A DNA stretch of 64,000 nt from positions 28,396,001 to 28,460,000 of the forward strand of contig OZ004612.1 of assembly GCA_963924565.1 (NCBI GenBank). Direction: 5' to 3'. Source of the stretch: Ascidiella aspersa. Taxonomy: Eukaryota. Shown here one piece after another: positions 1 through 64,000 of this stretch. The notes under the pieces were generated by a model. That model searched no databases and was not told the DNA's origin. It was given only the letters and a program-made list of their open reading frames with translations. Both the position numbers and the translations under genes were made by a program. Positions within the stretch are counted from its first letter, which is position 1, and every line of letters starts with the position of its first letter.

Positions 1-373
1 TCATTTACTTAAACGTATGGACATATGTATATGTTTGAGTATGGGGGTTATCAATAACGATGGTTTCATTAAATTGTAGGTCCATGAAAAGTTATTGTTG
101 CAAATGCTTAACAATAGGCTATAACTTGTCTTTTCCCAATAAAGTTTATCAAAACGTTAGCTTTTCCCAGGTTTAAGTTTGTACAAAACAAAGGAAAAGG
201 CAATAAAAATGGAAGCATTCTAATAAGCAGTCCAACTATTATGGTGAAGCGACACAGATCGAGACGTTACATATTAATTTAACCGATGTCAAGTTTCACT
301 TTCACCTCAGTTGCATTGGCTACAAAACAAACTTATATACTAACTGTTTAGACTTCATGCCAGTATAACTTAC

Positions 374-679
374 TTTGCCAGCAATGCTGTGAAAATAAAC
401 TTTCCAAAGCATTTTTCAAGTCATTTATCGACGGCGACGACGATCCATAAACAAACGTTAGGCTAATGCTGCCCTTTTCTACCGATCCATCGGATACGAA
501 ACTAAGCACTTTACTTTCTTCTTCGTAATAACAGCCGTAAGATTCCACACCTGTGATTAATTGTGATTTCGGTTTACAGCTTTATTCTGCAAGCATGAAG
601 GCTAACTCAACTTGGACTTACCTTTCCAGATCATAAGTAAAATCAAAACTGTCCTCATGAGCCAACTGTTTTTCTTCAT
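374..679 (-). CDS. Receptor gene 0 (5' part only; continues off the left edge): signal peptide plus first ectodomain exon of the gene-A type
   Basis: Exon 622-679 encodes MKKNSWLMRTVLILLMIWK followed by GTAAGT. Exon 374-550 encodes GVESYGCYYEEESKVLSFVSDGSVEKGSISLTFVYGSSSPSINDLKNALESLFSQHCWQ with AG/GTAAGT ends. It resembles gene A exons 3626-3811 and 2776-2952 (FVSDG motif, terminal Cys). Confidence 0.75.
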
Positions 680-1545
680 TTTTTTTTAAAAGTATTCCTT
701 TGTCATTTTATAAGCATTATTGGCGCCAAAGTTTAAACAAATATTTCATTAAAGATATAGTGTAGCTGTCAGAATAACGAATATTGTTACCAGTGACTTT
801 ATTTATTTCATTTGTATACACGATACCACGCAATAATGTAAACAACATACTACATGCGAAGCAAATAACTTTGAAATACAATACAATATGAATATAAAAC
901 AGGAAATAACAGAATAAAATACAACTGCTAAATGACTTAAACGGAATCAGTCATGGCTTTAAGGATCATAAACAAAAAAACCGTCTATTTGACAACGGCC
1001 ACATTAAGTCACGCCTTATCTAATTATAGCTTTGATTCGCGTAAAAAGCCCCAAGGAAAATTAAAAATGCTGGTCACTTGAAATTGTAAAACTGTCACAC
1101 AGACTTATGCTGAAATGTAGGAAAGTTGAAGGATCAGTGTCGCTTAACGTGAAACACGGTAGCTAAAAGATATTTTGGACGCCCATGCAAATTTGTAATA
1201 TCTGATTTGCTTGTGGGCGTCATACGTTACGGATTTCATAGAAATATAAAATGGGATCTGGGCTCATTGTCGCAATTTAAACGTGACTGGCTCATATATC
1301 ATAATATGAAAAAAAGCTTATTAAAGCATAATCCGTGTTAAAGCACAGTGAGATGTTATAGAACTTATTGGCAGCATCTGTTAAAAAGTTCGGTTCACAT
1401 CGGATAGAGTTCATTGTGTGTGTTGAAACCTATTGGGCGGTTCATATGTGATAGAGCTCGTTATATGTTTGTGTTTAAAACAAAATCCAGATCGAAAAAG
1501 ATAGAACTCAATACAGATCTATCTGTTTCAAAACGTATAGTCAGT

Positions 1546-4131
1546 TTACATCCTATATAGTTCATTTTCCACCACTTGCTTCTCATTGGGTCCGGCCATC
1601 TCATAAGCCGCATTGTAATCAGGACCATCGCCCCTTTCACTAGCTCCACCATGGGCTTGGTATAGTTCGTTGTCGACCATTTCTCGCTGCTCGTATTTCT
1701 CGTACACGTTTCCCGGCCGGTTGTTGCCGATTGGTATGGTGTCGTTTACGCCGAGTGGACTTGCCTTTACTCCCCTGTTTTGCAGGTTGGCGACCATGAC
1801 GGCTTTAGCTGCTTTCAGTCGTATTCGCCTGTGTAATAATAAGACAAAAACTATACAATTTTTTGAATTTTGATCATGATAGGGGAGGCTTGTTCAAAAA
1901 ATTTCTGTCAAATTTGTGTTTTGTGCAAATTATTTTAAGGCGGTTCAATCAACTTTTCTTTAAATACATTAGTGTACACCTGGCACAAAATTTAAGGTTC
2001 CGGTGATTTAATGCAAGGTATTTTATAGTTATTTCCGTTTACAGAAATTCCCATTGACATCATTTTTAGGAACACGGTAAACGTCGTAAACAAGCTCCTA
2101 GAATAAAATCTTATATTCTTCCTTAAATTTATTAACTATACCTTTGCCATAGAATCAGAATGACGACTATTCCGATCAGCATTAATGCCACAGTTGCTCC
2201 AATCAAGCCATATGTCAGGTCTGAAATGTATGTGTGATTAACGTGTATGTTGATTTCACTGCTCAACGTCAATCAAAAGACGTGTATTGAACTTACTTGC
2301 GTGTCCCTGTGATTGCGATCCCAACGTTGTTTTTAGCTGCTGCAATGTCGTTAAGGCAGTGGTCATCTCAAGTGCGTCGGTCATTTCATTTGCAGTTGCA
2401 CTTTTCGTATTGGTCTTTCTGTTTGCGGTTGTGAATACTTTTGACGATATACTCTGAGGGTGTCTGATCGTATTAGGGCATTCTAAATGTAGTGAGTAAC
2501 TTAAAATGCAATGTCCTTAGTTGTATATTTAGGTGTCAAAAATAAACTTACTGTAATACTTTAGCGTATTACAAGAATTCTTATTGCGGGGAAACGACAT
2601 ATTAAAGCTTGAACTTGTCTTAATTTGAAATTGGATTGCGCTATTTCCAATGTATTTCTGTTCGGTACAATGCGGTTGACTATTATTCTCTTCTCCTATT
2701 AAAAACAGAAAACATCCCAATTAGTATATGTGCCTATTTTCGAACTACTTTATAGTATGGCAAAAAGTTGTATACTTAAATGACACCAATTTTCAAACTT
2801 TGGTTTCAGTTGTTCATTAGCTGAAAGTGTATGATCCTGGGTAAAATTTATGGTCACATAACAGATAACTTTGGTTCCGTCAGTTAGAAATGTAATACCC
2901 TCACATTCTGTAGATATTTGTACATCACAAGTGCAACCTTCCGGTGGTAAACCTGTATTTCGCAGGATAATAAATAGTTATTACATAGTATCACCATTTC
3001 TCTCAAATCGCATCTACAAAACGTGTTGAAATCGACAGTATACGTCAACTGTTTATGCGATAGGTCGGTGTTTCCGCCTATCTAAGTGACAATTAGTCAG
3101 ACCAAATCTGGAATAAGACTTTAGCGTCCATTGGAAACGAAGTTATGCTATACATCAGGTATCACCCCCCTATGCAATGATATTACTGTACTTTTAACCA
3201 ACTAATGGGACTGTTATAGGTCTTACGTGAGTTTGCTGAACTGAAGGGTTGTGATACTGGCGTGGTCGACATTATCATATTGGTCTTTTTGTTTGTAGTT
3301 GTTTTTCTTGTAGGTGATGTTATTGGGCGAATTTGGTTCTTGCTTGAACAGTTAAAATCTAAACAACATACGTCGCTGTAAACTTTATATTTTTAACCAC
3401 TATATGGCAAACCTACAGTGCGTAGCACGGTTAGAATCCTTAGAAGAAGTTTCTCCAAACGATACGTTGAAACTATTTCTTGCATTGATTCGGAAGTTAA
3501 AACTGTTGTTTCTTTTTTGCATTTTGCAAGTTTGGCCACCTTGATTAGCCACCCATGTAGTGAGACCTATAGGACGTTGTAGATATAACCTAACGTAGGT
3601 TTTCTCGCATTAAAACCAAACTTACCAGGCAAGCACCAGTCTGCAAAAGCCTCTTTCACATCGCTTATATTAGGAGGTAATAAAGCCTGAGCAATACTTA
3701 TAGTCACGTTACAGATCGTATTCCTTCCGTCGGATACAAATCCAAGGGTTCCATTAGAAGTAGATATAAGCACACTACACATGCATTCGTTCGGCTGCAA
3801 TTCCACCGTCACTTAAGCAAAACAAAGGTTATTAGCTGTTATGTTAAAATTCACGTAAAATATTTGTTACTGCAACTAATACTGATTTTAATTTAAACGC
3901 AATAATACCAGGTTAGGAATAGGATTTGATTTTACACTTTATGGCAATGATAAACGCATATCGATTTAATAGAATGGTCAAGTTTTACTCATAGAGTCAC
4001 AACATCGTCACCTCTTTTTACTTAGGTAGTTATGCACTTTTATTTTATACTTAAGTCTCTTTAGTGACCTTACCTTGGTTTGTAAATAGAATTGTCAGCA
4101 GTCCAAGTACGTTTTCTTTTTTAATCTTCAT
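1546..4131 (-). CDS. Receptor gene A: type-I TM protein (~464 aa) with two tandem unassigned ectodomain+stalk units and a tail with 2 NELY motifs
   Basis: Exons 4074-4131 (signal MKIKKENVLGLLTILFTNQ), 3626-3811, 3417-3566, 3227-3358 (stalk), 2776-2952, 2552-2695, 2297-2482 (stalk), 2142-2220 (TM LTYGLIGATVALMLIGIVVILILW), 1546-1828 (EMVDNELY...QVVENELYRM). All junctions are GT-AG and phase-consistent. Confidence 0.85.
3023..3146. repeat. Intronic copy of the sequence upstream of gene A
   Basis: gacagtatacgtca...gtcggtgtttccgcct...tctggaata...tccattggaaa aligns with 4190-4315. Confidence 0.85.
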
Positions 4132-4189
4132 ACTTATACCCAACTAAGTTTCGTTCATGGCGGCTACAACATTACTTAAGCAAATATAC

Positions 4190-4315
4190 TGTTGAATTCG
4201 ACAGTATACGTCACCTCTTTATGCAATACGTCGGTGTTTCCGCCTTTATAAATAACAATTAATCAGATCAACTCTGGAATATGACGTTACGCTCCATTGG
4301 AAAGAAACTTATGGC
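4190..4315. promoter_or_regulatory. Putative promoter/5' region of gene A, duplicated in intron 4
   Basis: Lies 60-180 bp upstream of the gene A ATG and has a second copy at 3023-3146. Confidence 0.45.
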
Positions 4316-5093
4316 TTATGTTATGTTGATGTTATTTTATGTTATAATGACTTAGGTTAGCTCAAAATTAGCAATATTCCTGTATTTGGCTTTCAGAAAT
4401 TATTTTCTTTACTTTGTCAGTTTCTTGTTATTGAACGTAAGTCGAATGCAGTAGTGGTATATCACATTTAACAATTTAAGCACACGTTTTCCAATTTGCA
4501 ATGTCGTCTTGCACAGAAATAGCCCTGTTTTTCATTGCATGAATCAATTCGAAGATTACTCATTGACGGTTTTTATTAAAACACAGTGGTAAATATTCAA
4601 AATAATTGGAAAGATTCCAAACCATAAATTAAACACACACAATTTTATCACGGTTCGTGATTACCAAAGTAGGAAACGTAAGGTAGTTTAAATTTTAAAA
4701 GAAACTTTTTTGGTTAAAATCTTAACCCAAACTAATTGAGTTGGTTAAAGCGAAGCAAGGTTTCCACTAGGCTGCGCTATACAGTTTTTTAGTGTAATTT
4801 TATACATTTTACACGGCCATTTTGTAATAATCTTTACATTCTATATCGTTAAAAATGTTGAACTTCCGCCATGCAAGTAATTTTAAACGTTTTGACACCA
4901 CTGCAAAACAAATTTTTTATACGGAAAACTTTCCCGATTCTAAATATTGAAAAAAAAACTGAAAAAAACAATCGCCCTAGTGATAACAGTTGCTTTTGCA
5001 TATATACAAATTTATTAAAACCGTTGCTTTATACAAACAAACAAATAAACCTATTTAAGGGAAATTAACCCGATTCTAAACATTCTGTTGAAA

Positions 5094-8000
5094 TCAGTAG
5101 TTACTCCACTGGTCTCCGTCTTCATTGTGCGCCAACTTGCTTTGATAAAGCGAATTCCGCACCATTCCGTAATGACTGGGTGGATCGGGGTCCGCGTAAA
5201 TGTGCGATCCACCTTCTTCCGCATTCTGTTCCGCGATTCCGCCGCATTCCATGTATACGCCATCGCCATATTCGGTGTCCAAGTAGACCTGTTGGGTCGA
5301 TTGGTCAAAGGTAACTCTTCCAGTCGCCGAGTTTTCGTGCATTTTTTCGTTCCTTGTTAAGCGATTTCTGCAGCATTCGCAGTCCTTGAATCTGTCGAAG
5401 CGAACCTCGATGCCTGGTACACATTCCACTCTTCTGGGATATAATTACTTAAAGTAACATTTCGAGCATAATGGCTGGAGGCTGTAGCTAGACGTAGAAC
5501 GAATACCAAACCCATATTAAGGCAGTTACGATATTTTTGAACGTTTTGTTTATTCCAAAATGTAAGACGTTGCAAATGATTAAATAATTATTCAAAACGT
5601 TCAAAATATGCCACTTACTTCTGTATGGGCGTTGATATTTATGCTAGGTTTAACGCAACATGTTTTAACCTTTCAAACAACGATTAAAGCAACCTCTATA
5701 TTTTTATTTTTGATTTCTATATTTAAGTATATATATTTTCCTTGGTATACGTCATACAGCTGTAGGGAAGCTACAAAAATGATTCATTTGCTGTAAGCAA
5801 CTATAAGTCATACAACACAACCATCAATTTGAAATATAGTTTTTGGAAACTTTTCAAAAATAGTGCAAAGTTTTAAAACTATGAAAAGTAGGTATTAATT
5901 TAAGGCCATTGTTTATTAAAGTCTTTACTTTCGTTATTTTTACATAAGTTTAACGTTAGGTCATATTGCCACTTAGTAAATAACGTCCACCTCTCATCCA
6001 CCCATCGGCCGAACTTTTTTAAATGTTTTGAAGCTTGTTATACGCTATTTGCTGGTCCTCTTACCTACATACAATGATAACAACAAGTAGCACGAGAACA
6101 GTCACCGCAACCGCTGCAATTACTCCTGTGTGTGACGCGCCTGGCCTCCTGCCTATTTTAAAACATAAATGTTGGTGTTGACCTTGTGTAGTTTTACTGT
6201 AAGCTTTGAGAAATGCTCTAATAATAGGTTTCGCCAGGACTACGCTTGAATTGTTTTGTCCGTTATAAGTGCTTATTTTAAACACTTTTATTTTTTAAGG
6301 TGTATAACAAATGTAACTAAGGTATTTTAAGTCTATACCTGGTATAAACATCTACTACACTTTATCAGTTTCTGGGCGTTTTGTTCTAAACTATTTTATC
6401 CCACAGGTTAAGTTTCTACGAATTGATATTGGCGTTACAGTTTAATAAAATACCTGACACGATAAACCCCTTATATTTAGGTTACACTGGTTTCAAAACC
6501 AGAACTGACGAACCACTTTTTATCCATATGATAAGTGTATTGAGGCACAAAATTTATCAGCAAAAACACATGTTAAAAAAAACACTTTTACCTTTGTGCC
6601 AAGTAAACGGGAACTTTCCGCGTTGCGGCGTCCACGTTGTTACGTTTTCGTGATAATCGTGATCTGTAAAGAAAATATAGTTTATATTTGAGCGGAGAAG
6701 TAAAGAAAAGACATGCTACCAGTCATACTCAAAGAAACACAATCGCTTACCGCTGGGTATTCCTGACCTTTTGACCCCTGCGTAACAAACAGGGTTAAAT
6801 ATCGTATTCGACAAACAAATAGGGATGTCCGATAATATTGGATCGAGGCCGATAACCGATACCAATTTGTAATGTAAGCAATCGTCCGATACTAAGGTGA
6901 TATCGGTTCCAAATCGGACGAAAAACATAAGTTTTAGTCATGGTTTGCATATCTTTGCAGCGATTTTAGTCTTGAAGTGGATTTAAAAGACGATACTTTG
7001 CATTATTTTGTTGTTGACAGGACAGAAATACCGTCGTGTATAAACAATGTACCGAGGAAACAATTAGCATAGAGCGCCTTTACTAATTGCAACACACGTG
7101 ATATACAGGAAGTGACTAACACTGTATCATAATAACGGGACGGTCCATGCGCCATGGCTGTCTGCCACTTAACCTAGACAAGGTGCCACGCACGTCCAAG
7201 GAATTTATCTATATCACTCTTCGTGCCATTGACGCAACTTTAGCGGAAATTGTGAACGATAAGGTCTATACTTAAAGGCACGAACTAGTTGACGAATTTA
7301 GATTAACTAAATAAGTCCAATAACCAATTTGTTTTCGATGGAATCCGCTCCCACACCAAATGACGTCATTACTATACACAAACAAGCAAAATAGATGAAA
7401 CTTAAACGTCATGACGTAATTGGCCTCAGAGGTAACAAGTTTACAACTTGTTATTAACCTGCTTTTGTTCATAAATTTAGCTTTTAAATAAAATTCGCTG
7501 CGTTTCATAGCAAATGCCTAAAATTCCTTTTTAATTTACCGAGCCGATACCGTCCTCATATCGAGCGGGTACCGATAAAACCTCATGGCATCGGGTTTCG
7601 GCTCCGATTCCACATTTTTAGACATTCTTAGTTAAAAGGTCACAAAAGATACTATTTTGCAATTGATTTCATTTTTTCTACCGCTTTTAATGCAAGTTAA
7701 ATGCAACGCCTTTTTGTAACTGATTTAATTATTGTTACAGCGTTCAATGCAAATAGATCCGTGGTTCAATGCAACCTTATTGCACTTTTGTAAAATAAAC
7801 GTACTGAAATTGAATATACAACTATAACGCACCACCAGATCCGAAAGCCCTGTATTTGAGTGTAAATCCTTCGCCTGTGTCCCATCCCACTAAATGTATT
7901 CGAGGCCATGTTAGGGATTTGTAGACCGAACAAACGTGTGTGCGATGTGACCAAGTTACTTTTGCCCCTGTAAGGACAATACAGCTTCCCTTACTGAACT

Positions 8001-8805
8001 CTGTATCTTGAAGCCCTGAAAAGGATAATTTCGTTAATTGTGCTTTTGTTTTTTCAATGATTTTAAAATAGACTGGCTATACCGAAATTATAACCAACAT
8101 TTAAAATTACAGTTCAATTTTCTTAAAAATAGTGCATACTTTTATAGCTATCTGTTAAAATAAACCTTAATATTAATTATTTCGGATATTTTACATGGAT
8201 AACCTTAAGGGTAGAGATAAGTAAATAACTTGAAGAAATAAGAGTCTGCTACAATCGTGTTTACCAAACCTTTGAAGAAATTAAATTGGTTGCCCCGCCT
8301 TATTCTTACCGTGAAAATCGGCTCGTTTCAAAGTCAAGTCTCCCTGAAGAACCGAGAGCTTTACGTGTGTGAATTGGCTGGCGACTTGTTCGCTAATCTT
8401 AAAGTATTTGCATCGGCTCTTGACGGAGAAGTCGTGCACGTGTTCGTGGGCGTCTATCTTCAGGATGTGGTTCGATGCGCACGAATTGCCCGGTTTGCTA
8501 GTTAATGGCACAAAATTCCCACCTGTACGAATATCAACAGTGAATTAGAACCCAGTTTCGAAATATAGCATAGTACTATAGCTAATAGTTTTGTTTTCGC
8601 CTCACTTAAATGCAAAAAACAACAGTACAAAAGTTTTTTAGTACCATATAGATTTGCTGTTAACATTTGGGTCGTATGTAGTCTTACACTATCAAATTCC
8701 AGTTTGCTTGTTTGCTACAAAATTGTTAAGTTAAGGATTAATTTACAAACCTGCATATTCCACGAATCCAATTATAATATTGACAACTGTTAATAATATC
8801 CACAT
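5094..8805 (-). CDS. Receptor gene B: divergent CUB-like domain, short non-mucin linker, TM, Tyr-rich tail
   Basis: Exons 8751-8805 (signal MWILLTVVNIIIGFVEYA), 8310-8522, 7833-8015 (ends GEGFTLKYRAF, like the last CUB strand), 6751-6777, 6592-6663, 6065-6152 (TM GVIAAVAVTVLVLLVVIIVC), 5094-5367 (IYADPDPPSHYGMVRNSLY). Confidence 0.85.
6820..7630. mobile_element. Degenerate non-autonomous DNA transposon (hAT-like) in a gene B intron
   Basis: Ends tagggatgtccgata... and ...gacattctta form an imperfect TIR, with subterminal ccgata/tatcgg repeats at both ends. Related fragments occur near 26883 and 59337. No clear TSD. Confidence 0.5.
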
Positions 8806-9478
8806 ACTTTTAATCGATTTTACTTATAAATTGAAATAAAATGTATGACCATAGGAAGTTAGCTAAATAAAAATTATTTTTTTGATTAACTTTGGGTTTC
8901 TTGTTCTGTGCGGACAATACATTTGCTTCCGTCTTTTTATTTCCTTATAACTAGCCTTTCTTTTGGTTTCTATACAACAGGCGGCAAAGCTTGAGTTTTA
9001 CAACTTTGCAATCCTTTTATTGTTAGATGGTAACTTGCGAACCATATTCCTGAAACCATATCCTCTCTGAGGTCTTGCCAGCCAACATTTGAGCTGCTTT
9101 TTTCATAGTTCGTACGTATTAGAGTTTCTTAACGTAAGCTACAACACGTGTATCCTGTATGTCTGGAATTTTGTCTGAAATGACTAAAATTTGTTTTACA
9201 AATCTGTCCTGTTTTCGAGATTTAAGCTAGCAGACTTAACGATCTAAGTTTACGCTTTATTGACTGAAATCCACAACGACTAATAAACACCAATATAAAG
9301 CTATTAAAAAAAATAACACCGATATATACATCACAAAAAATACCAATGTACAGCTATTATGCTTAACGCCAAAATTGAAACAGACAATTATTTTTTAGGA
9401 CTGTTTATTCCAGAAACTCATTTTTTTCCTTTTAATTAAAAGCATAGCAAAAGTATTTTGTTTCATAGACTGTTTTTG

Positions 9479-11723
9479 TCATACATTCTTCTCGGTATTA
9501 TTCTCATGCGAATAGGATTGGTATAACGAGTTGTGTACCAATCCATAGTTATGGTCCGTTCCGTTTTCTTGATATTGAACATAGGTTTTATCACCAGCGT
9601 TTGCATGTGTAAGGTCAACTTTTGCATTGGTGTTGTAAATTGAATTTTCAACCATGCCGTAGTTGCTTTCGGCTGGGTTCGTTTGGCCTTGTGCCGAAAT
9701 TACATCATTTTTATCCGCTGGTGGAGACGATGTTTGATGATATATGGAATTATCCACCATTCCGTAGTGTGATTCCGCATTGTTGCTCCGTTGAATAGAG
9801 TTTTCCGCATATGTGTAATCCGTATTTTGGTTGCCGGCGTATGAGTCCAGGTTTTTGCTTTTCTTTGACGTTTTGTCATCGTGGCCTTTCCTTATGCATC
9901 TGGAATACGAATAAATTTAAATATTTTTTTTTATTTGGCTGTATTTGTGTTTAATAGAGACATTGGTTAAGGACATCTTACAGTTGGACTAAAATTAATT
10001 CATAATTCACGTGTTACTTTTTAGCTACCGCTTGAAACTCCAACTTTAAGCTAAGATTTTTAGACTGTTACCAAGAACAGATAATAATATATTTTCTTAA
10101 TATTGTCTCTAAGGAGTGTATTATATGCCTATTAAAGCAAGTTTTTTATTGTGTGAGCTTTGTTAAATTTGATAAATCAACTGGTTAGCAACATCACGTT
10201 TTACCTGAGGTATATAACAACAGCTATGGCGATGGCAAGTAACGGCAATGTTACACCGACAACAATTGCGGTGGTTGAATTGTTAGCATCTGGAATAAAA
10301 TAATATACTTGTAATTTGATTTATTTTTGTATACACGCCAATTTGACCAATCGCTTACCTTTAGGTGTTTGTGTAGTAGAAACAAAAAAGGGAGCTACAG
10401 TTGTAGTCGTTGTAACTGAAATTCAAAGTACAACTAATTAGGCGACTATTGTTATGGGTTTATAATAAATACCGGTCATACATAGGAAAATAGTCATTAT
10501 ACACGTAATACACACAATAATGTGTGATCCCATGTTTTTTCCACAAAGTTTTTTTTATCTTGCTACAACCCTAAACCATAATAACGTCCATTATAGTCAA
10601 CCTAGCAAAAACGTTTGGTAAACGCTTTAAGAACTTATATAGTTATAGTTTGCCTTTATATGCATAAAACTACAGTAGCCATTAAATTCGCAGTCCAACT
10701 TACCACCGAGAAATGCCATGTAAGTCAACTTTAATCCTTTTCTGGTTGTAATCGGAGCCACAAAAATGATTTTATCCCAAGACACCGGGGTGAGATTAGT
10801 ACAACCAACCCCACTGTTAACACCTTGTGAATTCCTTGCAATTAAAATGCAATCACCAGCAGAAAACTTCCTTCCTCCCTCTACAAACAAATATTGGATG
10901 ATATTTTTTCTGCTTTGCAGCTAAAAATACAGCACACAAGTCTATTTTACCTTGAAATGCGTTTACTGGCGCACTAATTCGTCCTTCCAGAACTAGCAGC
11001 TGTACCGCATCAAATCGCAACGATATGTTCATTCTAACTGGAATAATTTCAATTTTGTTCGAAGGAACGATTGTAAATGTTCCGTTGAAATCAGTGATCG
11101 AAAGCCATCTGGTTGAATTTCTTAAGGCCATAGTTAAACCTGAATTAAAATTACCTTTTTTGATTTAATCTTGCTGTAGTCAACATATATAGTCCGATCT
11201 TTAAAAAAACAATTGTAGAACATGAAATGAAAATTCTTATGACTTTTCTTTGAACATTAGGATCTTACAATCAACGGTTAAATCGGGGGATACGCTTATT
11301 AGTGTATAACGATGTTTTTGCAAATTTTAGCTATGATATAATTTTATTTATAATTCTGTCGTTTTATCCCTGTGGAATATGGTACAAAGAAACAATAACA
11401 CCTTTTAATTGCTATAAAGCATTGCTTCTCTAAAATATAATAAAATAGCAACCAATATGCCTTTGGCTCTACGCCTAATAAATACTAGTAAAATCCAGGA
11501 TATTCTTATTGATGTACAACGTTTTAAGTATATATAAAATATATTTTTCATATGTTTTCATTAATATATTGTTGGTTTTCTCTGTGGCATGGGGTATAAC
11601 GAAACGATAACACTTTTTAATTGCTGTAAGTACTACGGCATTAAATAATTTTAAACGAAACAACTTACCGCAAAAGCAAGTTAGCAGCATCAACGCATAA
11701 ACACAGTTGCAGTGCTCTGCCAT
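9479..11723 (-). CDS. Receptor gene C: divergent CUB-like domain, short stalk, TM, tail with three YG(M/L)VxNS(I/L)Y repeats
   Basis: Exons 11669-11723 (signal), 10951-11139, 10704-10880 (KGLKLTY), 10359-10415 (stalk), 10205-10289 (TM AIVVGVTLPLLAIAIAVVIYL), 9479-9899. Confidence 0.87.
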
Positions 11724-12446
11724 CAGCAGTATCCTCTCAATTACTGCTTAATAACTCCTATACTTCGCAATAGAAATAAGCTTAATGTTTTCCGATTAAC
11801 TTGAAAAGCTCTCCTCGGTTAAGCTATAAGTTATGTGTTGTTTGACGCGCAACTGAAACCGTGCCAAGGTTTAACAAATTACTTCTTCCGCTGACGTAGG
11901 TTACCCGTATACCGTATCTACAAGTGGCTTATATTATTCAGTAAGTTAAACGAGTAATTTCACGACCGCGTATACACTCATCACAGGCTTTCTAAATTTT
12001 GGCGAATTCTCAGAAAGCTATATTTTTCTTGGGCTACATGTAGATTGTGTGGTATACAGATATAGACAGCGACATGTTTGCATTAAAACACAAAAATTTT
12101 GCATATTAGATTGTTTCTTGTTTTAAATTGTTAGGAGGTTCTAAAACCTTGTTAGGCTAAGTTAAAACTAAAGCATTATCACTACCACCAAACTTGCTAT
12201 ACGACCATTTTCCAAATCAGTATAGCTATAGAAGATTAATATTTCGAAATCTAATAGAGATTTGGCGTGTTTACTAATCTTTCTAAGTCATAATGGTATA
12301 AATTTAAAACATTGACGTTGCCTAACATTATTGATTAGATATTTCTTCTGAAAAGTCGAGAGGAGTAAACCACATAAAAAGAAAAAGAAAAAATGCGATA
12401 AAAGTTTTAAAAAAAGGACGATATTTTGCACGAAGATACCTAAAAC

Positions 12447-12714
12447 ATTGGTTTATATTTATATAAACTGTTGCTACCAGGCATGGTAATATAAATCAAA
12501 AACAGATCCTCTGGTAATTGTAATTGTTAACCAACGTTTCGGCAACCTATACGAGCATTGCTCGCGTTATTTCTGGTTTTTTTTGCTTTTCATTTATTGT
12601 ACGAGCGTTCAGTGCCATTCACCCTGACGAAGGCGGCTTGTATTGGTTGCCGAAACGTTGGTTAACAATTACAATTACCAGAGGATCTGTTTTTGATTTA
12701 TATTGGTTTATATT
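12447..12714. mobile_element. Penelope-like retroelement remnant: ~70-bp inverted repeat with a hammerhead-ribozyme-like core
   Basis: Arms 12488-12557 and 12636-12704 are near-perfect reverse complements. ctgacga-a-ggcggc/gttgcc-gaaac lies at 12624-12656. The flanking 13-bp direct repeat attggtttatatt is at 12447-12459 and 12702-12714. Confidence 0.6.
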
Positions 12715-12859
12715 ATTTTATTGTACGTATTGCAACAAAATATACAACAAAAAAGTTGTTTAATTAATCTTCTTTGTCACATACGAAAATACAATAAATG
12801 CACGCGGGTTGTAATCGATTTATTTGTACTGTCTTGGATGTGGTTTTAACTTTTTGCCG

Positions 12860-15569
12860 CTAGCTCCGTTCAATGCTGCTTTGATACAAGCTGTTTGCAA
12901 CCATTCCGTAATGGCTCCCTCCTTCTATTTGCCCGTCTTGGTCACCACTCGCTTTTCTAGTTGTTTGGTTGCTGGCGCTGTCGTATATTACGTTGCTGGT
13001 CATCCCGTAGTGAGACGGCGGGCCACATTCGGCATACTGCTGGTTATTTCCCTGCGTTGTAGCAGCTCCCACAACTTCGTAAGTAGCTTGTTGCTGTGGT
13101 GAATTGGGTGCTGGTCGACTGTGGAACCTGCTCTCGGCGTTTGTGCTAGCCTTAGGTTTACGAGATGAATTTTTGTGAACACGCTTCCTAAAGAAATACA
13201 AACATGCAGTTATGGTTGCTGCTAAAACATATACCTGGTTGCTTGACTTATGTTGTGCCGTAATAGTATATATCCAAAGCCATATTTTTGCATTCGTTAT
13301 ATCATAGAAGACCCAAATGTTGATTGTTAAACTAAAAATAATCTTGGTTTTATATTTAATTTATGAACATTTCAGTGGTAATCTTTTTTTGGCAGCTTAG
13401 AAGAAATCAATGTAGACTGCTTTCTTACTTGAGAACTGTTGCCAGAATTAGAAGCATAATTCCAAGAAAAACTCCCACAATAATTCCAGCCATAACGTCG
13501 CTGCCAAGGCCACCTATATAGAAAGAATATTAACATAAAATATTAAAATAAACGACATCCCAATTACCAATACTAAAATACTGAAAAAAATATGAAGTCA
13601 AAAAAATCCAAAACTGAAAATTAGAAAAACAATCTTTCGTTTAATTAAAGTTGTATGATACGTACAAATTTCAATACCTGAGTTGCCTAAAGGTTTTGCG
13701 GTGGTTAAACGATCGCTGTCTACACCGGTTACTGCATAAGTTGTTGCAGACCCCACCATTGCATCTGTAGTCAGTGGTTTTCTGGGTGATTTTGTTCGCA
13801 CTATGTTTGTCGTTGTTTCAAGAGGTTCGGCTGGTCTTGTTGCCAATGTCAGTATTGTCTTCGTTTCTTAAAACACATGTTATTTTGGAATAGAATAGCT
13901 GGACCAAAGCTCATACTGGTTTATTTAGCTTTTTTTGAACGTTTCGAATAAATCTTAGTTACACGAAAGAGGGAATACAAAAAGTTCAGAAAAAGTTTTA
14001 AAAATTTAAAAGATATATTGAAAATGAATAAAGACTTTCTAAAAGCTTTTACCAAATGCAACGTAAACTTCTCTATGAGATTTGGTATTTCTTTCAATGT
14101 AATTTTATTTGTGGTACTGATTGATGTGTTAAGTTTGTTAGCTGAAACGTACCTCTTGGCCCAAAGCTTGACCTTATTCTTGATGATAACGTAGAAATCG
14201 TTCCAGGAATGCTTTGTTTTGCTAAAACATAACAGAAAATAACAAAGTAGATGGAATCAGTATATTATTTGAAAATATGCTTTCTTTTAGGTTTAATAAA
14301 CTATGCAAAAATACGTTATAGAATAAGTTTTAGTAAACAATACTGTATTACCGACATGTTAAGGGAATAGATAGAGTGACATTTTTACATCATGTACAAT
14401 AACGTTCTATAATTTTAACCCAAATTTTAACTAATTTTGCCTTAATATTTTACCGCTTAACGTTATTGTGAATGTTTCTCCTGGGTTCGACGCAAATGCG
14501 ATAAGTCGCATATCTCTCCAATTCTTGGCCGTCACAACTTTACACAAGCCGTTGTTTTCCTGTGTTTTTTCTGAATACCTCAAAATTCGTACTGTTTCTT
14601 GTTCCCCTTTCGTTTCACATGTTGCTGAAACAATGCATCTATTTTATCGATTGTTTTTAGTTGTGTTTGTCTTTATCAACAGGATAATTGAACACTGTAT
14701 AAAAAGGCTTGTTTGGTAACCGTATTTGTCTTTACAAAAAACTGAACACTAGTTCACAAATTGTATTTTCGTAAAAAGGCTTAAACGTGATACAACAAGC
14801 ATAACTTTGAAGCACACTCAAGTTGGTTGATGACTCAAATGATATACCATTGGCCGCGTATTCCTACGTGAGTGACTCGAATCTCACCAAAGTGCTTTGC
14901 TAGCACTATATTGAACGTTTGTTGTTCTTTTTCTTTTTTCTTTCAGTTAACCAGCATATTTGCTTCAGAGTCAGACCTCATTTATTTATTTAACGACTTT
15001 GGCGTGGTTTATCTACTTATTTAAGATGTTGCTTGTATTACTGTATAGTCCTTCTTATAATCAAAGTGCAGTTTACATATTCTCCACAAAATATCCCGGC
15101 CAACTTTTTTTTTATATCACCAAAGATCCAACTTTATACTTACTATCAAACGAGGTTATGTTCAGAAATATCGCGCTTGAGTTTTCCAAATGCAAGTCGA
15201 TTTGGTCATTTTCTCCCCCATCTATTGTTAACAAGCATAATCCTTCTTCTGGCGTTGTATTAAACCTTTGGTTGACCGCTGACTGTTCCACCTTGAGCGT
15301 GTTTTTGCATGGGGCAGACAACATAATTTATAGTTTCTACCTAATTCGATAAACCAACAAACTGATGGAAAGATTGCTAGGTACGTTACATTACCAGCCA
15401 ATTATGTGACTAATCTGGATATTCTGTCTCATTATTGTCTAGCAGGTCTGTAATATACGCGGTGCTCTTTGTTTTTCCAAACGTTTTAAACCTACTAACC
15501 TGAGCATGAAAGCTCATTTAGTTGTACAGCTGGTATTGTCTGACTTTTTTTAATTAACGCGATATACAT
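12860..15569 (-). CDS. Receptor gene D (5' end apparently defective; possible pseudogene): divergent CUB-like domain, stalk, TM, Tyr tail
   Basis: Exons 15144-15314 (expected acceptor reads TG, not AG), 14454-14624, 14153-14221, 13678-13866 (stalk), 13429-13513 (TM VMAGIIVGVFLGIMLLILATVL), 12860-13187 (YAECGPPSHYGMTSNVIY...SHYGMVANSLY). Candidate first exon 15500-15569 is not hydrophobic. Confidence 0.7.
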
Positions 15570-16736
15570 TTTCAATTTTATGAAGTCGCGATATCAGAAC
15601 ATCTTGTTTAAAGCTCCCAATACTCTAATTCTTACTGTATAAATAAATGCGATGCTACCACATGTAACAACCTTAATATAGCGCAAATTAAATCCCATAA
15701 TACATTACATTAATCAAGTCTCACAGGCTTTATCTGTCTTCAAAATTCAGCCTATATAGTCTGAATTGCAAGGCTTAGATGAATGCATACTGTAGAAGAA
15801 TACCCCTGGTTGTCACGATCTGCCAATAGTGCAATGCAAATATTCGGACAGCGCTAGCTAAGACAGTCTGACTCGTCTCATGTTTGCCGGATGTTCTTAC
15901 GTGAAAATCTTAAATTTAACCTAGCAATGGCCTGAAGGTCCCTTCAGTTTACTGAAATGAGCCCCGCCGTTGAAAAAGACCGAGGTAGAAATAAAAACAC
16001 AAAAATGTGATTGTACACAAGACAATGACATGCAACTTTTAAGGTATGTTAATCTACGTATACCTGACTCTTTTAGGTCTTACCCAGTGCTAGAACTGTA
16101 CGGTAAAATATTTTGACCCATGTTGCACAGACCATGTAATTAGTCAAGTACAAAATATGACAAAAACTTTTGAGGACATATTTGATTGGTTTGCGCAGAA
16201 TTTTACATAACGCTCTCTATAATATATGGTTTAACAATTGCGAATGACTCACAAAAATGACCAAGAGTCCGCTTAGCTATTTTTACTTTTTCAAATTGTG
16301 TTAATTTTTGAAAAAAACTTTTTTGCTTTCTGTTATCTCCTTATTAAAACAAATACTGAACTCGGACTAAAAATATATCAATAATAGAACAAATCAAAGA
16401 TGAATATTTGCGTTTAAGACCTCTCAAAAACGGAATCAAAGTGGCGAACCGTTTTATTAGCATCATGTAGACAACGAGAAAATGTGACTTCATAAGTTAT
16501 CAAATTACCCAATTGAGTAATTTACACAAACTATGAACCACAAAATTAAGCTTTTTAATGCGGCAAAATAAAAAAGCTTGTTATCAAATGGTAAAAATAC
16601 ACCAATTTAAGTAATCAAATTACCTCTTGAATAGCGAACCATAGAAATTAAGCATTTGCGATAGAAAAACGAAAACTTCCGTCTTGGAGCACTATATGTT
16701 TTTTGGCGCGATTTTGTCTTGTCTTTTGTGTAAAAT

Positions 16737-19302
16737 CTAATAAATAGCATTTGATGTCATCCCGTAATGCGACGGAGGTCCACATTCGGCGTACTGGGGT
16801 TCGGCTGGGGACCCAGAAGCTTCGTAAGTAGGGGGTTGTGCGCTTGCACCTTGTGCAGTGTTTTGTCCTGGATGCTTGCTTTTGCTGTTGCGTCTTTTGC
16901 ACCTGATCAGAAATAACAAGTCAAACTCAGTGTGTGGGTAGGTTTGTGTTTTTGTACGTTTTAAAATGTATGTAACATTTTCTACAAGACATAGGACTTT
17001 CGAATACCAAAACTTATGTTTCTTTTATGAAAAAAAGTAATATAGTACTTTAATCGTAATTTTAGCAAACGTTTAGTCTAAAAATAATTAAAAAAATTTT
17101 TGACCTACTTAATGTTTGGCCCAATTTTTACTTCTAATTTCTTTACCTCTTTACATTTTTACCAAAATTATCTCTTTAACTAAAGAATGTATTTTATTAG
17201 TTGCTACACTTTTTATTATTTTGCCAAACGTCTTGTTTCGATGTCATCGGAGGCCCTATACAAAAACATATACAGTTATACACGCACCTTAATAGCAATG
17301 CTGCTGTAATCACGAGGATAAGAATAACGGCGAGCACTATGGCTGCTATTGCACCACCGTTAAGACCGTCTGTAAATTCAAGAATTCTTTATTTGTCAAA
17401 GTTTGCACAACGTGAAGAGAAACGAGTTAGCATTAATTTTAGCCTCTAAGTTTTTTTTTTACTTTTGGCATGGTACCAGAACTTTTACTTTTGATAGAGT
17501 TCGTTAAATAACATGTTGCTGTTCTAATGGCTCGAATTTATAAGTATATATACTTCGTTAAATAGTTTTTAATTTAATTTAATTGTTTTCTGTCCTAAAA
17601 AAAGCAAAATGTGGCAATAGTTAGAACCAATGAACGAAGCACACACGAATGTGTGTTTACAACTGTGATGTGCCCTTCTGAAGCTGGAGGTCGTGAGTTC
17701 GAACCTCACTGCAGGCTTGTTTTTCTAGCCTGCTCAGCTTGCATCCTTGATCGACAGATTTGGTGAGTCTGCGATTGCTTTCGGTGTACTAGTTACAACC
17801 AGAGTTGTTGTTTTAACTGTATGTTGATATATCATTTTAAACTGGTCATATGATCAGAACATACTTTTTGTTGTTGCTGTGCCTGGTTTAGCTTTTGTCG
17901 TTTTAGTTGTCGTCGTTTCCGTCTGTTCGCTTGAACCAGAACCTAAATTCAATAAAGAATGCATCAGTTTCTGCATTAAGAAATTACTACTTTTTTATCC
18001 ACGGCTTAATGCGGATGTTGTTTAAAACTCCGAAATCGAATATAAACTTCATTATTTTAATTTTCTAGCAACCCAGGGGTATGTTAATTACTCTTTCATG
18101 TTTGTTTAAAAAATTTTCACCTTCTTGCACCACTTTAAACTCCCCTCTATTAAATCTCGCTTGTATAGTCATGTTCTTCCAATCTATGGCGTAAATAAGG
18201 AGACAACCGCCAGGATTTTTTCCACCAGAATTCGATCGACGGATCTCGATACAATTATCATTGCTGGTTAAACATCTGGGTTCATCCTTGGGTAGGGCTG
18301 AACATATGTTGATCACGTACAAGCTTACTGTTTTCTTAGACAAAAAACATGTTATAAGTGGTAAAATATTAAGTGTATATGATAAATATAATATTTTCCT
18401 GATTCAAAACAATATACCTTCCTTAAACGACGCTAAGGTAAACATTATAATGACCACAAACACTAACTTTGTGGACACCAGTTTAGTTATAACAAGACGC
18501 TATAAGTTAAAACAGAAAAGAAAACCCATAAATCGTATCAAAATGTAAAATTAGCTAAATAAAACAATTTATATTGGATAAATTTAATTAAACGTTTATT
18601 TTGTGGAGGTGTCGTACCTCCACTATTGAAATAACACAATATTTTTACAGCCAACCTGAAAAATACTTTGGATAAAATTTCAATCTTCCCTTTTCAATGA
18701 TCAGTTTTACTTTTGTAAACTTTCCGCCGTTTATCTGAAGCGAGCATCGCCCCGTCAGAGAGTTGATTTTGAAAGGTCGCTCTTTTGACGTTACTTTAAG
18801 AACCGGCTTATTGCATTGCTTTAAGTTGTCTGTCATACATATATTTGCCTGTCATACTTATATTTTTCATAAAAAAATTATATATATATTTATAAACCTG
18901 TGTAATCCGTGTCATTAATTACTTTATGAAGCTGTGTAAAATCAGCAGTAAAGGTTTTGTAACTTTTTTTTAAATGCTGGAAAAAAGTGAGACCCATGTT
19001 TTATCAAAAATTGGCTGAGTTATATTAATATTGTTTAAGTTTCAAAAGTTTGTTGTTAAATATGTTATTTGTTAAAAATGCCACATATTTACTTAGCCTC
19101 AAGAAATGCCCAGTTGCAATAGAGGCCTCTTGTTCAGCAAGTAGTTTGTACAACAACCAGTCGTGCGAACTGTCATACTTGTTTTGTTCACATAAGTACA
19201 GTACTGGTTGCTATTTAATAATATTATACTCATACCTTGTAAAGCCGCGATGCTGATCAGTGCAAAACTGAACAACACCTGGAACGTGGTTCTTGTCGTC
19301 AT
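16737..19302 (-). CDS. Receptor gene E: divergent CUB-like domain, stalk (second stalk exon SINE-disrupted), TM, short tail
   Basis: Exons 19236-19302 (signal MTTRTTFQVLFSFALISIAALQ), 18656-18829, 18121-18297, 17865-17942, [disrupted exon from 17816], 17288-17369 (TM GAIAAIVLAVILILVITAALLL), 16737-16902 (YAECGPPSHYGMTSNAIY-stop). Confidence 0.8.
17663..17742 (+). mobile_element. tRNA-derived SINE fragment
   Basis: B-box region gaggtcgtgagttcgaacctc is identical to the copy near 49748; the 3' part tagcctg...cttgc is shared with the copy at 33565-33648. Confidence 0.65.
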
Positions 19303-20026
19303 TTTGTTCAATAATTTTACAAAGTCTAATTACCAAAGAATACAAGTTACACAATACCAGTATAACTAACGATTCGCATTACACATGTAGGCAATTTACC
19401 TTGTTAACTCTTCCACTGCGATAATCTATTTCTGTAGTAGAAAATAAATCAATAACTTTTAAGCGCATGCTTTGTTGAAATTAACTTATCTCAACCCAAA
19501 AGTGTGAATATTCTTTTGTTTGTGTGACGCAATGCATGCTGGAGGAAGCCCATTCTTCCTAGTACAATGACTGGTAATTTGCCATTCTCACTGACCTTAT
19601 ATAAACCGTTACTGATCTATTCTGTCTTTCCAAGAAATTTTAGGTCCCGCATATTGTCACCTAAAACAACCCTGTCCGAATTTACTTTATTCCGATGTAT
19701 TTTTTCTTGAAAATCATTGTTTGCCTTGAACATTGTTTGCCTTGAACGTTATGTAGTTGATTTGACACATATTTACTTGTTTTTACAGCATTTTATTTCC
19801 AGAACGCAGCACGTTTTTTGGGGTAAACGAAACGTAATCAAAGTGCACTTCGTGACAAAAATGTACAACAATGTTCCCAAAAAATCAACCTGAATAATTT
19901 GCGAAAGAAGTAATTCGTAAGTAATAGCACGTTTAAAGAAAATATAAAACCGGCGTAGCGAAATAAATTGCGAATAACATTAATATAAGTACAAATAAAT
20001 AACAGAGTCATGATTAAAATCGCATT

Positions 20027-23000
20027 TCAATAGTAAACGGCATTATTGCCATTCAAGTTTGTCTGATTTCCATCAACGCCTTGATACAGCGAGTTTTCCA
20101 CCATCCCGTAATGCGTTTGCGTCGGGGCGCTTACGCCGTTTGCGTGACTTGCGTAAAGACTGTTCTGCGTCATTCCGTAATGCGAGTCTGCCTTTACGTC
20201 GCCAGCGGTTGCGTAAGCGCCACCGTCAGCCATTGCATAAAGTCCGTTAGCTGGCATTTGGTGCTGGTCGTTTGACTGATAAGCTACGTTCGAGGTTAAG
20301 CCATAATGTGATGAAGGTCCGCATTCAGAGTATTGTGGGTTGATGTGACCTCCTGTACCGGTTGCTAGCTCTTCGTATGTACGCGGTTCGGCGTACACGT
20401 TTTCCATACCAGCATCCGTATTTCCAGCCGGCTTATCGCCCTTGTCCTCTTCTATTTTGTACCTAAAATGAAAAGCAATGTGTTCAAAGTGCTTTGGTTG
20501 AATGTCGTACGAAATACATAAATTGTGTTTTTGGTTTGAAAATTAGATAATTTTTCCCTATTTGTTTTAAAAAGTATTTTAGCAAAAAACATTCAAATGG
20601 TATAACCCACACCTCGTGTGTGACTTTTAGGAAATTAAATCGATTTAAGCCTCTTTTAATTTTAGTATAAAAATAAAAAAAACGCTTTGCCTGTGCCTCT
20701 TTATTATTAAAAGGACAATCAGGCATTGATCATATTACTTCTACAGTATATACAGAAAAATGTATATGGTATAAAAGAAAAAAAGGGCAAATTGTTCTTA
20801 CCTTAGTACCAACGCAACCACCAGTGCAATTAGAAGCAGAATAACGATTACGATAGCTGCTATCACGCCGTCGCTAAGTCCACCTGCAAGAATAGAGTAT
20901 TGACTTGTAACTGATAAACCAGTATAACTACCAATGATTGTGTATACAGTGACCATCTTATTAACCATTTTTGTGTCTTCTGCATTTTTTCAATGCCTGT
21001 GTTCATCAAGAAACCTCGAATAAAGGCACTATCTATCGTGCTTATATTGAAAAAAATACGCGTCAAAATGAAACAAATAGCTGCCTAACAACATATAGCC
21101 ATGATTGCTAGCTACCATATACGCATTCAATCTTTCGCAAATATGTGTAATGTATTTACCCGTGTAAACAAAGGAAAAACTATGGCCTTTCCATTGTTTA
21201 CGCAAGTCTACAGTTAAGACTCTTGGGAATACCAGTATACAACCTTCTCTATAAATACAAGTAATGCACCAGTACGGTGCAAGTTGCGTGACGTAGTTAT
21301 TTACGTTAGTTACTTGCGTCATTTCCTTGTCATGACTTACCAGCGCTTTCAAGGTGCACCGACGTGATGTTGCTGTTTGTTGAATTCGGAAAGGCTGCAG
21401 TTGGGCTTGGTGGGTTACTTTGTCTCTCCCTTGCAAAAGTGGTGGCTTGGCTGTTAGTTAAACTTACTTTTCTGTCGCTTGTTGATGTTTTGGGGCTGAT
21501 CGTGGTCGTCGTTATTGCTGTAGTTGTTGTTGTTGCTGTGAACAGTTTGGACAACATTGTGTAAATCAGCATTTCCCAACTGCTTCCAAACTATGCTTTT
21601 ACTGTTATATTTCAGATTCGTGTTTTGGTTTAAGGTTAACTGATTAACTGGACAAAACACAAACACCAATACCTGTGGTTGTTGTTGTTACTATTGTAGG
21701 TCGGGGTGTCGAAATCATTCCGGAGCCTACAAAAAATAAAAATGTTTGGTTATATTTGGTTTTAGCTATGTTTACTTGCAGATTTCATAGTAACACAAAA
21801 TAGAACAATTCTTAGGAATAAACGGTAATTACCAATTGTGTTTAACGATGTAACAAAACGCCTATAGTGGCGCAAAATCTATTTTTCTTCTCCATTCACA
21901 CATTTTAAACTATATAAGACAAGCTTATTATTGGACAAATAGCGAATTTGCCCCTGTATTGTTCACATAACTTTGGCACACAAAAGTCATGTTTTTGTAT
22001 TATTTAAAAATTATTTTTTGTGCAAAAACGTGATATTTTACTTAGCGTGATCTATATATAATATTTTAGGCGGTGCGTTCTTTAAAATGGCATTACAGAC
22101 ATTTCAGGTCCTGACAATTCTTTATTGTATACTTTTTTTCTCAAATAAATACCTGTATGATCCATTTCGAATTTAGGTCCACTGCTTTTACTCGCTTCAA
22201 CATACATTTTGTTCCAATCTTTAGCAGTAATTTGGAAGCAGTTATTGCCACCATTTGTTGGGGTTCTCGATATCACAACACACTCGCCCTCTATCAACTG
22301 TTGGGTTCGTCCGTTTAAGCCTGTAAGATTGATGAAAAATTTGTTCAATATTGTTAACCGATTGGGAAAATTTCAATGCTTCCATACCTTACCAATATTA
22401 AAACTTTAATCTCTTTTTTTAATCAAAAGCAGCTACTGTGATAATTATCTTTGTATATGGCTGTATTTGTCTAATTCTAAATAGAGGAATCAGATGGTAC
22501 TGTGTAAAGACGAATTCGCCGTTTTTATCGTCTTTTACTCGCGCCTGTGCTTTTACTTTACTTCGTGCATTTCAACTGCTTTCATTTCCACTTTGACCTG
22601 ATGAAGCACGGTTGTGCTAAAGCTTGTCGAGAATCCAATACAATTTGTATTTGTACAGTGCTACCTGATTTCTGTGATGTTCCTTTTCCAACGTTTGTGG
22701 GACCTATTTAACTATTTTGGCACACACTGCACTACGAGCGTTCGACGTCATTCATCCTAAAATGTTGGACAAGAAATATAATTGCCAGAGGAGCTGTTTT
22801 TGATTAATATTATGCCTGGTAGCAACAGTTTATATAATTTCTCTATTGGTAAAAAATACCTTTTATACTGATGTTTAAGAAATGACGGAATATTATTACA
22901 CACAACCATTCACAAATCCTACCTGTAAAATCGTTAGGGCTGAACTTTGTAATACTTTTCCTTTTCGTCATTATGGTCACCGATGTGAAGGAGCCACCGT

Positions 23001-23302
23001 CTATATGCAGCTTACAGGTTCCGATGATAGGATCGATTTTGAACGTTTCTTTCTTTGCTGACACAGTTACCGTCCTTACACACGACTGGCAGTTAGCTGC
23101 ATGAATAGAACAAGTATAAACATCATTGGAGTACATTAAAGTGTTACAAAACGCGTTTTAAACGACTTATGCCATTAATTATTCGGTATTATAACGTAAA
23201 AAAGTTAAATATATTGTAAATTTAAACATAGTTAAATAGCTTACCATACTGAATGATCTGATTCATCCAAAGTAGGACTCCCAATAATTTATAAAATTTC
23301 AT
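20027..23302 (-). CDS. Receptor gene F: divergent CUB-like domain, mucin stalk, TM, long Tyr-rich tail
   Basis: Exons 23245-23302 (signal), 22923-23096, 22153-22320, 21673-21726, 21341-21535, 20802-20883 (TM GVIAAIVIVILLLIALVVALVL), 20027-20462 (SHYGLTSNVAY, SHYGMTQNSLY, THYGMVENSLY). The ectodomain is clearly paralogous to D and E (GxCxLxIxGG; WxxM motifs). Confidence 0.88.
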
Positions 23303-23795
23303 TTTTTAGTTTTTACGATGCAACAGCTTGGTCATAAAGTTCTACACAAATTAGAAATATGTTTTCTGGGCACACAAATAATATTGATTTAGAACAAGTC
23401 GCATTCAAATTTATGCACTTTAGCAAATTAGTGATTTTGTCGTTAATAGCAACTCAAAACAGGCAGAAAGCATTCCATCTATAACCAGACATAGAAACCT
23501 TACCGACTAAAATTATCAACTGACTTCCTGGAAGTGATCTCAATTTGTTTCAGCGATTGCCCAAAAAAATATTTCAACTCAGCAAACCAATATCTCTCCC
23601 AAAAATATCCGATTAAGCCATCGACAATTCGCGCCGCAGCCTAAAGTGCATTAAAAAAAACGCAAAAAAAACAACAAAATTTGCCGCGGCCGAAATATAT
23701 GTCATAACAATGCCCTACGCGATGGACACTTAAACGCCAATCAAACTGACCAAACGACGGAAACGCGAAATATTTATTCCCTGCCGTGGAATAGG

Positions 23796-23894
23796 AATAT
23801 TTGGCGCTTTAATAAATGTAGTAGCTTTACGTGACTTGCCTGCTCTGTAAGTTAAGTCACGTAAACCTCCTACATTTATTGAAGCGCCAATATT
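23796..23894. other. ~100-nt hairpin with ~41-bp near-perfect arms
   Basis: aatatttggcgctttaataaatgtagtagctttacgtgactt pairs with aagtcacgtaaacctcctacatttattgaagcgccaatatt across a 16-nt loop. Confidence 0.75.
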
Positions 23895-25743
23895 TTTAGT
23901 GCTTGACGCCATTCACGTCGGAAGACATTGTGACGCATACTTCTGCACGTCAGGTGGAAGCTAAACCCCCACGAGGTCGCATTAGGGGCATACCCTGACG
24001 TCATCTATGACGTAGTTCTTCTTGGAAAGTCAGTCGCAGTTTGTTCTGGCTCGAGTTTTAATTACATTTTTGGTGATAACCAGTTTGTTAAATACAATGC
24101 TGTATGTAACGCAGTTGCTTTTGTCACGTGCGGTTGTGAATCACTATTACAGTGATTAAAATTAGCTTTCCAATGGTTGAACAATAAACTCATGTACTTC
24201 CGTGGTTAAGGCGTATCTGAATGGTTGCCTTACAACTTATATATCGCAAACCTTTTTATTAGGTGCTCAACTTAAATCAATTTCTACCCTTCATTATCTC
24301 TATTATATTCTGTTTTCCTTGCGAAACAAATTAAATTAATTCTAACAAACTGACCAAGTTCCTTACAAGTTAAAAACAAACGAAAGGTTGTATCGCATTT
24401 TCTTGCAGAATTAAGTACCATTACTTCAAGTTAATCTAAACATACAGTACGTTAAAAAGAATCCTCAAAGCAATTTTTCTGCTTGTTGTGTAATTTTTTA
24501 ATATCTCATCTCTTGCAACAACTGTCACAAGGCTGTAATACCACAATAGATTTAGTTTACATCTAATGTGAATATTTGGACGCTAACCTGAAACATTGCG
24601 ACGTGATGACTCGTTTTTGTGTGGTATATCCTACTTAAAACGGAATACCACTACTTTCGTGCAAATAACCGTAAAATAGTCTACTCATAGGCAGTTCTTC
24701 CTTAAGAGTTATAGTCTTGAAACGTTCGCACTTATTATAAAATATTACATCTATGGCTTATGTGTTTTCCAACATCAATTTTGAGTGTACTAATAATACT
24801 AGTAAAGGCACGACTTAGTGTGATTTGAGGTCCTATACATTTCGTGGGACTTTATCATCATCTTTATACACCTACAGTCTACGTATATGCAAATAACCTC
24901 GCGTCAACTTCCGTTTTTACCTAAAGTTTGAAGTCTACCTAACCAATGCTGATAAACTCGTCTCAACCATAACCTGCATTATTTTTTGGTTTGACACGTT
25001 TCAGCACTTAATGGTTGCACGTCTCTTACAAACAGCATATGTTTAAGTCGTACGCGTTCCTTAAAAGGCAAAATATGTAAATCAGGCGGCACTCTTAACG
25101 ACAAAATGTATTAAATCTTGACAAGCTTTCGCACAACGCTAAACCTGGTGAAAGTGGCAATGATAGAAATGAAAAAACACACGAAGTAGAACACAAGCGC
25201 GAGTAAAAGGCGATCAAAAGAATCAGGACTTAAAAGGCAACAAATCGTCAAAACTCCATGGAAATACCAGGGTCTCGTCTGACGCAACGAACACGCCGGA
25301 TATTTGCTGTTAAACGTTTCAATCAACGGATGGGCTATGCTCGTATGCTGTGTTGTGCTTAATCGCAACATATGGTTTTTCCAAGCGCTAATTTTGTGGT
25401 CTTTGCTGGGTATTTCTGTACAAATATTTCCATGCAACAAACTGGTAAATGTCTCCTGTGTAGTACAATTGTACCAACGTTTAATTTTAATGATGATTGG
25501 TGAATTTCTGTGCTTCCTTTAAATCATTATTTTGTTTTAGTATTTCTAGTAAAAACATTTTATTTTTCCTGTTTATATAGGCCTACATGTGTTTTAGTTA
25601 AACATAGCGACGAAAATAAATGACCTATTATGGATTTCCAAAATATAGTTCATAAACAACTATATGTAATTGCTAAAAGTTACCATTCTTTTATGAAGTT
25701 TTGTAAAATTATAGTAACCAACAATCATGGTCCACTGCTAATT

Positions 25744-25992
25744 ATGGCACACCGCGCATTTCCGGCCTACCGAAAGGAGTAGGATCTTTTAAACTTTTAC
25801 GAGGTTATTGGATCGCGTATTTCGTCACACCATTGGGCATCGGCCTGTAAAGTATGTTGTTTGAAAATTTCTTTAAATTAAATATGACACACCGTGAATT
25901 ATCTTTCTACCGAAAGCAGTAGTATCCCCTAACTATTTTAAGGTTATTGAATCTCGTATTTCATCCCACCATTGGGCATCGGCCTATAAAGT
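25744..25992. repeat. Tandem duplication of the gene G stop-codon region
   Basis: 25744-25853 aligns with 25883-25992; the copy encodes LYRPMPNGVTKYAIQ-stop versus LYRPMPNGGMKYEIQ-stop. Confidence 0.85.
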
Positions 25993-28900
25993 TCGTTGTT
26001 GACGATTTGACGCTCGGTGCTCTTTAGCGCCGTGTCGTGGTACAAGCGGTTGTCCACCATTCCGTAATTCGGCGGCGGTCCGCATTCCGCGTAAGCTTCC
26101 TCTTCTCTGCGTTCCGCAATGTTTCGCCGCTGCCGCATTGCTTCATCGTCCACCACCGAGTATATGTCGTCCCTGTTCATTTCCAAACCGTCTTTGTCCG
26201 TATCCTCCTTGTGCTTTCTTTTTTGTCTGGTATTAAAGTATTTTAAGTGAGCTTTTTAGGGTTGACCTACAATAGCTTACTAGGGGTTTTCAACTTTTAA
26301 TTTCCTAATGGCGCAACAGATTTGTGTGGCATCTGGAGTCATAACCAAAGCCATAAATTTAAGTTTAACTGGCGATAAATAAAACATGATATGCTTGTTC
26401 CAGCATTTGCGTATTTTTTTCGGGCTACACGTAATGGTCTGTGAACTTCTTTATCTAAAATGTGTTAAATATCGTCCGGGTTTAAGCGTTGCGTTAAGAT
26501 TGTAGGCTACGAATCCTACAAATGCTACGCGAATAAAATAAGTTTGGGCATCACTGAGTTAAATACTATTATCATGTGCCACAGAAAGCAATAATAAATC
26601 GGGTTTCCACCCTAGTATATTACAAAAAAATCGCTGTTAAAGTTTTAGAATATCCCGGTTGTTCATATTATCTCACCTTCTCCATAGTAGACACATAACA
26701 GTAATTGCTAGTGCAATAAGAATAACTAGCACAACCACCAGTGCTATGATCAAGTCTGTGTTGTTACTTGTCTGCGGTGGAACTGTCGTTGTTACTGGAG
26801 CTGTTGGAAAAGGGTTTTAACATTTTAGCTTCTAATAATTATACTTAGTCGTTGTACATGTAAAATGTGTTTAATTTCCAAACTGTCCGATAATATTGGT
26901 TCAAAGCTAGACCGAAATTACTTTAACAAAGACATTAGTCCGATCCCAATGAGGAATTAGGTGAAGTAACAGGCTGGTAATTATTTGAAGAAATCCAACG
27001 AGGTATTTTGATCGTTGGAACTTACACAATATTAGTTCTACAATGTTTTTAAATGCCATTTAGTTAAGTTAAAATACCTCGCTTTTACCTGCAGTTGTGG
27101 TTTTCCTTGGTTTGGTTGGCTTCCTTGGTTCAGGAGACAGAAATGTTTTGGAGCTGGTTGGAGGTGGTTTTATGCTGGGTAGTTGTTTAGCGGTTGTCCT
27201 TATTGTTGTGACTGGTTTCGTTGTTGGCTTAGCTTTTTAGTAAAGCATGAATATTAAAAATAGTGGTCGATGAAATGTAAATTTTTAGCGTTATCGTGTA
27301 TTTTGACACAAGTTGTCAGAAAACTACGGTATATACTATACGTTATAAAAAGACCGCTCTTTCTTTACGTACGTTATAAAAAGACCGCTCTTTTCTTTTA
27401 CGTGAAATATATATTGTATCTATTATAGCGAATTCTAAGGTTATTTCAATTGGTTAAATTTTTGATATGAACATACGAAGTTAAAAAGTTTTTTTTAATC
27501 CCACAACCTTTTTAGGACGCTTTGAGCAATATAGATAAAAAACATACGTACGATGATTAATAGTAGTGCTGTTGATAGAGGCTATACCTTATAAACCAGT
27601 TAAACAAAGGTCATCCTATCTTAAAATACCCAATAAAACACACTGCTTACTTGGTTGGCAATTGACAACGTAGTAATCTAGCTCAAATCCTCGGAATTCG
27701 TTCTTTCCATCCGACGCAAAGGTTATGGTTGGATGACTGAGCTGTTGTAGAATGGTGTCGTGAACTGATATAGCATCGCATCTCTGTTGCAAAGGGCTGC
27801 ATATCGGTGTAGAGGTGCCGTGATAGGCGTAACACTGAAAGGGAACCTGTTTGCCGCATACGCGATAACCTGCGCGGAAGAAGCCAATTGCTATGTTAGT
27901 TACTGAGTGGACGCTAACCTTATTTTTATGTTATAAAACGCCTTTACAACAAGTTAGAATATTAGTCTATCAATATTAGACTTGAATCCTACGAGTTAAA
28001 AGCCACTGTTTGATTAACTGAAACCCCAATAAGTTGGAATGTTAGTCTGCCAGTTTTTAAATTAATCCTACAACTTAAGTTAACTATCTGATGAACTGAG
28101 CAATCCATACGACACATTGGTATTTTTGTATTTTTTTAAGTCGACTTTACCCATAATGTTGACCTGATGGAAAGTTCTGTGTTTTGATTTAATCATTAAG
28201 TCGCACTCTACTGCAAAGTAAAATGGTACTTATATAATTTTATGCAGAGTAGAGTTTAATCACTTGTGTCAGACCCTATTAAAATGCTGAAGAACCGACC
28301 ACGAGAAATCCTTTTTTCTGACCTTTTTTGAACATATAGTAATAAATTCCAAGTAATACCTCGGGTATTCAGATTAATCAACGCTAAAATGTCCTCGGAA
28401 CTACTTTCGTTAGGGTTATTAAAAACATTTATAGGTAATTAATAGTACGAATATAAACATATATTATGCCTGTAAAACAACACGGCTTAAAAATACCGAT
28501 GGCGTATAACTCTTTATCTAAAAAAGAGTGTCACTCTGAACAAATTGTATTTAAATGTATTCGGCATCAACAACCTACCGTCTGGCATTTGCAAATAGTC
28601 TTTACAGCTTTCCTCAATGTCCAACTTCCTAAACCTAACCACGAGGCCATGGTGAGGAGGTATGTCGAACCGCCAGACGCAACGCTGGTCCTTCTTGTAT
28701 TTTCCGGGTGGGCTTGGGTAGCTTATTGTGCCACTGCTGTCGGTTATGATTAGGTTCTTTGCGTCGCATTGCATCGTTCGTGCTTTTGGAGGGCCTCGTT
28801 TTGGTGCGTAAGCCGACTTTGCGAAAATCACTGCACAAATAGAGTATTTATTGTGGAGCATAATAATTGAAGTTTGTAGTTAGACGTGGAAAGAATATTA

Positions 28901-29324
28901 AAGTCTATACAGAAGTAGGTAGCATTTTACTGGCTAACGATTCTAGGTGGCATGTCGTAATTTTACCGCAGTAAAACGATCAGGCAAAAAGAGAGTAAGG
29001 CTTGAAATCACACCATTCAATATTATTTTGCTCTATAAAAGCCTATAACTTTTCAATGGTATTTTTAACTTATATGTTTAATTTACTGGACTGATTTTAT
29101 GTGGTACTTTTTAAATTGGTAACAAATTGCTTGTAATCCTTGTTACCTTTTTAATTTTTCACGTTTATAACAATATTGTGTTAATTTTGATACCTATACT
29201 TGTGTATAGGGGCTTTGATATTCTTACTACGTTTTACTACAACCTACAGCATTATGCTCCATAATTTAAATCTGTTAGAGATTTTACCTGCTACCAGCAT
29301 CACGGTCTTGTAAAAAGTCGTCAT
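25944..29324 (-). CDS. Receptor gene G: CUB domain, Pro/Thr stalk, TM, Tyr tail
   Basis: Exons 29288-29324 (signal; an upstream in-frame ATG lies at 29354), 28579-28830 (SGTISYPSPPGKYKKDQRCVWRF...CKDYL), 27651-27869 (VCG...TFASDGKNEFRGFELDY), 27089-27232, 26677-26800 (TM), 25944-26226 (IYSVV, YAECGPPPNYGMVDNRLY, IVNNELY). Confidence 0.9.
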
Positions 29325-30544
29325 CGTTATTACGAAATGGCATTTAATTAGCATGGTAAAGACCCGAATATCGACGAAAAATGTAACTCTACTCTAAATT
29401 TGATTACACGTTTCCCTACAGCACTAAAACAGTTGCTTTTTTACTACTAATAGTCTGCTCCAGTACAGCTTGCACACTTATCCCCAAGAACTCCTTGCAA
29501 GCTACGATATTTCCTTTCGGGTCATACAACTTTAATCGGCTTAAGGAAACCTTTATGAAGCTTATGTCATTTCCTGCTGCGTGCTCTGCAAAACATCTAT
29601 ATATAACCTGGCGCTCAGGTGGCACTCGGAAAACTTTGCTGTGGCGGCATGCATATTGCATTAACCGGGACCTTCTGTTTATTACACATTTGGCAAAAAA
29701 AAAATTATTACACATTTGGCAAAAAAAAACTACATGTTTGCCTTAATTACTTGGTATGTGTTTGATTACTGATTGTAGTTTGAAACGGTGCGCTTCGTCA
29801 TTAAACTTTATGTTTCGACGAAAATTTCGTATACAAGATATGTCCCGAAAATAAATTTTCGGCTCATATAATTAGTTACAAATTAGTTACAATACACACG
29901 AAATTTAAATGGTGCGTTACTGTTGATTCCACACCGTAGCTTCGGAAACATAATAAACGCTTTTGGAATCTCTGATCACTAACACCAGTACTAGTCTAGA
30001 CTTAAACGCATCCTTACAGCTTTGCTCGCTATAACTTTTTAAACGCATCCAGTCTGTCAGCTACCTCACGTTTGTGAGATCTACCGTCTATACTTCCTAC
30101 AAAAACGTCTATCGTGTATGAACACATCGCCTAAACTAAAGCTCAAACCTGCACCGGTGATGGCCTACAAAGTGATGCGCTTCAGTACAATTTAATGTCA
30201 TTTATTTTTTCCTTATTGTAACTGTATGAACAGTGGTTTTGTCAAACATTACGTACGTTTGGTAACAAATGCAGTCTTGAGTCGTAAGCTCCACAGGTTA
30301 AAATGACTAAATCTAAATGCAAGTGACTATAGGGAAGTAACACACAAACTTGATTAAAATGGTTCCTAAATAATATTGCACTAAAAAACACGCCAAATCA
30401 AATTATAGCTCTCGTTTTCCTAAAAGCTCTCGCGATTTCGCAGAACGAGTTGTAAAGTTTGTTTTAATTTATTAACATACAAACAGAAAAACACTCACAG
30501 TGACTGGCAAAAACAAATATACGTAACAGCGCAGCGCAACACGA

Positions 30545-33500
30545 CTACCGCATGTTATATAAAACATTTTCCGTCATTTTCGGCTCAGTTCTATAGCCAG
30601 GTGCTAGTTCACCAGCAGTTGGGCCGTAATAATCGCCTTGATTTTGTTGTGTGGTTGTACGGTCGTTACTGATGGTCGTCTGCCGGCCTGTTGCGCTTTC
30701 GTAAAAGCAATTGGAAACCGCCTCTCCTTCGCCTTGTTGGAATATTGGAGTCGCGTTTTCCATCCTGCCAAAAACAGTCATTTCGATTCAGATTTTAGCG
30801 GAGACGGATCTCAGTGGAGCTGTATTTTTTGAGTGTTTTAACAACGTAACTACAATATTTTCCCGACTGCTTTTCCAGTATGTATACCCTACTGTGATCA
30901 ATTCGCATTGTGACGTCATTTCTAAAATATCTAATGCTTTCCCTAACACAAATTCTAGATCCGCGCTAAAAGGTAGTTATAGTACGCCAGTGACACTAGA
31001 CTCCACTGAATTTATCCAGAACATGAAAAAAAAATTAGTTTCTTTATACTAAAAGCTTTCTATAAATAATATAAATTTGACAGTTATCAGTATGGATTAA
31101 CACACATGATGCCACCTAAAAGGCATCCCAAAAGCAGTCAGCCTAATGAGGATTTTAAACGTATGGCATGCCCTTACATAAACAAAAACCCTGATTAGGC
31201 TGATTTCAGTAAGCCCTTCCGAAGGCATCATGTGCACTACATATTGTTGGAATATTATCTATTGATAAAGGGTGTGCCTTTATCGTAGGTCAGTTCGAAT
31301 CCAGGAGGGTTTTGTCACAGAATAAACATGTGTAAATGTACGTTTCGGTTGGAATATCACCTATTGATAAAATGTGCGCAGTTACCGTTGGCCAATACGA
31401 CTACAGAAAGACTTTATCACACAATACACGTTATGCATATGAACGTTTCTCTCTAGATCAGGGGTGGGCAACTTTTCTAGTCGCGGGCCAAAACCAATCT
31501 AAAAAAGGTTTGCGTGGGTCATTGTATGTTAGCTGTGTATACTTTACGCATCTTATTATCACCACAACGACAGTTAATCATGGATAAAACTAGGGTGTTT
31601 TGCAATACATCCGATAGAGAAACAAGATTAACGCAAAGCGCAAAAAAAATTACTTTTACGTAGTTGAAATAGCCAAAAAATATTAGTAATGGTCTTGTGC
31701 CCAGTTTGTAGGTCGCGGGCCGGATTATATGTGTTGACCGGCCGGATCTGGCCCGCGGGCCGTAAGTTGCCTACCCCTGCTCTAAATTAAAGTTAAATTC
31801 CTTTTTGGTTTAACACCTCAAGTTTTCAGTTTTCTGTAACTTAAATTAGAAGGCCAATTACCCGCTAGCGATGTCCGTCCTGTCTCCAACCACCTCGTAT
31901 GCGTACGTGTATTGGGATCCCACTACCATCTCGTTTGGACACTCGTAGACGTTGCTTTCCTCTTGGTAATCCTCTCTGTCGTCATTACGACCGGTATCTT
32001 GGGTTGGTCGATGCGCGGATTTCCTGTTGCAAAATAAATTTCCGATTTGAGTGAAAAGAGTAAACGTGATGTTTAATAAAAATGCCGGCTCGAATTAAAG
32101 CGAATAAAATTATTCGTTCGAATCGAAGCGGAATTATATCATTAATGGAGATACCTGTTTACTTTAAATATCCCATAAAATTACTTACTTGGTCAATCAC
32201 AGGCAGCATTAAATTATTTAAAATATTTGAATAACGTTCACCTTCATATAGATACAGAAAGTTAACCATATTCAACGTTTTTTTTTAACAAATTGTTAAT
32301 CACCGATAGAACGTGTGCCTGGTTAGAAGCTTAAATATTGTTTTATTTTAAGATTCCTGTTAGAAAAGTCGAGTTTAGAACTTCGTGATTAAACGGGCAT
32401 ATGATATTGCTTTACTTTCGACTATACCAAGTTGGGTAGGGCTGTTTTATATTTCGTAATCGTATTGCGTAAGTTAGGAAAAACAAGCAATTCACATTTC
32501 TTACGTAAAAGTGTTAATACAACAAACTCGCCATATTCAAGCCTCACTAACTTACCTCGTCCTGCCAAAGCACAGCACCACCAATACAACCAGTAGTATA
32601 ACAACTGCTCCAACCACACCCCCAATTATTCCCAGCAGTGTGCTACGTTTTCCATTTCCACGTTCTTCTCTCCCACCTGTTAAATCAAATTGGTTATAGT
32701 TACCTGTTATATGCCGCACCAACAGACAGTTCCTGTAATCTTTTTCACTCACTTAACAGACAGTTCCTGTACAAAATAAAGCCTATCGTCTATGTTAAAA
32801 AATACAAAATATTGTTTTGATCTGATATCCACGAAATTGTTTGCCTTATGTTTTCAAAACAATCGGATTAAAAACTAGAACTTATATATAACTGACTTTA
32901 ATTAATAATTCAAAAAAATATTTGCTAAGTCTTTGTTGTGGGGGATATTTTTTCTTTACACATTCAGTTCGCCATGAAAAAATATAACTGAGACAAGTTT
33001 ACAACAATTGACGAGTTTTGATTCATATTCAGATACCTTTCAGTGCTTATATATTTCGATTTAAACCTCTAGCTAATACGGCGAATTTAGCAGGAAAGAC
33101 TGAATTGTTTAACAGCTTTAAACTACGTATGTTGCCGGACATAATATTGGGTTGTTTTTCAATGGTGATGAAAGCGGTAATATTACACGTCAATTTGGCA
33201 AATGCTCAATACTTTACCTGTAGTGTGGACTTCTGTACTTTGGTTTGTATCGTTTTCTGTAGTGTTTTCTGTCCTTATGAATCTTTTTGTAGAATCAGGT
33301 ATGAGAATTCCTGGTGGGCTTGTTGTAGTATCTATGCAATAATATAATTTATCTCACTTTTTGCTGCAAAAAGACAAAAAAAACATGTTTGTAATGTTTG
33401 CCCCAATCTTTAAATTACTAAAACAGCGTTTGATTCATCCTATCGCACGATTTATTGGTCCTAAAAATTAATTTGTTTATTTTATTTTGTTATTTAGAAT

Positions 33501-35192
33501 ATACTCCAACAACTAAAATTGCAAAGTTATAATTCAATCCATTCAATATATGTTTTCGTAAAAGCAAGGCCAGGCTAGCAAACCATTAGGATTACGACCT
33601 CCGGTCGAACCGGGACTGTCGTTCCACCAACTGAGCTACACAGGCTTAAAGGGGAGCTTGTCGAGAAATCACGTCCTGGGAAAACCGTACTGTCTGAGCT
33701 ACTCGAGAAACGACCACCGTTTTACGATTTAATTTGCGCACTAATCTTTGTTAGTTACCTGCGCATTTTTGAACCACGTAGTGGGCCGTCATATAGTGTC
33801 TTTTGTTGTTTGTCCTCAGGGTAATATTAAACCTGGCACCAAAGGCAGAGTTGGCTCGTATGCATTCGCGCAAATACTCGGGCATTTGACATCCTGGTGC
33901 TCCAATCGCGATGCAATTCCACGATGAATTAATTAACCTTAAACCTAAAAACATGCAGTTGTTAGAGTCAACGTCCGTATCATTTCTTTATAAATTGCGA
34001 TTTAGTGCGTTTTACTGGTATTTTTTAATATCACTGAAATTCCTGGGCATTTACTTAAGTATATTAGACCTACAATAAAATGTTCTATTTTAAGATATAT
34101 ATAAATCAGGTTTTACTAGACTTTTCAATATATTAAAAATAGTGTGTATTCCAAAAAGGCTAGATAAATTCCGCATTAAGGCTATTTTATTTCCCATCTA
34201 GTCAGATAAAAACTGAGTTGTGTTTTCGCAAAAGCAATGACATTGCTGCATTTTTCGCTTTTTTCTGTATACAGCTTTAAACACGTTTAATCTAAACTAG
34301 AGGTCACCAAAGTTTTTTAAAGAGCTGAGTTATTGTAATTATTCAAATCGCGGATCGGATTTAAAATTTTGTTTCGAACTTAATTGACTTGATTAATTCA
34401 ACTAAAAATTGATACTATTGCTTACAAGTTATATGGAAAGTTACTACGAAAATATGCAGCATACCGAATAGAATGAACTGCCGGGTCTTATTTGACCTGC
34501 GGGCCGTAGTTTGGTGGCCCTTGTTCGTAGCTATCAAAGTTATATATCTAAAAGTTTTAAGTTCACTTACCACCGGGCAGTGTTAACGTCGCCTTTTTAA
34601 GCTTTCCGCGTCTCGCAATCTCAATAAACGACATAACAAGGAACTCTTGGCTTTGCAGATTAAACTGCCACACGCAGTCTTGCCGCCTGCAGTTCATCTT
34701 GGACGAATTAATCTCTCCAGTTGTATTCCTGACCAATTCGATTGCTGTTGACGAGTCTATTACTGTAATAAAATTAGAACAATGGTTTTAACATGAGAAA
34801 TTTAGAAAACAATATAGGCTTCTTAGACTGTTTCAAAGAGAGACGCCAAGTATTATATAATAGATAAACTTATCTTAAAATTTAGACAGCTATTATTAAA
34901 TTGGGGGCACAAGTTTTAGATGTCACAATTAGGCTATATCTACCTCTGCTCATTTTTTCATCAAAGTAAATTGTATTGTTTCTGACTTTGGATATTAAAA
35001 TTTCAAAACTATAATGCAAAATACAATCCGAAACTACATATTGGCTAAACAAATGCCCAAAGCGGGCAGCTATAATTGTTCTGTTTATCACTATCAAAGT
35101 GGAAGGTTGTCGGAAAGTTTTACTAAATTAAAACAAATGTAATATTTACCGCTTTTGAAGACCAAAGCAACAAGGCATCTTAAAATCTTCAT
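30545..35192 (-). CDS. Receptor gene H: degenerate CUB domain, stalk, TM, two-exon Tyr-rich tail
   Basis: Exons 35150-35192 (signal), 34571-34762 (TGEINSSKMNCRRQDCVWQF), 33759-33944, 33218-33331, 32556-32676 (TM LLGIIGGVVGAVVILLVVLVVLCF), 31862-32023, 30545-30764 (VSNCFY, MTENVLYNMR). Confidence 0.85.
31103..31233. repeat. Short palindromic (foldback/MITE-like) element
   Basis: Termini cacatgatgcc...ggcatcatgtg, plus internal tcagcctaat...attaggctga inverted repeats. Confidence 0.55.
31459..31779. mobile_element. hAT (Charlie-type) MITE
   Basis: TIRs caggggtgggcaac / gttgcctacccctg, subterminal gcgggcc motifs, and 8-bp TSD ctctagat (31451-31458) / ctctaaat (31780-31787). Confidence 0.85.
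33565..33648 (-). mobile_element. tRNA-derived SINE fragment
   Basis: Reverse complement gcctgtgtagctcagttggtggaacg...ggaggtcgt has the A-box TAGCTCAGTTGG and belongs to the same family as 49704 and 17663. Confidence 0.6.
34298..34523. mobile_element. Degenerate hAT-type MITE
   Basis: Imperfect TIR tagaggtcaccaaa / tttggtggcccttg; the gcgggccgtagttt subterminus matches the element at 31459. Confidence 0.5.
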
Positions 35193-36071
35193 ACCTAAAA
35201 CGTTTATCTTTAAACCTTCTTTGAAATCAGTAAATTCGCAGATTTCTTGAACTCGTTTTGCTACTCGTCCTCTCGGCTTAACGATATATAGTTGTAATAT
35301 TTTTTCGCCTGTTTGTATACGGGTTTTATGGTATTCGCTTTTTACAGTTTTCGGCTGATGACACTTTTAACTGCGTCACTGCTCAACACTTCCGCCCTCT
35401 ATATTGTCTAAAATAGTGCAAAAAAAATAGTTGTAATAAGCGCACGCGGCACCAGCTCACCACAACACCATGATTTTCCTCGAAATTTGTGTTATTTGAT
35501 GCAAAAGGCCAAAGTGCTGACAGTATCGTATGCTATAAAAGAACACAGCGAAATTATCAATGCAAATTAGTAGAGGGTCGCCGTTTTTATGACGTTTTAA
35601 CTTGATAAAGTGAAAGGCAACTTTTGTTTGGCGTGTGATAACTAATTCAATTTAGTAAAAGTTATTGCCATGATTATATAAACTTTCCAAATATTTAATA
35701 TCTACTAATAATAGTTCATTGTAACAAAAAAGAAACAAAATAAAAAATAAACACAATTGTTATTTAAATAGTTGTATTTTCTCAGGCATGTATAAACTAA
35801 TTTATTTTTTTTAAGTTTTTTTCCGCCATGTTTTAGATGAACTTTTTAAGGCATTGAATAACTAATAGCAAGGTTCATGTTAACGAAAAATAAACGAAAT
35901 AAAGAGATCTAAATTATAATTTCAACTCTACTTGTAACAATAAGTGCGCGACGTCTATTATGACGTTTGCGAACTTAAAAAAATACAGTAGGTAGATTAA
36001 TAAATGTGTGCACATAATATAAAATGCAGTGAACTACGCGCAATTTAAATTGCGAAAACACCAATAAAGCA

Positions 36072-39000
36072 CTACATATTAAACAAAACATTATCCTTCA
36101 TTTCCTTCTCGTCCATATTATAGAGTTCATTGTCAACCATAACCCTTCCATTGCTGTGTGCTGCATCAGAGCTAGTGTAGAGTGGGTTATCAACCAGTTC
36201 CTTTTGAGAGGCATTGTATCCTGGCTGTTTATTGATATCGCCAGATTGATAGATTGAGTTATACACCATCTCGTGTTCGTTGCTCGGCCCGGCCACTGCG
36301 TACGTTCCCCCTACGTCGGTTGCAGTTTCGTACAAGTTTGGTCCTCTGACGTCATTCGGTGTTACGTCATTGGCGTGCGCGCGCGTATCTGCATTGCCGG
36401 CGCTTTTCTTGGAAGAAGTTTTTCTAAAATAGAAGTCGGAAATTTGTTGTTTGGATTTCGTTGCGTTTATTTAAACAACGGAGCCTGTATGTTGCGCATT
36501 TACTAGAAACTGTAGGGAGTAGGGCCTTTTTAGTCGGCTAAACAAGGTTAGATATTTTAGTATAAACAAGATCAGTCATTGCCTCGAAGTAAAGGCGCTA
36601 CAAACTGCGTTAAGTTTCGTAAAAAACATATTGTCTGGTCCTTTTATTCTCATGTTGTTCTTGCTTTTTTCTCATATTTCCAAACTAGTTTTTCTGGCTG
36701 GTAGGTAAATAGTTGTTTCTCTATTTAAGGGCCTTCCAAACTTTATAATGTATGACTTTATTAAATTAACTTTCCGCGCTTCATTATGTTAAAAAGTAAT
36801 AACAGAACATTTTTTAATCGCTCGAATTTGTTTAGGCATGTACTATTGGTATTTAGTTTAGTATTTAGTTGTAACATTACCATATTGAAAGTTAAAAAAA
36901 CTACAATTTTTTAAACATAGCCCTTAGCGAAAGTTAACATGGGCCTACTAGTGACCTTTATAACTCATGACGCTATACCCCAAGTATAGGAAGACCTGGT
37001 GTATTTCTCTATCTTACCTTCTCCAGCATAAGCATATTGCCACGATAAGAGCCACGAGCAACAGAACGACGGCTACTGCTAAACCAGCGATTGTTCCAGC
37101 ACCCATTGATGCCGCTATGGGAATACCTATAATACAAGGAAGTTTAATATGGCTGTGGTAGTAACTCACTGGCTATAAATGAGATCCCACTACAGCTTAT
37201 CAATTTTAATTTTTTTTCGGCCTAATTTGATGATAACAATGTTTTTTGCGTTTTGATGATAGCAATGTTAGTAACCGACAACAGATGATTACAATTCATA
37301 GCCAATAAAGGTTGATAATGTTGTGACATATAGAGGTTTATTATATTGCTAAAAAGCTATAGTGTCTGATTGAATTGAATTTTAGTCGGGCGTTATAATA
37401 AAATGTCGAGAGGTGCTTTGCTAAATTTGGGGTAGAAATGATTTCTGTAGATTTTTTACTTTTCTTACGCCCACGAGCACACCAAACACAAAGCATATCG
37501 CTTTTAGTTAGTTATCAAAATCTTTTACTAAATTTACTGTAATTGTTTGGTAAAAACCGCATGAGGTTTAAAACTTACCAGTTACTTTTTGTGTTGATGC
37601 TGTCATCATTTTAGTTGTTAATTGGTGTGCCACAAAATCGCCTGAAAAGTAATAATCGTTATTTAATAGCATAAAAACCCGTAACATCCAGACAAAATGG
37701 CATTCAACTTTTCAGAGAAGTTTTGTAGTCTCTGATTGGGTAAATTCTGTCATCAAAATATTCATTATGATATGTTTTCTTACTTTGAGGACAATTTTGC
37801 ACGGCTAAATCCGACGAAAAACTGTCGCCTTTTCGCCCAGCTTTGAAAAAAACGCTAACGTTCGGCGACCCATTGCTGTATTCACAGCTAATTGCTGGTT
37901 CCAGGGGACAGGGCTGCGTAGCTTGCTTTCCAATGGCAAAGCAGTCTCGTGGATTAAACGTCGTTATGTTCTTTCCTAAACATAAATATCAGCAGTAAAT
38001 CCATATATATATTAGGTACTACCTCGTTCAAACCTATATAATTTTTCAAGCTTAGTATAGTACTCAAATAACAATTAAAAAGTACTTTTTTACTTTGAAG
38101 ATTGTTGAATCCTTTTTGAATGTCCTGTTTAATTTATGTACTGTTATAAAGCTTACAGGTAATATAAGACAAAACGGTTCAATGCTGAATCTCATGACAT
38201 ATTACATCATTCCAAAATTATAATGTTAAAATGGTTCTAAAAATAAAAGTAAAACTATCATCTTAAACCACATTTGAAACGTTCCAAAAAAAATATTTTT
38301 CCTCTACTAGAGATTATCACATGGTGGAAACTGAAATATCCTTGACTTCCTCGCTTTAACTTTGTAATAGTGAAAACATTAATTAGGCGTTACTCAGATG
38401 ATGCATTACATTTTACTAACCCTTATGATGTTAAATGTCACCGATATTAAAAAAAATATTTCAAAAATTACTATTTAAAACGTTTTAAGTGAGCATATTA
38501 CTTGGTGGCAAACTGAAATATCCTTTGCTGCCTGACTTTAAGTCCATTCGCATTGATGTAAGTTTTACGATTTGGTGATTTTGGATGCGAATGTTCCACG
38601 TGCAACCGTCACTGCAATTCATCCCATCACTCGTTATTTGAAGTTTCTGTGGCACCTGTGTTGTTACACTTGGTTGTGCAGTAGATGAAGACTGTGTTCT
38701 GGCTGTAATTGCTGAAGCTGTTTTTGTTTTTGCTGTAGTTGCTGGTGTTATTGTTCCTGTGGCTAGTTTTGTTGATGTTGTGGCTCTTTTTGTTGTTGTT
38801 GTTGTTGTTGTAGGCGTTTTTTTTTTTTTCTTTTTGCAGCGAAACACTGAAACAATATTATGTTAAGGCGTTGTTTACAACTGAGAACATATCGTTTGAC
38901 GTTTAGAGCAGTTACCACCAAACGTAACATAAAGAGCAACATAACTGTAAAGATGGACGATCTGGGGCCTTATGTAAACCTTTGGTCAAATTTTTTAAAT

Positions 39001-39391
39001 TGGTTGTCGTTAAACAAAGAAGAGCAGAAATAATTCATTAACAAAAACCCAAATAAAAATTCCTTATATTGTCGTTCTGCTTACAATTTCATCTAAACTA
39101 GGTTAGATTTGCATCCATTCACGAAGGCGATATGTCAAGGGCCGGAACAATTAACTCTGTTGGTCGTGGTATGGTCTTAAATTTCGATTTGGTTTCACGG
39201 ACTTATGCGTGGGCTAAATTATTTAAAGCACCGGTATGTAAAGGTTGACATAATATATGTTGACATAATATTTTCATAATAATATTTAGTGAAACACACC
39301 ACGGTTAGTAATATTTATGAAATTATTATGCATATTTTCAAAACTTATAAATAAACTTACCGAAGCAAACAACATCGTTAAACAATCCCAT
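36072..39391 (-). CDS. Receptor gene I: N-terminal Thr-rich segment plus degenerate CUB, short stalk, TM, tail with 3 NxxY motifs
   Basis: Exons 39361-39391 (weak signal peptide), 38502-38846, 37784-37975, 37579-37641, 37018-37126 (TM IAGLAVAVVLLLVALIVAICLCW), 36072-36423 (MVYNSIY, LVDNPLY, MVDNELY, MKDNVLF). Confidence 0.8.
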
Positions 39392-40536
39392 TATAGCAGA
39401 TGTTTTTCACCGATAGATAGTAAATTATTGTATTCGTAGATAGTTCTCTTAAATGTGAAATGTTAAGCAAAAACACGTTTAACCTGACATTTTTCCATGC
39501 CAAGGTTAAGGCAATTTAATAAAAAATCAGATCTTGTAAAACAAAAAACAATTTATTGCTACTAAAGTCGCACTTATACAAATACTATTAAAATTAAAAT
39601 CTAGACGCTCTTACTGTTAATGAATTCAAGTTTAAATAAAACTGAGATATGTCTAAAGACCAAAATAAAATCTCGTCGCTTCGACTCTTACGGCCATTAA
39701 AATCAGATTTAAATAAAACTCTTTTATAATTTATTAACTGGACGCAGTGTATTAGCTTATGCAACCTAAACCTGTCTGTAAACTAAACTCTATTGTTATG
39801 GTAGCCTATAATCTTAATAGCTGCAACATCAATCACTAGGTCCTGGGTTCGTGCACTGATCACTACACTAAAGTAACCCTCACTCGCACAACTGAAATAC
39901 GACACGAACGTTTTACTTGAAAGGCCCACTATAGGCTGAATTCCTAACCTTAAGTTAACCTGTGTAACACCGCTTAGTCCACATTATTAGACTACAGAAA
40001 AATCGCACTTTGTCAGGTTAAAGCTGAAGGTTTAAATGATTCGGTTTACAATAGCATTTAACCAAAGGCTTATTAGGAACCTGAATTGCGCATCCCACAC
40101 CTTATCAGTCATTCGTACATTACTTCCTTGTGTGTTGTCCTACGTTTGTTGGGCCGTTGTGCATTTCATTAAGTTGTGCTTAACCATGAGGAAATGACTA
40201 GATTTTTTAATTACTTAAATGTTGTTCCCAGTCGGTAACCTTGGAATATTTCTATTGTTGAAAAGTTAGCTGTCACCATTAAGTTTTTCTCATTTGAAAC
40301 TAGGAAATAATTGTTGTCCACTTTATTATCCAACTAAATCTGTTCTGAGTTCACAAAATCTCATGCTTAACGTTTTTCTTCTGCTTTGTGGTTGTATAAA
40401 CGTTCCTTCCAACTATTTTACACAAACTTATTTAAAAAATGTGGTAAAAACACTAATCGAAACGGAATATTGTAATTGTACACAGTGGTTGAAACGGAAA
40501 GCAACCAATAAAAAACATAACACTGTATTTTTTTTA

Positions 40537-43368
40537 TCACTTAAAATCGTCATACAGAATATTGTTCACAACGACAGCGCAGGGATCTCCTTGTTTATTG
40601 GATTGAAGAACTGTTTCATTCCCATCCATCGCGGTATTTATGTATGCGTTTGTCTCCATGGTGTGGTAAAGAACATTGTCGACCATCTGACCATTCTGGT
40701 TCGCATCTGGTGTTTTTGGGCGGATTTGGTGCATTTTGTCTTCGCGTTTCTGTTTCGTTCTGTACCTATAAGTAAAAAAACGAACGCCAAAAATGTTAAC
40801 GTCTGTAAAGAAATCGCAAGAATTTAAACCTACTGCTTTTCATACAGCTGGGAAGTGGTAACACACGTCTTAATTTAAAAGCGATATTTTTGCAGTTATA
40901 ATCAAGATTTTGTCTGTCTTTGGTCGTTCATTTAGCGTATTTTTCTTGCGTTTAAGTAGCATGTTAAAATAACCTGAAACTAATATTTTGCTTACCATTT
41001 ACTTAACAAGTTGTTTCGTATTTACCTGAAATAAAAAACCAAAACGAGTCCCAGAATCAGCAAAGCTCCCAGAACAGCTCCTATTATTCCTCCCACCGAT
41101 GTGCTGTTGTTTCCTAAATACCATTAAACGTTTTGTTAAAACTGAAATATATCCAAAAGGTAAGGCCTGAATGACTGGGGGTTAGTGATAAAACATAGAA
41201 CAAAATACAGAAGAGTATCATTCTTTAAAATAATAAAAAGCATATTATATATTTGTTCTCAATGACCAGTAGATTGTAAACAACGAACAAATGATGTTAA
41301 CGTATATATAAAACTACACACATTATCCCTTATTTTTCTATGCATTTCGCGATACAAAAGAATTGCAGTTTAATAACATTAGTAATATTTTTACCGCTTG
41401 GTGTCGTTGTTGCGCTCTTTTTTGTCGCTGAGAAAGATTTTTTTGTTGTCACTAATGACGATGTTGTTGTAAATAATGTTGTTGGCTTTGTTTCCGTCCC
41501 TGGGGAAGGTTGCATTTCTGTCACCATGGATGAGGCTGTCGTAAATAGTGTTGTTGTTTTTGTAGCGCTGCTTGGAGGTTGCTTGTTCGTTGTATTATCT
41601 AAGCCGGTTAAAACACTAAAATAAGTTTTCCTAAACAGTTGACATATTTTAACCACACAATTTTTAACTTCGTCTTCGCCCCCTATCTGCAGATAAACAT
41701 TGATTTACTTTTGGTTTAGTAAGATTTTTTAATAAATTTTATATTTAAAAATATTATGTCACGTAATAATATCACTCCTGTGGCATCTTTACATAGTTCA
41801 GAGTGCTTCTGTTTTTTTTAAGGTACTGGCACACATGATTTATTTATTTTAACACCAGTGCAAACATAATGCTATTATATCAAATATGAAACCCACTAAA
41901 TCAGTGATTCGTAAACTTGCGCCCCAGCACACCGGTAACAAATTGTACGTTCTTGCCTGAAACGTTAACCACGTTGTACTGCAGACGAAATCCCATTCTT
42001 CCGTTATGGCTGTTGGAGTAGAAATACACGTTGTTCAGTGAGTTGTTTCGCACCACATACGTAATATGTCCTTTGCACACCGATTTTATACCAGCTTCGC
42101 TCTGCACTTGTGTTTTAACGTGCTTAAGCACAAAGCACGTGGTCGGCAGGTCATTTGATCCACAGATGTAAAGTTGCCGTCCTATGTTGCGTGGGCACAA
42201 AATACTGGTTAAGGTTCGTTTAACACAAATGAAATGGTGTACAAGTTATGGTCACTAATTTTAGAGGTAAATCAAATAATAAATTAAACACCTAAAGGTA
42301 AGTAAATTCGAAAAATTTAGTAGGTTAAAAATTAACTGATAAAAAAACTTTTTTTTAAAAACATGTCCTCTTTAAAAGAACTGCAAATAAGCCTTAAGTT
42401 TAGAATTAGATCCATATCATTACTTACAACTATTACATCTCGAAACCACAGTAAATTACTATGTCTCAAAACTCATTTAAAATGGCTATATGTGCCAGCT
42501 AGTTTACATAAAAGCTCTTAATACTTACCATGTTGTAGTGTTATGTAGTCAACGCATTTCGAACTCGTTTTGCTCACACAAAAAGGTGTCGTACATAATG
42601 CCGATTTTATAACAATAAGGGTAGTAAACTTAATGACAACAGCTTGGTATTTGTCATCTACTGTAAAGTTCCATAGGCACGTTTGGGAATCCGGATAATG
42701 GTTAGGATAATTCGGTGAGGTGATGACCCCTGATTTGTTGTTAATCTCTGGTGTTTGAACGGCGCACGTGAGAATGGCACCATTGACTGTAAAACAGCTG
42801 ACACCTGTCATAATAAACAGCCTCAGTTAGATTTTTATTTTGGAAATACTATGCATACAGAATTTGGCCTAAATATATGTAGATTAGCCCTAGCGTTTTA
42901 TGTTGGCTACGCAATATTGCTGGGGTAAAATTATTTATTTTTTAAAGGCCAATGTTAACTCAGACCTTGTTTAGCGATCCGCGTTTCAAACAATTACCGG
43001 TTGGATAACAAACTTTTAAAGATATTTCTTTGCGATCCTTCCTTTATTTTTGGTTTCTAAGCTGCTATTCAAGCGCATTAGCCCTATTTTCCGATCAATT
43101 TGTCACACAATTAGACTTGGCAAAATACTTGGATATTTCAGCTTGACAGAAAATTAACGCTGGTTGAGTTCCAATTAAAATTTGTTTTCTTTTATATATT
43201 TTCAGTATTAAAATTGATACTTTAAAACCTAAATATCAGTCAGTTAAAAATTTGTTTCTAAAATACTACACTATTCTCCACTATAGTTGCCATATTACCC
43301 CCTGTATTACCCCCTGTATTAGACATACCTGCTGTGATAACAATTGTTATCAACGCGTTTTCCAACAT
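40537..43368 (-). CDS. Receptor gene J: CUB domain, mucin stalk, TM, Tyr tail (close paralog of K)
   Basis: Exons 43329-43368, 42529-42804 (SGVITSPNYPNHYPDSQTCLWNF), 41957-42181 (GC donor), 41395-41598, 41026-41113 (TM), 40537-40765 (MVDNVLY, VVNNILY). Confidence 0.9.
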
Positions 43369-45098
43369 CCTTGTCAATGTAATCAGATTCGAATTATGCG
43401 ATGTAACTCACAAGAACAGTTCAATTCTTTACTATTGTCTTCACTAAGTTCTAAGCAAGCGAATTGTTCTACTAAAGTACTGTATGTAGTGTTCCTAAAC
43501 GTAGGACGCTTTGATAATTTCCTTATTGAGGCCTTTGTGCAATGTGCATGTTTAAAAGTAGGAAGTAACCCTCGTTTGTCATTTCATGTTGCCTCAGTTA
43601 ACCTGCAGTTATTAATCTGCATATCTTACGTCAACTTCATTTTCAAACTTAAGACACATCATTTGACCACATTGTTTTAAAAAAATTGATTTGGTTATTG
43701 ACATACAGTGTGGTTTGTAATTTATTTTTGCTGGTTCTCTTTTCTTCACATATAGTCTTCTATTTTACCAATTGTTCAGTTTATTTTATTATTCATAGGC
43801 ATTTTTTCTACTCTGGGGATCTAACTTATGATTTATCATTAGGCCACATCCAACAAAATTGATTTCGGTTGCTGACATACAGAATTTAAATTATTTTTAT
43901 TTTTATCTTCATTATAGAAGTAAAAATAATAAAATAAAGTTTTGTTTTACTGATAATAACACGTCGAACTGTTATAAAAAAATGGCAAATTGAAGTGGCT
44001 AATTTTATTGGGCTGTTTAAAGATTCTGACGTGTAATAAAGTAATGAAGGTATTTTGAAGAACCCCAAGTTAAGGTACTTTGAAGAACCACAGAAAACAT
44101 AAATTACAACGCAATAACAAGGCCTTAAGTAACAAATTATAACGCCATAAGTAATAAACCGGTGTTACGAGTTATGTAAACTTCTCTACGTTTTACATAA
44201 AGCAAAAAGGTGGCTAATTACATTCGTATGTGGATATATTAAAAAAATAAAGCAGGAGCGATAATACTGCTTTACAAAGTAACCAAGTAAAGTACACAGT
44301 GAAGCGATTTTACAAATCTGAATATCTGGACACTAGTCCTTCGCTTTACTAGAAATACCTAAATCAGGAGTCATTAAATAGTGTATACGTTGTTGAAAGG
44401 TCAAAAAATGTCCAGCCAATGTAAACAAGTTATTCGTTGATGTATGTATATAAATATATATTGAATGAATGCTTAGGCATTTGGAAATTTAGCAATATAA
44501 ATAGGCTGAGTGATCTCCAGCTATATAAAAAAATAATAGGGCCTATAGCTTAGTTCTGCAAAGAAAACGTTGGCTTACATATACAGTATAATTCTTATGA
44601 AATACAGGCGTATATTCTCGAAAAATAAAAAAGGATGAATTACATTTGGCAGTGTGGAAATGCCAAAAAGTGGAGGTATCCAACTTGTATACCTAACACT
44701 AGTGGCACGACAGTGCATTCTGGTGTTATGCGAAGTTAAGAAATGTAACATAAGCATTGGTAAATTTTATCAAAAAGGTTGTTTTCAAACCACGAGATCG
44801 GAAAAGGGTAAAAAGTAAGAAAAAACGCCAACATAAAGCGTGACTGTAAAACGCCACTTAGTGGAAGGAGTTCATAAAAGGTTGAAAATCACTGCTGTAA
44901 AACAAAAAAAAGCGTAAAAAATAAACGTTATAGACAAGTTTTTGTTTTTGTAATACGCGAAGCATATATACTAGGCAAACGTTGGTCCTTTTGGCCGGAA
45001 GAACAATTTTACAATTGAAACAATGCCTGGCAGCAACAGTGTATTCGCAGAGCGTGTAAAACGTAGCGTTTTCTATGAAAAAGTTTGTTTTCAACCAT

Positions 45099-47859
45099 TT
45101 ATGTCGCCTGAAAGCCGTCATACAAAACATTGTCGACAACTTGCCGCTCGTTCTTGTTCGACTTATCAACTACAGCATAAAGATCATCCGGTTTATTGCT
45201 GGGAGGAACAACGTTGTTACTTCCGGGTTCAGGGGCTTTATTTTCTCTCGTATTGACGTAAACCGTTGCCTCTGACGTGTCGTAAATAACGTTGTCAACC
45301 ATATGACCATTCCGGTTCGGTTGTGGTGCGTTTGTTTGGTTGGCTGGCGAGCGATTGGTAATGTTTTGATGCAAAGGCAAGTTTTCCGTCGGTTTATTCT
45401 GCTTTCTACACCTAGAAAATCACAATCAGTTTAAATAGCCAACATACACATTTTAACGCGGTATATACGAGAGGAATTGTAAATTATATAACCCATTAAT
45501 TAATTTAAACTACGTTATTTTGCAGTTTATTACCTGGTTACCTTAAATAACAAACATTATTAATTATGATACAGCTAAGGATATATTCTGTTAAGTTTAT
45601 CTACCACGTTAAACAGTTTTTACCAGTGTAGGTAAAATGAAGAAAAAATGTTTAACAAGACGCAGTAAGAATATCGAAGCCCATTCAGAAGTAGGTAGCA
45701 TTTTTAACGTTCCGAATATCTATTTATCCCAACATGATTAGAAGTCACTGATATAAATACCCTATATTTATTCACAGCAATAAGAATGCATGTCGCTGAT
45801 AACAGATAGGCTAAGACCCATCCACATGACTCAGATATTCAAAATAAATAGTGGTGTTGAGAACAGGAATTTAGTTAACATTAAACCTAAGTGGCCCGTC
45901 TTTATTGGAAACATTTTTAAACTATATAAATACACATAATATTGAACAAATTATCACATAATATTCTTACCTCAAGTAGAACACGAGAACCATTATGAAT
46001 ATAAGTCCAACGACCACTCCAACCACTGCCCCGATTATTCCGCCATATGATGCAGCTGCATTATCTATAATCGAATTCAAAATTAAAAACACAAGAATCC
46101 GGACCTAACCGGCCTTGAGTAGCCTAAAGTACTTTCCTAACTAGTCTTAAATCTTAAAGTTAATGTAGCTATAAGATTACCCGGTAAATAGTAATGAGTA
46201 TAGTCGTTATTTCTTCCTAATTAGAAATGTTGGTCCATTAAACTAAGTGTTGTTTTCTCATTTGTTTGTTTTACTCTCAAAATCAGTGTTAAACCGCATG
46301 CTACAAAGAGTAATAACCAAAACCTATTTACCGCCAGGCGATGAGTTTTCTTTGACTGTTGTCGTCATGGGCGATTTAGTTGACGTCAAGGGCGGTATTG
46401 CTGTCGATGACGTTGTCGTTGACGTCATTGATGACGTAGTTGCTGAAGATAATGGTATTGAAGTGGTAGTTGTTGAACTTGTGGCTGTGTTTGTGGTTGA
46501 TGTAGCTGTTGGTGTTGTGGTTGTTGTTGGTGTTGTGGTTGTTGTTGGTGTTGTTGTAGTAGTAGTAGTAGTGGTAGTAGTTGTTGTTGTTGTGGTTGTT
46601 GATGTTGTTGTTTTTGGTGTAGTTGCAGCTTAACATTGTATAACTATATGTTAAAATTACGTTCTCGTCGTAAGTATTGACACTGAATAAAAATTACTGT
46701 TCACGCAATAAACAATATTTGGCATTTACTATCACCTTTTCTGGCACATATACGCTGTTTGGTAAGTAATGGATTACGTGCATGTTAGTCCACTATACAA
46801 ACTGGACCACAAAGGTTTAGAAATATTTAGGAGTATTTAAAAACAAAATACCGTAGTTCGGCTAAAAGGCTACTTGAAATTTAATAAACACGGGTAATAC
46901 AATGGGGCTTCATCTTTAACGTAATGTAATACTTTACGTGTTTACCTGAAACGTTTACTACGTTGAACTTGAGACTGAATCCCTTTCGTGTGCTTCCACT
47001 GTCGGAGTAGAAATATACGTTGTTTGGTGAGCTGATTGTTTCTACATATGTATGTCCCCTGCAAGCTGGTGGTATACCAGCTGTATTTTCAACTTGAGTT
47101 GTCACATGCTTTAGCACAAAGCACGTTGGGGGTGGCGAATTTCCACAGATGATCAAATGCCGTCCAGAGTTTCCTAATCACAATTGGTAAACTAAGCCAC
47201 ACTGATGTATCACGAAATAAAACCGTTTACGATGGCACTTTAAATTGGCCGTATTACTTTTGTTAGGGCTCACTGGTTATGGTTACTCACCTTCGTCTTG
47301 AAGCGTCAGATGGTCGATGCATTTCGACACATTACTGGCGCAATATGGTGTTTTACATGAGACTCCTTTTAAAACCTTAAGATCGGTTATCTGAATAACA
47401 ACAACTTGGTAATTGTCGTTCGCTCTAAATGACCATCTGCATGCTTGGTATGGTGGATAGTTGTTGGGATAGTTCGGTGAAGTAATAACCCCTGCCGGTG
47501 TATTTGATGTCCAGGCTGTGTCGACCGCACAGGAAAGTCCATCTGTTAGACTTGTAAAAGCACCTATATACAATAATAACAGTTACATGAAAGCACATAT
47601 ATACAGCAATCACAGCTACCTAAAAGTACCTATATATAACAATCACAATTACACATTTTATTGTTGTATTTTTTTTTGTTGCTATTCTATCGCATTACAG
47701 ACATTTTGGATTGGCTTAATTAACAAACTTACTTACATTCATGATATATCCATGTGTGCATTTTTATTCTAAATAGCATCTTTTTATCTGGTAGCCATTA
47801 CATTTAGTTTACATACCTGTAATAACAGCCATAACCAGTAGAGAAACATAATCCAACAT
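45099..47859 (-). CDS. Receptor gene K: CUB domain, long poly-Thr mucin stalk, TM, Tyr tail
   Basis: Exons 47817-47859, 47291-47563 (GVITSPNYPNNYPPYQACRWSF), 46946-47173 (FYSDSGSTRKGFSLKF), 46332-46628 (99-aa Thr-rich), 45971-46064 (TM), 45099-45411 (MVDNVIY, VYVN, LYAVV, VVDNVLY). Confidence 0.92.
47555..47653. repeat. 3 x 33-bp tandem repeat overlapping the gene K exon-2 acceptor
   Basis: taaaagcacctatatacaataataacagttaca / tgaaagcacatatatacagcaatcacagctacc / taaaagtacctatatataacaatcacaattaca. Confidence 0.85.
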
Positions 47860-49049
47860 CTTTAAGTCGTAGTTACCACAATTTTTCTTCCCTCATAGTC
47901 TTTAACTCGCTATCTACTATTTGCTGCTGGAATAATTTCTACTATATATCCTCTTGCACGGTAAAAGCTGTATACATTTAGTTTAGGTTTCCTTGTGGTG
48001 ACGCTACTATAGGTTGTTAGTCATAGGATCTACATCCGGGGTAGTCATTCTACGATGAACTATGTTACCTTGTCGCTATCGAGTTGTAACTCTAAGGTAA
48101 CTTATATAACGAGTTCCAGTTGAGTTTAAGACCGTTGGTTTAAATCACCTTAAATATTCAAAATTTCTCATGGATATGTTGCACTTTTTTCATAAACCTT
48201 GTACCATACCAACAAAATACAAGTATAAATCTATATAGTGAATCTAACATAACATTGATGTTCTTATAATTGTAGTTAAAGCTCCGAAAACACGTCTAGG
48301 AATCTGTTAGTAACAGCTGGTTATTGTCCTGTTTCCTTGACGTCACTTTCGTGTGATGACGTATTGCATCCTGACTCGAAATCGCCCACCGTGATTCAAC
48401 TGTATACTTGCCTTACAGATATATACTGCTTGCTTTGTTCAAAATACCCGCCACCAGCAATACTTACTAAAGCAAAAGGGTGTTTCATAATTTAAGTTTA
48501 TAAAATACACTGTAGATGTTAAACAAAAATAACACAATAGCCAACGAAAAGGCGTTAGTAATACTGTACGAGTATTTATGTATAGAAACCATATGCTGTT
48601 AATAGCAGATATTACGAAAGCAAGATTTCGAAAAATGTCACTTCATATAAAATCCTTAATTAACGGTACATTAAGAACTAGTTATACCCGTAAGCTTTTC
48701 AGATCTAATGATGAGTTTAGAAAAATAAACGCAAGTGTAGTATTAACGCGGCTGCCCTAAGCTATCTTTGTCTTTGCCACAATAAATCGACCTACAGTTG
48801 AAATCTACAGTCTTAAAGCGAGGATTTTATGCATTTTTGGCCTTAAGCATAAATCAATTTACCAAAATCGTGTGGTACCAAACGATGTAAAATGCCAATA
48901 AAAGTATGGGACCAGGAAGAGACGAGTTCTCTAAAACAATGCTTTCTCTTCGCACTAATCAAATTTGGCTTTTCATTTTATTTTATTTGTTCATGGTCAA
49001 CACCAGTGTTCATTTTTTGTCCTTATTTTACTCTTTTCCTATTGTTTTC

Positions 49050-52000
49050 TTATTTCCCAAAAGTGCTTGTTGTTCCTTGCTCAGCAAAGTGATGCGAGTT
49101 ACGATCCCTCTTCAAGAAAAGGACGTCTCCTATCACGATCCTATCCTCCTCCTGAACTTCACTAGAGACCTCCATCTTGATCTTATCTTCCTTCGGACCT
49201 TTCTCGACCGTTGCGTAGATTGGGATTTCTGGAGGAGTGGCGGATGTAAACGTCTCCTCCTCCTTGAATTTGTCCTCTTGCTTCCGCTGTCTTCTGAATG
49301 TTGAAGGCTTTCCCTCCCATCTTCGGAACATCGTCCCGTAGCGAAAGTCTCCAGGAGTATAAGTGCTCTCCCGCATCCGATCTTTTAACTTATCTTCATT
49401 TCTAAGAAAGGAAAATTGATGTCAACTGTTCGCTATTTATATACGGGTGAAAAGACTCATTTTTGAGCTGGATTTACTTAACAGATGTAGTATATTGCTA
49501 AAATGTATGAACTGAAACATTCATAAACAGAATGTGTATAATCTGTAATCAAGGCCTTCATGAGCCGTAATGACATTATATTGGTTACCAGTTGCCTAAG
49601 AAAGGAATAAATCAGTCGGTAATACAGGCTGTTGGTCCCCCCTTAAATGAGGTTTTACGTACTAATAGGATGCAGCAGGCAACGGCGCTACCAGCTACCA
49701 CTGAGTCTATGTAGCTCGGTTGTTAAAGTGACGGTCCAGTATGGCCAGAGGTCGTGAGTTCGAACCTCTTCACAGGCTAGTTAGTTAGGCCAAGTGATTT
49801 CGGTAAGTTTTTTCTAGGCCACACGTTACTATTATCAGAAGAAAATTATCTTTAGTGGTATTTAAAATTGCGCTTAAAAATTAGATACTAACCATGATGA
49901 TATAAGGTATCTTTATGTTTTAAAGGTCTTTTTAAACTGCCTTTCAATTTACTATATTTGGTTTGATTTACGTGGCAGCATTTGAATCACGTAATTTATT
50001 ACGTCGTGGATATCTGTGTATAGGCAAACGCTGATCGTGGGTTAACTGAGTTGCATTTATTCATAGCTACGTCATCGCTATTTGGAAATGTATTATGATC
50101 TTTTGGGCGCAACCTTTTCCGTGATATATCACGATGTGATTAATGTACACTTTGTTTATACTTTCTTACCGGCCATCTAAGCCTTGATACCTAATGTCAC
50201 AGTCACCCAACTACTAATAAAGCTACTGCAAAATAGGTTATTACGCTTACCTCTGCATTGTAATGCAAATGCACACAAGGAGTAGAATAAGAAATGCAAA
50301 TCCGCCGATGGTTGCTCCTATTATAGTTGGCACTAGTGAGTCAGTTGAAGCACCAGCTAACGTGGTGGTGTCTTTTGTTTTTGCTACTATTGTAGTAGTG
50401 GTTGGCACTGCGAAAAAACAGGTTTACATTTGTCACGTTACTTGTATGGGCAATAGAAATTTTCTACAACGTGAAGTATTTACTTATTACAAAGTTGTTT
50501 GTAGAAGGAATATCATAGCCAATACAGAACTATATATTTTAAACGTTTCGAATAATACTTTATTCATTTTTTAACATGGTAAAGACAGCACTGATTTAAT
50601 GTATGTACAGGATTCGAAATATTAACCAAATGCCATCCAATTTTGTTTATAGTTTCATATTCGTTCTACGTCTAACTACAACCTCCAGCCATTATGCTCC
50701 AAAGTTGTTAAGTTTACAAAAAAAAACAATTTATGTTTTCGTAACCCCTGTATAAGAATGTTTACAAAGGCAACTGAAGGCTTTGAAGTGTGAGAATGAA
50801 TATGGGTATGAAGGGGCATTTATCGTTCTTAATATTCGATTAAAACCTATACTGTCTAAGGTGGTTAATTAGGCATGCTGTATTTCATGAATTGTCCTTA
50901 ATGAAAGCAATGATGTGATTTTATGGTTCAACCAACTTTTTCCTGGATCCGAATAAGCTGAGCTAGCTGAAGGGTTATCCGTGACACTTGTGCGTGTTCT
51001 TGTCAGTCGCAAGTCTAAATTCAAAGTAAAAAAGTACCAAAACAAAACCTTTTCTTCAGACTATAACAACACTTTTTCGGAACTATATTTTTAACCCAAA
51101 ATCGTTCGGCCCAAATTTGCTACATTCAACACGTTTTTCAAATTACATAATCCTGTACATAAACTAAAGCGCAAAAACTTTGTTTAAATACCTCTTAGGC
51201 ATTCCGCTGTCTTATATGCGAGGCGAAATCCTTTTCCCTGTTCTGCTGCATTGGCGTAGAAGGCAAGTTGATAAGCCGATCTATTGGTGAATATGTATTC
51301 CCTTTGTTCGTGTCTGCACAGGTCTGGGATGTTAACGCACTGTAGAGGGTCTATTAGCTTCGTGAAAAGAACGTAGCACACCTTGGGTACAGTCTTGCCG
51401 CACAGGGCATAGCGCGGTTCTGTGAATATAAGCAACAAATGGAAGGGTTTCTAATTGCTCAATTGGTTGTTTTTCAGAAACTGTACGTTAAATCAAAATT
51501 ATAGCCTTGCGCTTGTAAACAAATGACCACAACTACTGAGAATGAAAGCAAATTAGTAAAGACTGTGTTTGACCAAATTAGTAAAGACTGCGTTTGACCT
51601 AATTAGTAAAGACTGTGTTGACTCGAAGTAATATTAAAAGTCATTTACTTTCTAGAAAATCAAAAAAATGTCCTTCTTCGAATACCGGTTATAGATTTAA
51701 TTAGGACAGTTTCTCAAATTTTATCTATTCAAAAACTATTATTCAACAATTAAAAAAGTCATTTATTAAACTTTTTCAACTTTTTGGTACTTGCCGTACT
51801 AACATGTCGTTAACTCTAAATTTGGTTCTGTATTTGTTTTTGTATGTCTATTTAACATTTCGACGTAGTTGTTGTCACAAACATAGTAATTTTATCGCTT
51901 TGTTGCGAGCTTTGGCGCAAAACGTAACCTAAGCCTCTGAGATATCACATTTCAAATGTTCGAAAAAGTAAAAAACAAAGGCTCAAGCAGCATATCGACC

Positions 52001-53143
52001 GTGCATTGCGAGTAGAAATGTACGCAAATAAAATCTTTGGTATTATAAACGAAAAACGGTTGTTTTTGTTAATTAAAACAGAAAACAAGGCTGATTCGAC
52101 CTTTCGAGATTTTCTTTATCGAGTTTATATCGTTACAAACATCAAACGGAACCATTGCTGCCGAGATATCACGTTAAACCGCTTAGGCTGCAGCTCGCAA
52201 TGTATTACGAGTAGGAATAAACTTCGTAAAAACTCAAATCTTTAAATATATACAAAAACGTCTTAATCTGTACAGAAAACGACTTGCGCCTTTTTCTGCT
52301 AAATTTTCAATACTGAGTGCAGTTGAAACCTAAATGAAATCGGTGATACAACATTCTGAAAACCCGAATCAATTTAACGTACCCACTCCAATGTTGACGT
52401 CATCAATGCACAGCTCCCCTTTTAAGTCGTTGCAGTACCCCGGGTCCAGGGGGCAGTTATCCGGGTTCTCCTGCACCCCCAATTCCTCGAAGTGTAAAAT
52501 AATGACGTCATTGGCCGGGTCGGCCAGAAAGGTCCAAGTGCACATCTGGTTTGGGGGGTAAGTCTGGCCCAGGCCGTACATAGGCGACTGAATGTGTCCC
52601 TCTCTGTTTGCTACTGATAGTTGCTCGGTTGGTATTCCGCATGTTAGCAGGGTAGCGCATCGGCAGCCTAAAATATTTACAAAAAATCGGTGCAGCTAAA
52701 TTACGGTTTATGGTAGGCCTACGTACAAAATCGTCTCTGGTGCACATTTTAGGATTTTGTTTTTTTCCACTTTGAAAATATACCAATAGTAGCTTTAAAG
52801 AAACAAGTATAACATAAAAAGATTATTTTAAACAGGAAACACTTTTCTAATTGCTTGCTACAAAATGTAAATAAATCTATCCTAATACTTTAACGACCCT
52901 CCAGATTTGTGATAGTTTAAATAGTTCCCTTAAATGCACAAAGCTTCTTAAGGCCCCTTACTGTGCACCAAAGCATACCTTTTATTTAGTTAAATTTAAA
53001 TTATCTTTTGCAGCCTCTTATCATGTTAAACGCTCAATAAAATATTTTAAAATTCACCGAAAAGTATAACTATAGAAAGAAAGGAACTACTCACAGTTTA
53101 AAAGTGTAAAAATAACCACAGAAACCAATCCCTTGTATTCCAT
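49050..53143 (-). CDS. Receptor gene L: CUB domain, stalk, TM, charged tail with IYATV and no NxLY
   Basis: Exons 53095-53143 (signal MEYKGLVSVVIFTLLN), 52383-52667 (GHIQSPMYGLGQTYPPNQMCTWTF), 51192-51419 (GKGFRLAY), 50937-51014, 50251-50407 (TM IIGATIGGFAFLILLLVCICI), 49050-49401. Confidence 0.9.
49704..49790 (+). mobile_element. tRNA-derived SINE
   Basis: A-box-like tagctcggttg and B-box gagttcgaacc at tRNA-like spacing; dispersed related copies occur in the window. Confidence 0.65.
51550..51622. repeat. 3 x 25-bp intronic tandem repeat
   Basis: aattagtaaagactgtgtttgacc repeated three times with small variants. Confidence 0.85.
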
Positions 53144-55032
53144 TGCCTTCCTAAACATTTCCACTCGCAGAAGGTTCTAATAACGCAACTCGTTACCCTT
53201 CCGGCAAAAGGAACTTAGGTAGCATAGTTGGCAACATACAGGCTTCGCAAAGTTGTCTCAGCAGTCGGGCGAAATCAATACCACACGCGCGTGTATTGTA
53301 TCACCTGCTGGTAACAGTCACCGATCCAATTGTGTACTGATCAAATCACCATATCGCCATCGTGTTAAATCACGCCCATGTCTATACACGGCACTTGTTT
53401 GTGCCTTCTCAAGTGTTAGACTTTCGTGAAATGTGACGTAGATTTGCTTTATGATATCCCCCCGCGCCCTTGCCAGGCATCTTAATGTCGCTGTCTTTGC
53501 TTTATTAAAAGGTTGATATTAAAGCGTTCATTGATTTAAGTTTGTTTCTCTAAGTAATGCAACAATACGCTAGGAGCCACAAAAAACACTTTTTTTTAAA
53601 GTAATCCTTATATTTACACAGTATTATACACACTCGGTAACTGACGTGCAAAACTCGCTACAGTTGTCATTCGATAAATTCAACCAGAATTTAGCTGTTA
53701 AAGCGCTTTATTGCTATGTAAGTTAATTTTAACTTAATTAAACAACGGTACGCCACGACCGGCCAAAACACATATGGAACACTATAGTAAACCCGACATT
53801 TACACGGTGTAACTGGAGCAGTTTTTGTTGGCCTTAGATAAACCCCACGTGCTTTAATATAACTCAACCTGTGCGATTGAGGGATTGATTCCATAACTAG
53901 TTAGATAAGAAATACCATTATTGTTATCAAACTTTATTCTTAATTATCAGTCTTTTTGTATACACGTTGTTTTCCACGTATTTCGCCCAAGCATTTTTAA
54001 TATATACATCTTGGCTAGCTAATTTGATAGTATATACAATACCTAATGTACATATGTTAAGCGTTTATTTGTGTAATTGTATTCGGAGCGATTAGGCTAT
54101 GGCGGATATACAGGAAGTAATCAAACGTAGCATATCGCTACAGTATACTCGTGGCTATAGGCTGACAAAGCTTAGTGGGTTTTATTTGTTTAGTCACGAT
54201 ATAAGGAAAACTTTGCGATATTTTTATTGCATAAATGCACTCGTAAGACTACAGTTACGTTTATGCTACGGTTTAACAGTACTGTATTTTTAAACACTAC
54301 AAGATAACAAAAACAAATAAATAACAAAAAAAAAAAAAATGCTTTACAGAACTCGGTTACACCGAAATTTAGTTTTGCAAATGGTCGCATTAATCTCACG
54401 GTCTGTCGATAAATGGTGGTAACATTGCCGAAGCATCAGGCAAGTATTATGCCACGTGTCTATTTGACGTGGAGCCTGCCATGTTGTTTAAACAAACTTG
54501 TAAAAGTTTGATTATTTTAGTTTAATTCCTTGAAATCCACCCGCCTCCGTCGGCTATTCTTTGACAAAAACGCAGTTTTATTACGTTTTATGAGTTTTAA
54601 GTGTCGGGTTTGGTGTAAAGGACTTTATGTTAAAAATACATTTATATAAACGAAAATATGTTTCTATTTATACATTTGCCTATAACTGCAGTCGACAAGG
54701 TCTTTCAGCCATTTGTATGTATAACTTGTTTTTCTATGGCTCAAAATTATTGGTGAGTCAATTTGGAATTGTTCAGTGAGATGCTGACCCCAAATTGTTT
54801 TGGCTTTATAACACTTGCCGAATCCCATCGTAGTCTTGCATACTGTATAACGTGTTTTAGAACGATTTGATGTATTTAAAGCATTGTTTTGGTTCACAGA
54901 GCTTGGTCAACGACGTTTTTCGCCCTTTCGTACAAATAACTTGCATTTCATGGGTTCAAATCAAAATGACTTTTGAGTAATTCTCGAGTTCAGGTTTTTT
55001 CCTAATCCGTTTGTCCAAACGTAAAGTCTCGA

Positions 55033-57527
55033 TTACACTTGTCTGATCCCATCGTAATCTTGCCCGGCCGTTGCTGCTGCTGTAGGATTATCGTCCATCC
55101 GCATATATATGTTCTCCTCATCCGATTCCGGCTGGTCGTACAGGGTTTCCGGATGAGGGGGCGGTATAGCTACGTCATCCCACTCGTTGTTAGAGCTGTA
55201 GCGCGCGTTAAGCTTCGCTTGTTCATCTGGGCTTCCGCTCAATGGTGGTTCGCCGCTTCTGTCGGCTTTGCTTGGCTTTACCCTGACAGAATAACAGGTC
55301 TGTTTATACGAGGCAGCATTTATAGCTTCTGTGAGATTTCAATGCAGCTTTAAATTAAACGTCTGTCCAATTTTCAAGTGTCCAGAAAAAATTAGGTGGA
55401 CGACTATGAAAAAAAAAATTAACACGTTTTCTCTTTTTGTCCAACATTTTTTGTAAAAAAAGTAATTGTAAAACTTTGAGTTGCACATTTCTAGAACTGC
55501 ACTTTAGTGCGATCCATTTAAATTGTTTAGTTTGAAATGTTAATCCAAAATTAAACTACAAATTAAAGCGTGTTTTGCGAATTACGATAACATGTTTTTA
55601 AGAGAGTGGACCTGTTCGTACCTTTTAAGAAATACCCCGTTCTTAACGTTCGATGTCCCTAAAAGGATCTAAATTGACGTAATTTATGGACTTGAACTAG
55701 ACAAATCAAAAATATACTTGCGCCTCAAAACGATCAAAATCGAATTTACTTTATTTTAATGCAACAAATCGTCTCATCAACTACCAACCTTCTACAACAC
55801 GCTATTATCGCAACCAGTGCAATCAGCATAAACAACAAGTTGCCGGCTCCAAGAATTGCGATTACTGTCACATTCATGTTTCCATCGGGAATTAGTGGCT
55901 GCCGAAAATTTCTAGTCCCGTTGTTTTCACCATTTCCACCACTTCTGCTGTCAACTTGGGTGGCTACATTCTCTCCAGACAGTGTTGTGGTTGAGCTTGT
56001 TGTCTTTTTTGTTGTTGGTGTTATTGGTGTTGTTTCTGAAAGGTTTGACGGTGCTTAATTGTTAAATAACTGAAACCCTTACTTAAAACTTAAAACCACG
56101 GTTTGTAAAAGGTAAATAATATATAGGCATTTGTTAATATTGTATGGTTGTATTTAGTATAACAAGACGTTTTGTCAACTTTTGAACTTTTTTTGTAATA
56201 ATTCTAAATTTCAACTTTTTACTTACCCACTGAACACTTAACAGTGGTGTAGTTAAGCTTGAAGCCTCGTTTGAGTCTTGAAAGGCCGCTTGTGAACCTT
56301 ATCGAGTAGTTGAGGGATTTTGTTTTGACGACTTGCATATTAACATTGCTGCAATGACGGGTAAAGTCCCCACATGTTGAAATATTGATCGATTTGCTTG
56401 TCAGGATGTAGCAGGTTGGGGGAACCACCTCGCCACACAGCGAGAACTTAGGGTCTGTGGAATATGACACGGTTAATTGGTTTAACTGTGGTGTTCACCG
56501 GGAATTAAACTTATCTGTTTTTTTTTCTGTGTTCTTATTTATTACGTGAAACTTATGCAATGTAAAAAAAGTACAAAATGGCTATTTTAATGGCTGAAAA
56601 TTTCTGCCTAATATTCTCTTGATATGCATTATAGTCATATTTTTGTCAAAAAAAATTTACAAAATTGTCATAAATCCGTTTACAATGGCGTCGACAAGCT
56701 TATTTAGCATAGAATTAGTTTTTTTATTTAGGCCTACAATTTTTTTCATACATTGTTATCTCATAGACTTGAGTTACTATAATCACCATCTGATAAGGAT
56801 TTACAGTGATAACATACCTAATATATACTGCCGTTGCTTCACATTGATATATAATAGGTACATGCAAACAAAAGATATTATCAATTTGAAAAGCTCTTAT
56901 CATGTGTTAGCAATGCTATATTGATTTTAATTTTTATCCTTACCCACGTTAATATCCAGCGCATCCACGCAATCTCCATCGTAGCAAACTTCATCGCTTC
57001 TGCATTTACTGCCCTTTCTTCGCACACTCATGTCCGTAAACTCGACGATTGTTACGTCACTAAGGGTGCTGCCCGGTAAAGTCCACGTGCAGGTTTGAGA
57101 GGCAGGGTAGGTTGCGCTTGTGCCATAACCTGGGGATGTTATGATGCCCTGTTCTTGCGTTATGCCCAGTTCATTAGGGGATAGGGCGCACATAGAATTG
57201 CAGACACCTGAAAAGTTTTAGTTGTTTAAGAAGGTGTCTTTTTTTAGCTAAATATTTTTTGCTGCTAAGGTAAGTTGAATTTACCAGTCTGGCGCGCACT
57301 TTAGCTTTTTGGGGGCTCGAAACTAGAAAAAGTAGCACTGCGAATGTTTGAATTGGCATCTTTTGCAAAATGCACTGCAAAGAAATCACAAATAAGCATC
57401 TAAAATCGCAATCTGCTACTTGACAACTAAAAACAGAAGCGGCAACTAAAATACAAAGCTTACATTTAGGTTGTTAATATAACTTACCTAACAAGCAAAT
57501 TGCACTTGTAATACCTAGTAGAAGCAT
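55033..57527 (-). CDS. Receptor gene M: CUB domain, fused stalk+TM exon, tail with YDQP and YMRM
   Basis: Exons 57488-57527 (signal MLLLGITSAICLL), 56944-57207 (QGIITSPGYGTSATYPASQTCTWTL), 56227-56454 (RGFKLNY), 55789-56053 (TM VIAILGAGNLLFMLIALVAIIACC), 55033-55282. Confidence 0.9.
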
Positions 57528-58752
57528 ACTTCACAACGACTACAATTCTATAAACTCTTTGGTGTATTTTTGAACTTCAACAGACTTGAAACATGAACGG
57601 TTTTTAGTTATACAACCTTCAAGTTGGTCCATATAAATGCACAGAGGTGACTAACAAAATGCTATTTCACTGTTACCGAGTCACTTGTTGATAAAATAAG
57701 GCAAAATTGAGCCGAAAGCAAAAGAGTAATAATTGGCGGAAGTAGGTAACGTATCGTTTCCTGTCGTAATTACAAAATACGTTGTATCCGTTTGTTTTTT
57801 TTGCTTCGAACCTGTCATCTGTGCTGTATAGTTAATGACGTATTACGTGTAGGATTACGTCATATTTGAAAAGTGACATTTCCCTGTCATGCTGTTTCAC
57901 GATTAACTGTTGTTATAGAAACACCAATTGTTGAAAAAGTTGAACGTGTTTTTAAATTCATTTTAGTGTTTACTAGCAACATAATACAAGTCTGTTTTAA
58001 TCAATAAGTATTACCTGCATCTTTGAAGGCTTTAGTTTAATTACATTTTCCAACTGCATTTCATTTTTTTTTAACTAAACCACAAACTAGAAATTCGTTA
58101 GTAATATAAAAACGGAAAACTTCAACCGTTTATTATTTTACAGTGTAAGTGCAGAAAAAAGAAATGAACTATATATACACCGACAAATACAATACAGTAA
58201 ATAACTCAAACCAGCATTGAAACCCCAACAATCGAGTCACGATGGAAAATAGTTCAATACACATAAAATCTTATCCAAGAAATACACAATTTTGTTTGCC
58301 ATTTTTGGGAAAAAGAAGTTCAGTAAGGAAGTTTATTGTAAGCGGAATTGCATTTTCATGTGTTTCATAGCACTACGGAGGCTTAACGTTGCGTTGTAAA
58401 CGTTATTGGTCACTCTGCTTTTCACAATAAAAACATATTTATTGGGCAGCCTGAGTCTCAAACTTTGTGTGTAATTGCTTTAGATTTATTTGAACCTGGA
58501 AAAACACAGTAGTTCAAAATGTAATGCGCTTTTATCACACTTCATAACAACAGTTGCAATAGCGATTTAGCGAGTCCCGATTTAACAGGCCAAGATTTCA
58601 ACTCAGCATACAAAAGACATTGGGTTTGTAGAGCACGCATACTGCGTGTTATACACTACGTGTTTTCAAAACCATAGTTCAATATATCGATTTAGCGACA
58701 TCTAGGGTATACGATTTCCTGCAAACCATCCGCTAGGTTAAGTATAATCTGC

Positions 58753-61700
58753 TTACTGCGAGTCGCCGTAAAGCACATTTACCACTGTCTCCTTCTCCTC
58801 GTTCTCTGGCCTCTGATTGGTCGATTGCTCCTGGTTTTCAGGCCTCTGATTGGTCGATTGCTCCTGGTTTTCAGGCCTCTGATTGGCCGATTCCTTCTGG
58901 TTCTCTGGCTTCTGATTGGTCGCCTGCCTCGCATTGATACTGGTTCGTTCGTACAGCAGGTTAGTTGCCCTGGCTTGCTCGATATCAGTCAGTTTCTCAC
59001 GACTGCTTCCCGGTCGCGAATGGTAGAGAATATTTTCGACCTCCACGCGATTCGCGTTCGCCTGTGTTACGTCACCATTACTCGGGGAATCCCATTGTTT
59101 ACGTCCGTAGAGTATATTCATTTTTGTTTCCTTTTCTTCCTAAAAAAACAAAGAAAAAAACGGTAGTGCCTTAAGTTCACTTCCAACCTACAAAGTTAAC
59201 GAGCTATATGGTATTATTGGATTATTTTTTATGACGTCACGTTTTGACGTGACTTTGTGATGTCATCAATGAAAAATTGGCATAGCCTTCCTCAAATAAA
59301 ACTTCAAGACCTGTGCCTGTTAAAATCCGCCTGATCCGATATTATCGGACATCAATAGTTTTCAAAAAGCTCTTAAAACGTGGTTTAAAGCCTAATTTAG
59401 TTCTGTGTTATAATAACCTGTGATTGTGCCGCGTCCCGTATCGTGCTGTATACATTGTTGGGCTTGGCCGCCCGGTCGCCGTCGCTTAGCAACGCGTTGA
59501 CGTCATTGGCGGTGATGTAGCCGTTCGAGAGCGACGCCGAGTTTTCGTTGATGACATGGTCGTGTGACGTCATCGCCGCAGGCGCCTGGAACGAGCTGGT
59601 GGTCGGATGAGCGCTTCGTCGGTTGTTGGCCGGCAGGTTCTCGGAAGTGACGTAAGGGTTCACGACCTCTTCTCTTGGTGACGTCATAATTGGTGTTTTT
59701 CGTTTTTGTCTGAAATTTACCAAGGTCGGCTTGGATTTTATTTTTGTGGAAAGTAAGTTTGTTTATATAAATTTGATATCACATCGTTGAAATAGATATT
59801 TTGTTTGATTGGACTTTATTTTACTTTGTAAACTTACACTATAAACTTAAAAATCTCTATAAAAATATAAAAATATACAGGAATATTGATATCTTAGCAA
59901 GGTATTGATGTTAAAACCAAAAAGCCTACTTGGCCGTTGTTACACGTAAATTATTAGCAATTACAAACTAGTAAATATTAAAACAAAAATGCCCCAGCAG
60001 TACCTAGTGCTTTACACACCAAACGTGGCATATTTTGATATACATTTAGTGTTTAAAATGTTTTGTTTCCTAATCAACCACTAATTGCCGAAACATGCTA
60101 CATCGTTCCGTTAGGTTTCCAAGAATACAATACTCAGGCCAGAGGTTTCTTCTTACCTCTTCATATACAAGCAAGCCAAAATGATCGTTGTTAAAACCAT
60201 TAAAAACCCGACAACTCCTGCGATTATGTATATCAAGGTGGACTCTGGAATTAGAGAAGATATTTAAATGTTGTCACGATTACATAAAATGTAGTATGTA
60301 CCACAATTCATTAACACTATATAATTTATATAGCATCTGTTTACAAAAAAATATTTGTAGGCTTTTTTCATTTTTTTTAATGTAATTGGGGATTCGTAAT
60401 TCTTATATAAACCTAATTTGGTTTTGACCATTTTGTAACAAATATTTGCAAATGTATGCCAATTATAATTACATGCAAAACGATTACCGTCAAATGGTGC
60501 TGGCAAGCTTGTTGTAGACGAACTGTTTGAGGTTATTATTGTGGATGTTATTGTTGCTGTTTGAGTCGCCGTTGTTGTTGTAGTTTTTGTTGTTGTCGCT
60601 ATTCTTATAGTTCTTGTTGCCACTGTAGTTGACATTGATGTTATGAAAGGCAATGTTGTTGTTGTTGTAGTAACTGGTTCACCTCTAGCGTTTGAATCTG
60701 GCACAGAAATCAGCCTATTTTGTAATTTAGTAATAATGGTTAAGTTTGGGATAAAGGCAGCCCACAATGCCCAACTAAAATTACCCCAACGAATGCTATT
60801 CAAACCCTATGTAAACACGTTCTTCTTCATGGTAATTTCACTATTCTTTTAATTTTCCTACTGATTTGATCGCTGCAACATAAATGACCAAGTTCGGAAA
60901 CAATTGTGGTCTGCAATGATCCCTTGCTTACACTGCCACAAGATATACACACATAAATAGTTGTTTTAGAAGTGCGTATATTATAAACTCCTAGTACAAT
61001 TTGTCTATGTTATTTATACTTAAACCTGCTAAATAAATAGCTAAATTTTGAGCATAATACAAACGTATGAAACTAACCGTCAACTTTGACGTAATAATAG
61101 CTCATACGAAATCCAGTGTGATTTGCATTGACTCCGTCGGAATAAAACAGAACCTCGTAATCTTTCTTTATACTGTTTAAACGTCCTTCAACCGTTTTGC
61201 AATATCTCGCTTGTAAATCAGCTGAGGGTTTAATGCGGTCACGTGTAACAATATAGCATCGGGATATGTCTGTTGTGCCACAGATGTCCAGTGAATTTCC
61301 CTTGGGTTCTCCTAAAACATAATTGCTAAAATAAATTTCAAAAACAGTAAACAACGATAAATTCCAAAAAATGAATTGCAAGTCAAGAAGGTTGAGTAGA
61401 TCTACATCGTATTGATTAAGACCTCGACCATTTTGGCTTGAAATCAAATTTTTTGAATTAATTTTTTGAAATTTACACAAGCTACATTACAGATCCGTGC
61501 ATAGTTTGCTCAATTACAATGTAAATTAAGGACAACGATATTATATTAATTTTACGTTCGTGACAAAATAATTTTACCGTTTCCCAACGTTAGATGATCG
61601 GTACAGGAACCAGGTTTAGTGGACTGACAAAAATCTGTTTGTTTACAACTGCTGCTTATTGTTTCAACATGCAGTGAAGTGATTTTCAGGAAGAGTACTT

Positions 61701-61984
61701 CATCCCTTTCAATGTTAAAGAACGTCCATATACAATGTTGTCTAACGGGGTAGAATCCATTTGGCGACTGCGGAGAACTGATAGTTCCTTGCGTTTTGTT
61801 TATGTGAAGCTGCTCTCGGCTTACGTCACAGTAGGAAGTAAATTGCGAAAAGCCTTGAGAAAAAATACTTGCTTTTTATAAATTCTTTCGTTGTCATTAA
61901 ATACAAAATATTCGTCTTACCTGGTGATACAGACGATAACAATACTACCAACAATGTCCAGTTTAAAACGGAATCGCGAAACAT
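58753..61984 (-). CDS. Receptor gene N: CUB domain, mucin stalk, TM, long two-exon tail with 4 N-x-L-Y motifs and an 11-aa repeat
   Basis: Exons 61921-61984 (signal MFRDSVLNWTLLVVLLSSVSP), 61578-61853 (QGTISSPQSPNGFYPVRQHCIWTF), 61078-61311 (FYSDGVNANHTGFRMSY), 60488-60697, 60157-60244 (TM), 59418-59709, 58753-59139. A probable 5'UTR exon has its donor at about 62225. Confidence 0.9.
58790..58921 (-). repeat. Coding minisatellite, 4 x 33 bp (TNQRPENQEQS) in the gene N tail
   Basis: TNQKPENQKES ANQRPENQEQS TNQRPENQEQS TNQRPENEEKE. Confidence 0.9.
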
Positions 61985-63869
61985 TATTACCTTTTAGAAG
62001 CCTCACGTTTAAAACCTGCCTAAAAAGCGTGCAGTTTATAGATCATGTTAAACCTAACTTAATTCTATATAAAGTATAAACTCAATTGCAGTCTGAAACA
62101 TAACCAAGTAGCGTAAGTTAACTGAAATTACGCCACGTGGTTTTTAACCTAACACAGTTCACTGATTGATCTTTTCCCTCTACAAATGTCACCTATTTGA
62201 TCATTACACTCTAAAAAGTACTTACGTGCCAGAAAGATGGCGTACAAGGGTGACTGACAGCTCCTAGTTAAGCCATAACCAAATTTTGTACTGTCTGTTA
62301 AAGTTTACACAATGCTCAGAATCAAATAAGTCTGAATTTTATCGATAAACTCAATAACTGCCAACCCAATGCCAACAATTCCACCAGATTAACTAGTTAA
62401 AATGCCACTGCTTGAATCGGATCTGTCAAACGTCGTTTGAGGGCTTTCTTCATATCACGAACCGACTCCGGCTTGTATTTAAAGCGCCCAGTTCCCGGAA
62501 ACTAAATTTAACGCCGCTCGACTGACGGAGTTAATTCTGTCACGCTTTTGTGATCTCGGCCGATGTGTAATAGCGTATGCTTGCTTGGGACTTCGACGTC
62601 ATTTGTTAAACTCCTAAAACCCAAGGCTGGCGTACATTGTTTTGCAGGATACTGTTAATATTGTCACGTTTAATTTTTTTTACAACGTCAAAAAAACGTG
62701 AGATGACAGTTTATAATTTTACCCGCAAAGGCTTAATGTATGCTTCTTTCATTTTATCTGAACAAGAATGGTTTATTCACTCTATAATCCAGGTATTCTA
62801 TTTAATTGCATTAATTACTACCAAAAAAGTAGGAAATATAGTTTGGATATCACGTTTGTTTTATGAAACACTATTCTGCGTGGTAATTTAATTTTCTATT
62901 TCATGATCATTTTTAAGCTGCATAATAAATGTTTATGAACGATGAATTAAAATGTATTTTGCCAGCAATATACAAAAAGTTATATGTAAGTTCATTTATT
63001 ACAATTTTCACAGTTGTTTGTTAATAAACAAACGCCCTGTTAAACGAAAAACGCATAAAAAAGAAACAAATAAACAGCAAAAATGCGACAAAAACGTTTG
63101 CTTCGCAACTATATATCTCTACTTCGCAACTATCTTAAGCGCAGCAGCCCTTTTTGTCAAGTTCGTGTGATTATAGTTTCTGGTCAATGTACAAAAATGC
63201 CATGAATGCATTTAAAGTGTATATTTAAAAAAAAATCAAAATTACATTAGGTTCATTTCACTCATGTTATGGTGTTTTAAATTCGTTGACCCGGACAAAG
63301 ATATATTTTCAATAAATTTACTATAATTACTTTACTGAGAATAAAGTTTTCTCGCTATATTTACCTTGGGACGTTTGCTACACAATATATTGATCAGAAA
63401 GAATCTAATGAATCCAGTTACTTTAATTAATCATACTTATTTTGAAACCAACACCTATTGACTATTAACTTCTATTGGATCTAGTCCTTCGTGACGAATT
63501 ACTTGTACTGGTATTGACTTTTGTTTGTTGCAAATTAATGTGGACTAAATTCAATTAAAACGAATTGTTTAGCGCGATTTAAAACTCGAAGACGTAATTC
63601 CATCACATATTTTGATGCCCATACTATGGTATTGAATAATGTGATATTATGACGTTAAGTAACTGGTCAGTTGGCCTAAGATTTGGCAAACGCCTTATAT
63701 TTGGTTAAATACTTTGGAAAATGTAATCAAATATTTTATACTATGGTAATGATTAATGTTAGGTATTGGTGTAAGTGGCTCAATACTTGAACTATAACTT
63801 GACTTGTTGGTATTTTGCAAGCGACTCACATTGGACTAAAGCCAACCAAAACAACTTGTTCAATGCGAT

Positions 63870-64000
63870 TTAAAACTGGAAAACGTTCGGCGTCTTATCG
63901 CGTTTACTGAAGTTAACATAAGCGTCTTCATCCACTCCAGGCGGCCTCACTATGGGCTGCATGTACGTGGCATCGTTACTCTCCTCTACTACATTGTTGT
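63870..64000 (-). CDS. Probable C-terminus of the next array member (gene O, extends beyond the right edge)
   Basis: Open frame NNVVEESNDATYMQPIVRPPGVDEDAYVNFSKRDKTPNVFQF-stop. It is GC-richer than its flanks, on the same strand, and has the acidic Tyr-motif character of the other tails. Confidence 0.6.
   Translation of the reverse strand, partial: NNVVEESNDATYMQPIVRPPGVDEDAYVNFSKRDKTPNVFQF

Follow-up and report, generated by a model that had tools for sequence, protein, structure and literature searches.

A tandem array of predicted CUB-type membrane receptors with two main classes of tyrosine tail in the ascidian Ascidiella aspersa

The 64-kb window analyzed here (the whole stretch of Ascidiella aspersa DNA, with positions counted from its first letter) contains 16 gene units for type I membrane proteins, all on the minus strand at about one per 4 kb. 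Judged from sequence, they are characterized by a common predicted architecture and by two main tail classes, NxLY (PTB-type) and YxN, and through one recent exchange two genes outside the window with YxN-type tails, Ga and Gb, carry a CUB domain nearly identical to that of G4, whose tail is of the NxLY type. The explanation we favor, with moderate confidence, is that the array constitutes a birth-and-death complex of recognition receptors working like the paired receptors of vertebrates. To our knowledge, the clustered paired-receptor complexes known so far use Ig or C-type lectin domains. Ascidians are in the sister group of vertebrates, and if our explanation is true, a CUB-based complex paired by gene conversion and carrying PTB- and Grb2-type tails would mean that paired-receptor logic evolved again from different parts.

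Gene array and exon plan

Of the 16 units, 14 (G1-G14) lie completely inside the window; of G0 it holds only the 3' end, and of G15 only the 5' end:

63870..64000, minus strand: last tail exon of G0; gene extends to 66326 beyond the window
58753..61984, minus strand: G1, 517 aa; CUB, S/T stalk, TM (60244-60157), two-exon tail with 5 NxLY-type motifs
55033..57527, minus strand: G2, 343 aa; CUB (Pfam pass), stalk+TM exon, tail with 4 Tyr and without NxLY
49050..53143, minus strand: G3, 357 aa; CUB (Pfam pass), short stalk+TM, tail with 3 Tyr and without NxLY
45099..47859, minus strand: G4, 416 aa; CUB (Pfam pass), long Thr stalk, TM, NxLY-type tail akin to that of G5
40537..43368, minus strand: G5, 354 aa; CUB (Pfam pass), stalk, TM, NxLY-type tail
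36072..39391, minus strand: G6, 364 aa; Thr-rich N-terminus, degenerate CUB, TM, tail with 3 NxLY
30545..35192, minus strand: G7, 346 aa; degenerate CUB, stalk, TM, two-exon tail with 10 Tyr
25944..29324, minus strand: G8, 353 aa; CUB (Pfam pass), stalk, TM, tail with Y-x4-NxLY motif
20027..23302, minus strand: G9, 389 aa; divergent two-exon ectodomain, stalk, TM, tail with 14 Tyr and three Y-x4-NxxY repeats
16737..19302, minus strand: G10, 248 aa; divergent ectodomain, TM, short tail ending right after the first NxIY
12860..15698, minus strand: G11; divergent ectodomain, stalk, TM, tail with two Y-x4-NxxY
9479..11723, minus strand: G12, 328 aa; divergent ectodomain, short stalk, TM, tail with 12 Tyr and three Y-x4-NxxY repeats
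5094..8805, minus strand: G13, 325 aa; divergent ectodomain, TM, tail with one Y-x4-NxLY
1546..4131, minus strand: G14, 415 aa; two copies of a 60-aa Cys module, stalks, TM, NxLY tail
374..658, minus strand: first two exons of G15, 317 aa; gene extends to -1910 beyond the window

The genes share one plan, in the order signal exon (phase 1), at least two ectodomain exons (phase 1), one or more S/T-rich exons (phase 1), TM exon (phase 2) and tail; in G2 and G3, as an exception, the S/T-rich exon is fused with the TM exon. Translations of all 14 complete models are free of internal stops, and AG acceptors are found at every intron in 13 of them, the exception being a TG acceptor in G11. G5 has a single GC donor, after exon 3, and the tail-exon joints of G1 and G7 are inferred ones. 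Because exon 2 of G11 has no strong in-phase AG acceptor and its signal exon is doubtful, this gene is possibly a decaying copy.

A sequence-only reading of the same DNA had described at least 16 tandem minus-strand genes with a common exon and phase plan running past both window edges, and the 14 complete and two partial models agree with it on each point. Extended beyond both edges, the array totals about 28 genes over 126 kb on the same strand and with one exon plan. The wider block around it spans 175 kb and comprises about 34 membrane genes with tyrosine tails, their ectodomains being of CUB, FN2, Vps62-like and mucin-only kinds. DHX8 and ARL6IP1 are found 80-97 kb downstream. The whole G0 gene consists of a signal exon, an S/T exon, TM and a tail with three YxN motifs, and G15 continues into TM and an NxLY tail resembling that of G14.

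Ectodomains and tyrosine tails

That CUB domains run throughout the 16 units, as had been proposed, holds for six clear and two degenerate cases, but not for seven units in which CUB is unproven nor for G0, which has no CUB exon between its signal exon and TM. The Pfam CUB cut-off (PF00431) was passed in 5 of the 30 exon ORFs scanned (exon 2 of G2, G3, G4, G5 and G8), and spliced G1 scored 26.8 bits, against 6.9 for the best of 462 decoys, on an external profile of 5 CUB domains that had been chosen by means of the array's own profile. A profile of the array's exon 3 matches MASP and neuropilin CUBs among PDB entries. G6 and G7 lack a Pfam match and were brought in by profile in rounds 1-2 of an iterative search; the group G6+G7+Gd reaches an hhalign probability of 94% against the array's own CUB profile and 13.5% against the external one. 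G9-G13, also without a Pfam match, are collinear with CUB over 104 columns at a nonsignificant hhalign probability of 2-4%, G13 being borderline to the CUB profile in the iterative search. For G14 and G15 neither a Pfam match nor a link to the CUB profile was found; the Cys module of G14 is common to G15 and G16, and its sole match in the PDB was TSG-6 (E 0.53). The CDCP1 CUB model stayed under its cut-off (best 23.5 of 27 bits, Pfam, exon ORFs), and Ig families were absent from the Pfam results for the 30 exon ORFs, a scan of low sensitivity on half-domains. Single-exon structure predictions were of low confidence (pLDDT 58 and 51), one fold search with a single-exon model gave no match, and a search of the ESM Atlas with G12 exon 3 and G14 exon 2 yielded no usable match.

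Many neighboring ectodomains scarcely align, as the sequence-only reading had noted: pairs align at E<1e-3 in 5 of 13 cases among neighbors and in 17 of 91 across the window. The mucin stalks that it had named are present as S/T-rich exons in the common plan, but the S/T fraction of the stalks ranges from 0.19 to 0.66, and the label "mucin" is therefore weak for some genes.

Conserved short motifs had likewise been claimed for the tails. A hydrophobic-x-N-x-x-Y motif, picked after inspecting the sequences, has 25 occurrences, spread over 12 of 15 tails, against a shuffle mean of 2.6 (0 of 2000 shuffles gave as many), but conservation goes no further than such short motifs, whole tails aligning in 13 of 91 pairs and thus no more readily than ectodomains. 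YxN was found 5 times in Ga and G0 versus 0.8 expected by chance (2 of 3000 shuffles). The spacing Y-x4-N-x-x-Y accounts for 11 motifs in G8-G13 versus 0.1 by chance (0 of 3000), and G8 is grouped with G9-G13 because of the Y-x4-NxLY motif in its tail. ITAMs were found in none of the 15 tails. The 5 ITIM matches, in 4 of 15 tails (G4 not among them), are barely above the 2.0 expected by chance, 106 of 2000 shuffles reaching 5. None of the TM segments of G0-G15 has a charged residue, and in a wider set of 21 genes only Gf has one, at the TM edge. IRS-type PTB domains gave seven matches in the animal's own genome, not identified as Dok.

Exchange between tail classes

The G4 gene contains a tract in which it closely resembles two genes outside the window, Ga (window +68399-69055) and Gb (+72046-72692), both with YxN-type tails:

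46924..47581, minus strand: conversion tract in G4 (exon 2, intron 2, exon 3), 92-93% identity to Ga and Gb over about 650 bp

DNA identity of G4 to Ga/Gb is 93/91% in exon 2, 92/92% in intron 2 and 94/96% in exon 3, and outside the tract 43-58% in introns 1 and 3 and 45% in the tail. At the protein level the CUB domains are 86-90% identical and the tails 30-34%; the G4 tail instead matches that of G5 (E 7e-8), and the tails of Ga, Gb and Gc are 81-84% alike. Consistent with this, AU tests on groups named after the identities had been seen rejected G4+G5 (p 0.026) and Ga+Gb+Gc (p 0.033) for the ectodomains, and G4+Ga+Gb (p 0.0016) for TM+tail. G4 is probably not a misassembly, since its tract has a border at either end and is identical to neither Ga nor Gb. 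Among the three pairs, dN/dS in the tract came to 1.2, 0.54 and 0.33, in no case significantly exceeding neutrality. Ga and Gb differ in exon 3 by 11 replacement changes and no silent ones (p 0.08), which we do not take as positive selection; the other pairs are neutral or purifying.

The pattern is the gene-conversion signature of paired receptors. The activating partner of the Siglec-11/16 pair has a charged TM residue and an adaptor, whereas in the array both members of the pair combine an uncharged TM with a long tail containing tyrosines, and the Siglecs have Ig domains. In the parts of the reports that we cite, such an exchange defines Siglec-11/16 (PMC5701461) and the Botryllus FF/FcoR receptors (PMC11507803), and Siglec-11/16 resembles the array in conversion confined to ligand-binding exons, differing signalling ends and relaxed constraint in the converted part (PMC5701461).

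The proposal of a paired-receptor counterpart thus gains support because the bounded tract puts near-identical CUBs on two tail classes, and the 11 Y-x4-N-x-x-Y motifs, the YxN excess, the tandem same-strand genes with one exon plan, the strong ectodomain divergence and the presence of IRS-type PTB domains in the genome speak for it too. Against it count the missing classical parts (ITAM, charged TM), an ITIM content barely above chance, the use of NxxY mostly as a trafficking motif, the single exchange found in the array, dN/dS values not significantly above neutral, PTB matches not identified as Dok, the thin RNA coverage with no splice joint seen, and the lack of any sign of extreme allelic variation or gene loss over G8-G12 in three DNA runs.

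Function, rival explanations and relatives

If the array is a recognition-receptor complex, each protein would have an O-glycosylated stalk topped by a single CUB domain, or a derivative of one, and would signal via its own tyrosine tail. Binding of microbial or self-surface molecules would cluster the receptors on hemocytes or barrier epithelium, and a Src-type kinase would phosphorylate the tails. The YxN tails would then recruit Grb2-type adaptors and be activating, and the NxLY tails would recruit Dok-kind PTB adaptors and be damping, as in CD200R. More tentatively, the array may represent a third, independently built chordate receptor complex, in which CUB-based pairs in the 175-kb block would balance Grb2- against Dok-type tails without ITAM or ITIM as the hemocyte recognition system of solitary ascidians. 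For studies of how hemocytes recognize their targets, and of the contact reaction of these animals, the array supplies named candidate genes and one ready pair, G4 versus Ga/Gb.

The proteins might instead be epithelial surface glycoproteins for uptake or adhesion, with NxLY motifs as endocytosis or recycling signals, stalks as glycocalyx and the exchange as a neutral by-product of tandem arrangement. Gene conversion between near neighbors requires no selection, DNPLY-like tail motifs occur on unrelated multi-CUB membrane proteins too, and NPxY/NxxY motifs are described as mostly trafficking signals in the cited portion of PMC8007030. However, a sorting signal would need neither tails of the YxN class nor tandem Y-x4-NxxY repeats in tails that hold as many as 14 Tyr, and the ectodomains have diverged beyond recognition; we regard this explanation as unlikely. 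Gamete or developmental/neural cell-recognition molecules are a still weaker candidate. CUB domains are present in fertilization proteins and neuropilins, the latter being among the PDB matches of the exon-3 profile, and reproductive genes are also fast-evolving. Nevertheless, no conserved orthologue was found, while a neighboring housekeeping gene matches Phallusia and Clavelina proteins, and one copy looks decayed and one truncated.

It is similarly improbable that the array is a self/non-self (allorecognition) locus whose products act in the contact reaction of hemocytes as receptors or determinants, the role that the sequence-only reading had suggested. Contact reactions are known in solitary ascidians (PMC5465252, as excerpted), and the Botryllus allorecognition receptors are clustered and tyrosine-tailed, with ectodomains and tails swapped (PMC12582321, PMC11507803, in the passages cited). 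Against this role, three DNA runs covered 30 of 30 bins over 9401-29400 (G8-G12) with no missing gene, in a comparison with a 90% likeness floor limited to a single study and to 5 of the array's roughly 28 genes; one of the runs may be the assembly's own source. Long contigs among the matches listed differed by 0-22 letters per 0.4-3.3 kb, which is ordinary variation. RNA depth at the array was too low (at most 1.5 outside repeat bins) and read orientation mixed; the G9 tail has sparse reads, and no splice joints were seen among the best 15 of 267 RNA matches at this depth.

CDCP1, DCBLD1/2 and the adaptors LAT/PAG share with the array a CUB ectodomain plus phosphotyrosine scaffold tail or several YxN per tail, but are low-copy and have multi-domain or no ectodomains. 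As far as the cited texts extend, a close likeness among ascidians is to the Botryllus schlosseri fester family and fester co-receptors (FF/FcoR), clustered type I membrane proteins with several tyrosine motifs per tail and intergenic exchange that mixes ectodomains and tails (PMC12582321, PMC11507803). Those proteins are of the Ig superfamily with ITIM/hemITAM, and "CUB" is absent, bar one DOI, from the available main texts on them (PMC12582321, PMC11507803); the array is marked by CUB domains and by tail motifs of the NxLY and YxN kinds, and gene pairs combining two families were not seen in it. Compared by reading tyrosine contexts, CD200R, as partially sourced from PMC8007030, has a like non-ITIM tail with Y-x4-N-x-x-Y spacing, and in CD200R outside mammals V, S or T often takes the place of the NPxY proline, likewise in the array. 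CD200R has an Ig ectodomain, however, and the array is without the EEDE, PYxxY and K parts of EEDExxPYxxYxxKxNxxY (PMC8007030, same portion); the likeness is probably convergent. A Halocynthia hemocyte glycoprotein and Ciona vCRL1 are membrane proteins of hemocytes in solitary ascidians and show tyrosine signalling or variation between individuals; they differ in having ITAMs and CCP domains, respectively, and neither is described as a CUB array in the cited part of PMC5465252.

The suggestion that the family is undescribed is consistent with protein, tail and profile searches, which gave no family member, and with the ascidian/tunicate literature, in which no description of the array was found (main texts, mostly from open journals). 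A search with G4 exon 2 gave one match among 35 candidates, a frog multi-CUB protein that is not a family member, and the tail alignment gave none among 5042. The exon-3 profile retrieved 420 proteins at E<=0.001; the best 150 of these 420 all have at least 3 matched stretches, and the array's Cys-rich insert was not found in their best domains. Unrelated multi-CUB membrane proteins among the exon-3 profile matches listed bear DNPLY-like tail motifs. In the animal's own genome, a tail-motif pattern gave 123 matches versus 64 for the control and was set aside, being swamped by a repeat near contig ends; seven places chosen from these matches held no family gene. Own-genome queries with the G12 tail and with exon 3 of G9, G2 and G4 matched at the array locus only, while G8 exon 2 additionally matched three ordinary CUB exons and the G6 tail a 117-bp orphan.

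Gene models and extent of the array

The whole minus strand of the window was read, splice sites were listed and exons were joined by coordinates, giving 14 genes complete in the window (G1-G14) and one at each edge (G0 and G15); all of these models are predictions whose exon joints are inferred from sequence. They follow a common plan in which the signal exon, the ectodomain exons and one or more Ser/Thr-rich exons are all phase 1, followed by a phase-2 transmembrane (TM) exon and a tail bearing 3-14 tyrosines; none of the 14 complete models contains an internal stop. This bears out the tandem minus-strand array with a shared exon and phase plan proposed in the sequence-only reading. The G11 model requires a TG acceptor and its signal exon is doubtful, the G10 tail stops directly after its first motif, and the G3 model excludes a possible additional stalk exon.

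The array was also rightly said to pass both window edges. Manual reading of 100 kb to each side places ~28 genes between -12 kb and +114 kb in window coordinates, with full or near-full models for G0-G16, Ga-Gd and Gf (G16 and the lettered genes lying outside the window) and partial models for the remainder. Another six membrane genes on the minus strand widen the block to ~-27 kb and ~+148 kb, and most of them have tyrosine-rich tails. Their ectodomains include mucin-only forms as well as FN2 and Vps62-like ones, each of the latter two passing Pfam in one of three scanned exons. Own-genome searches, of limited sensitivity, found no second cluster.

Genes at the block ends and possible synteny anchors
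L013:6318-7013, L014:1891-2439, L014:3775-4020: FN2-like genes with Thr stalk and TM, upstream end of block; Pfam fn2 pass in one exon
L018:545-1567, L019:3999-7244: two tyrosine-tailed membrane genes, ectodomain exons Vps62-like; ENILY/DNVLY motifs in one
L012:2773-4269 (window +116.8 to +118.3 kb), minus: membrane gene without Pfam match; last exon encoding ~484 tail residues, rich in tandem DNVLY-type repeats
L026:2936-6622: single ORF, 1229-codon frame, which we take from its sequence to be DHX8-like; possible anchor
L025:9184-9774: ARL6IP1, single ORF; possible anchor

The ARL6IP1 near the array shares 79% identity with its Phallusia mammillata counterpart and 69% with that of Clavelina. 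The assembly comprises 75 contigs (308.6 Mb), GC in the window is ~35%, and the same genome holds a GH6 match above the Pfam cut-off, GH6 in animals being a tunicate cellulose-synthase trait. The GH6 and ARL6IP1 matches identify the host as an ascidian, probably a phlebobranch.

Ectodomain and tail types

Pfam recognized CUB in 5 of 30 exon ORFs. The third-exon profile matches multi-CUB proteins and the CUB domains of MASP and neuropilin, from which exons 2 and 3 would jointly encode one CUB domain, containing two Cys-rich inserts in the alignment. Spliced G1-G5 and G8 scored 27-47 bits (best of 462 decoys, 6.9) on an external CUB profile of five domains, themselves picked with the array's own profile, and G6 and G7 join the CUB group at the profile level. 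G9-G13 are still split over two exons and have kept two cysteines and a similar C-terminal strand, 104 columns aligning at a probability of only 2-4%, and are linked to the CUB gene G8 through their tails (G8 versus G9, G10, G11 and G13, E 1e-4 to 1e-6). G14-G16 share a different Cys module without family match, and CUB is absent from G0. Judged on these comparisons, the predicted tally is six clear, two degenerate, seven unproven and one without CUB, so that the earlier description of CUB receptors throughout is too broad.

All tail motifs described here were chosen after the sequences were seen. Of the 15 in-window tails, 12 contain hydrophobic-x-N-x-x-Y, with 25 copies in all (shuffle mean 2.6); in G8-G13 it takes the extended form Y-G-[ML]-[VT]-x-N-x-x-Y, present 11 times (shuffle mean 0.1 for spacing alone). 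The tails of G0, Ga, Gb and Gc carry YxN, a Grb2 site, and no NxLY (Ga and G0, five YxN versus 0.8 by chance). The Gd tail (L008:3190-3520) has YINV, YVNE, YEEP and YMNM, the last of which fits the CD28-type PI3K/Grb2 motif. ITAMs were found in none of the 15 tails, ITIMs gave five matches in four (a count reached by 106 of 2000 shuffles), YxxM was at chance level, and no charged TM residue was found in G0-G15. The Y-x4-NxxY spacing of G8-G13 is that of the CD200R core motif, but the remainder of that motif is absent from the array; in non-mammals the Pro of the CD200R motif is often V, S or T (PMC8007030). By the features tested, the array does not belong to the FF/FcoR, CD200R or ITAM/ITIM families.

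Repeated tail sequence was also seen: the G1 tail holds ~4 short QRPENQ-type units in tandem (window 58756-58910), a non-coding duplicate of the G8 tail-exon end lies just downstream of it (25739-25861, 79-84%), and another chromosome carries an orphan 117-bp copy of a G6 tail segment (C8, L047:1500-1616, 89% identical) with no other exon nearby.

Sequence exchange between G4 and Ga/Gb

G4 is 92-93% identical to Ga and Gb, 21-25 kb away, over ~650 bp. The tract spans exons 2 and 3 together with intron 2 (91-96% overall, intron 92%). Outside it, identity is down to 43-58% in introns 1 and 3 and to 45% in the tail, and the sliding identity profile falls at both tract edges. The G4 tail is G5-like, of the NxLY class, while those of Ga, Gb and Gc are YxN and 81-84% identical to one another. 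The ectodomain tree places G4 with Ga and Gb (support 83/95, below the starred level); the TM-plus-tail tree is without resolution, but AU tests run in either direction reject one common topology for the two parts (p 0.026, 0.033 and 0.0016). Because the tract is bounded on both sides, gene conversion appears to fit better than a single crossover. The same pattern is described for Siglec-11/16 (PMC5701461) and, in the form of intergenic recombination, for Botryllus FF/FcoR (PMC11507803). This pairing signature adds to what the sequence-only reading had observed. The exchange is a single event, possibly a neutral one. Within the tract, dN/dS values of 1.2, 0.54 and 0.33 were obtained for three pairs versus ~0.25-0.3 for older pairs, none significantly above 1.

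Identity, transcription and variation of the array

Family members were not found in protein databases, nor a description of the array in the literature searched, in agreement with the proposal of an undescribed family. The array is real and apparently undescribed, larger and more mixed than first described and with fewer proven CUB domains. In layout and evolution, its sequence suggests that it works like a paired-receptor complex, and we consider a recognition receptor complex the probable identity; epithelial uptake or adhesion proteins are unlikely, and gamete or neural recognition molecules distinctly more so.

RNA and DNA reads were mapped to window 9401-29400. From 7.8 million RNA records (~6% of the data), 1331 mapped, most on repeats, and depth without repeat bins was 0-1.5. 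RNA-seq mapping, proposed earlier to confirm splicing, gave no modelled intron among 15 listed of 267 splice joints; sparse reads at G12 and at the tail of G9 were oriented as for minus-strand RNA, and four on G11 exon 2 oppositely. The RNA reads are weak evidence, for low transcription only.

High-copy interspersed repeats attracting most mapped reads (one with 69-nt inverted arms)
12488-12704
17686-17791
22447-22836
28850-28930
29200-29260

An allorecognition locus is likewise improbable. Over this interval, nothing in three DNA runs, which covered 30 of 30 bins, indicates extreme polymorphism. The long DNA contigs listed differed by 0-22 letters each, and among 13 variants mapped (of 40 listed, 529 in total) 11 were exonic, six codon-changing and four silent.

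What the first reader, a model, noticed from the sequence alone, without database searches (positions are those of the whole stretch)
1546..59139. About 29 NxxY motifs, many of the form M-V-x-N-x-L-Y, the Dok PTB-domain consensus
Seen in 12 tails: MVDNELY (A, I), VVENELY, MVRNSLY, MVDNSIY, MVENSIY, MVANSLY, MTQNSLY, MVENSLY, MVDNRLY, MTENVLY, LVDNPLY, MVDNVLY, VENILY and others. Established: Dok1 PTB selects (Y/M)-x-x-N-x-L-pY, RET Y1062 (IENKLY) docks Dok/Shc/FRS2, and CD200R inhibits myeloid cells via an NPxY motif recruiting Dok2-RasGAP rather than ITIMs. Inference: a whole family of kinase-less receptors signalling through PTB adaptors, with 1-5 docking sites per receptor tuning signal strength.
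Basis: partly seen in the sequence, partly recalled or inferred. Interest (0 to 1): 0.85.

Follow-up and report, generated by a model that had tools for sequence, protein, structure and literature searches.

The report
Sea-squirt receptors with repeated PTB-docking tyrosines
A tandem array of sea-squirt cell-surface receptor genes carries, in otherwise very divergent cytoplasmic tails, many copies of one short tyrosine motif shaped like a docking site for PTB-domain signalling adaptors; the same motif turns up on unrelated receptors of sea urchins, an acorn worm and a crab, but its binding partner is inferred, not shown.

Summary
Observation confirmed. The window (a tunicate, by its cellulose synthase gene) holds 14 minus-strand single-pass receptor genes: CUB or unassigned ectodomain, S/T stalk, TM, kinase-less tail. 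Twelve tails hold 28 N-x-[LIV]-Y motifs (1.2 expected; 1-5 per tail), consensus M-V-x-N-x-[LI]-Y. Only 7 read exactly MVxNxLY, 10 fit the recalled Dok1 consensus and NPxY is not enriched. Conservation lies only upstream of the tyrosine, Tyr:Phe is 28:1, and the other tail tyrosines look like kinase sites: this fits a phosphotyrosine PTB ligand. The genome encodes Dok-like, Shc and IRS readers; both FRS2-like genes lack two phosphotyrosine-binding arginines. The motif recurs in other loci of this genome (CUB-like and C-type-lectin receptors) and in multi-copy tails of sea urchin, hemichordate and crab transmembrane proteins. A second tyrosine at -8 (as in CD200R) marks six genes. Not shown: phosphorylation, binding, which adaptor, inhibition, copy-number tuning, splicing. 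'Dok' is one candidate, level with Shc; SNX17/kindlin-type sorting is the main rival. New variant of a known kind; interest 0.62.

The parts
1546..4131 (-). Gene A: signal exon, three Cys-rich ectodomain exons (unassigned fold), stalk, TM (2142-2220), tail exon 1546-1828 with MVDNELY (Asn at 1671) and VVENELY (1566)
   Evidence: open spliced model with GT-AG sites; motifs
5094..8522 (-). Gene B (5' exon not located): B-F-type ectodomain, TM 6065-6152, tail 5094-5433 with SHYGMVRNSLY (5156); tail acceptor could also be 5391
9479..11723 (-). Gene C: complete model 327 aa; tail 9479-9899 with three Y-G-[ML]-V-x-N-S-[IL]-Y cassettes (9751, 9646, 9532)
   Evidence: sparse RNA reads over its bins
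12860..15278 (-). Gene D (5' part of ectodomain exon unresolved): tail 12860-13187 with YAECGPPSHYGMTSNVIY (12994) and SHYGMVANSLY (12895)
16737..19302 (-). Gene E: 247 aa; 54-aa tail 16737-16902 that ends on the motif tyrosine (SHYGMTSNAIY-stop, 16751)
20027..23096 (-). Gene F: tail 20027-20462 with six NxxY, four of them N-x-[LV]-Y (20248, 20164, 20095, 20044) and one NPQY (20341)
25944..28830 (-). Gene G: CUB-group ectodomain but a D/E/F-type tail cassette (YAECGPPPNYGMVDNRLY, 26051) plus IVNNELY (25997)
   Evidence: ectodomain phmmer; tail phmmer and blastn
30545..34762 (-). Gene H: reduced CUB-like ectodomain, two tail exons (31862-32023, 30545-30764), MTENVLY (30568) three residues from the end
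36072..38846 (-). Gene I: tail 36072-36423 with MVYNSIY (36260), LVDNPLY (36188), MVDNELY (36131) and the only Phe variant, MKDNVLF, at the C-terminus
40537..42804 (-). Gene J: Pfam CUB (E 4e-10), one GC-AG intron, tail 40537-40765 with MVDNVLY (40677) and VVNNILY (40563)
45099..47859 (-). Gene K: complete model 415 aa, Pfam CUB (E 1.5e-9), Thr stalk, tail 45099-45411 with MVDNVIY (45293), VVDNVLY (45131) and DLYAVV
49050..52667 (-). Gene L: CUB receptor without the motif; tail has IYATV and YGTM
55033..57207 (-). Gene M: CUB receptor without N-x-[LIV]-Y; tail has LYDQP, IYMRM, YDGI
58753..61984 (-). Gene N: 516 aa, CUB-group ectodomain, two tail exons (59418-59709, 58753-59139), five N-x-[LV]-Y (59459, 59118, 59034, 58962, 58779)
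351..581 (-). Probable ectodomain exon of the next gene of the array; a TM exon and a tail with three motifs lie just left of the window (L011:8093-8846)
   Evidence: assignment of this exon to that gene is inferred from position

Best explanation
These are kinase-less recognition receptors from a rapidly diverging tandem array. Ligand binding or clustering lets a cytoplasmic tyrosine kinase (Src/Abl/Syk type) phosphorylate the tail; each phosphorylated [MV]-[VT]-x-N-x-[LI]-Y then docks the PTB domain of an adaptor, most likely the host's Dok-like protein or Shc (my split within this explanation: Dok about 40%, Shc 35%, IRS 15%, FRS2-like 10%), which relays to Ras/MAPK or cytoskeletal effectors. 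Neighbouring tyrosines (Y at -8 in genes B-G, Y at -4 in another array, DLYAVV/IYSVV/VTYATV-type sites) prime the kinase or recruit SH2 proteins. Shown: gene anatomy, motif, its enrichment and shape, presence of candidate readers, spread to other receptors. Inferred: expression as modelled, phosphorylation, PTB binding, adaptor identity, sign of the signal, immune role.
For: Motif only in cytoplasmic tails: 26 N-x-[LI]-Y in 1,585 tail residues, 0 in 2,953 extracellular residues. Kept while ectodomains have diverged to a median 16% identity. Conservation is upstream of the Tyr (share of the commonest residue, one motif per gene: -6 0.68, -5 0.69, -1 0.71; +1 to +6 at most 0.33), the way PTB domains read ligands, whereas SH2 domains read downstream (established knowledge). 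Tyr:Phe after N-x-[LIV] is 28:1 in the window, 0 Phe variants in 15 tails of other loci with 23 motifs and 0 in the 16 foreign hits; integrin tails, by contrast, use NxxY or NxxF (PMC4479986 passage). The other 52 tail tyrosines are enriched for I/L/V/T at -1 (22, expected 9.7) and A/E at +1 (21, expected 8.1), a kinase-site pattern (pattern recalled). Hydrophobic -5 is required by Shc PTB, -8 by IRS-1 (PMC3355962 passages); here Val -5 in 19 and Tyr -8 in 11 of 30. CD200R signals through Dok2 via a motif whose Pro is not conserved and which has Tyr at -8 (PMC8007030 abstract and passages). Host readers: a Dok-like PTB exon that keeps the equivalents of Dok1 Arg54 and Arg69 (role of Arg54/69/70 from PMC4479986 passage), IRS with both arginines, Shc with PID plus SH2 4 kb apart. 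Same core in multi-copy tails of sea urchin, hemichordate and crab TM proteins; in 7 of 7 hits with a TM segment all motifs lie after it.
Against: No phosphorylation or binding data exist for these proteins. Motif matches do not predict which PTB binds (PMC4985636 passage), and NPxY-type motifs are mostly trafficking signals (PMC8007030 abstract). Only 10 of 35 NxxY fit the recalled Dok1 consensus; Pro at -2, usual in Shc/IRS ligands, is present in 2 of 35. The Dok-like match is weak (E 0.004-0.006 to Dok5/Dok1) and lacks the Arg70 equivalent; both FRS2-like genes lack Arg69 and Arg70 equivalents. In 7 of 12 tails the last motif lies within 7 residues of the C-terminus, like the distal integrin NxxY read by kindlin and SNX17 (PMC8761493 passages). 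RNA support is thin: a few reads on exons, 4 of them in the opposite direction in gene D, and no splice joint among the 15 rows shown. Foreign hits match the profile by construction and 9 of 16 have no TM segment.
Confidence: 0.6

Rival explanations
1. Phosphorylation-independent sorting or anchoring signal: the hydrophobic-x-N-x-x-Y core binds a FERM F3 lobe or Dab-class PTB (SNX17-type recycling, kindlin/talin, Numb, X11, Fe65) and controls surface residence; phosphorylation, if any, switches binding off.
For: Distal integrin NxxY binds kindlin and SNX17 (PMC8761493 passages); 7 of 12 tails end within 7 residues of the last motif; T-V-x-N-x-L-Y forms occur; talin, Numb-, X11-, Fe65- and JIP-like genes are in the genome (names assigned by me from the printed sequences and recalled architecture).
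Against: Phe almost never replaces Tyr (28:1); no aromatic at -5 and Pro at -2 in only 2 of 35, so not the LDL-receptor class (consensus recalled); sorting rarely needs 3-10 copies per tail; the tails are full of other kinase-type tyrosines. SNX17 and kindlin genes were not searched for in this genome.
Confidence: 0.2
2. The motif is an optimised substrate or docking site for a cytoplasmic tyrosine kinase or an SH2/other reader (not a PTB): aliphatic -1 and acidic -4 serve the kinase, and overlapping half-sites (S-H-Y-G-M-V, T-V-Y-N-E-L) are the real ITIM/ITSM-like signals.
For: Leu/Ile at -1 in 26 of 30 and D/E at -4 in 13 of 30; Y(-8) cassette in 10 copies confined to this array (10 of 13 genome matches, control 2); TVYNEL in 5 motifs of the 28.75-Mb array; 45 SH2 exon matches in the genome.
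Against: ITIM matches are not enriched in the window's tails (5 observed, 93 of 2,000 shuffles reach it); the invariant Asn at -3 and hydrophobic -5/-6 are not explained by SH2 reading; six of the 12 motif-bearing genes and the foreign hits lack Y(-8).
Confidence: 0.13
3. Selectively neutral spread: one ancestral tail peptide amplified by gene duplication and short internal repeats, with no reader.
For: Copies within some tails are plain tandem repeats (L006 tail, crab proteins); tails B-G share DNA-level similarity around the cassette; RNA evidence is sparse.
Against: Core residues persist while flanks and ectodomains are near saturation; all 14 models are open with canonical splice sites and the same intron phases; the same core recurs in three other phyla on unrelated ectodomains.
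Confidence: 0.05

Closest known systems
CD200R (vertebrate inhibitory receptor, Dok2-RasGAP)
   Same: Kinase-less single-pass receptor; NxxY without obligatory Pro; second Tyr eight residues upstream (motif EEDExxPYxxYxxKxNxxY, PMC8007030 abstract).
   Different: CD200R has one site and Ig domains (recalled); here 1-5 sites, CUB or unassigned ectodomain, Val not Lys at -5, no EEDE, no Tyr at -11; inhibitory sign not established.
RET Y1062 / Trk NPQY multi-adaptor PTB sites
   Same: PTB site used by Shc and Dok proteins (PMC2150770, PMC2901200 passages); the RET context I-E-N-K-L-Y (recalled) is close to V-E-N-S-L-Y.
   Different: Those are single sites in receptor kinases that phosphorylate themselves; these tails (54-225 aa) have no kinase and repeat the site.
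Integrin beta tails (proximal and distal NxxY/F)
   Same: Two NxxY per tail, the distal one near the C-terminus; phospho-switch between FERM and Dok1 readers (PMC4479986, PMC8761493 passages).
   Different: No integrin ectodomain; first motif 32-121 residues from the start of the tail; spacing 17-61; Phe variants nearly absent.
Botryllus fester co-receptors (FcoR) and Hydractinia Alr genes
   Same: Clustered, diverse invertebrate type I receptors with mixed tyrosine motifs (PMC12065747 passages; Alr paper PMC9546547 seen in search listing only).
   Different: FcoR has Ig and sushi domains and ITIM/hemITAM/YxxL motifs; NPxY, PTB and Dok do not occur in that review's main text. Here the dominant motif is PTB-shaped.
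CDCP1 and DCBLD1/2 (CUB-domain TM scaffolds; recalled)
   Same: CUB ectodomain, kinase-less tail with tyrosines phosphorylated by Src/Abl-type kinases; weak Pfam CDCP1_CUB_6 hits for J and K below cut-off.
   Different: Single-copy conserved genes with several domains and SH2-type sites; here one CUB with Cys-rich inserts, a mucin stalk and an expanded array.

Membership tests
Dok1-type phospho-PTB ligand | [Y/M]-x-x-N-x-L-pY sequence (consensus recalled, source papers not held) | tested here: inconclusive
   10 of 35 NxxY strict, 16 with Ile at -1; shuffle mean 0.02 and 0.05
Dok1-type phospho-PTB ligand | Tyr is phosphorylated and binding depends on it | not testable with these tools
   indirect only: Tyr:Phe 28:1
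Dok1-type phospho-PTB ligand | Host has a Dok PTB with the phosphotyrosine arginines | tested here: inconclusive
   one Dok-like gene; Arg54 and Arg69 equivalents kept, Arg70 is Ser; E 0.004-0.006
Shc PTB ligand | Hydrophobic residue at -5 (PMC3355962) | tested here: met
   19 of 26 N-x-[LI]-Y have V/I/L/M at -5
Shc PTB ligand | Pro at -2 (NPxY), usual but not absolute (recalled) | tested here: not met
   2 of 35, not above shuffles; NPLY is the rule in the chromosome C2 lectin receptors
CD200R family | Ig-superfamily ectodomain (recalled) | tested here: not met
   Pfam gives CUB for J, K, L, M and no Ig hit for any of 28 exon frames
CD200R family | EEDExxPYxxYxxKxNxxY motif | tested here: not met
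   Tyr at -8 in 11 of 30, but Lys at -5 in 2 of 30 and no Tyr among the commonest residues at -11
LDL-receptor-type endocytic FxNPxY signal | Aromatic at -5 and Pro at -2 (recalled) | tested here: not met
   -5 is Val 19, Thr 5 of 30; Pro -2 in 2 of 35
SNX17/kindlin NxxY ligand | NxxY near the C-terminus with upstream Thr motif, bound unphosphorylated | tested here: inconclusive
   position fits in 7 of 12 tails, Thr at -5 or -6 in 7 of 30; binding not testable
Botryllus FcoR | IgV-sushi-IgC2-IgC2 ectodomain with ITIM/hemITAM tail | tested here: not met
   no Ig or sushi hit; ITIM not enriched; definition
CUB-domain protein | CUB domain | tested here: met
   Pfam PF00431 over cut-off for first ectodomain exon of J, K, L, M; G, N related at E <= 1e-6, H, I at about 1e-4 via G
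CUB-domain protein (genes A-F) | CUB domain | tested here: inconclusive
   no Pfam CUB hit; hhalign B-F versus CUB group probability 4%, P 0.011 over the last strands; same two-exon phase-1 layout

The most novel reading that the evidence does not exclude
Hydrophobic-V-[DE]-N-x-L-Y is a general invertebrate immunoreceptor tyrosine motif, a PTB-read counterpart of ITAM/ITIM: independently expanded receptor arrays of tunicates (CUB, C-type lectin, unassigned domains), echinoderms (lectin-sushi-EGF), hemichordates and crustaceans all plug into one conserved Dok/Shc-type adaptor through 1-10 copies of it, with tail exons moving between ectodomain types; vertebrate CD200R would be a surviving single-site example of the same logic.
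Probability: 0.3. Interest if true: 0.86.

Novelty: new variant of a known kind. Interest (0 to 1): 0.62.

Why it matters
Invertebrate receptor families are usually screened for SH2-type motifs (ITIM, ITAM). The array also offers natural variants (0-6 sites, with or without the -8 tyrosine, one Phe form) for testing valency.

Tried and rejected
Complex prediction of the host IRS PTB (L023) with a 32-residue tail peptide of gene I gave no verdict (score 0.00, no phosphotyrosine, alignment not used). Folds of the B-F second ectodomain exon (pLDDT 68, pTM 0.47, half a domain) and of a crab protein (pLDDT 33) were too poor to search. Atlas look-ups of gene F exon and the crab protein gave no usable hit. 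Word-indexed homologue searches with the K CUB exon and the Dok-like exon found nothing; the tail alignment found one protein. No RNA holder was listed by the run index; one raw RNA run, about 6% read, gave too few exon reads to test splicing. Ectodomain trees were dominated by long branches and are not used. The genome-wide MVDNxLY DNA pattern gave 50 matches against 37 for the control, so only clustered matches that I fetched and read are counted; 5 of the fetched loci (L041/L042, L043, L045, L047, and probably L046) showed no receptor tail. An ITIM reading of S-H-Y-G-M-V was considered: not enriched. Allele differences: of 40 rows shown (523 hidden), 10 fell in codons of my models, 6 change the residue, none a motif Asn or Tyr; too few to test selection. 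Literature: ten searches listed no paper on this family or on the motif strings (for I saw 30 of 52 listings); four primary papers on PTB specificity were not held; subscription journals are largely missing and no supplements were read. Earlier scan findings: none.


Full report
Setting. The window is G000:C6:28,396,001-28,460,000 of a 308.6-Mb eukaryote genome in 75 contigs. A chromosomal, intron-split cellulose synthase gene with a QRSRW motif places the animal among tunicates (tunicates are the animals known to have this gene; recalled). Three contig sets of one study cover exons and introns of 4,900-24,899 evenly and differ at many positions, so the stretch is real and polymorphic; one of them may be the assembly's own source.

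Gene anatomy. I modelled 14 minus-strand genes, A-N, from splice signals. All read open with GT-AG introns (one GC-AG in J), phase 1 through the ectodomain and phase 2 after the transmembrane exon. Five models (A, C, E, K, N) include a signal exon; for the others it was not located, and the 5' part of D is unresolved. Layout: one domain over two exons (three in A), Ser/Thr stalk, TM, and a tail of 54-225 residues without any enzyme domain. Pfam CUB passes its cut-off for J, K, L, M, 4 of 28 frames scanned; G and N are related to these, H and I weakly; B-F form a second group and A stands alone; median ectodomain identity is 16%. B-F versus CUB is undecided (hhalign probability 4%). A TM-exon scan finds 13 of the 14 window genes and 10 more in the flanks, so the array holds at least 24 genes over about 170 kb. 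Splicing is not confirmed: the one RNA run gave low depth, mostly in the direction expected for minus-strand RNA over C and F, 4 reads the other way in D, and no exon joint among 15 rows shown.

The observation. Every motif quoted is there. Tails hold 35 NxxY (shuffle mean 9.0), 28 N-x-[LIV]-Y in 12 tails (1.2), 1-5 per tail. Exactly MVxNxLY: 7; [YM]xxNxLY: 10; with Ile at -1: 16; NPxY: 2, not enriched. The fuller core occurs 21 times in 1,585 tail codons and twice in the remaining 126,411 six-frame codons; the extracellular parts have none. Over 30 motifs: Tyr -8 (11), Gly -7 (12), Met -6 (16), Val -5 (19), Asp/Glu -4 (13), Leu/Ile -1 (26). With one motif per gene, conservation is 0.68-0.71 at -6, -5, -1 and at most 0.33 downstream. 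L and M lack the motif.

(a) Genes B-G carry a longer cassette, [SN]-[HN]-Y-G-[ML]-[VT]-x-N-x-[LI]-Y, with a second Tyr at -8 and, in D-G, a third at -17; 10 of 13 genome matches of this DNA pattern are in this array, control 2. G joins a CUB-group ectodomain to a D/E/F-type tail, which suggests that tails and ectodomains can be exchanged, or that tails evolve more slowly (inference). (b) The motif is not confined to this array: 3 of 10 flanking tails have it (one with 10 copies; 2 further matches seem intronic); a second array at C6:28.75-28.79 Mb with 7 TM exons, loci at C6:29.78 and C7:31.04 Mb, and C-type-lectin receptors at C2:6.99-7.04 Mb (Pfam Lectin_C; form V-V-D-N-P-L-Y) hold 23 motifs in 15 tail frames; these were picked by the pattern. 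(c) A 32-position profile of 30 motif segments found 15 proteins among 1.84 billion, and the tail alignment one more. Seven are named: three Strongylocentrotus purpuratus, one Lytechinus variegatus, one Ptychodera flava, two Eriocheir sinensis; nine are unnamed. Seven of 16 have a TM segment and in all seven every motif follows it; nine have none (tail fragments, and two probable false repeats, P0006 and P0009). Longer sea urchin models show lectin, sushi and EGF domains; one cluster member, P0018, has motifs ahead of a TM, which looks like two neighbouring genes fused in one model (inference). The hits match by construction and need several copies to score, so they show spread, not frequency, and cannot separate shared ancestry from convergence.

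Mechanism. An invariant Asn at -3 with hydrophobic -1, -5, -6 and a free downstream side is the shape of a PTB or FERM-F3 ligand. Three points favour phosphorylation-dependent reading: Tyr:Phe is 28:1, whereas integrin tails use NxxY or NxxF (PMC4479986, passages); the 52 other tail tyrosines have a kinase-site bias at -1 and +1; and the motif is repeated up to ten times. Readers exist: the IRS-type PTB search gave seven matches, which I read as talin (three), IRS, two FRS2-like and one Dok-like gene; the PID search gave nine, among them a PID followed by an SH2, that is Shc. These are exon-wise lower bounds. Dok1 uses Arg54, Arg69, Arg70 for the phosphate; the Dok-like gene keeps two, IRS keeps its two, both FRS2-like genes keep only the first. 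Met -6 with Leu -1 points to Dok1 (consensus recalled, not found in the library), Val -5 to Shc and hydrophobic -8 to IRS (PMC3355962, passages). I put phospho-PTB docking at 0.6, with Dok and Shc about level. The sign is open: the Dok-like last exon has one YxxP and two YxN, and vertebrate Dok1/2 inhibit while Dok4/5 activate MAP kinase (PMC2150770, passages).

Rivals. Sorting or anchoring by SNX17, kindlin or Dab-class PTBs (0.2): NPxY motifs are mostly trafficking signals (PMC8007030, abstract), the distal integrin NxxY binds kindlin and SNX17 (PMC8761493, passages), and 7 of 12 tails end within 7 residues of the last motif. A kinase or SH2 site with overlapping ITIM-like half-sites (0.13): not enriched as ITIM and leaves the Asn unexplained. 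Neutral repeats (0.05).

Comparison. It works most like CD200R, whose motif EEDExxPYxxYxxKxNxxY also has a Tyr at -8 and a dispensable Pro, but it fails CD200R membership on ectodomain and on the rest of the motif. It resembles Botryllus FcoR in genomic style but not in domains or motifs (PMC12065747, passages). Other papers seen as passages only: PMC2901200, PMC4985636, bioRxiv 2020.10.06.327742. RET's IENKLY, CDCP1 and DCBLD are recalled.

Novelty. PTB docking on kinase-less receptors is known; an expanded family built on multiple copies of such a site, and the same core on unrelated receptors in four invertebrate groups, was not found in ten library searches (an incomplete library). Verdict: new variant of a known kind, interest 0.62; the general-motif reading has probability about 0.3 and would rate 0.86.

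Noticed in passing
G000:C6:28,745,000-28,790,000 (L028-L032): Second array, plus strand, 7 TM exons, CUB-like ectodomains with a W-P-P motif and two-site tails MVDN[EV]LY ... QTVYNELY; the distal site contains Y-N-E-L.
   Followed up: partly
G000:C2:6,985,000-7,045,000 (L033-L038): C-type-lectin receptors whose tails combine V-V-D-N-P-L-Y with terminal VTYATV, ELYSQV or DLYAKV; a kinase frame lies among them (L037:576-1535).
   Followed up: partly
L006:2773-4269 (-): 499-aa tail exon in the same array with ten N-[VA]-L-Y in tandem repeats and 22 tyrosines.
   Followed up: partly
L025 and L027 (C3:16.085 Mb, C5:30.81 Mb): Two FRS2-like genes with N-terminal M-G signal, both with the G-R-R of the PTB replaced (G-N-G, G-H-Y): possibly phosphotyrosine-blind.
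   Followed up: partly
window 51187-57217 (genes L, M) and L001-L004: CUB receptors of the array without the motif but with other tyrosine sites (IYATV, IYMRM, YEQP, YEEP): candidates for the opposite signalling sign.
   Followed up: no
window 7825-23157 (genes B-F): A 100-130-aa two-exon beta-rich ectodomain with no Pfam or Atlas match; the F exon finds only E in the genome.
   Followed up: partly
window 25739-26000: The end of gene G's tail and stop is duplicated once (about 120 bp, 79% identity) just downstream.
   Followed up: no
window 58780-58925: Gene N tail has an internal 33-bp-type repeat (QSTNQRPENQE) that lengthens the spacer before its last motif.
   Followed up: no
window 5455-5640, 12459-12704, 13926-14036, 17686-17790, 22447-22837, 28854-29261, 50628-50710: Short interspersed repeats in introns and spacers with very high depth in DNA contigs and some RNA reads; one looks tRNA-derived.
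   Followed up: no
L007:6318-7013 and L008:1891-2439 (-): TM genes at the right end of the array with a small Cys/Trp-rich domain (C-V-W-P-Y ... W-C-P ... W-G-x-C), reminiscent of fibronectin type II (recalled), no Pfam hit at E 0.01.
   Followed up: partly
P0003, P0016 (Eriocheir sinensis): Crab TM proteins with an unassigned ectodomain and 4-9 VVENSLYE repeats, the number varying among annotated isoforms.
   Followed up: partly
L020:2936-6622 (+): Intron-less DHX8/Prp22-like helicase gene about 95 kb left of the window.
   Followed up: no

Follow-up and report, generated by a model that had tools for sequence, protein, structure and literature searches.

The window, a 64,000-nucleotide stretch of the Ascidiella aspersa genome, contains six adjoining genes (B–G) that are predicted to encode single-pass cell-surface receptors (Table 1). 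The pattern [HN]YG[ML][VT]xNx[LIVA]Y occurs 11 times in the window, on the minus strand only and between positions 5145 and 26072, in the final exons of these genes (one copy each in B, E and G, two in D, and three each in C and F). All copies lie C-terminal to the predicted transmembrane (TM) exon. The three units in the gene C tail are 35 and 38 aa apart, and the gene G tail carries one YG unit and one unit of the family type described below.

Table 1. Receptor genes B–G and the tyrosine units of their tails (window positions)
Feature	Position	Strand	Description	Basis
Gene B	5094..8805	-	signal peptide; Cys-containing ectodomain encoded by two exons; short stalk; TM; tail exon 5433-5094; model of 317 aa	open GT-AG spliced model
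Unit B	5145..5177	-	SHYGMVRNSLY, loose ITIM	sequence
Gene C	9479..11723	-	layout as gene B, tail exon 9899-9479; 327 aa	open GT-AG model
Unit C1	9740..9772	-	SHYGMVDNSIY, loose ITIM	sequence
Unit C2	9635..9667	-	SNYGMVENSIY, loose ITIM; nearest to the layilin talin site	sequence
Unit C3	9521..9553	-	HNYGLVHNSLY, without ITIM -2 residue	sequence
Gene D	12860..15324	-	ectodomain, Thr-rich stalk, TM, tail exon 13187-12860; model without signal exon or 5' end	predicted model
Unit D1	12983..13015	-	SHYGMTSNVIY, Thr variant, YAECGPP upstream	sequence
Unit D2	12884..12916	-	SHYGMVANSLY, loose ITIM	sequence
Gene E	16737..19302	-	complete model, 247 aa; sole unit is a Thr variant at the protein end	predicted model
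Unit E	16740..16772	-	SHYGMTSNAIY, Thr variant, YAECGPP upstream	sequence
Gene F	20027..23302	-	complete model, 388 aa; three units in tail exon 20462-20027	predicted model
Unit F1	20279..20311	-	SHYGLTSNVAY, Thr variant	sequence
Unit F2	20153..20185	-	SHYGMTQNSLY, Thr variant	sequence
Unit F3	20084..20116	-	THYGMVENSLY, ITSM consensus	sequence
Gene G	25944..28830	-	CUB, Pro/Thr stalk, TM, tail; model without signal exon	Pfam CUB E=2.4e-10, open model
Unit G	26040..26072	-	PNYGMVDNRLY, without ITIM -2 residue; PPxY formed with preceding Pro; YAECGPP upstream	sequence

Pfam CUB was detected in the gene G ectodomain, and no match to it was found in the B–F exons scanned. A B–F profile compared with paralog CUBs scored 20.2 (probability 3%), exceeding all 20 shuffles (maximum 17.3); the gene B ectodomain is possibly a derived CUB. 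The ectodomains of B–G share a mutual identity of only 11–31%. The gene models are unconfirmed by RNA, because 6% of one RNA run, when aligned, reached only near-zero depth away from repeats and showed zero splice joints.

The initial annotation had counted 11 copies of (S/T)HYGM(V/T)xNx(L/I)Y in genes B–G, often preceded by YAECGPP. The count was reproduced, and 30 windows simulated with an order-3 Markov model yielded no copy. The consensus holds letter for letter in seven copies, but four deviate, one of them with Ala at -1 (positions are counted from the final tyrosine, Tyr0); this position is otherwise Leu (six copies) or Ile (four). Upstream of three copies (D1, E and G) YAECGPP is exact, and looser forms of it stand ahead of two more. 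An additional upstream tyrosine lies at -17 in 6/11 copies. A genome-wide search with a DNA pattern of [HN]YG[ILM][VTAI]xNxxY-type codons returned 12 matches, 11 of them the B–G copies and one elsewhere, against four for the reversed control. Together with the codon analysis below, the simulations and this search rule out chance or artefact as the origin of the repeat. The copies are paralogous and represent fewer than 11 independent origins.

Selection on the motif and its receptor family

Tyr-8, Gly-7, Asn-3 and Tyr0 are invariant in all 11 copies. In the Y-G codons pS was 0.74 and pN 0, with pN of 0.61–0.71 at spacer and flanking positions. Since Tyr-8 is invariant while synonymous sites are saturated, these values indicate that the additional tyrosine is selectively maintained, and the earlier suggestion that the first tyrosine matters was upheld. 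Neutral carry-over after recent duplication is ruled out by the saturated synonymous sites and the low ectodomain identity. In addition, Ser or Thr occupies -10 in 9/11 copies, Ser being encoded by both TCN and AGY.

The NxxY core extends across the family, with 44 units in 25 tail open reading frames (11 with YG and 33 without). The 33 non-YG units have V-5 in 32, L-1 in 31 and R/K-8 in 25 cases, Tyr-8 in none and Ser-10 in just three, giving a MVDNELY-like, PTB-type family motif. Six of them carry a second tyrosine at -4, a single base change from the family Asp. The YG units stray more from this consensus (V-5 in 7/11, L-1 in 6/11). The tails and gene models suggest that this is a fast-diverging clustered receptor family, with about 25 tails found, in which the ectodomains are barely alignable and the PTB-type tail signal is fixed. 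We propose that the family is lineage-specific and is defined by a single TM pass, a CUB or CUB-like ectodomain, a Thr-rich stalk and tandem Phi-V-x-N-x-Phi-Y.

The following searches turned up no ortholog of these receptors; their blanks are weak evidence. The F tail had no match among 200 longer candidate proteins, a 13-tail profile had none among 7999 scored, and the 11-unit profile, which at 30 positions has little power, had none at E<=0.001 among 1.84 billion representatives. The CUB-exon profile gave 29 matches to generic multi-CUB or cubilin-like proteins, and a comparable tail was absent from the three inspected in full. An Atlas search returned generic CUB clusters, and with the C tail no entry exceeded 0.88; a PDB profile search gave a single chance match (E 0.68).

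PTB-fold and SH2 readings of the tail unit

The repeat had been annotated as an ITIM/ITSM overlapping a PTB site. The PTB half appears well founded, in view of the family-wide conserved core and its close likeness to known PTB-fold ligands. Asn-3 and Tyr0 lie in the predicted cytoplasmic tail in 11/11 copies, and hydrophobic residues occupy the expected positions (M/L-6 and Y-8 in all copies, L/I-1 in 10 and V-5 in seven). The Dok1 PTB consensus is Y/M-x-x-N-x-L-pY, and five copies match it exactly. Pro-2, the mark of the NPxY subclass, occurs in 0/11 copies and is dispensable in the NxxY class (PMC8007030). Moreover, W739 of beta3 integrin (Y747 minus 8) fits into a talin F3 pocket (PMC2720171), and among the flanking residues of the insulin-receptor motif, Leu-8 is the one that matters most to the IRS-1 PTB domain (PMC3355962). 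The genome contains a talin F3 exon (E 1e-24), a Dok-like exon (weak match, E 0.004–0.006) and further IRS-type PTB matches.

On balance, the motif is probably a single extended PTB-fold ligand, not two competing sites, with Tyr0 phosphorylation as the functional switch, if any. Its partners would most likely belong to the Dok/IRS/FRS2 or talin F3 class, with the aromatic at -8 as a clade-specific extension. We infer that E-[RK]-[EQ] at -9 to -7 was exchanged for [HN]-Y-G in genes B–G. In such a ligand, N-x-Phi-Y would turn within the groove of the PTB domain, whose sheet would gain a strand from residues -6 to -4; Gly-7 would allow a bend, and Tyr-8 would occupy a distal hydrophobic pocket, altering affinity or partner choice. 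Unphosphorylated Tyr0 may favour talin-F3-type binding and phosphorylated Tyr0 Dok/IRS/FRS2-type binding, as in integrin tails, where phosphorylation of the NxxY tyrosine lets Dok1 replace talin. Two features weigh against this ligand model: Ser/Thr-10 falls outside the usual PTB footprint and is unexplained by it, and the YG units stray from the family PTB consensus, as noted above.

The SH2 half of the annotation holds that pTyr-8 acts as an ITIM or ITSM recruiting SHP or SHIP, that this recruitment and PTB binding at pTyr0 exclude each other, and that the Thr variants bind PTB domains only. We regard this as doubtful. By the published consensus forms (PMC8631942), the loose ITIM S/I/V/L-x-Y-x-x-I/V/L is found in 4/11 copies and 3/6 genes, and THYGMV of unit F3 fits the ITSM T-x-Y-x-x-V/I, as had been noted (1/11); at least one ITIM- or ITSM-like unit is retained in 4/6 genes. 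The 35-aa distance between the two ITIM-like units of gene C could suit a tandem pair of SH2 domains, and position -10 shows selection for Ser/Thr. The genome also contains an SHP2-like gene, and ascidians employ ITIM receptors. However, the strict ITIM with I/V/L at pY-2, the form applied to Botryllus FcoRs, occurs in 0/11 copies. SHP1 docking involves a medium non-polar residue at pY+1 (PMC8631942), a position held by Gly in 11/11 copies. Gly+1 can occur, as in the PD-1 ITIM VDYGEL, but it weakens an ITIM and PD-1 was apparently the sole such case in that study (PMC8631942).

The +3 Val of the ITIM is the PTB -5 residue, as the annotation had recognized. This Val is present in 32/33 units without Tyr-8 but in 7/11 with it (Fisher p=0.010, the units not being independent), indicating that it predates Tyr-8 and was inherited from the family PTB-type motif, in which any tyrosine at -8 creates YxxV automatically. 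Furthermore, Y-G is not relaxed in the four Thr copies, gene E having a Thr unit only; S-H-Y-G is retained in all four, none of which is an ITIM, and this retention was counted for the PTB-ligand reading. The Thr variants do break the ITIM in every case, but that they keep the PTB site intact is uncertain, since -5 also counts among the PTB determinants (PMC3355962). Translation of 30 of the 45 SH2 matches identified no SHIP and no recognisable SAP. The conservation pattern leaves the ITIM/ITSM role and the SH2-versus-PTB switch unsupported, and the ITIM/ITSM interpretation of these sequences is weak. An ITAM is ruled out by the Tyr-to-Tyr spacing of 8 and the absence of YxxL/I.

The invariance of Tyr-8, which is never Phe or Trp in the 11 copies, speaks against purely hydrophobic packing, because a hydrophobic contact might tolerate these residues and a phospho-site would not. 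Tyr-8 could instead be a non-ITIM phospho-site similar to APP Tyr682; once phosphorylated, it would attract a Src-family kinase or a different SH2 protein and/or block the PTB partner. We consider this unlikely, although APP provides a precedent. Y-G-x-Phi resembles the Src substrate preference, Tyr-8 was co-selected with S-10 and H/N-9, and the genome yields 45 SH2 matches. The -4 tyrosines of other paralogs suggest repeated gain of overlapping tyrosines, although each is one base from the family Asp. In addition, pTyr682 of APP generates an SH2 docking site while weakening or eliminating the binding of several PTB proteins (PMC2723102), and Y289F in CD200R alters one signalling arm (PMC8007030). 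On the other side, acidic residues near Tyr-8 are scarce and pY+3 alternates between Val and Thr.

A compound sorting signal, with YxxPhi (AP-2 mu2) placed over an unphosphorylated NxxY for Dab/ARH/Numb-type adaptors, is very improbable. YxxPhi fits 7/11 copies, and GPLY965 and NPEY972 of the insulin receptor are additive in endocytosis (PMC3355962), but the four Thr copies keep S-H-Y-G without YxxPhi and no unit has the FxNPxY form.

Relation to known receptor tails

A close parallel is layilin, whose tandem ESG(F/W)V and N(D/E)IY repeats mediate its attachment to talin (PMC2132847), with WVENEIY as the talin site (PMC4003243). Layilin LH2 and LH3 share with genes B–G the tandem tail repeats, the single-pass receptor layout and G-Phi-V-x-N-x-I-Y, and unit C2 agrees with G-W-V-E-N-E-I-Y at 6/8 positions, Gly-7 included. 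However, layilin has Trp/Phe at -6 and Ser at -8 where Met/Leu and Tyr stand here, and a C-type lectin instead of a CUB-like ectodomain. As its pocket-filling aromatic lies at -6, where the units here mostly have Met, the comparison mixes two modes of binding and counts less for the ligand model. Beta3 integrin 739-WDTANNPLY-747 likewise has an aromatic 8 residues before the NxxY tyrosine (PMC2720171), but this is Trp rather than Tyr, its Pro-2 is missing here, the tails here hold 1–3 copies, and genes B–G are not integrins.

In CD200R, a conserved tyrosine lies 8 residues ahead of the Dok2-binding NxxY and SHP is not recruited (PMC8007030). Its EEDExxPYxxYxxKxNxxY resembles the present units in belonging to a non-ITIM receptor, in Tyr-8 and in another tyrosine further upstream, which is at -11 there and -17 here; CD200R also has an acidic patch and Lys-5, both absent here, and an Ig ectodomain. 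APP Y682ENPTY687 similarly packs a pair of tyrosines into a short motif and can switch SH2 versus PTB binding through the first of them (PMC2723102), but with a spacing of 5 instead of 8 and with YxN and NPxY. With regard to ITIM/ITSM receptors (PD-1 VDYGEL; Botryllus FcoR), 5/11 copies fit the loose consensus, and PD-1 has Gly+1 as well; in contrast, the aliphatic -2 is absent here, +3 is unconserved and most tails are single-copy. The Botryllus FcoRs belong to the Ig/sushi proteins, and their quoted ITIMs have A at +1.

Rather unlikely, in our estimate, is the broader idea that an apparently undescribed invertebrate-chordate family has repeatedly overlaid a second tyrosine on a PTB site, at -8 in genes B–G and, in another cluster, at -4. 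On that view the Tyr-8 unit would be a two-phosphate switch between an SH2 effector (SHP2 or other) and a PTB partner of the Dok/talin type, and the Val/Thr variants would shift the balance from one paralog to the next.

A general caution follows, that a tyrosine three residues ahead of a PTB -5 valine is automatically an ITIM match. With its 44 natural variants, the family offers a ready-made panel for probing how the -8 residue affects PTB specificity. The tails fit recognition receptors that signal via Dok or talin and not via ITIM/ITAM, as may be compared with CD200R and layilin.

Motif copies and the genes that carry them

Six-frame translation of the window yielded exactly 11 copies of the two-tyrosine motif YG[ML][VT]xNx[LIVA]Y (residues numbered back from the last Tyr, position 0), all on the minus strand, and 0/30 order-3 Markov simulations of the window contained one, in agreement with the count in the initial annotation. 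Its consensus, (S/T)HYGM(V/T)xNx(L/I)Y, was matched to the letter by 7/11 copies and missed by the remainder, and the YAECGPP said to precede the motif often was exact before 3/11 copies and present in looser forms before two more. Searching the 308.6-Mb genome with the motif codon pattern gave 12 matches (reversed control, 4); since 11 of these lie inside the window, the composite motif is confined to the cluster of six adjacent genes, B–G.

All copies are located in the last exon of these genes. Complete open GT-AG models of 247–388 aa were predicted for B, C, E, and F, with a putative layout of signal peptide, ~110-aa domain split over two exons, stalk (Thr-rich in most), one TM helix, and tail; the models of D (without the 5' end) and G (without the signal exon) are partial. 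RNA reads gave no support for the predicted splice junctions. Among B–G, a Pfam CUB domain was detected in G alone. The B–F domains gave a weak profile match to paralogous CUB domains (score 20.2, probability 3%), which beat 20/20 column shuffles and lay mainly in the second exon, and ectodomain identity among B–G is 11–31%. The genome also has a Glyco_hydro_6 match exceeding Pfam's cut-off, which points to a tunicate; among animals, GH6 is a tunicate marker.

Receptor-tail family and selection on the motif

The pattern MV[DE]Nx[LIVFM]Y had 40 matches genome-wide vs. 20 in the control, concentrated in the B–G cluster and two more clusters on the same contig. Outside B–G, flanking and distant stretches contained a second cluster with seven tails, one pair, and scattered single tails; ectodomains were inspected within the window and part of cluster 2. 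Units were compared in 25 tail ORFs chosen by hand (the tail labelled C2 may be unrelated); a long ORF of repeats, located 117 kb away from the start of the window, was excluded. The 25 ORFs contain 44 units, 11 with YG and 33 without, the latter with the consensus E-[RK]-[EQ]-[MTV]-V-[DY]-N-[EV]-L-Y. Val-5 occurs in 32/33 non-YG and 7/11 YG units and Leu-1 in 31/33 and 6/11, respectively (Fisher, p = 0.010 and 0.007, descriptive only because the units are related), and Tyr-8 in 0/33 non-YG units. The gene G tail combines one unit of each type. As the core is found in both types and Tyr-8 only in B–G, comparison of the units indicates that the PTB-type core is the element common to the family, presumably the older one, and that [HN]YG is a replacement limited to B–G. 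A third, upstream Tyr lies at -17 in 6/11 YG units; it seems to predate Tyr-8, because 21/33 non-YG units have some Tyr at -21 to -14.

Tyr-8, Gly-7, Asn-3, and Tyr0 are invariant in 11/11 copies, and pN at spacer and flanking positions is 0.61–0.71. Because the Y-G codons show pN 0 with pS 0.74, and Ser-10 (8/11 copies) is encoded by TCN as well as AGY codons, the S-H-Y-G block is under maintaining selection, which bears out the earlier proposal that the first Tyr matters.

Further features of the window and related loci (G000:C6, contig of the window; L-numbers, genomic loci)
Feature	Location	Observation
TVYNELY	L086, L087, L088, L091; G000:C6:28.75-28.78 Mb (cluster 2)	T-x-Y-x-x-L over NxLY, Tyr at -4; second overlapping two-tyrosine form, ends five cluster 2 units
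MVYNSIY	window 36251-36269	one occurrence in window
Third upstream Tyr	B and D–G tails; also non-YG paralogs	YAECG, YEMAG, YAVAG, YSMAD types
DDIYSVV, DDLYAVV, EDLYAKV	window 25947-26255, 45102-45419; L109	resemble hemITAM-like and core-2 motifs described for Botryllus FcoRs
PPNY	window 26064-26075	PPxY, WW-ligand-like; includes Tyr-8 of unit G
PPTY	gene E tail	PPxY, WW-ligand-like
IPIYATV	window 49053-49421	paralog tail; resembles the EPIYA-type motif
Gene B ectodomain exons and introns	window 7257-9114	public runs differ from window at many sites
Variant	window 20032	last Tyr of F to His, 5/5 RNA reads
Interspersed repeats	window ~12.4-12.7, 17.7, 22.5-22.8 kb	very high-copy; intronic and intergenic
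Tandem-repeat ORF	L056 (G000:C6:28512773-28514269)	117 kb from window start; long, several NVLY motifs
Receptor-tail groups	L093-L097 (G000:C6:28.745-28.79 Mb); L101-L102 (29.785-29.793 Mb)	seven and two genes
Inspected cluster 2 genes		CUB-like exons, Thr stalk, TM
More paralogs	window 29000-62000; L041	clearer CUB domains with additional Cys-rich insertion; tails variable, NxLY absent from some
Tail-end near copy	L105 (G000:C8:2755375-2755506)	other contig; nearly identical to tail end at window 36075-36470
Tandem-SH2 ORFs	L117, L122 (G000:C1)	two, intronless, ~606 aa; presumably Syk-like, by resemblance

Readings of the first tyrosine

The initial annotation viewed the motif as an ITIM/ITSM overlapping a PTB site, giving a mutually exclusive switch. 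With the loose consensus given in PMC8631942, the fit held for the ITIM in 4/11 copies, every one through Ser at -2 relative to the first Tyr, and for the ITSM in 1/11; it failed in all 11 when the I/L/V form applied to Botryllus FcoRs was required (PMC12582321). ITIM position +3 coincides with Val at PTB position -5, and since the family retains this Val even in units lacking Tyr-8, the ITIM match is automatic. Speaking for the ITIM reading, 4/6 genes retain one or more units of ITIM or ITSM type, gene C having two ITIM-like units 35 aa apart, Ser/Thr-10 is under selection, an SHP2-like gene is present in the genome, and the copies with Thr at -5 may have a single common origin. However, ITIM function predicts the strongest constraint on Val in the YG units and decay of Y-G upon Val loss, and the opposite was observed: S-H-Y-G is intact in 4/4 copies with Thr at -5 (D1, E, F1, and F2), including the sole unit of gene E. 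Furthermore, Gly at +1 is invariant, and the same residue was shown to weaken the ITIM of PD-1 (PMC8631942). Such a switch is therefore unlikely.

We lean slightly toward an extended PTB/F3 ligand, for which we infer all binding. Phe or Trp at -8 in 0/11 copies, Ser-10, which it leaves unexplained, and the drift of YG units away from the family PTB consensus argue against this reading. Candidate partner genes comprise a talin F3 exon, a weak Dok-like exon, and seven IRS-type PTB matches, some of which we take to be IRS and FRS2 by resemblance.

Position -8 of an extended ligand would be a contact already known from beta3 integrin and IRS-1: beta3 W739 inserts in a talin F3 pocket upstream of NPLY747 (PMC2720171), Leu-8 is the main flanking determinant for IRS-1, and a hydrophobic residue at -5 matters for Shc (PMC3355962). 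Layilin binds talin via tandem ESG(F/W)V and N(D/E)IY repeats (PMC2132847) and contains WVENEIY (PMC4003243); its talin site is identical to unit C2 of gene C at 6/8 positions, Gly-7 included. The ITIM-less inhibitory receptor CD200R has conserved Y289 eight residues upstream of Dok2-binding Y297, the spacing of Tyr-8 and Tyr0, with a partial effect only of Y289F (PMC8007030). In integrin tails, the phosphorylated NxxY Tyr produces a talin/Dok1 switch (PMC12173946, excerpt); general PTB background is found in PMC2150770, PMC3938774, and PMC7550416 (excerpts). By analogy with APP Tyr682 (PMC2723102, in part), phospho-Tyr-8 might instead act as a non-ITIM SH2 site or an off-switch, a possibility we hold only tentatively, and a sorting signal is very improbable.

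Sequence and profile searches, whose blanks are all weak, found no ortholog of the receptor family. Among the matches listed in full-text literature, with coverage largely outside subscription papers, neither motif nor family was described in work on overlapping ITIM/NPXY motifs, on ascidian ITIM/CUB receptors (25 of 117 matches), or on tunicate CUB tails. Given that each mechanistic ingredient has a precedent, the motif would represent a variant within the NxxY PTB-ligand class, in a receptor family that is apparently undescribed so far.
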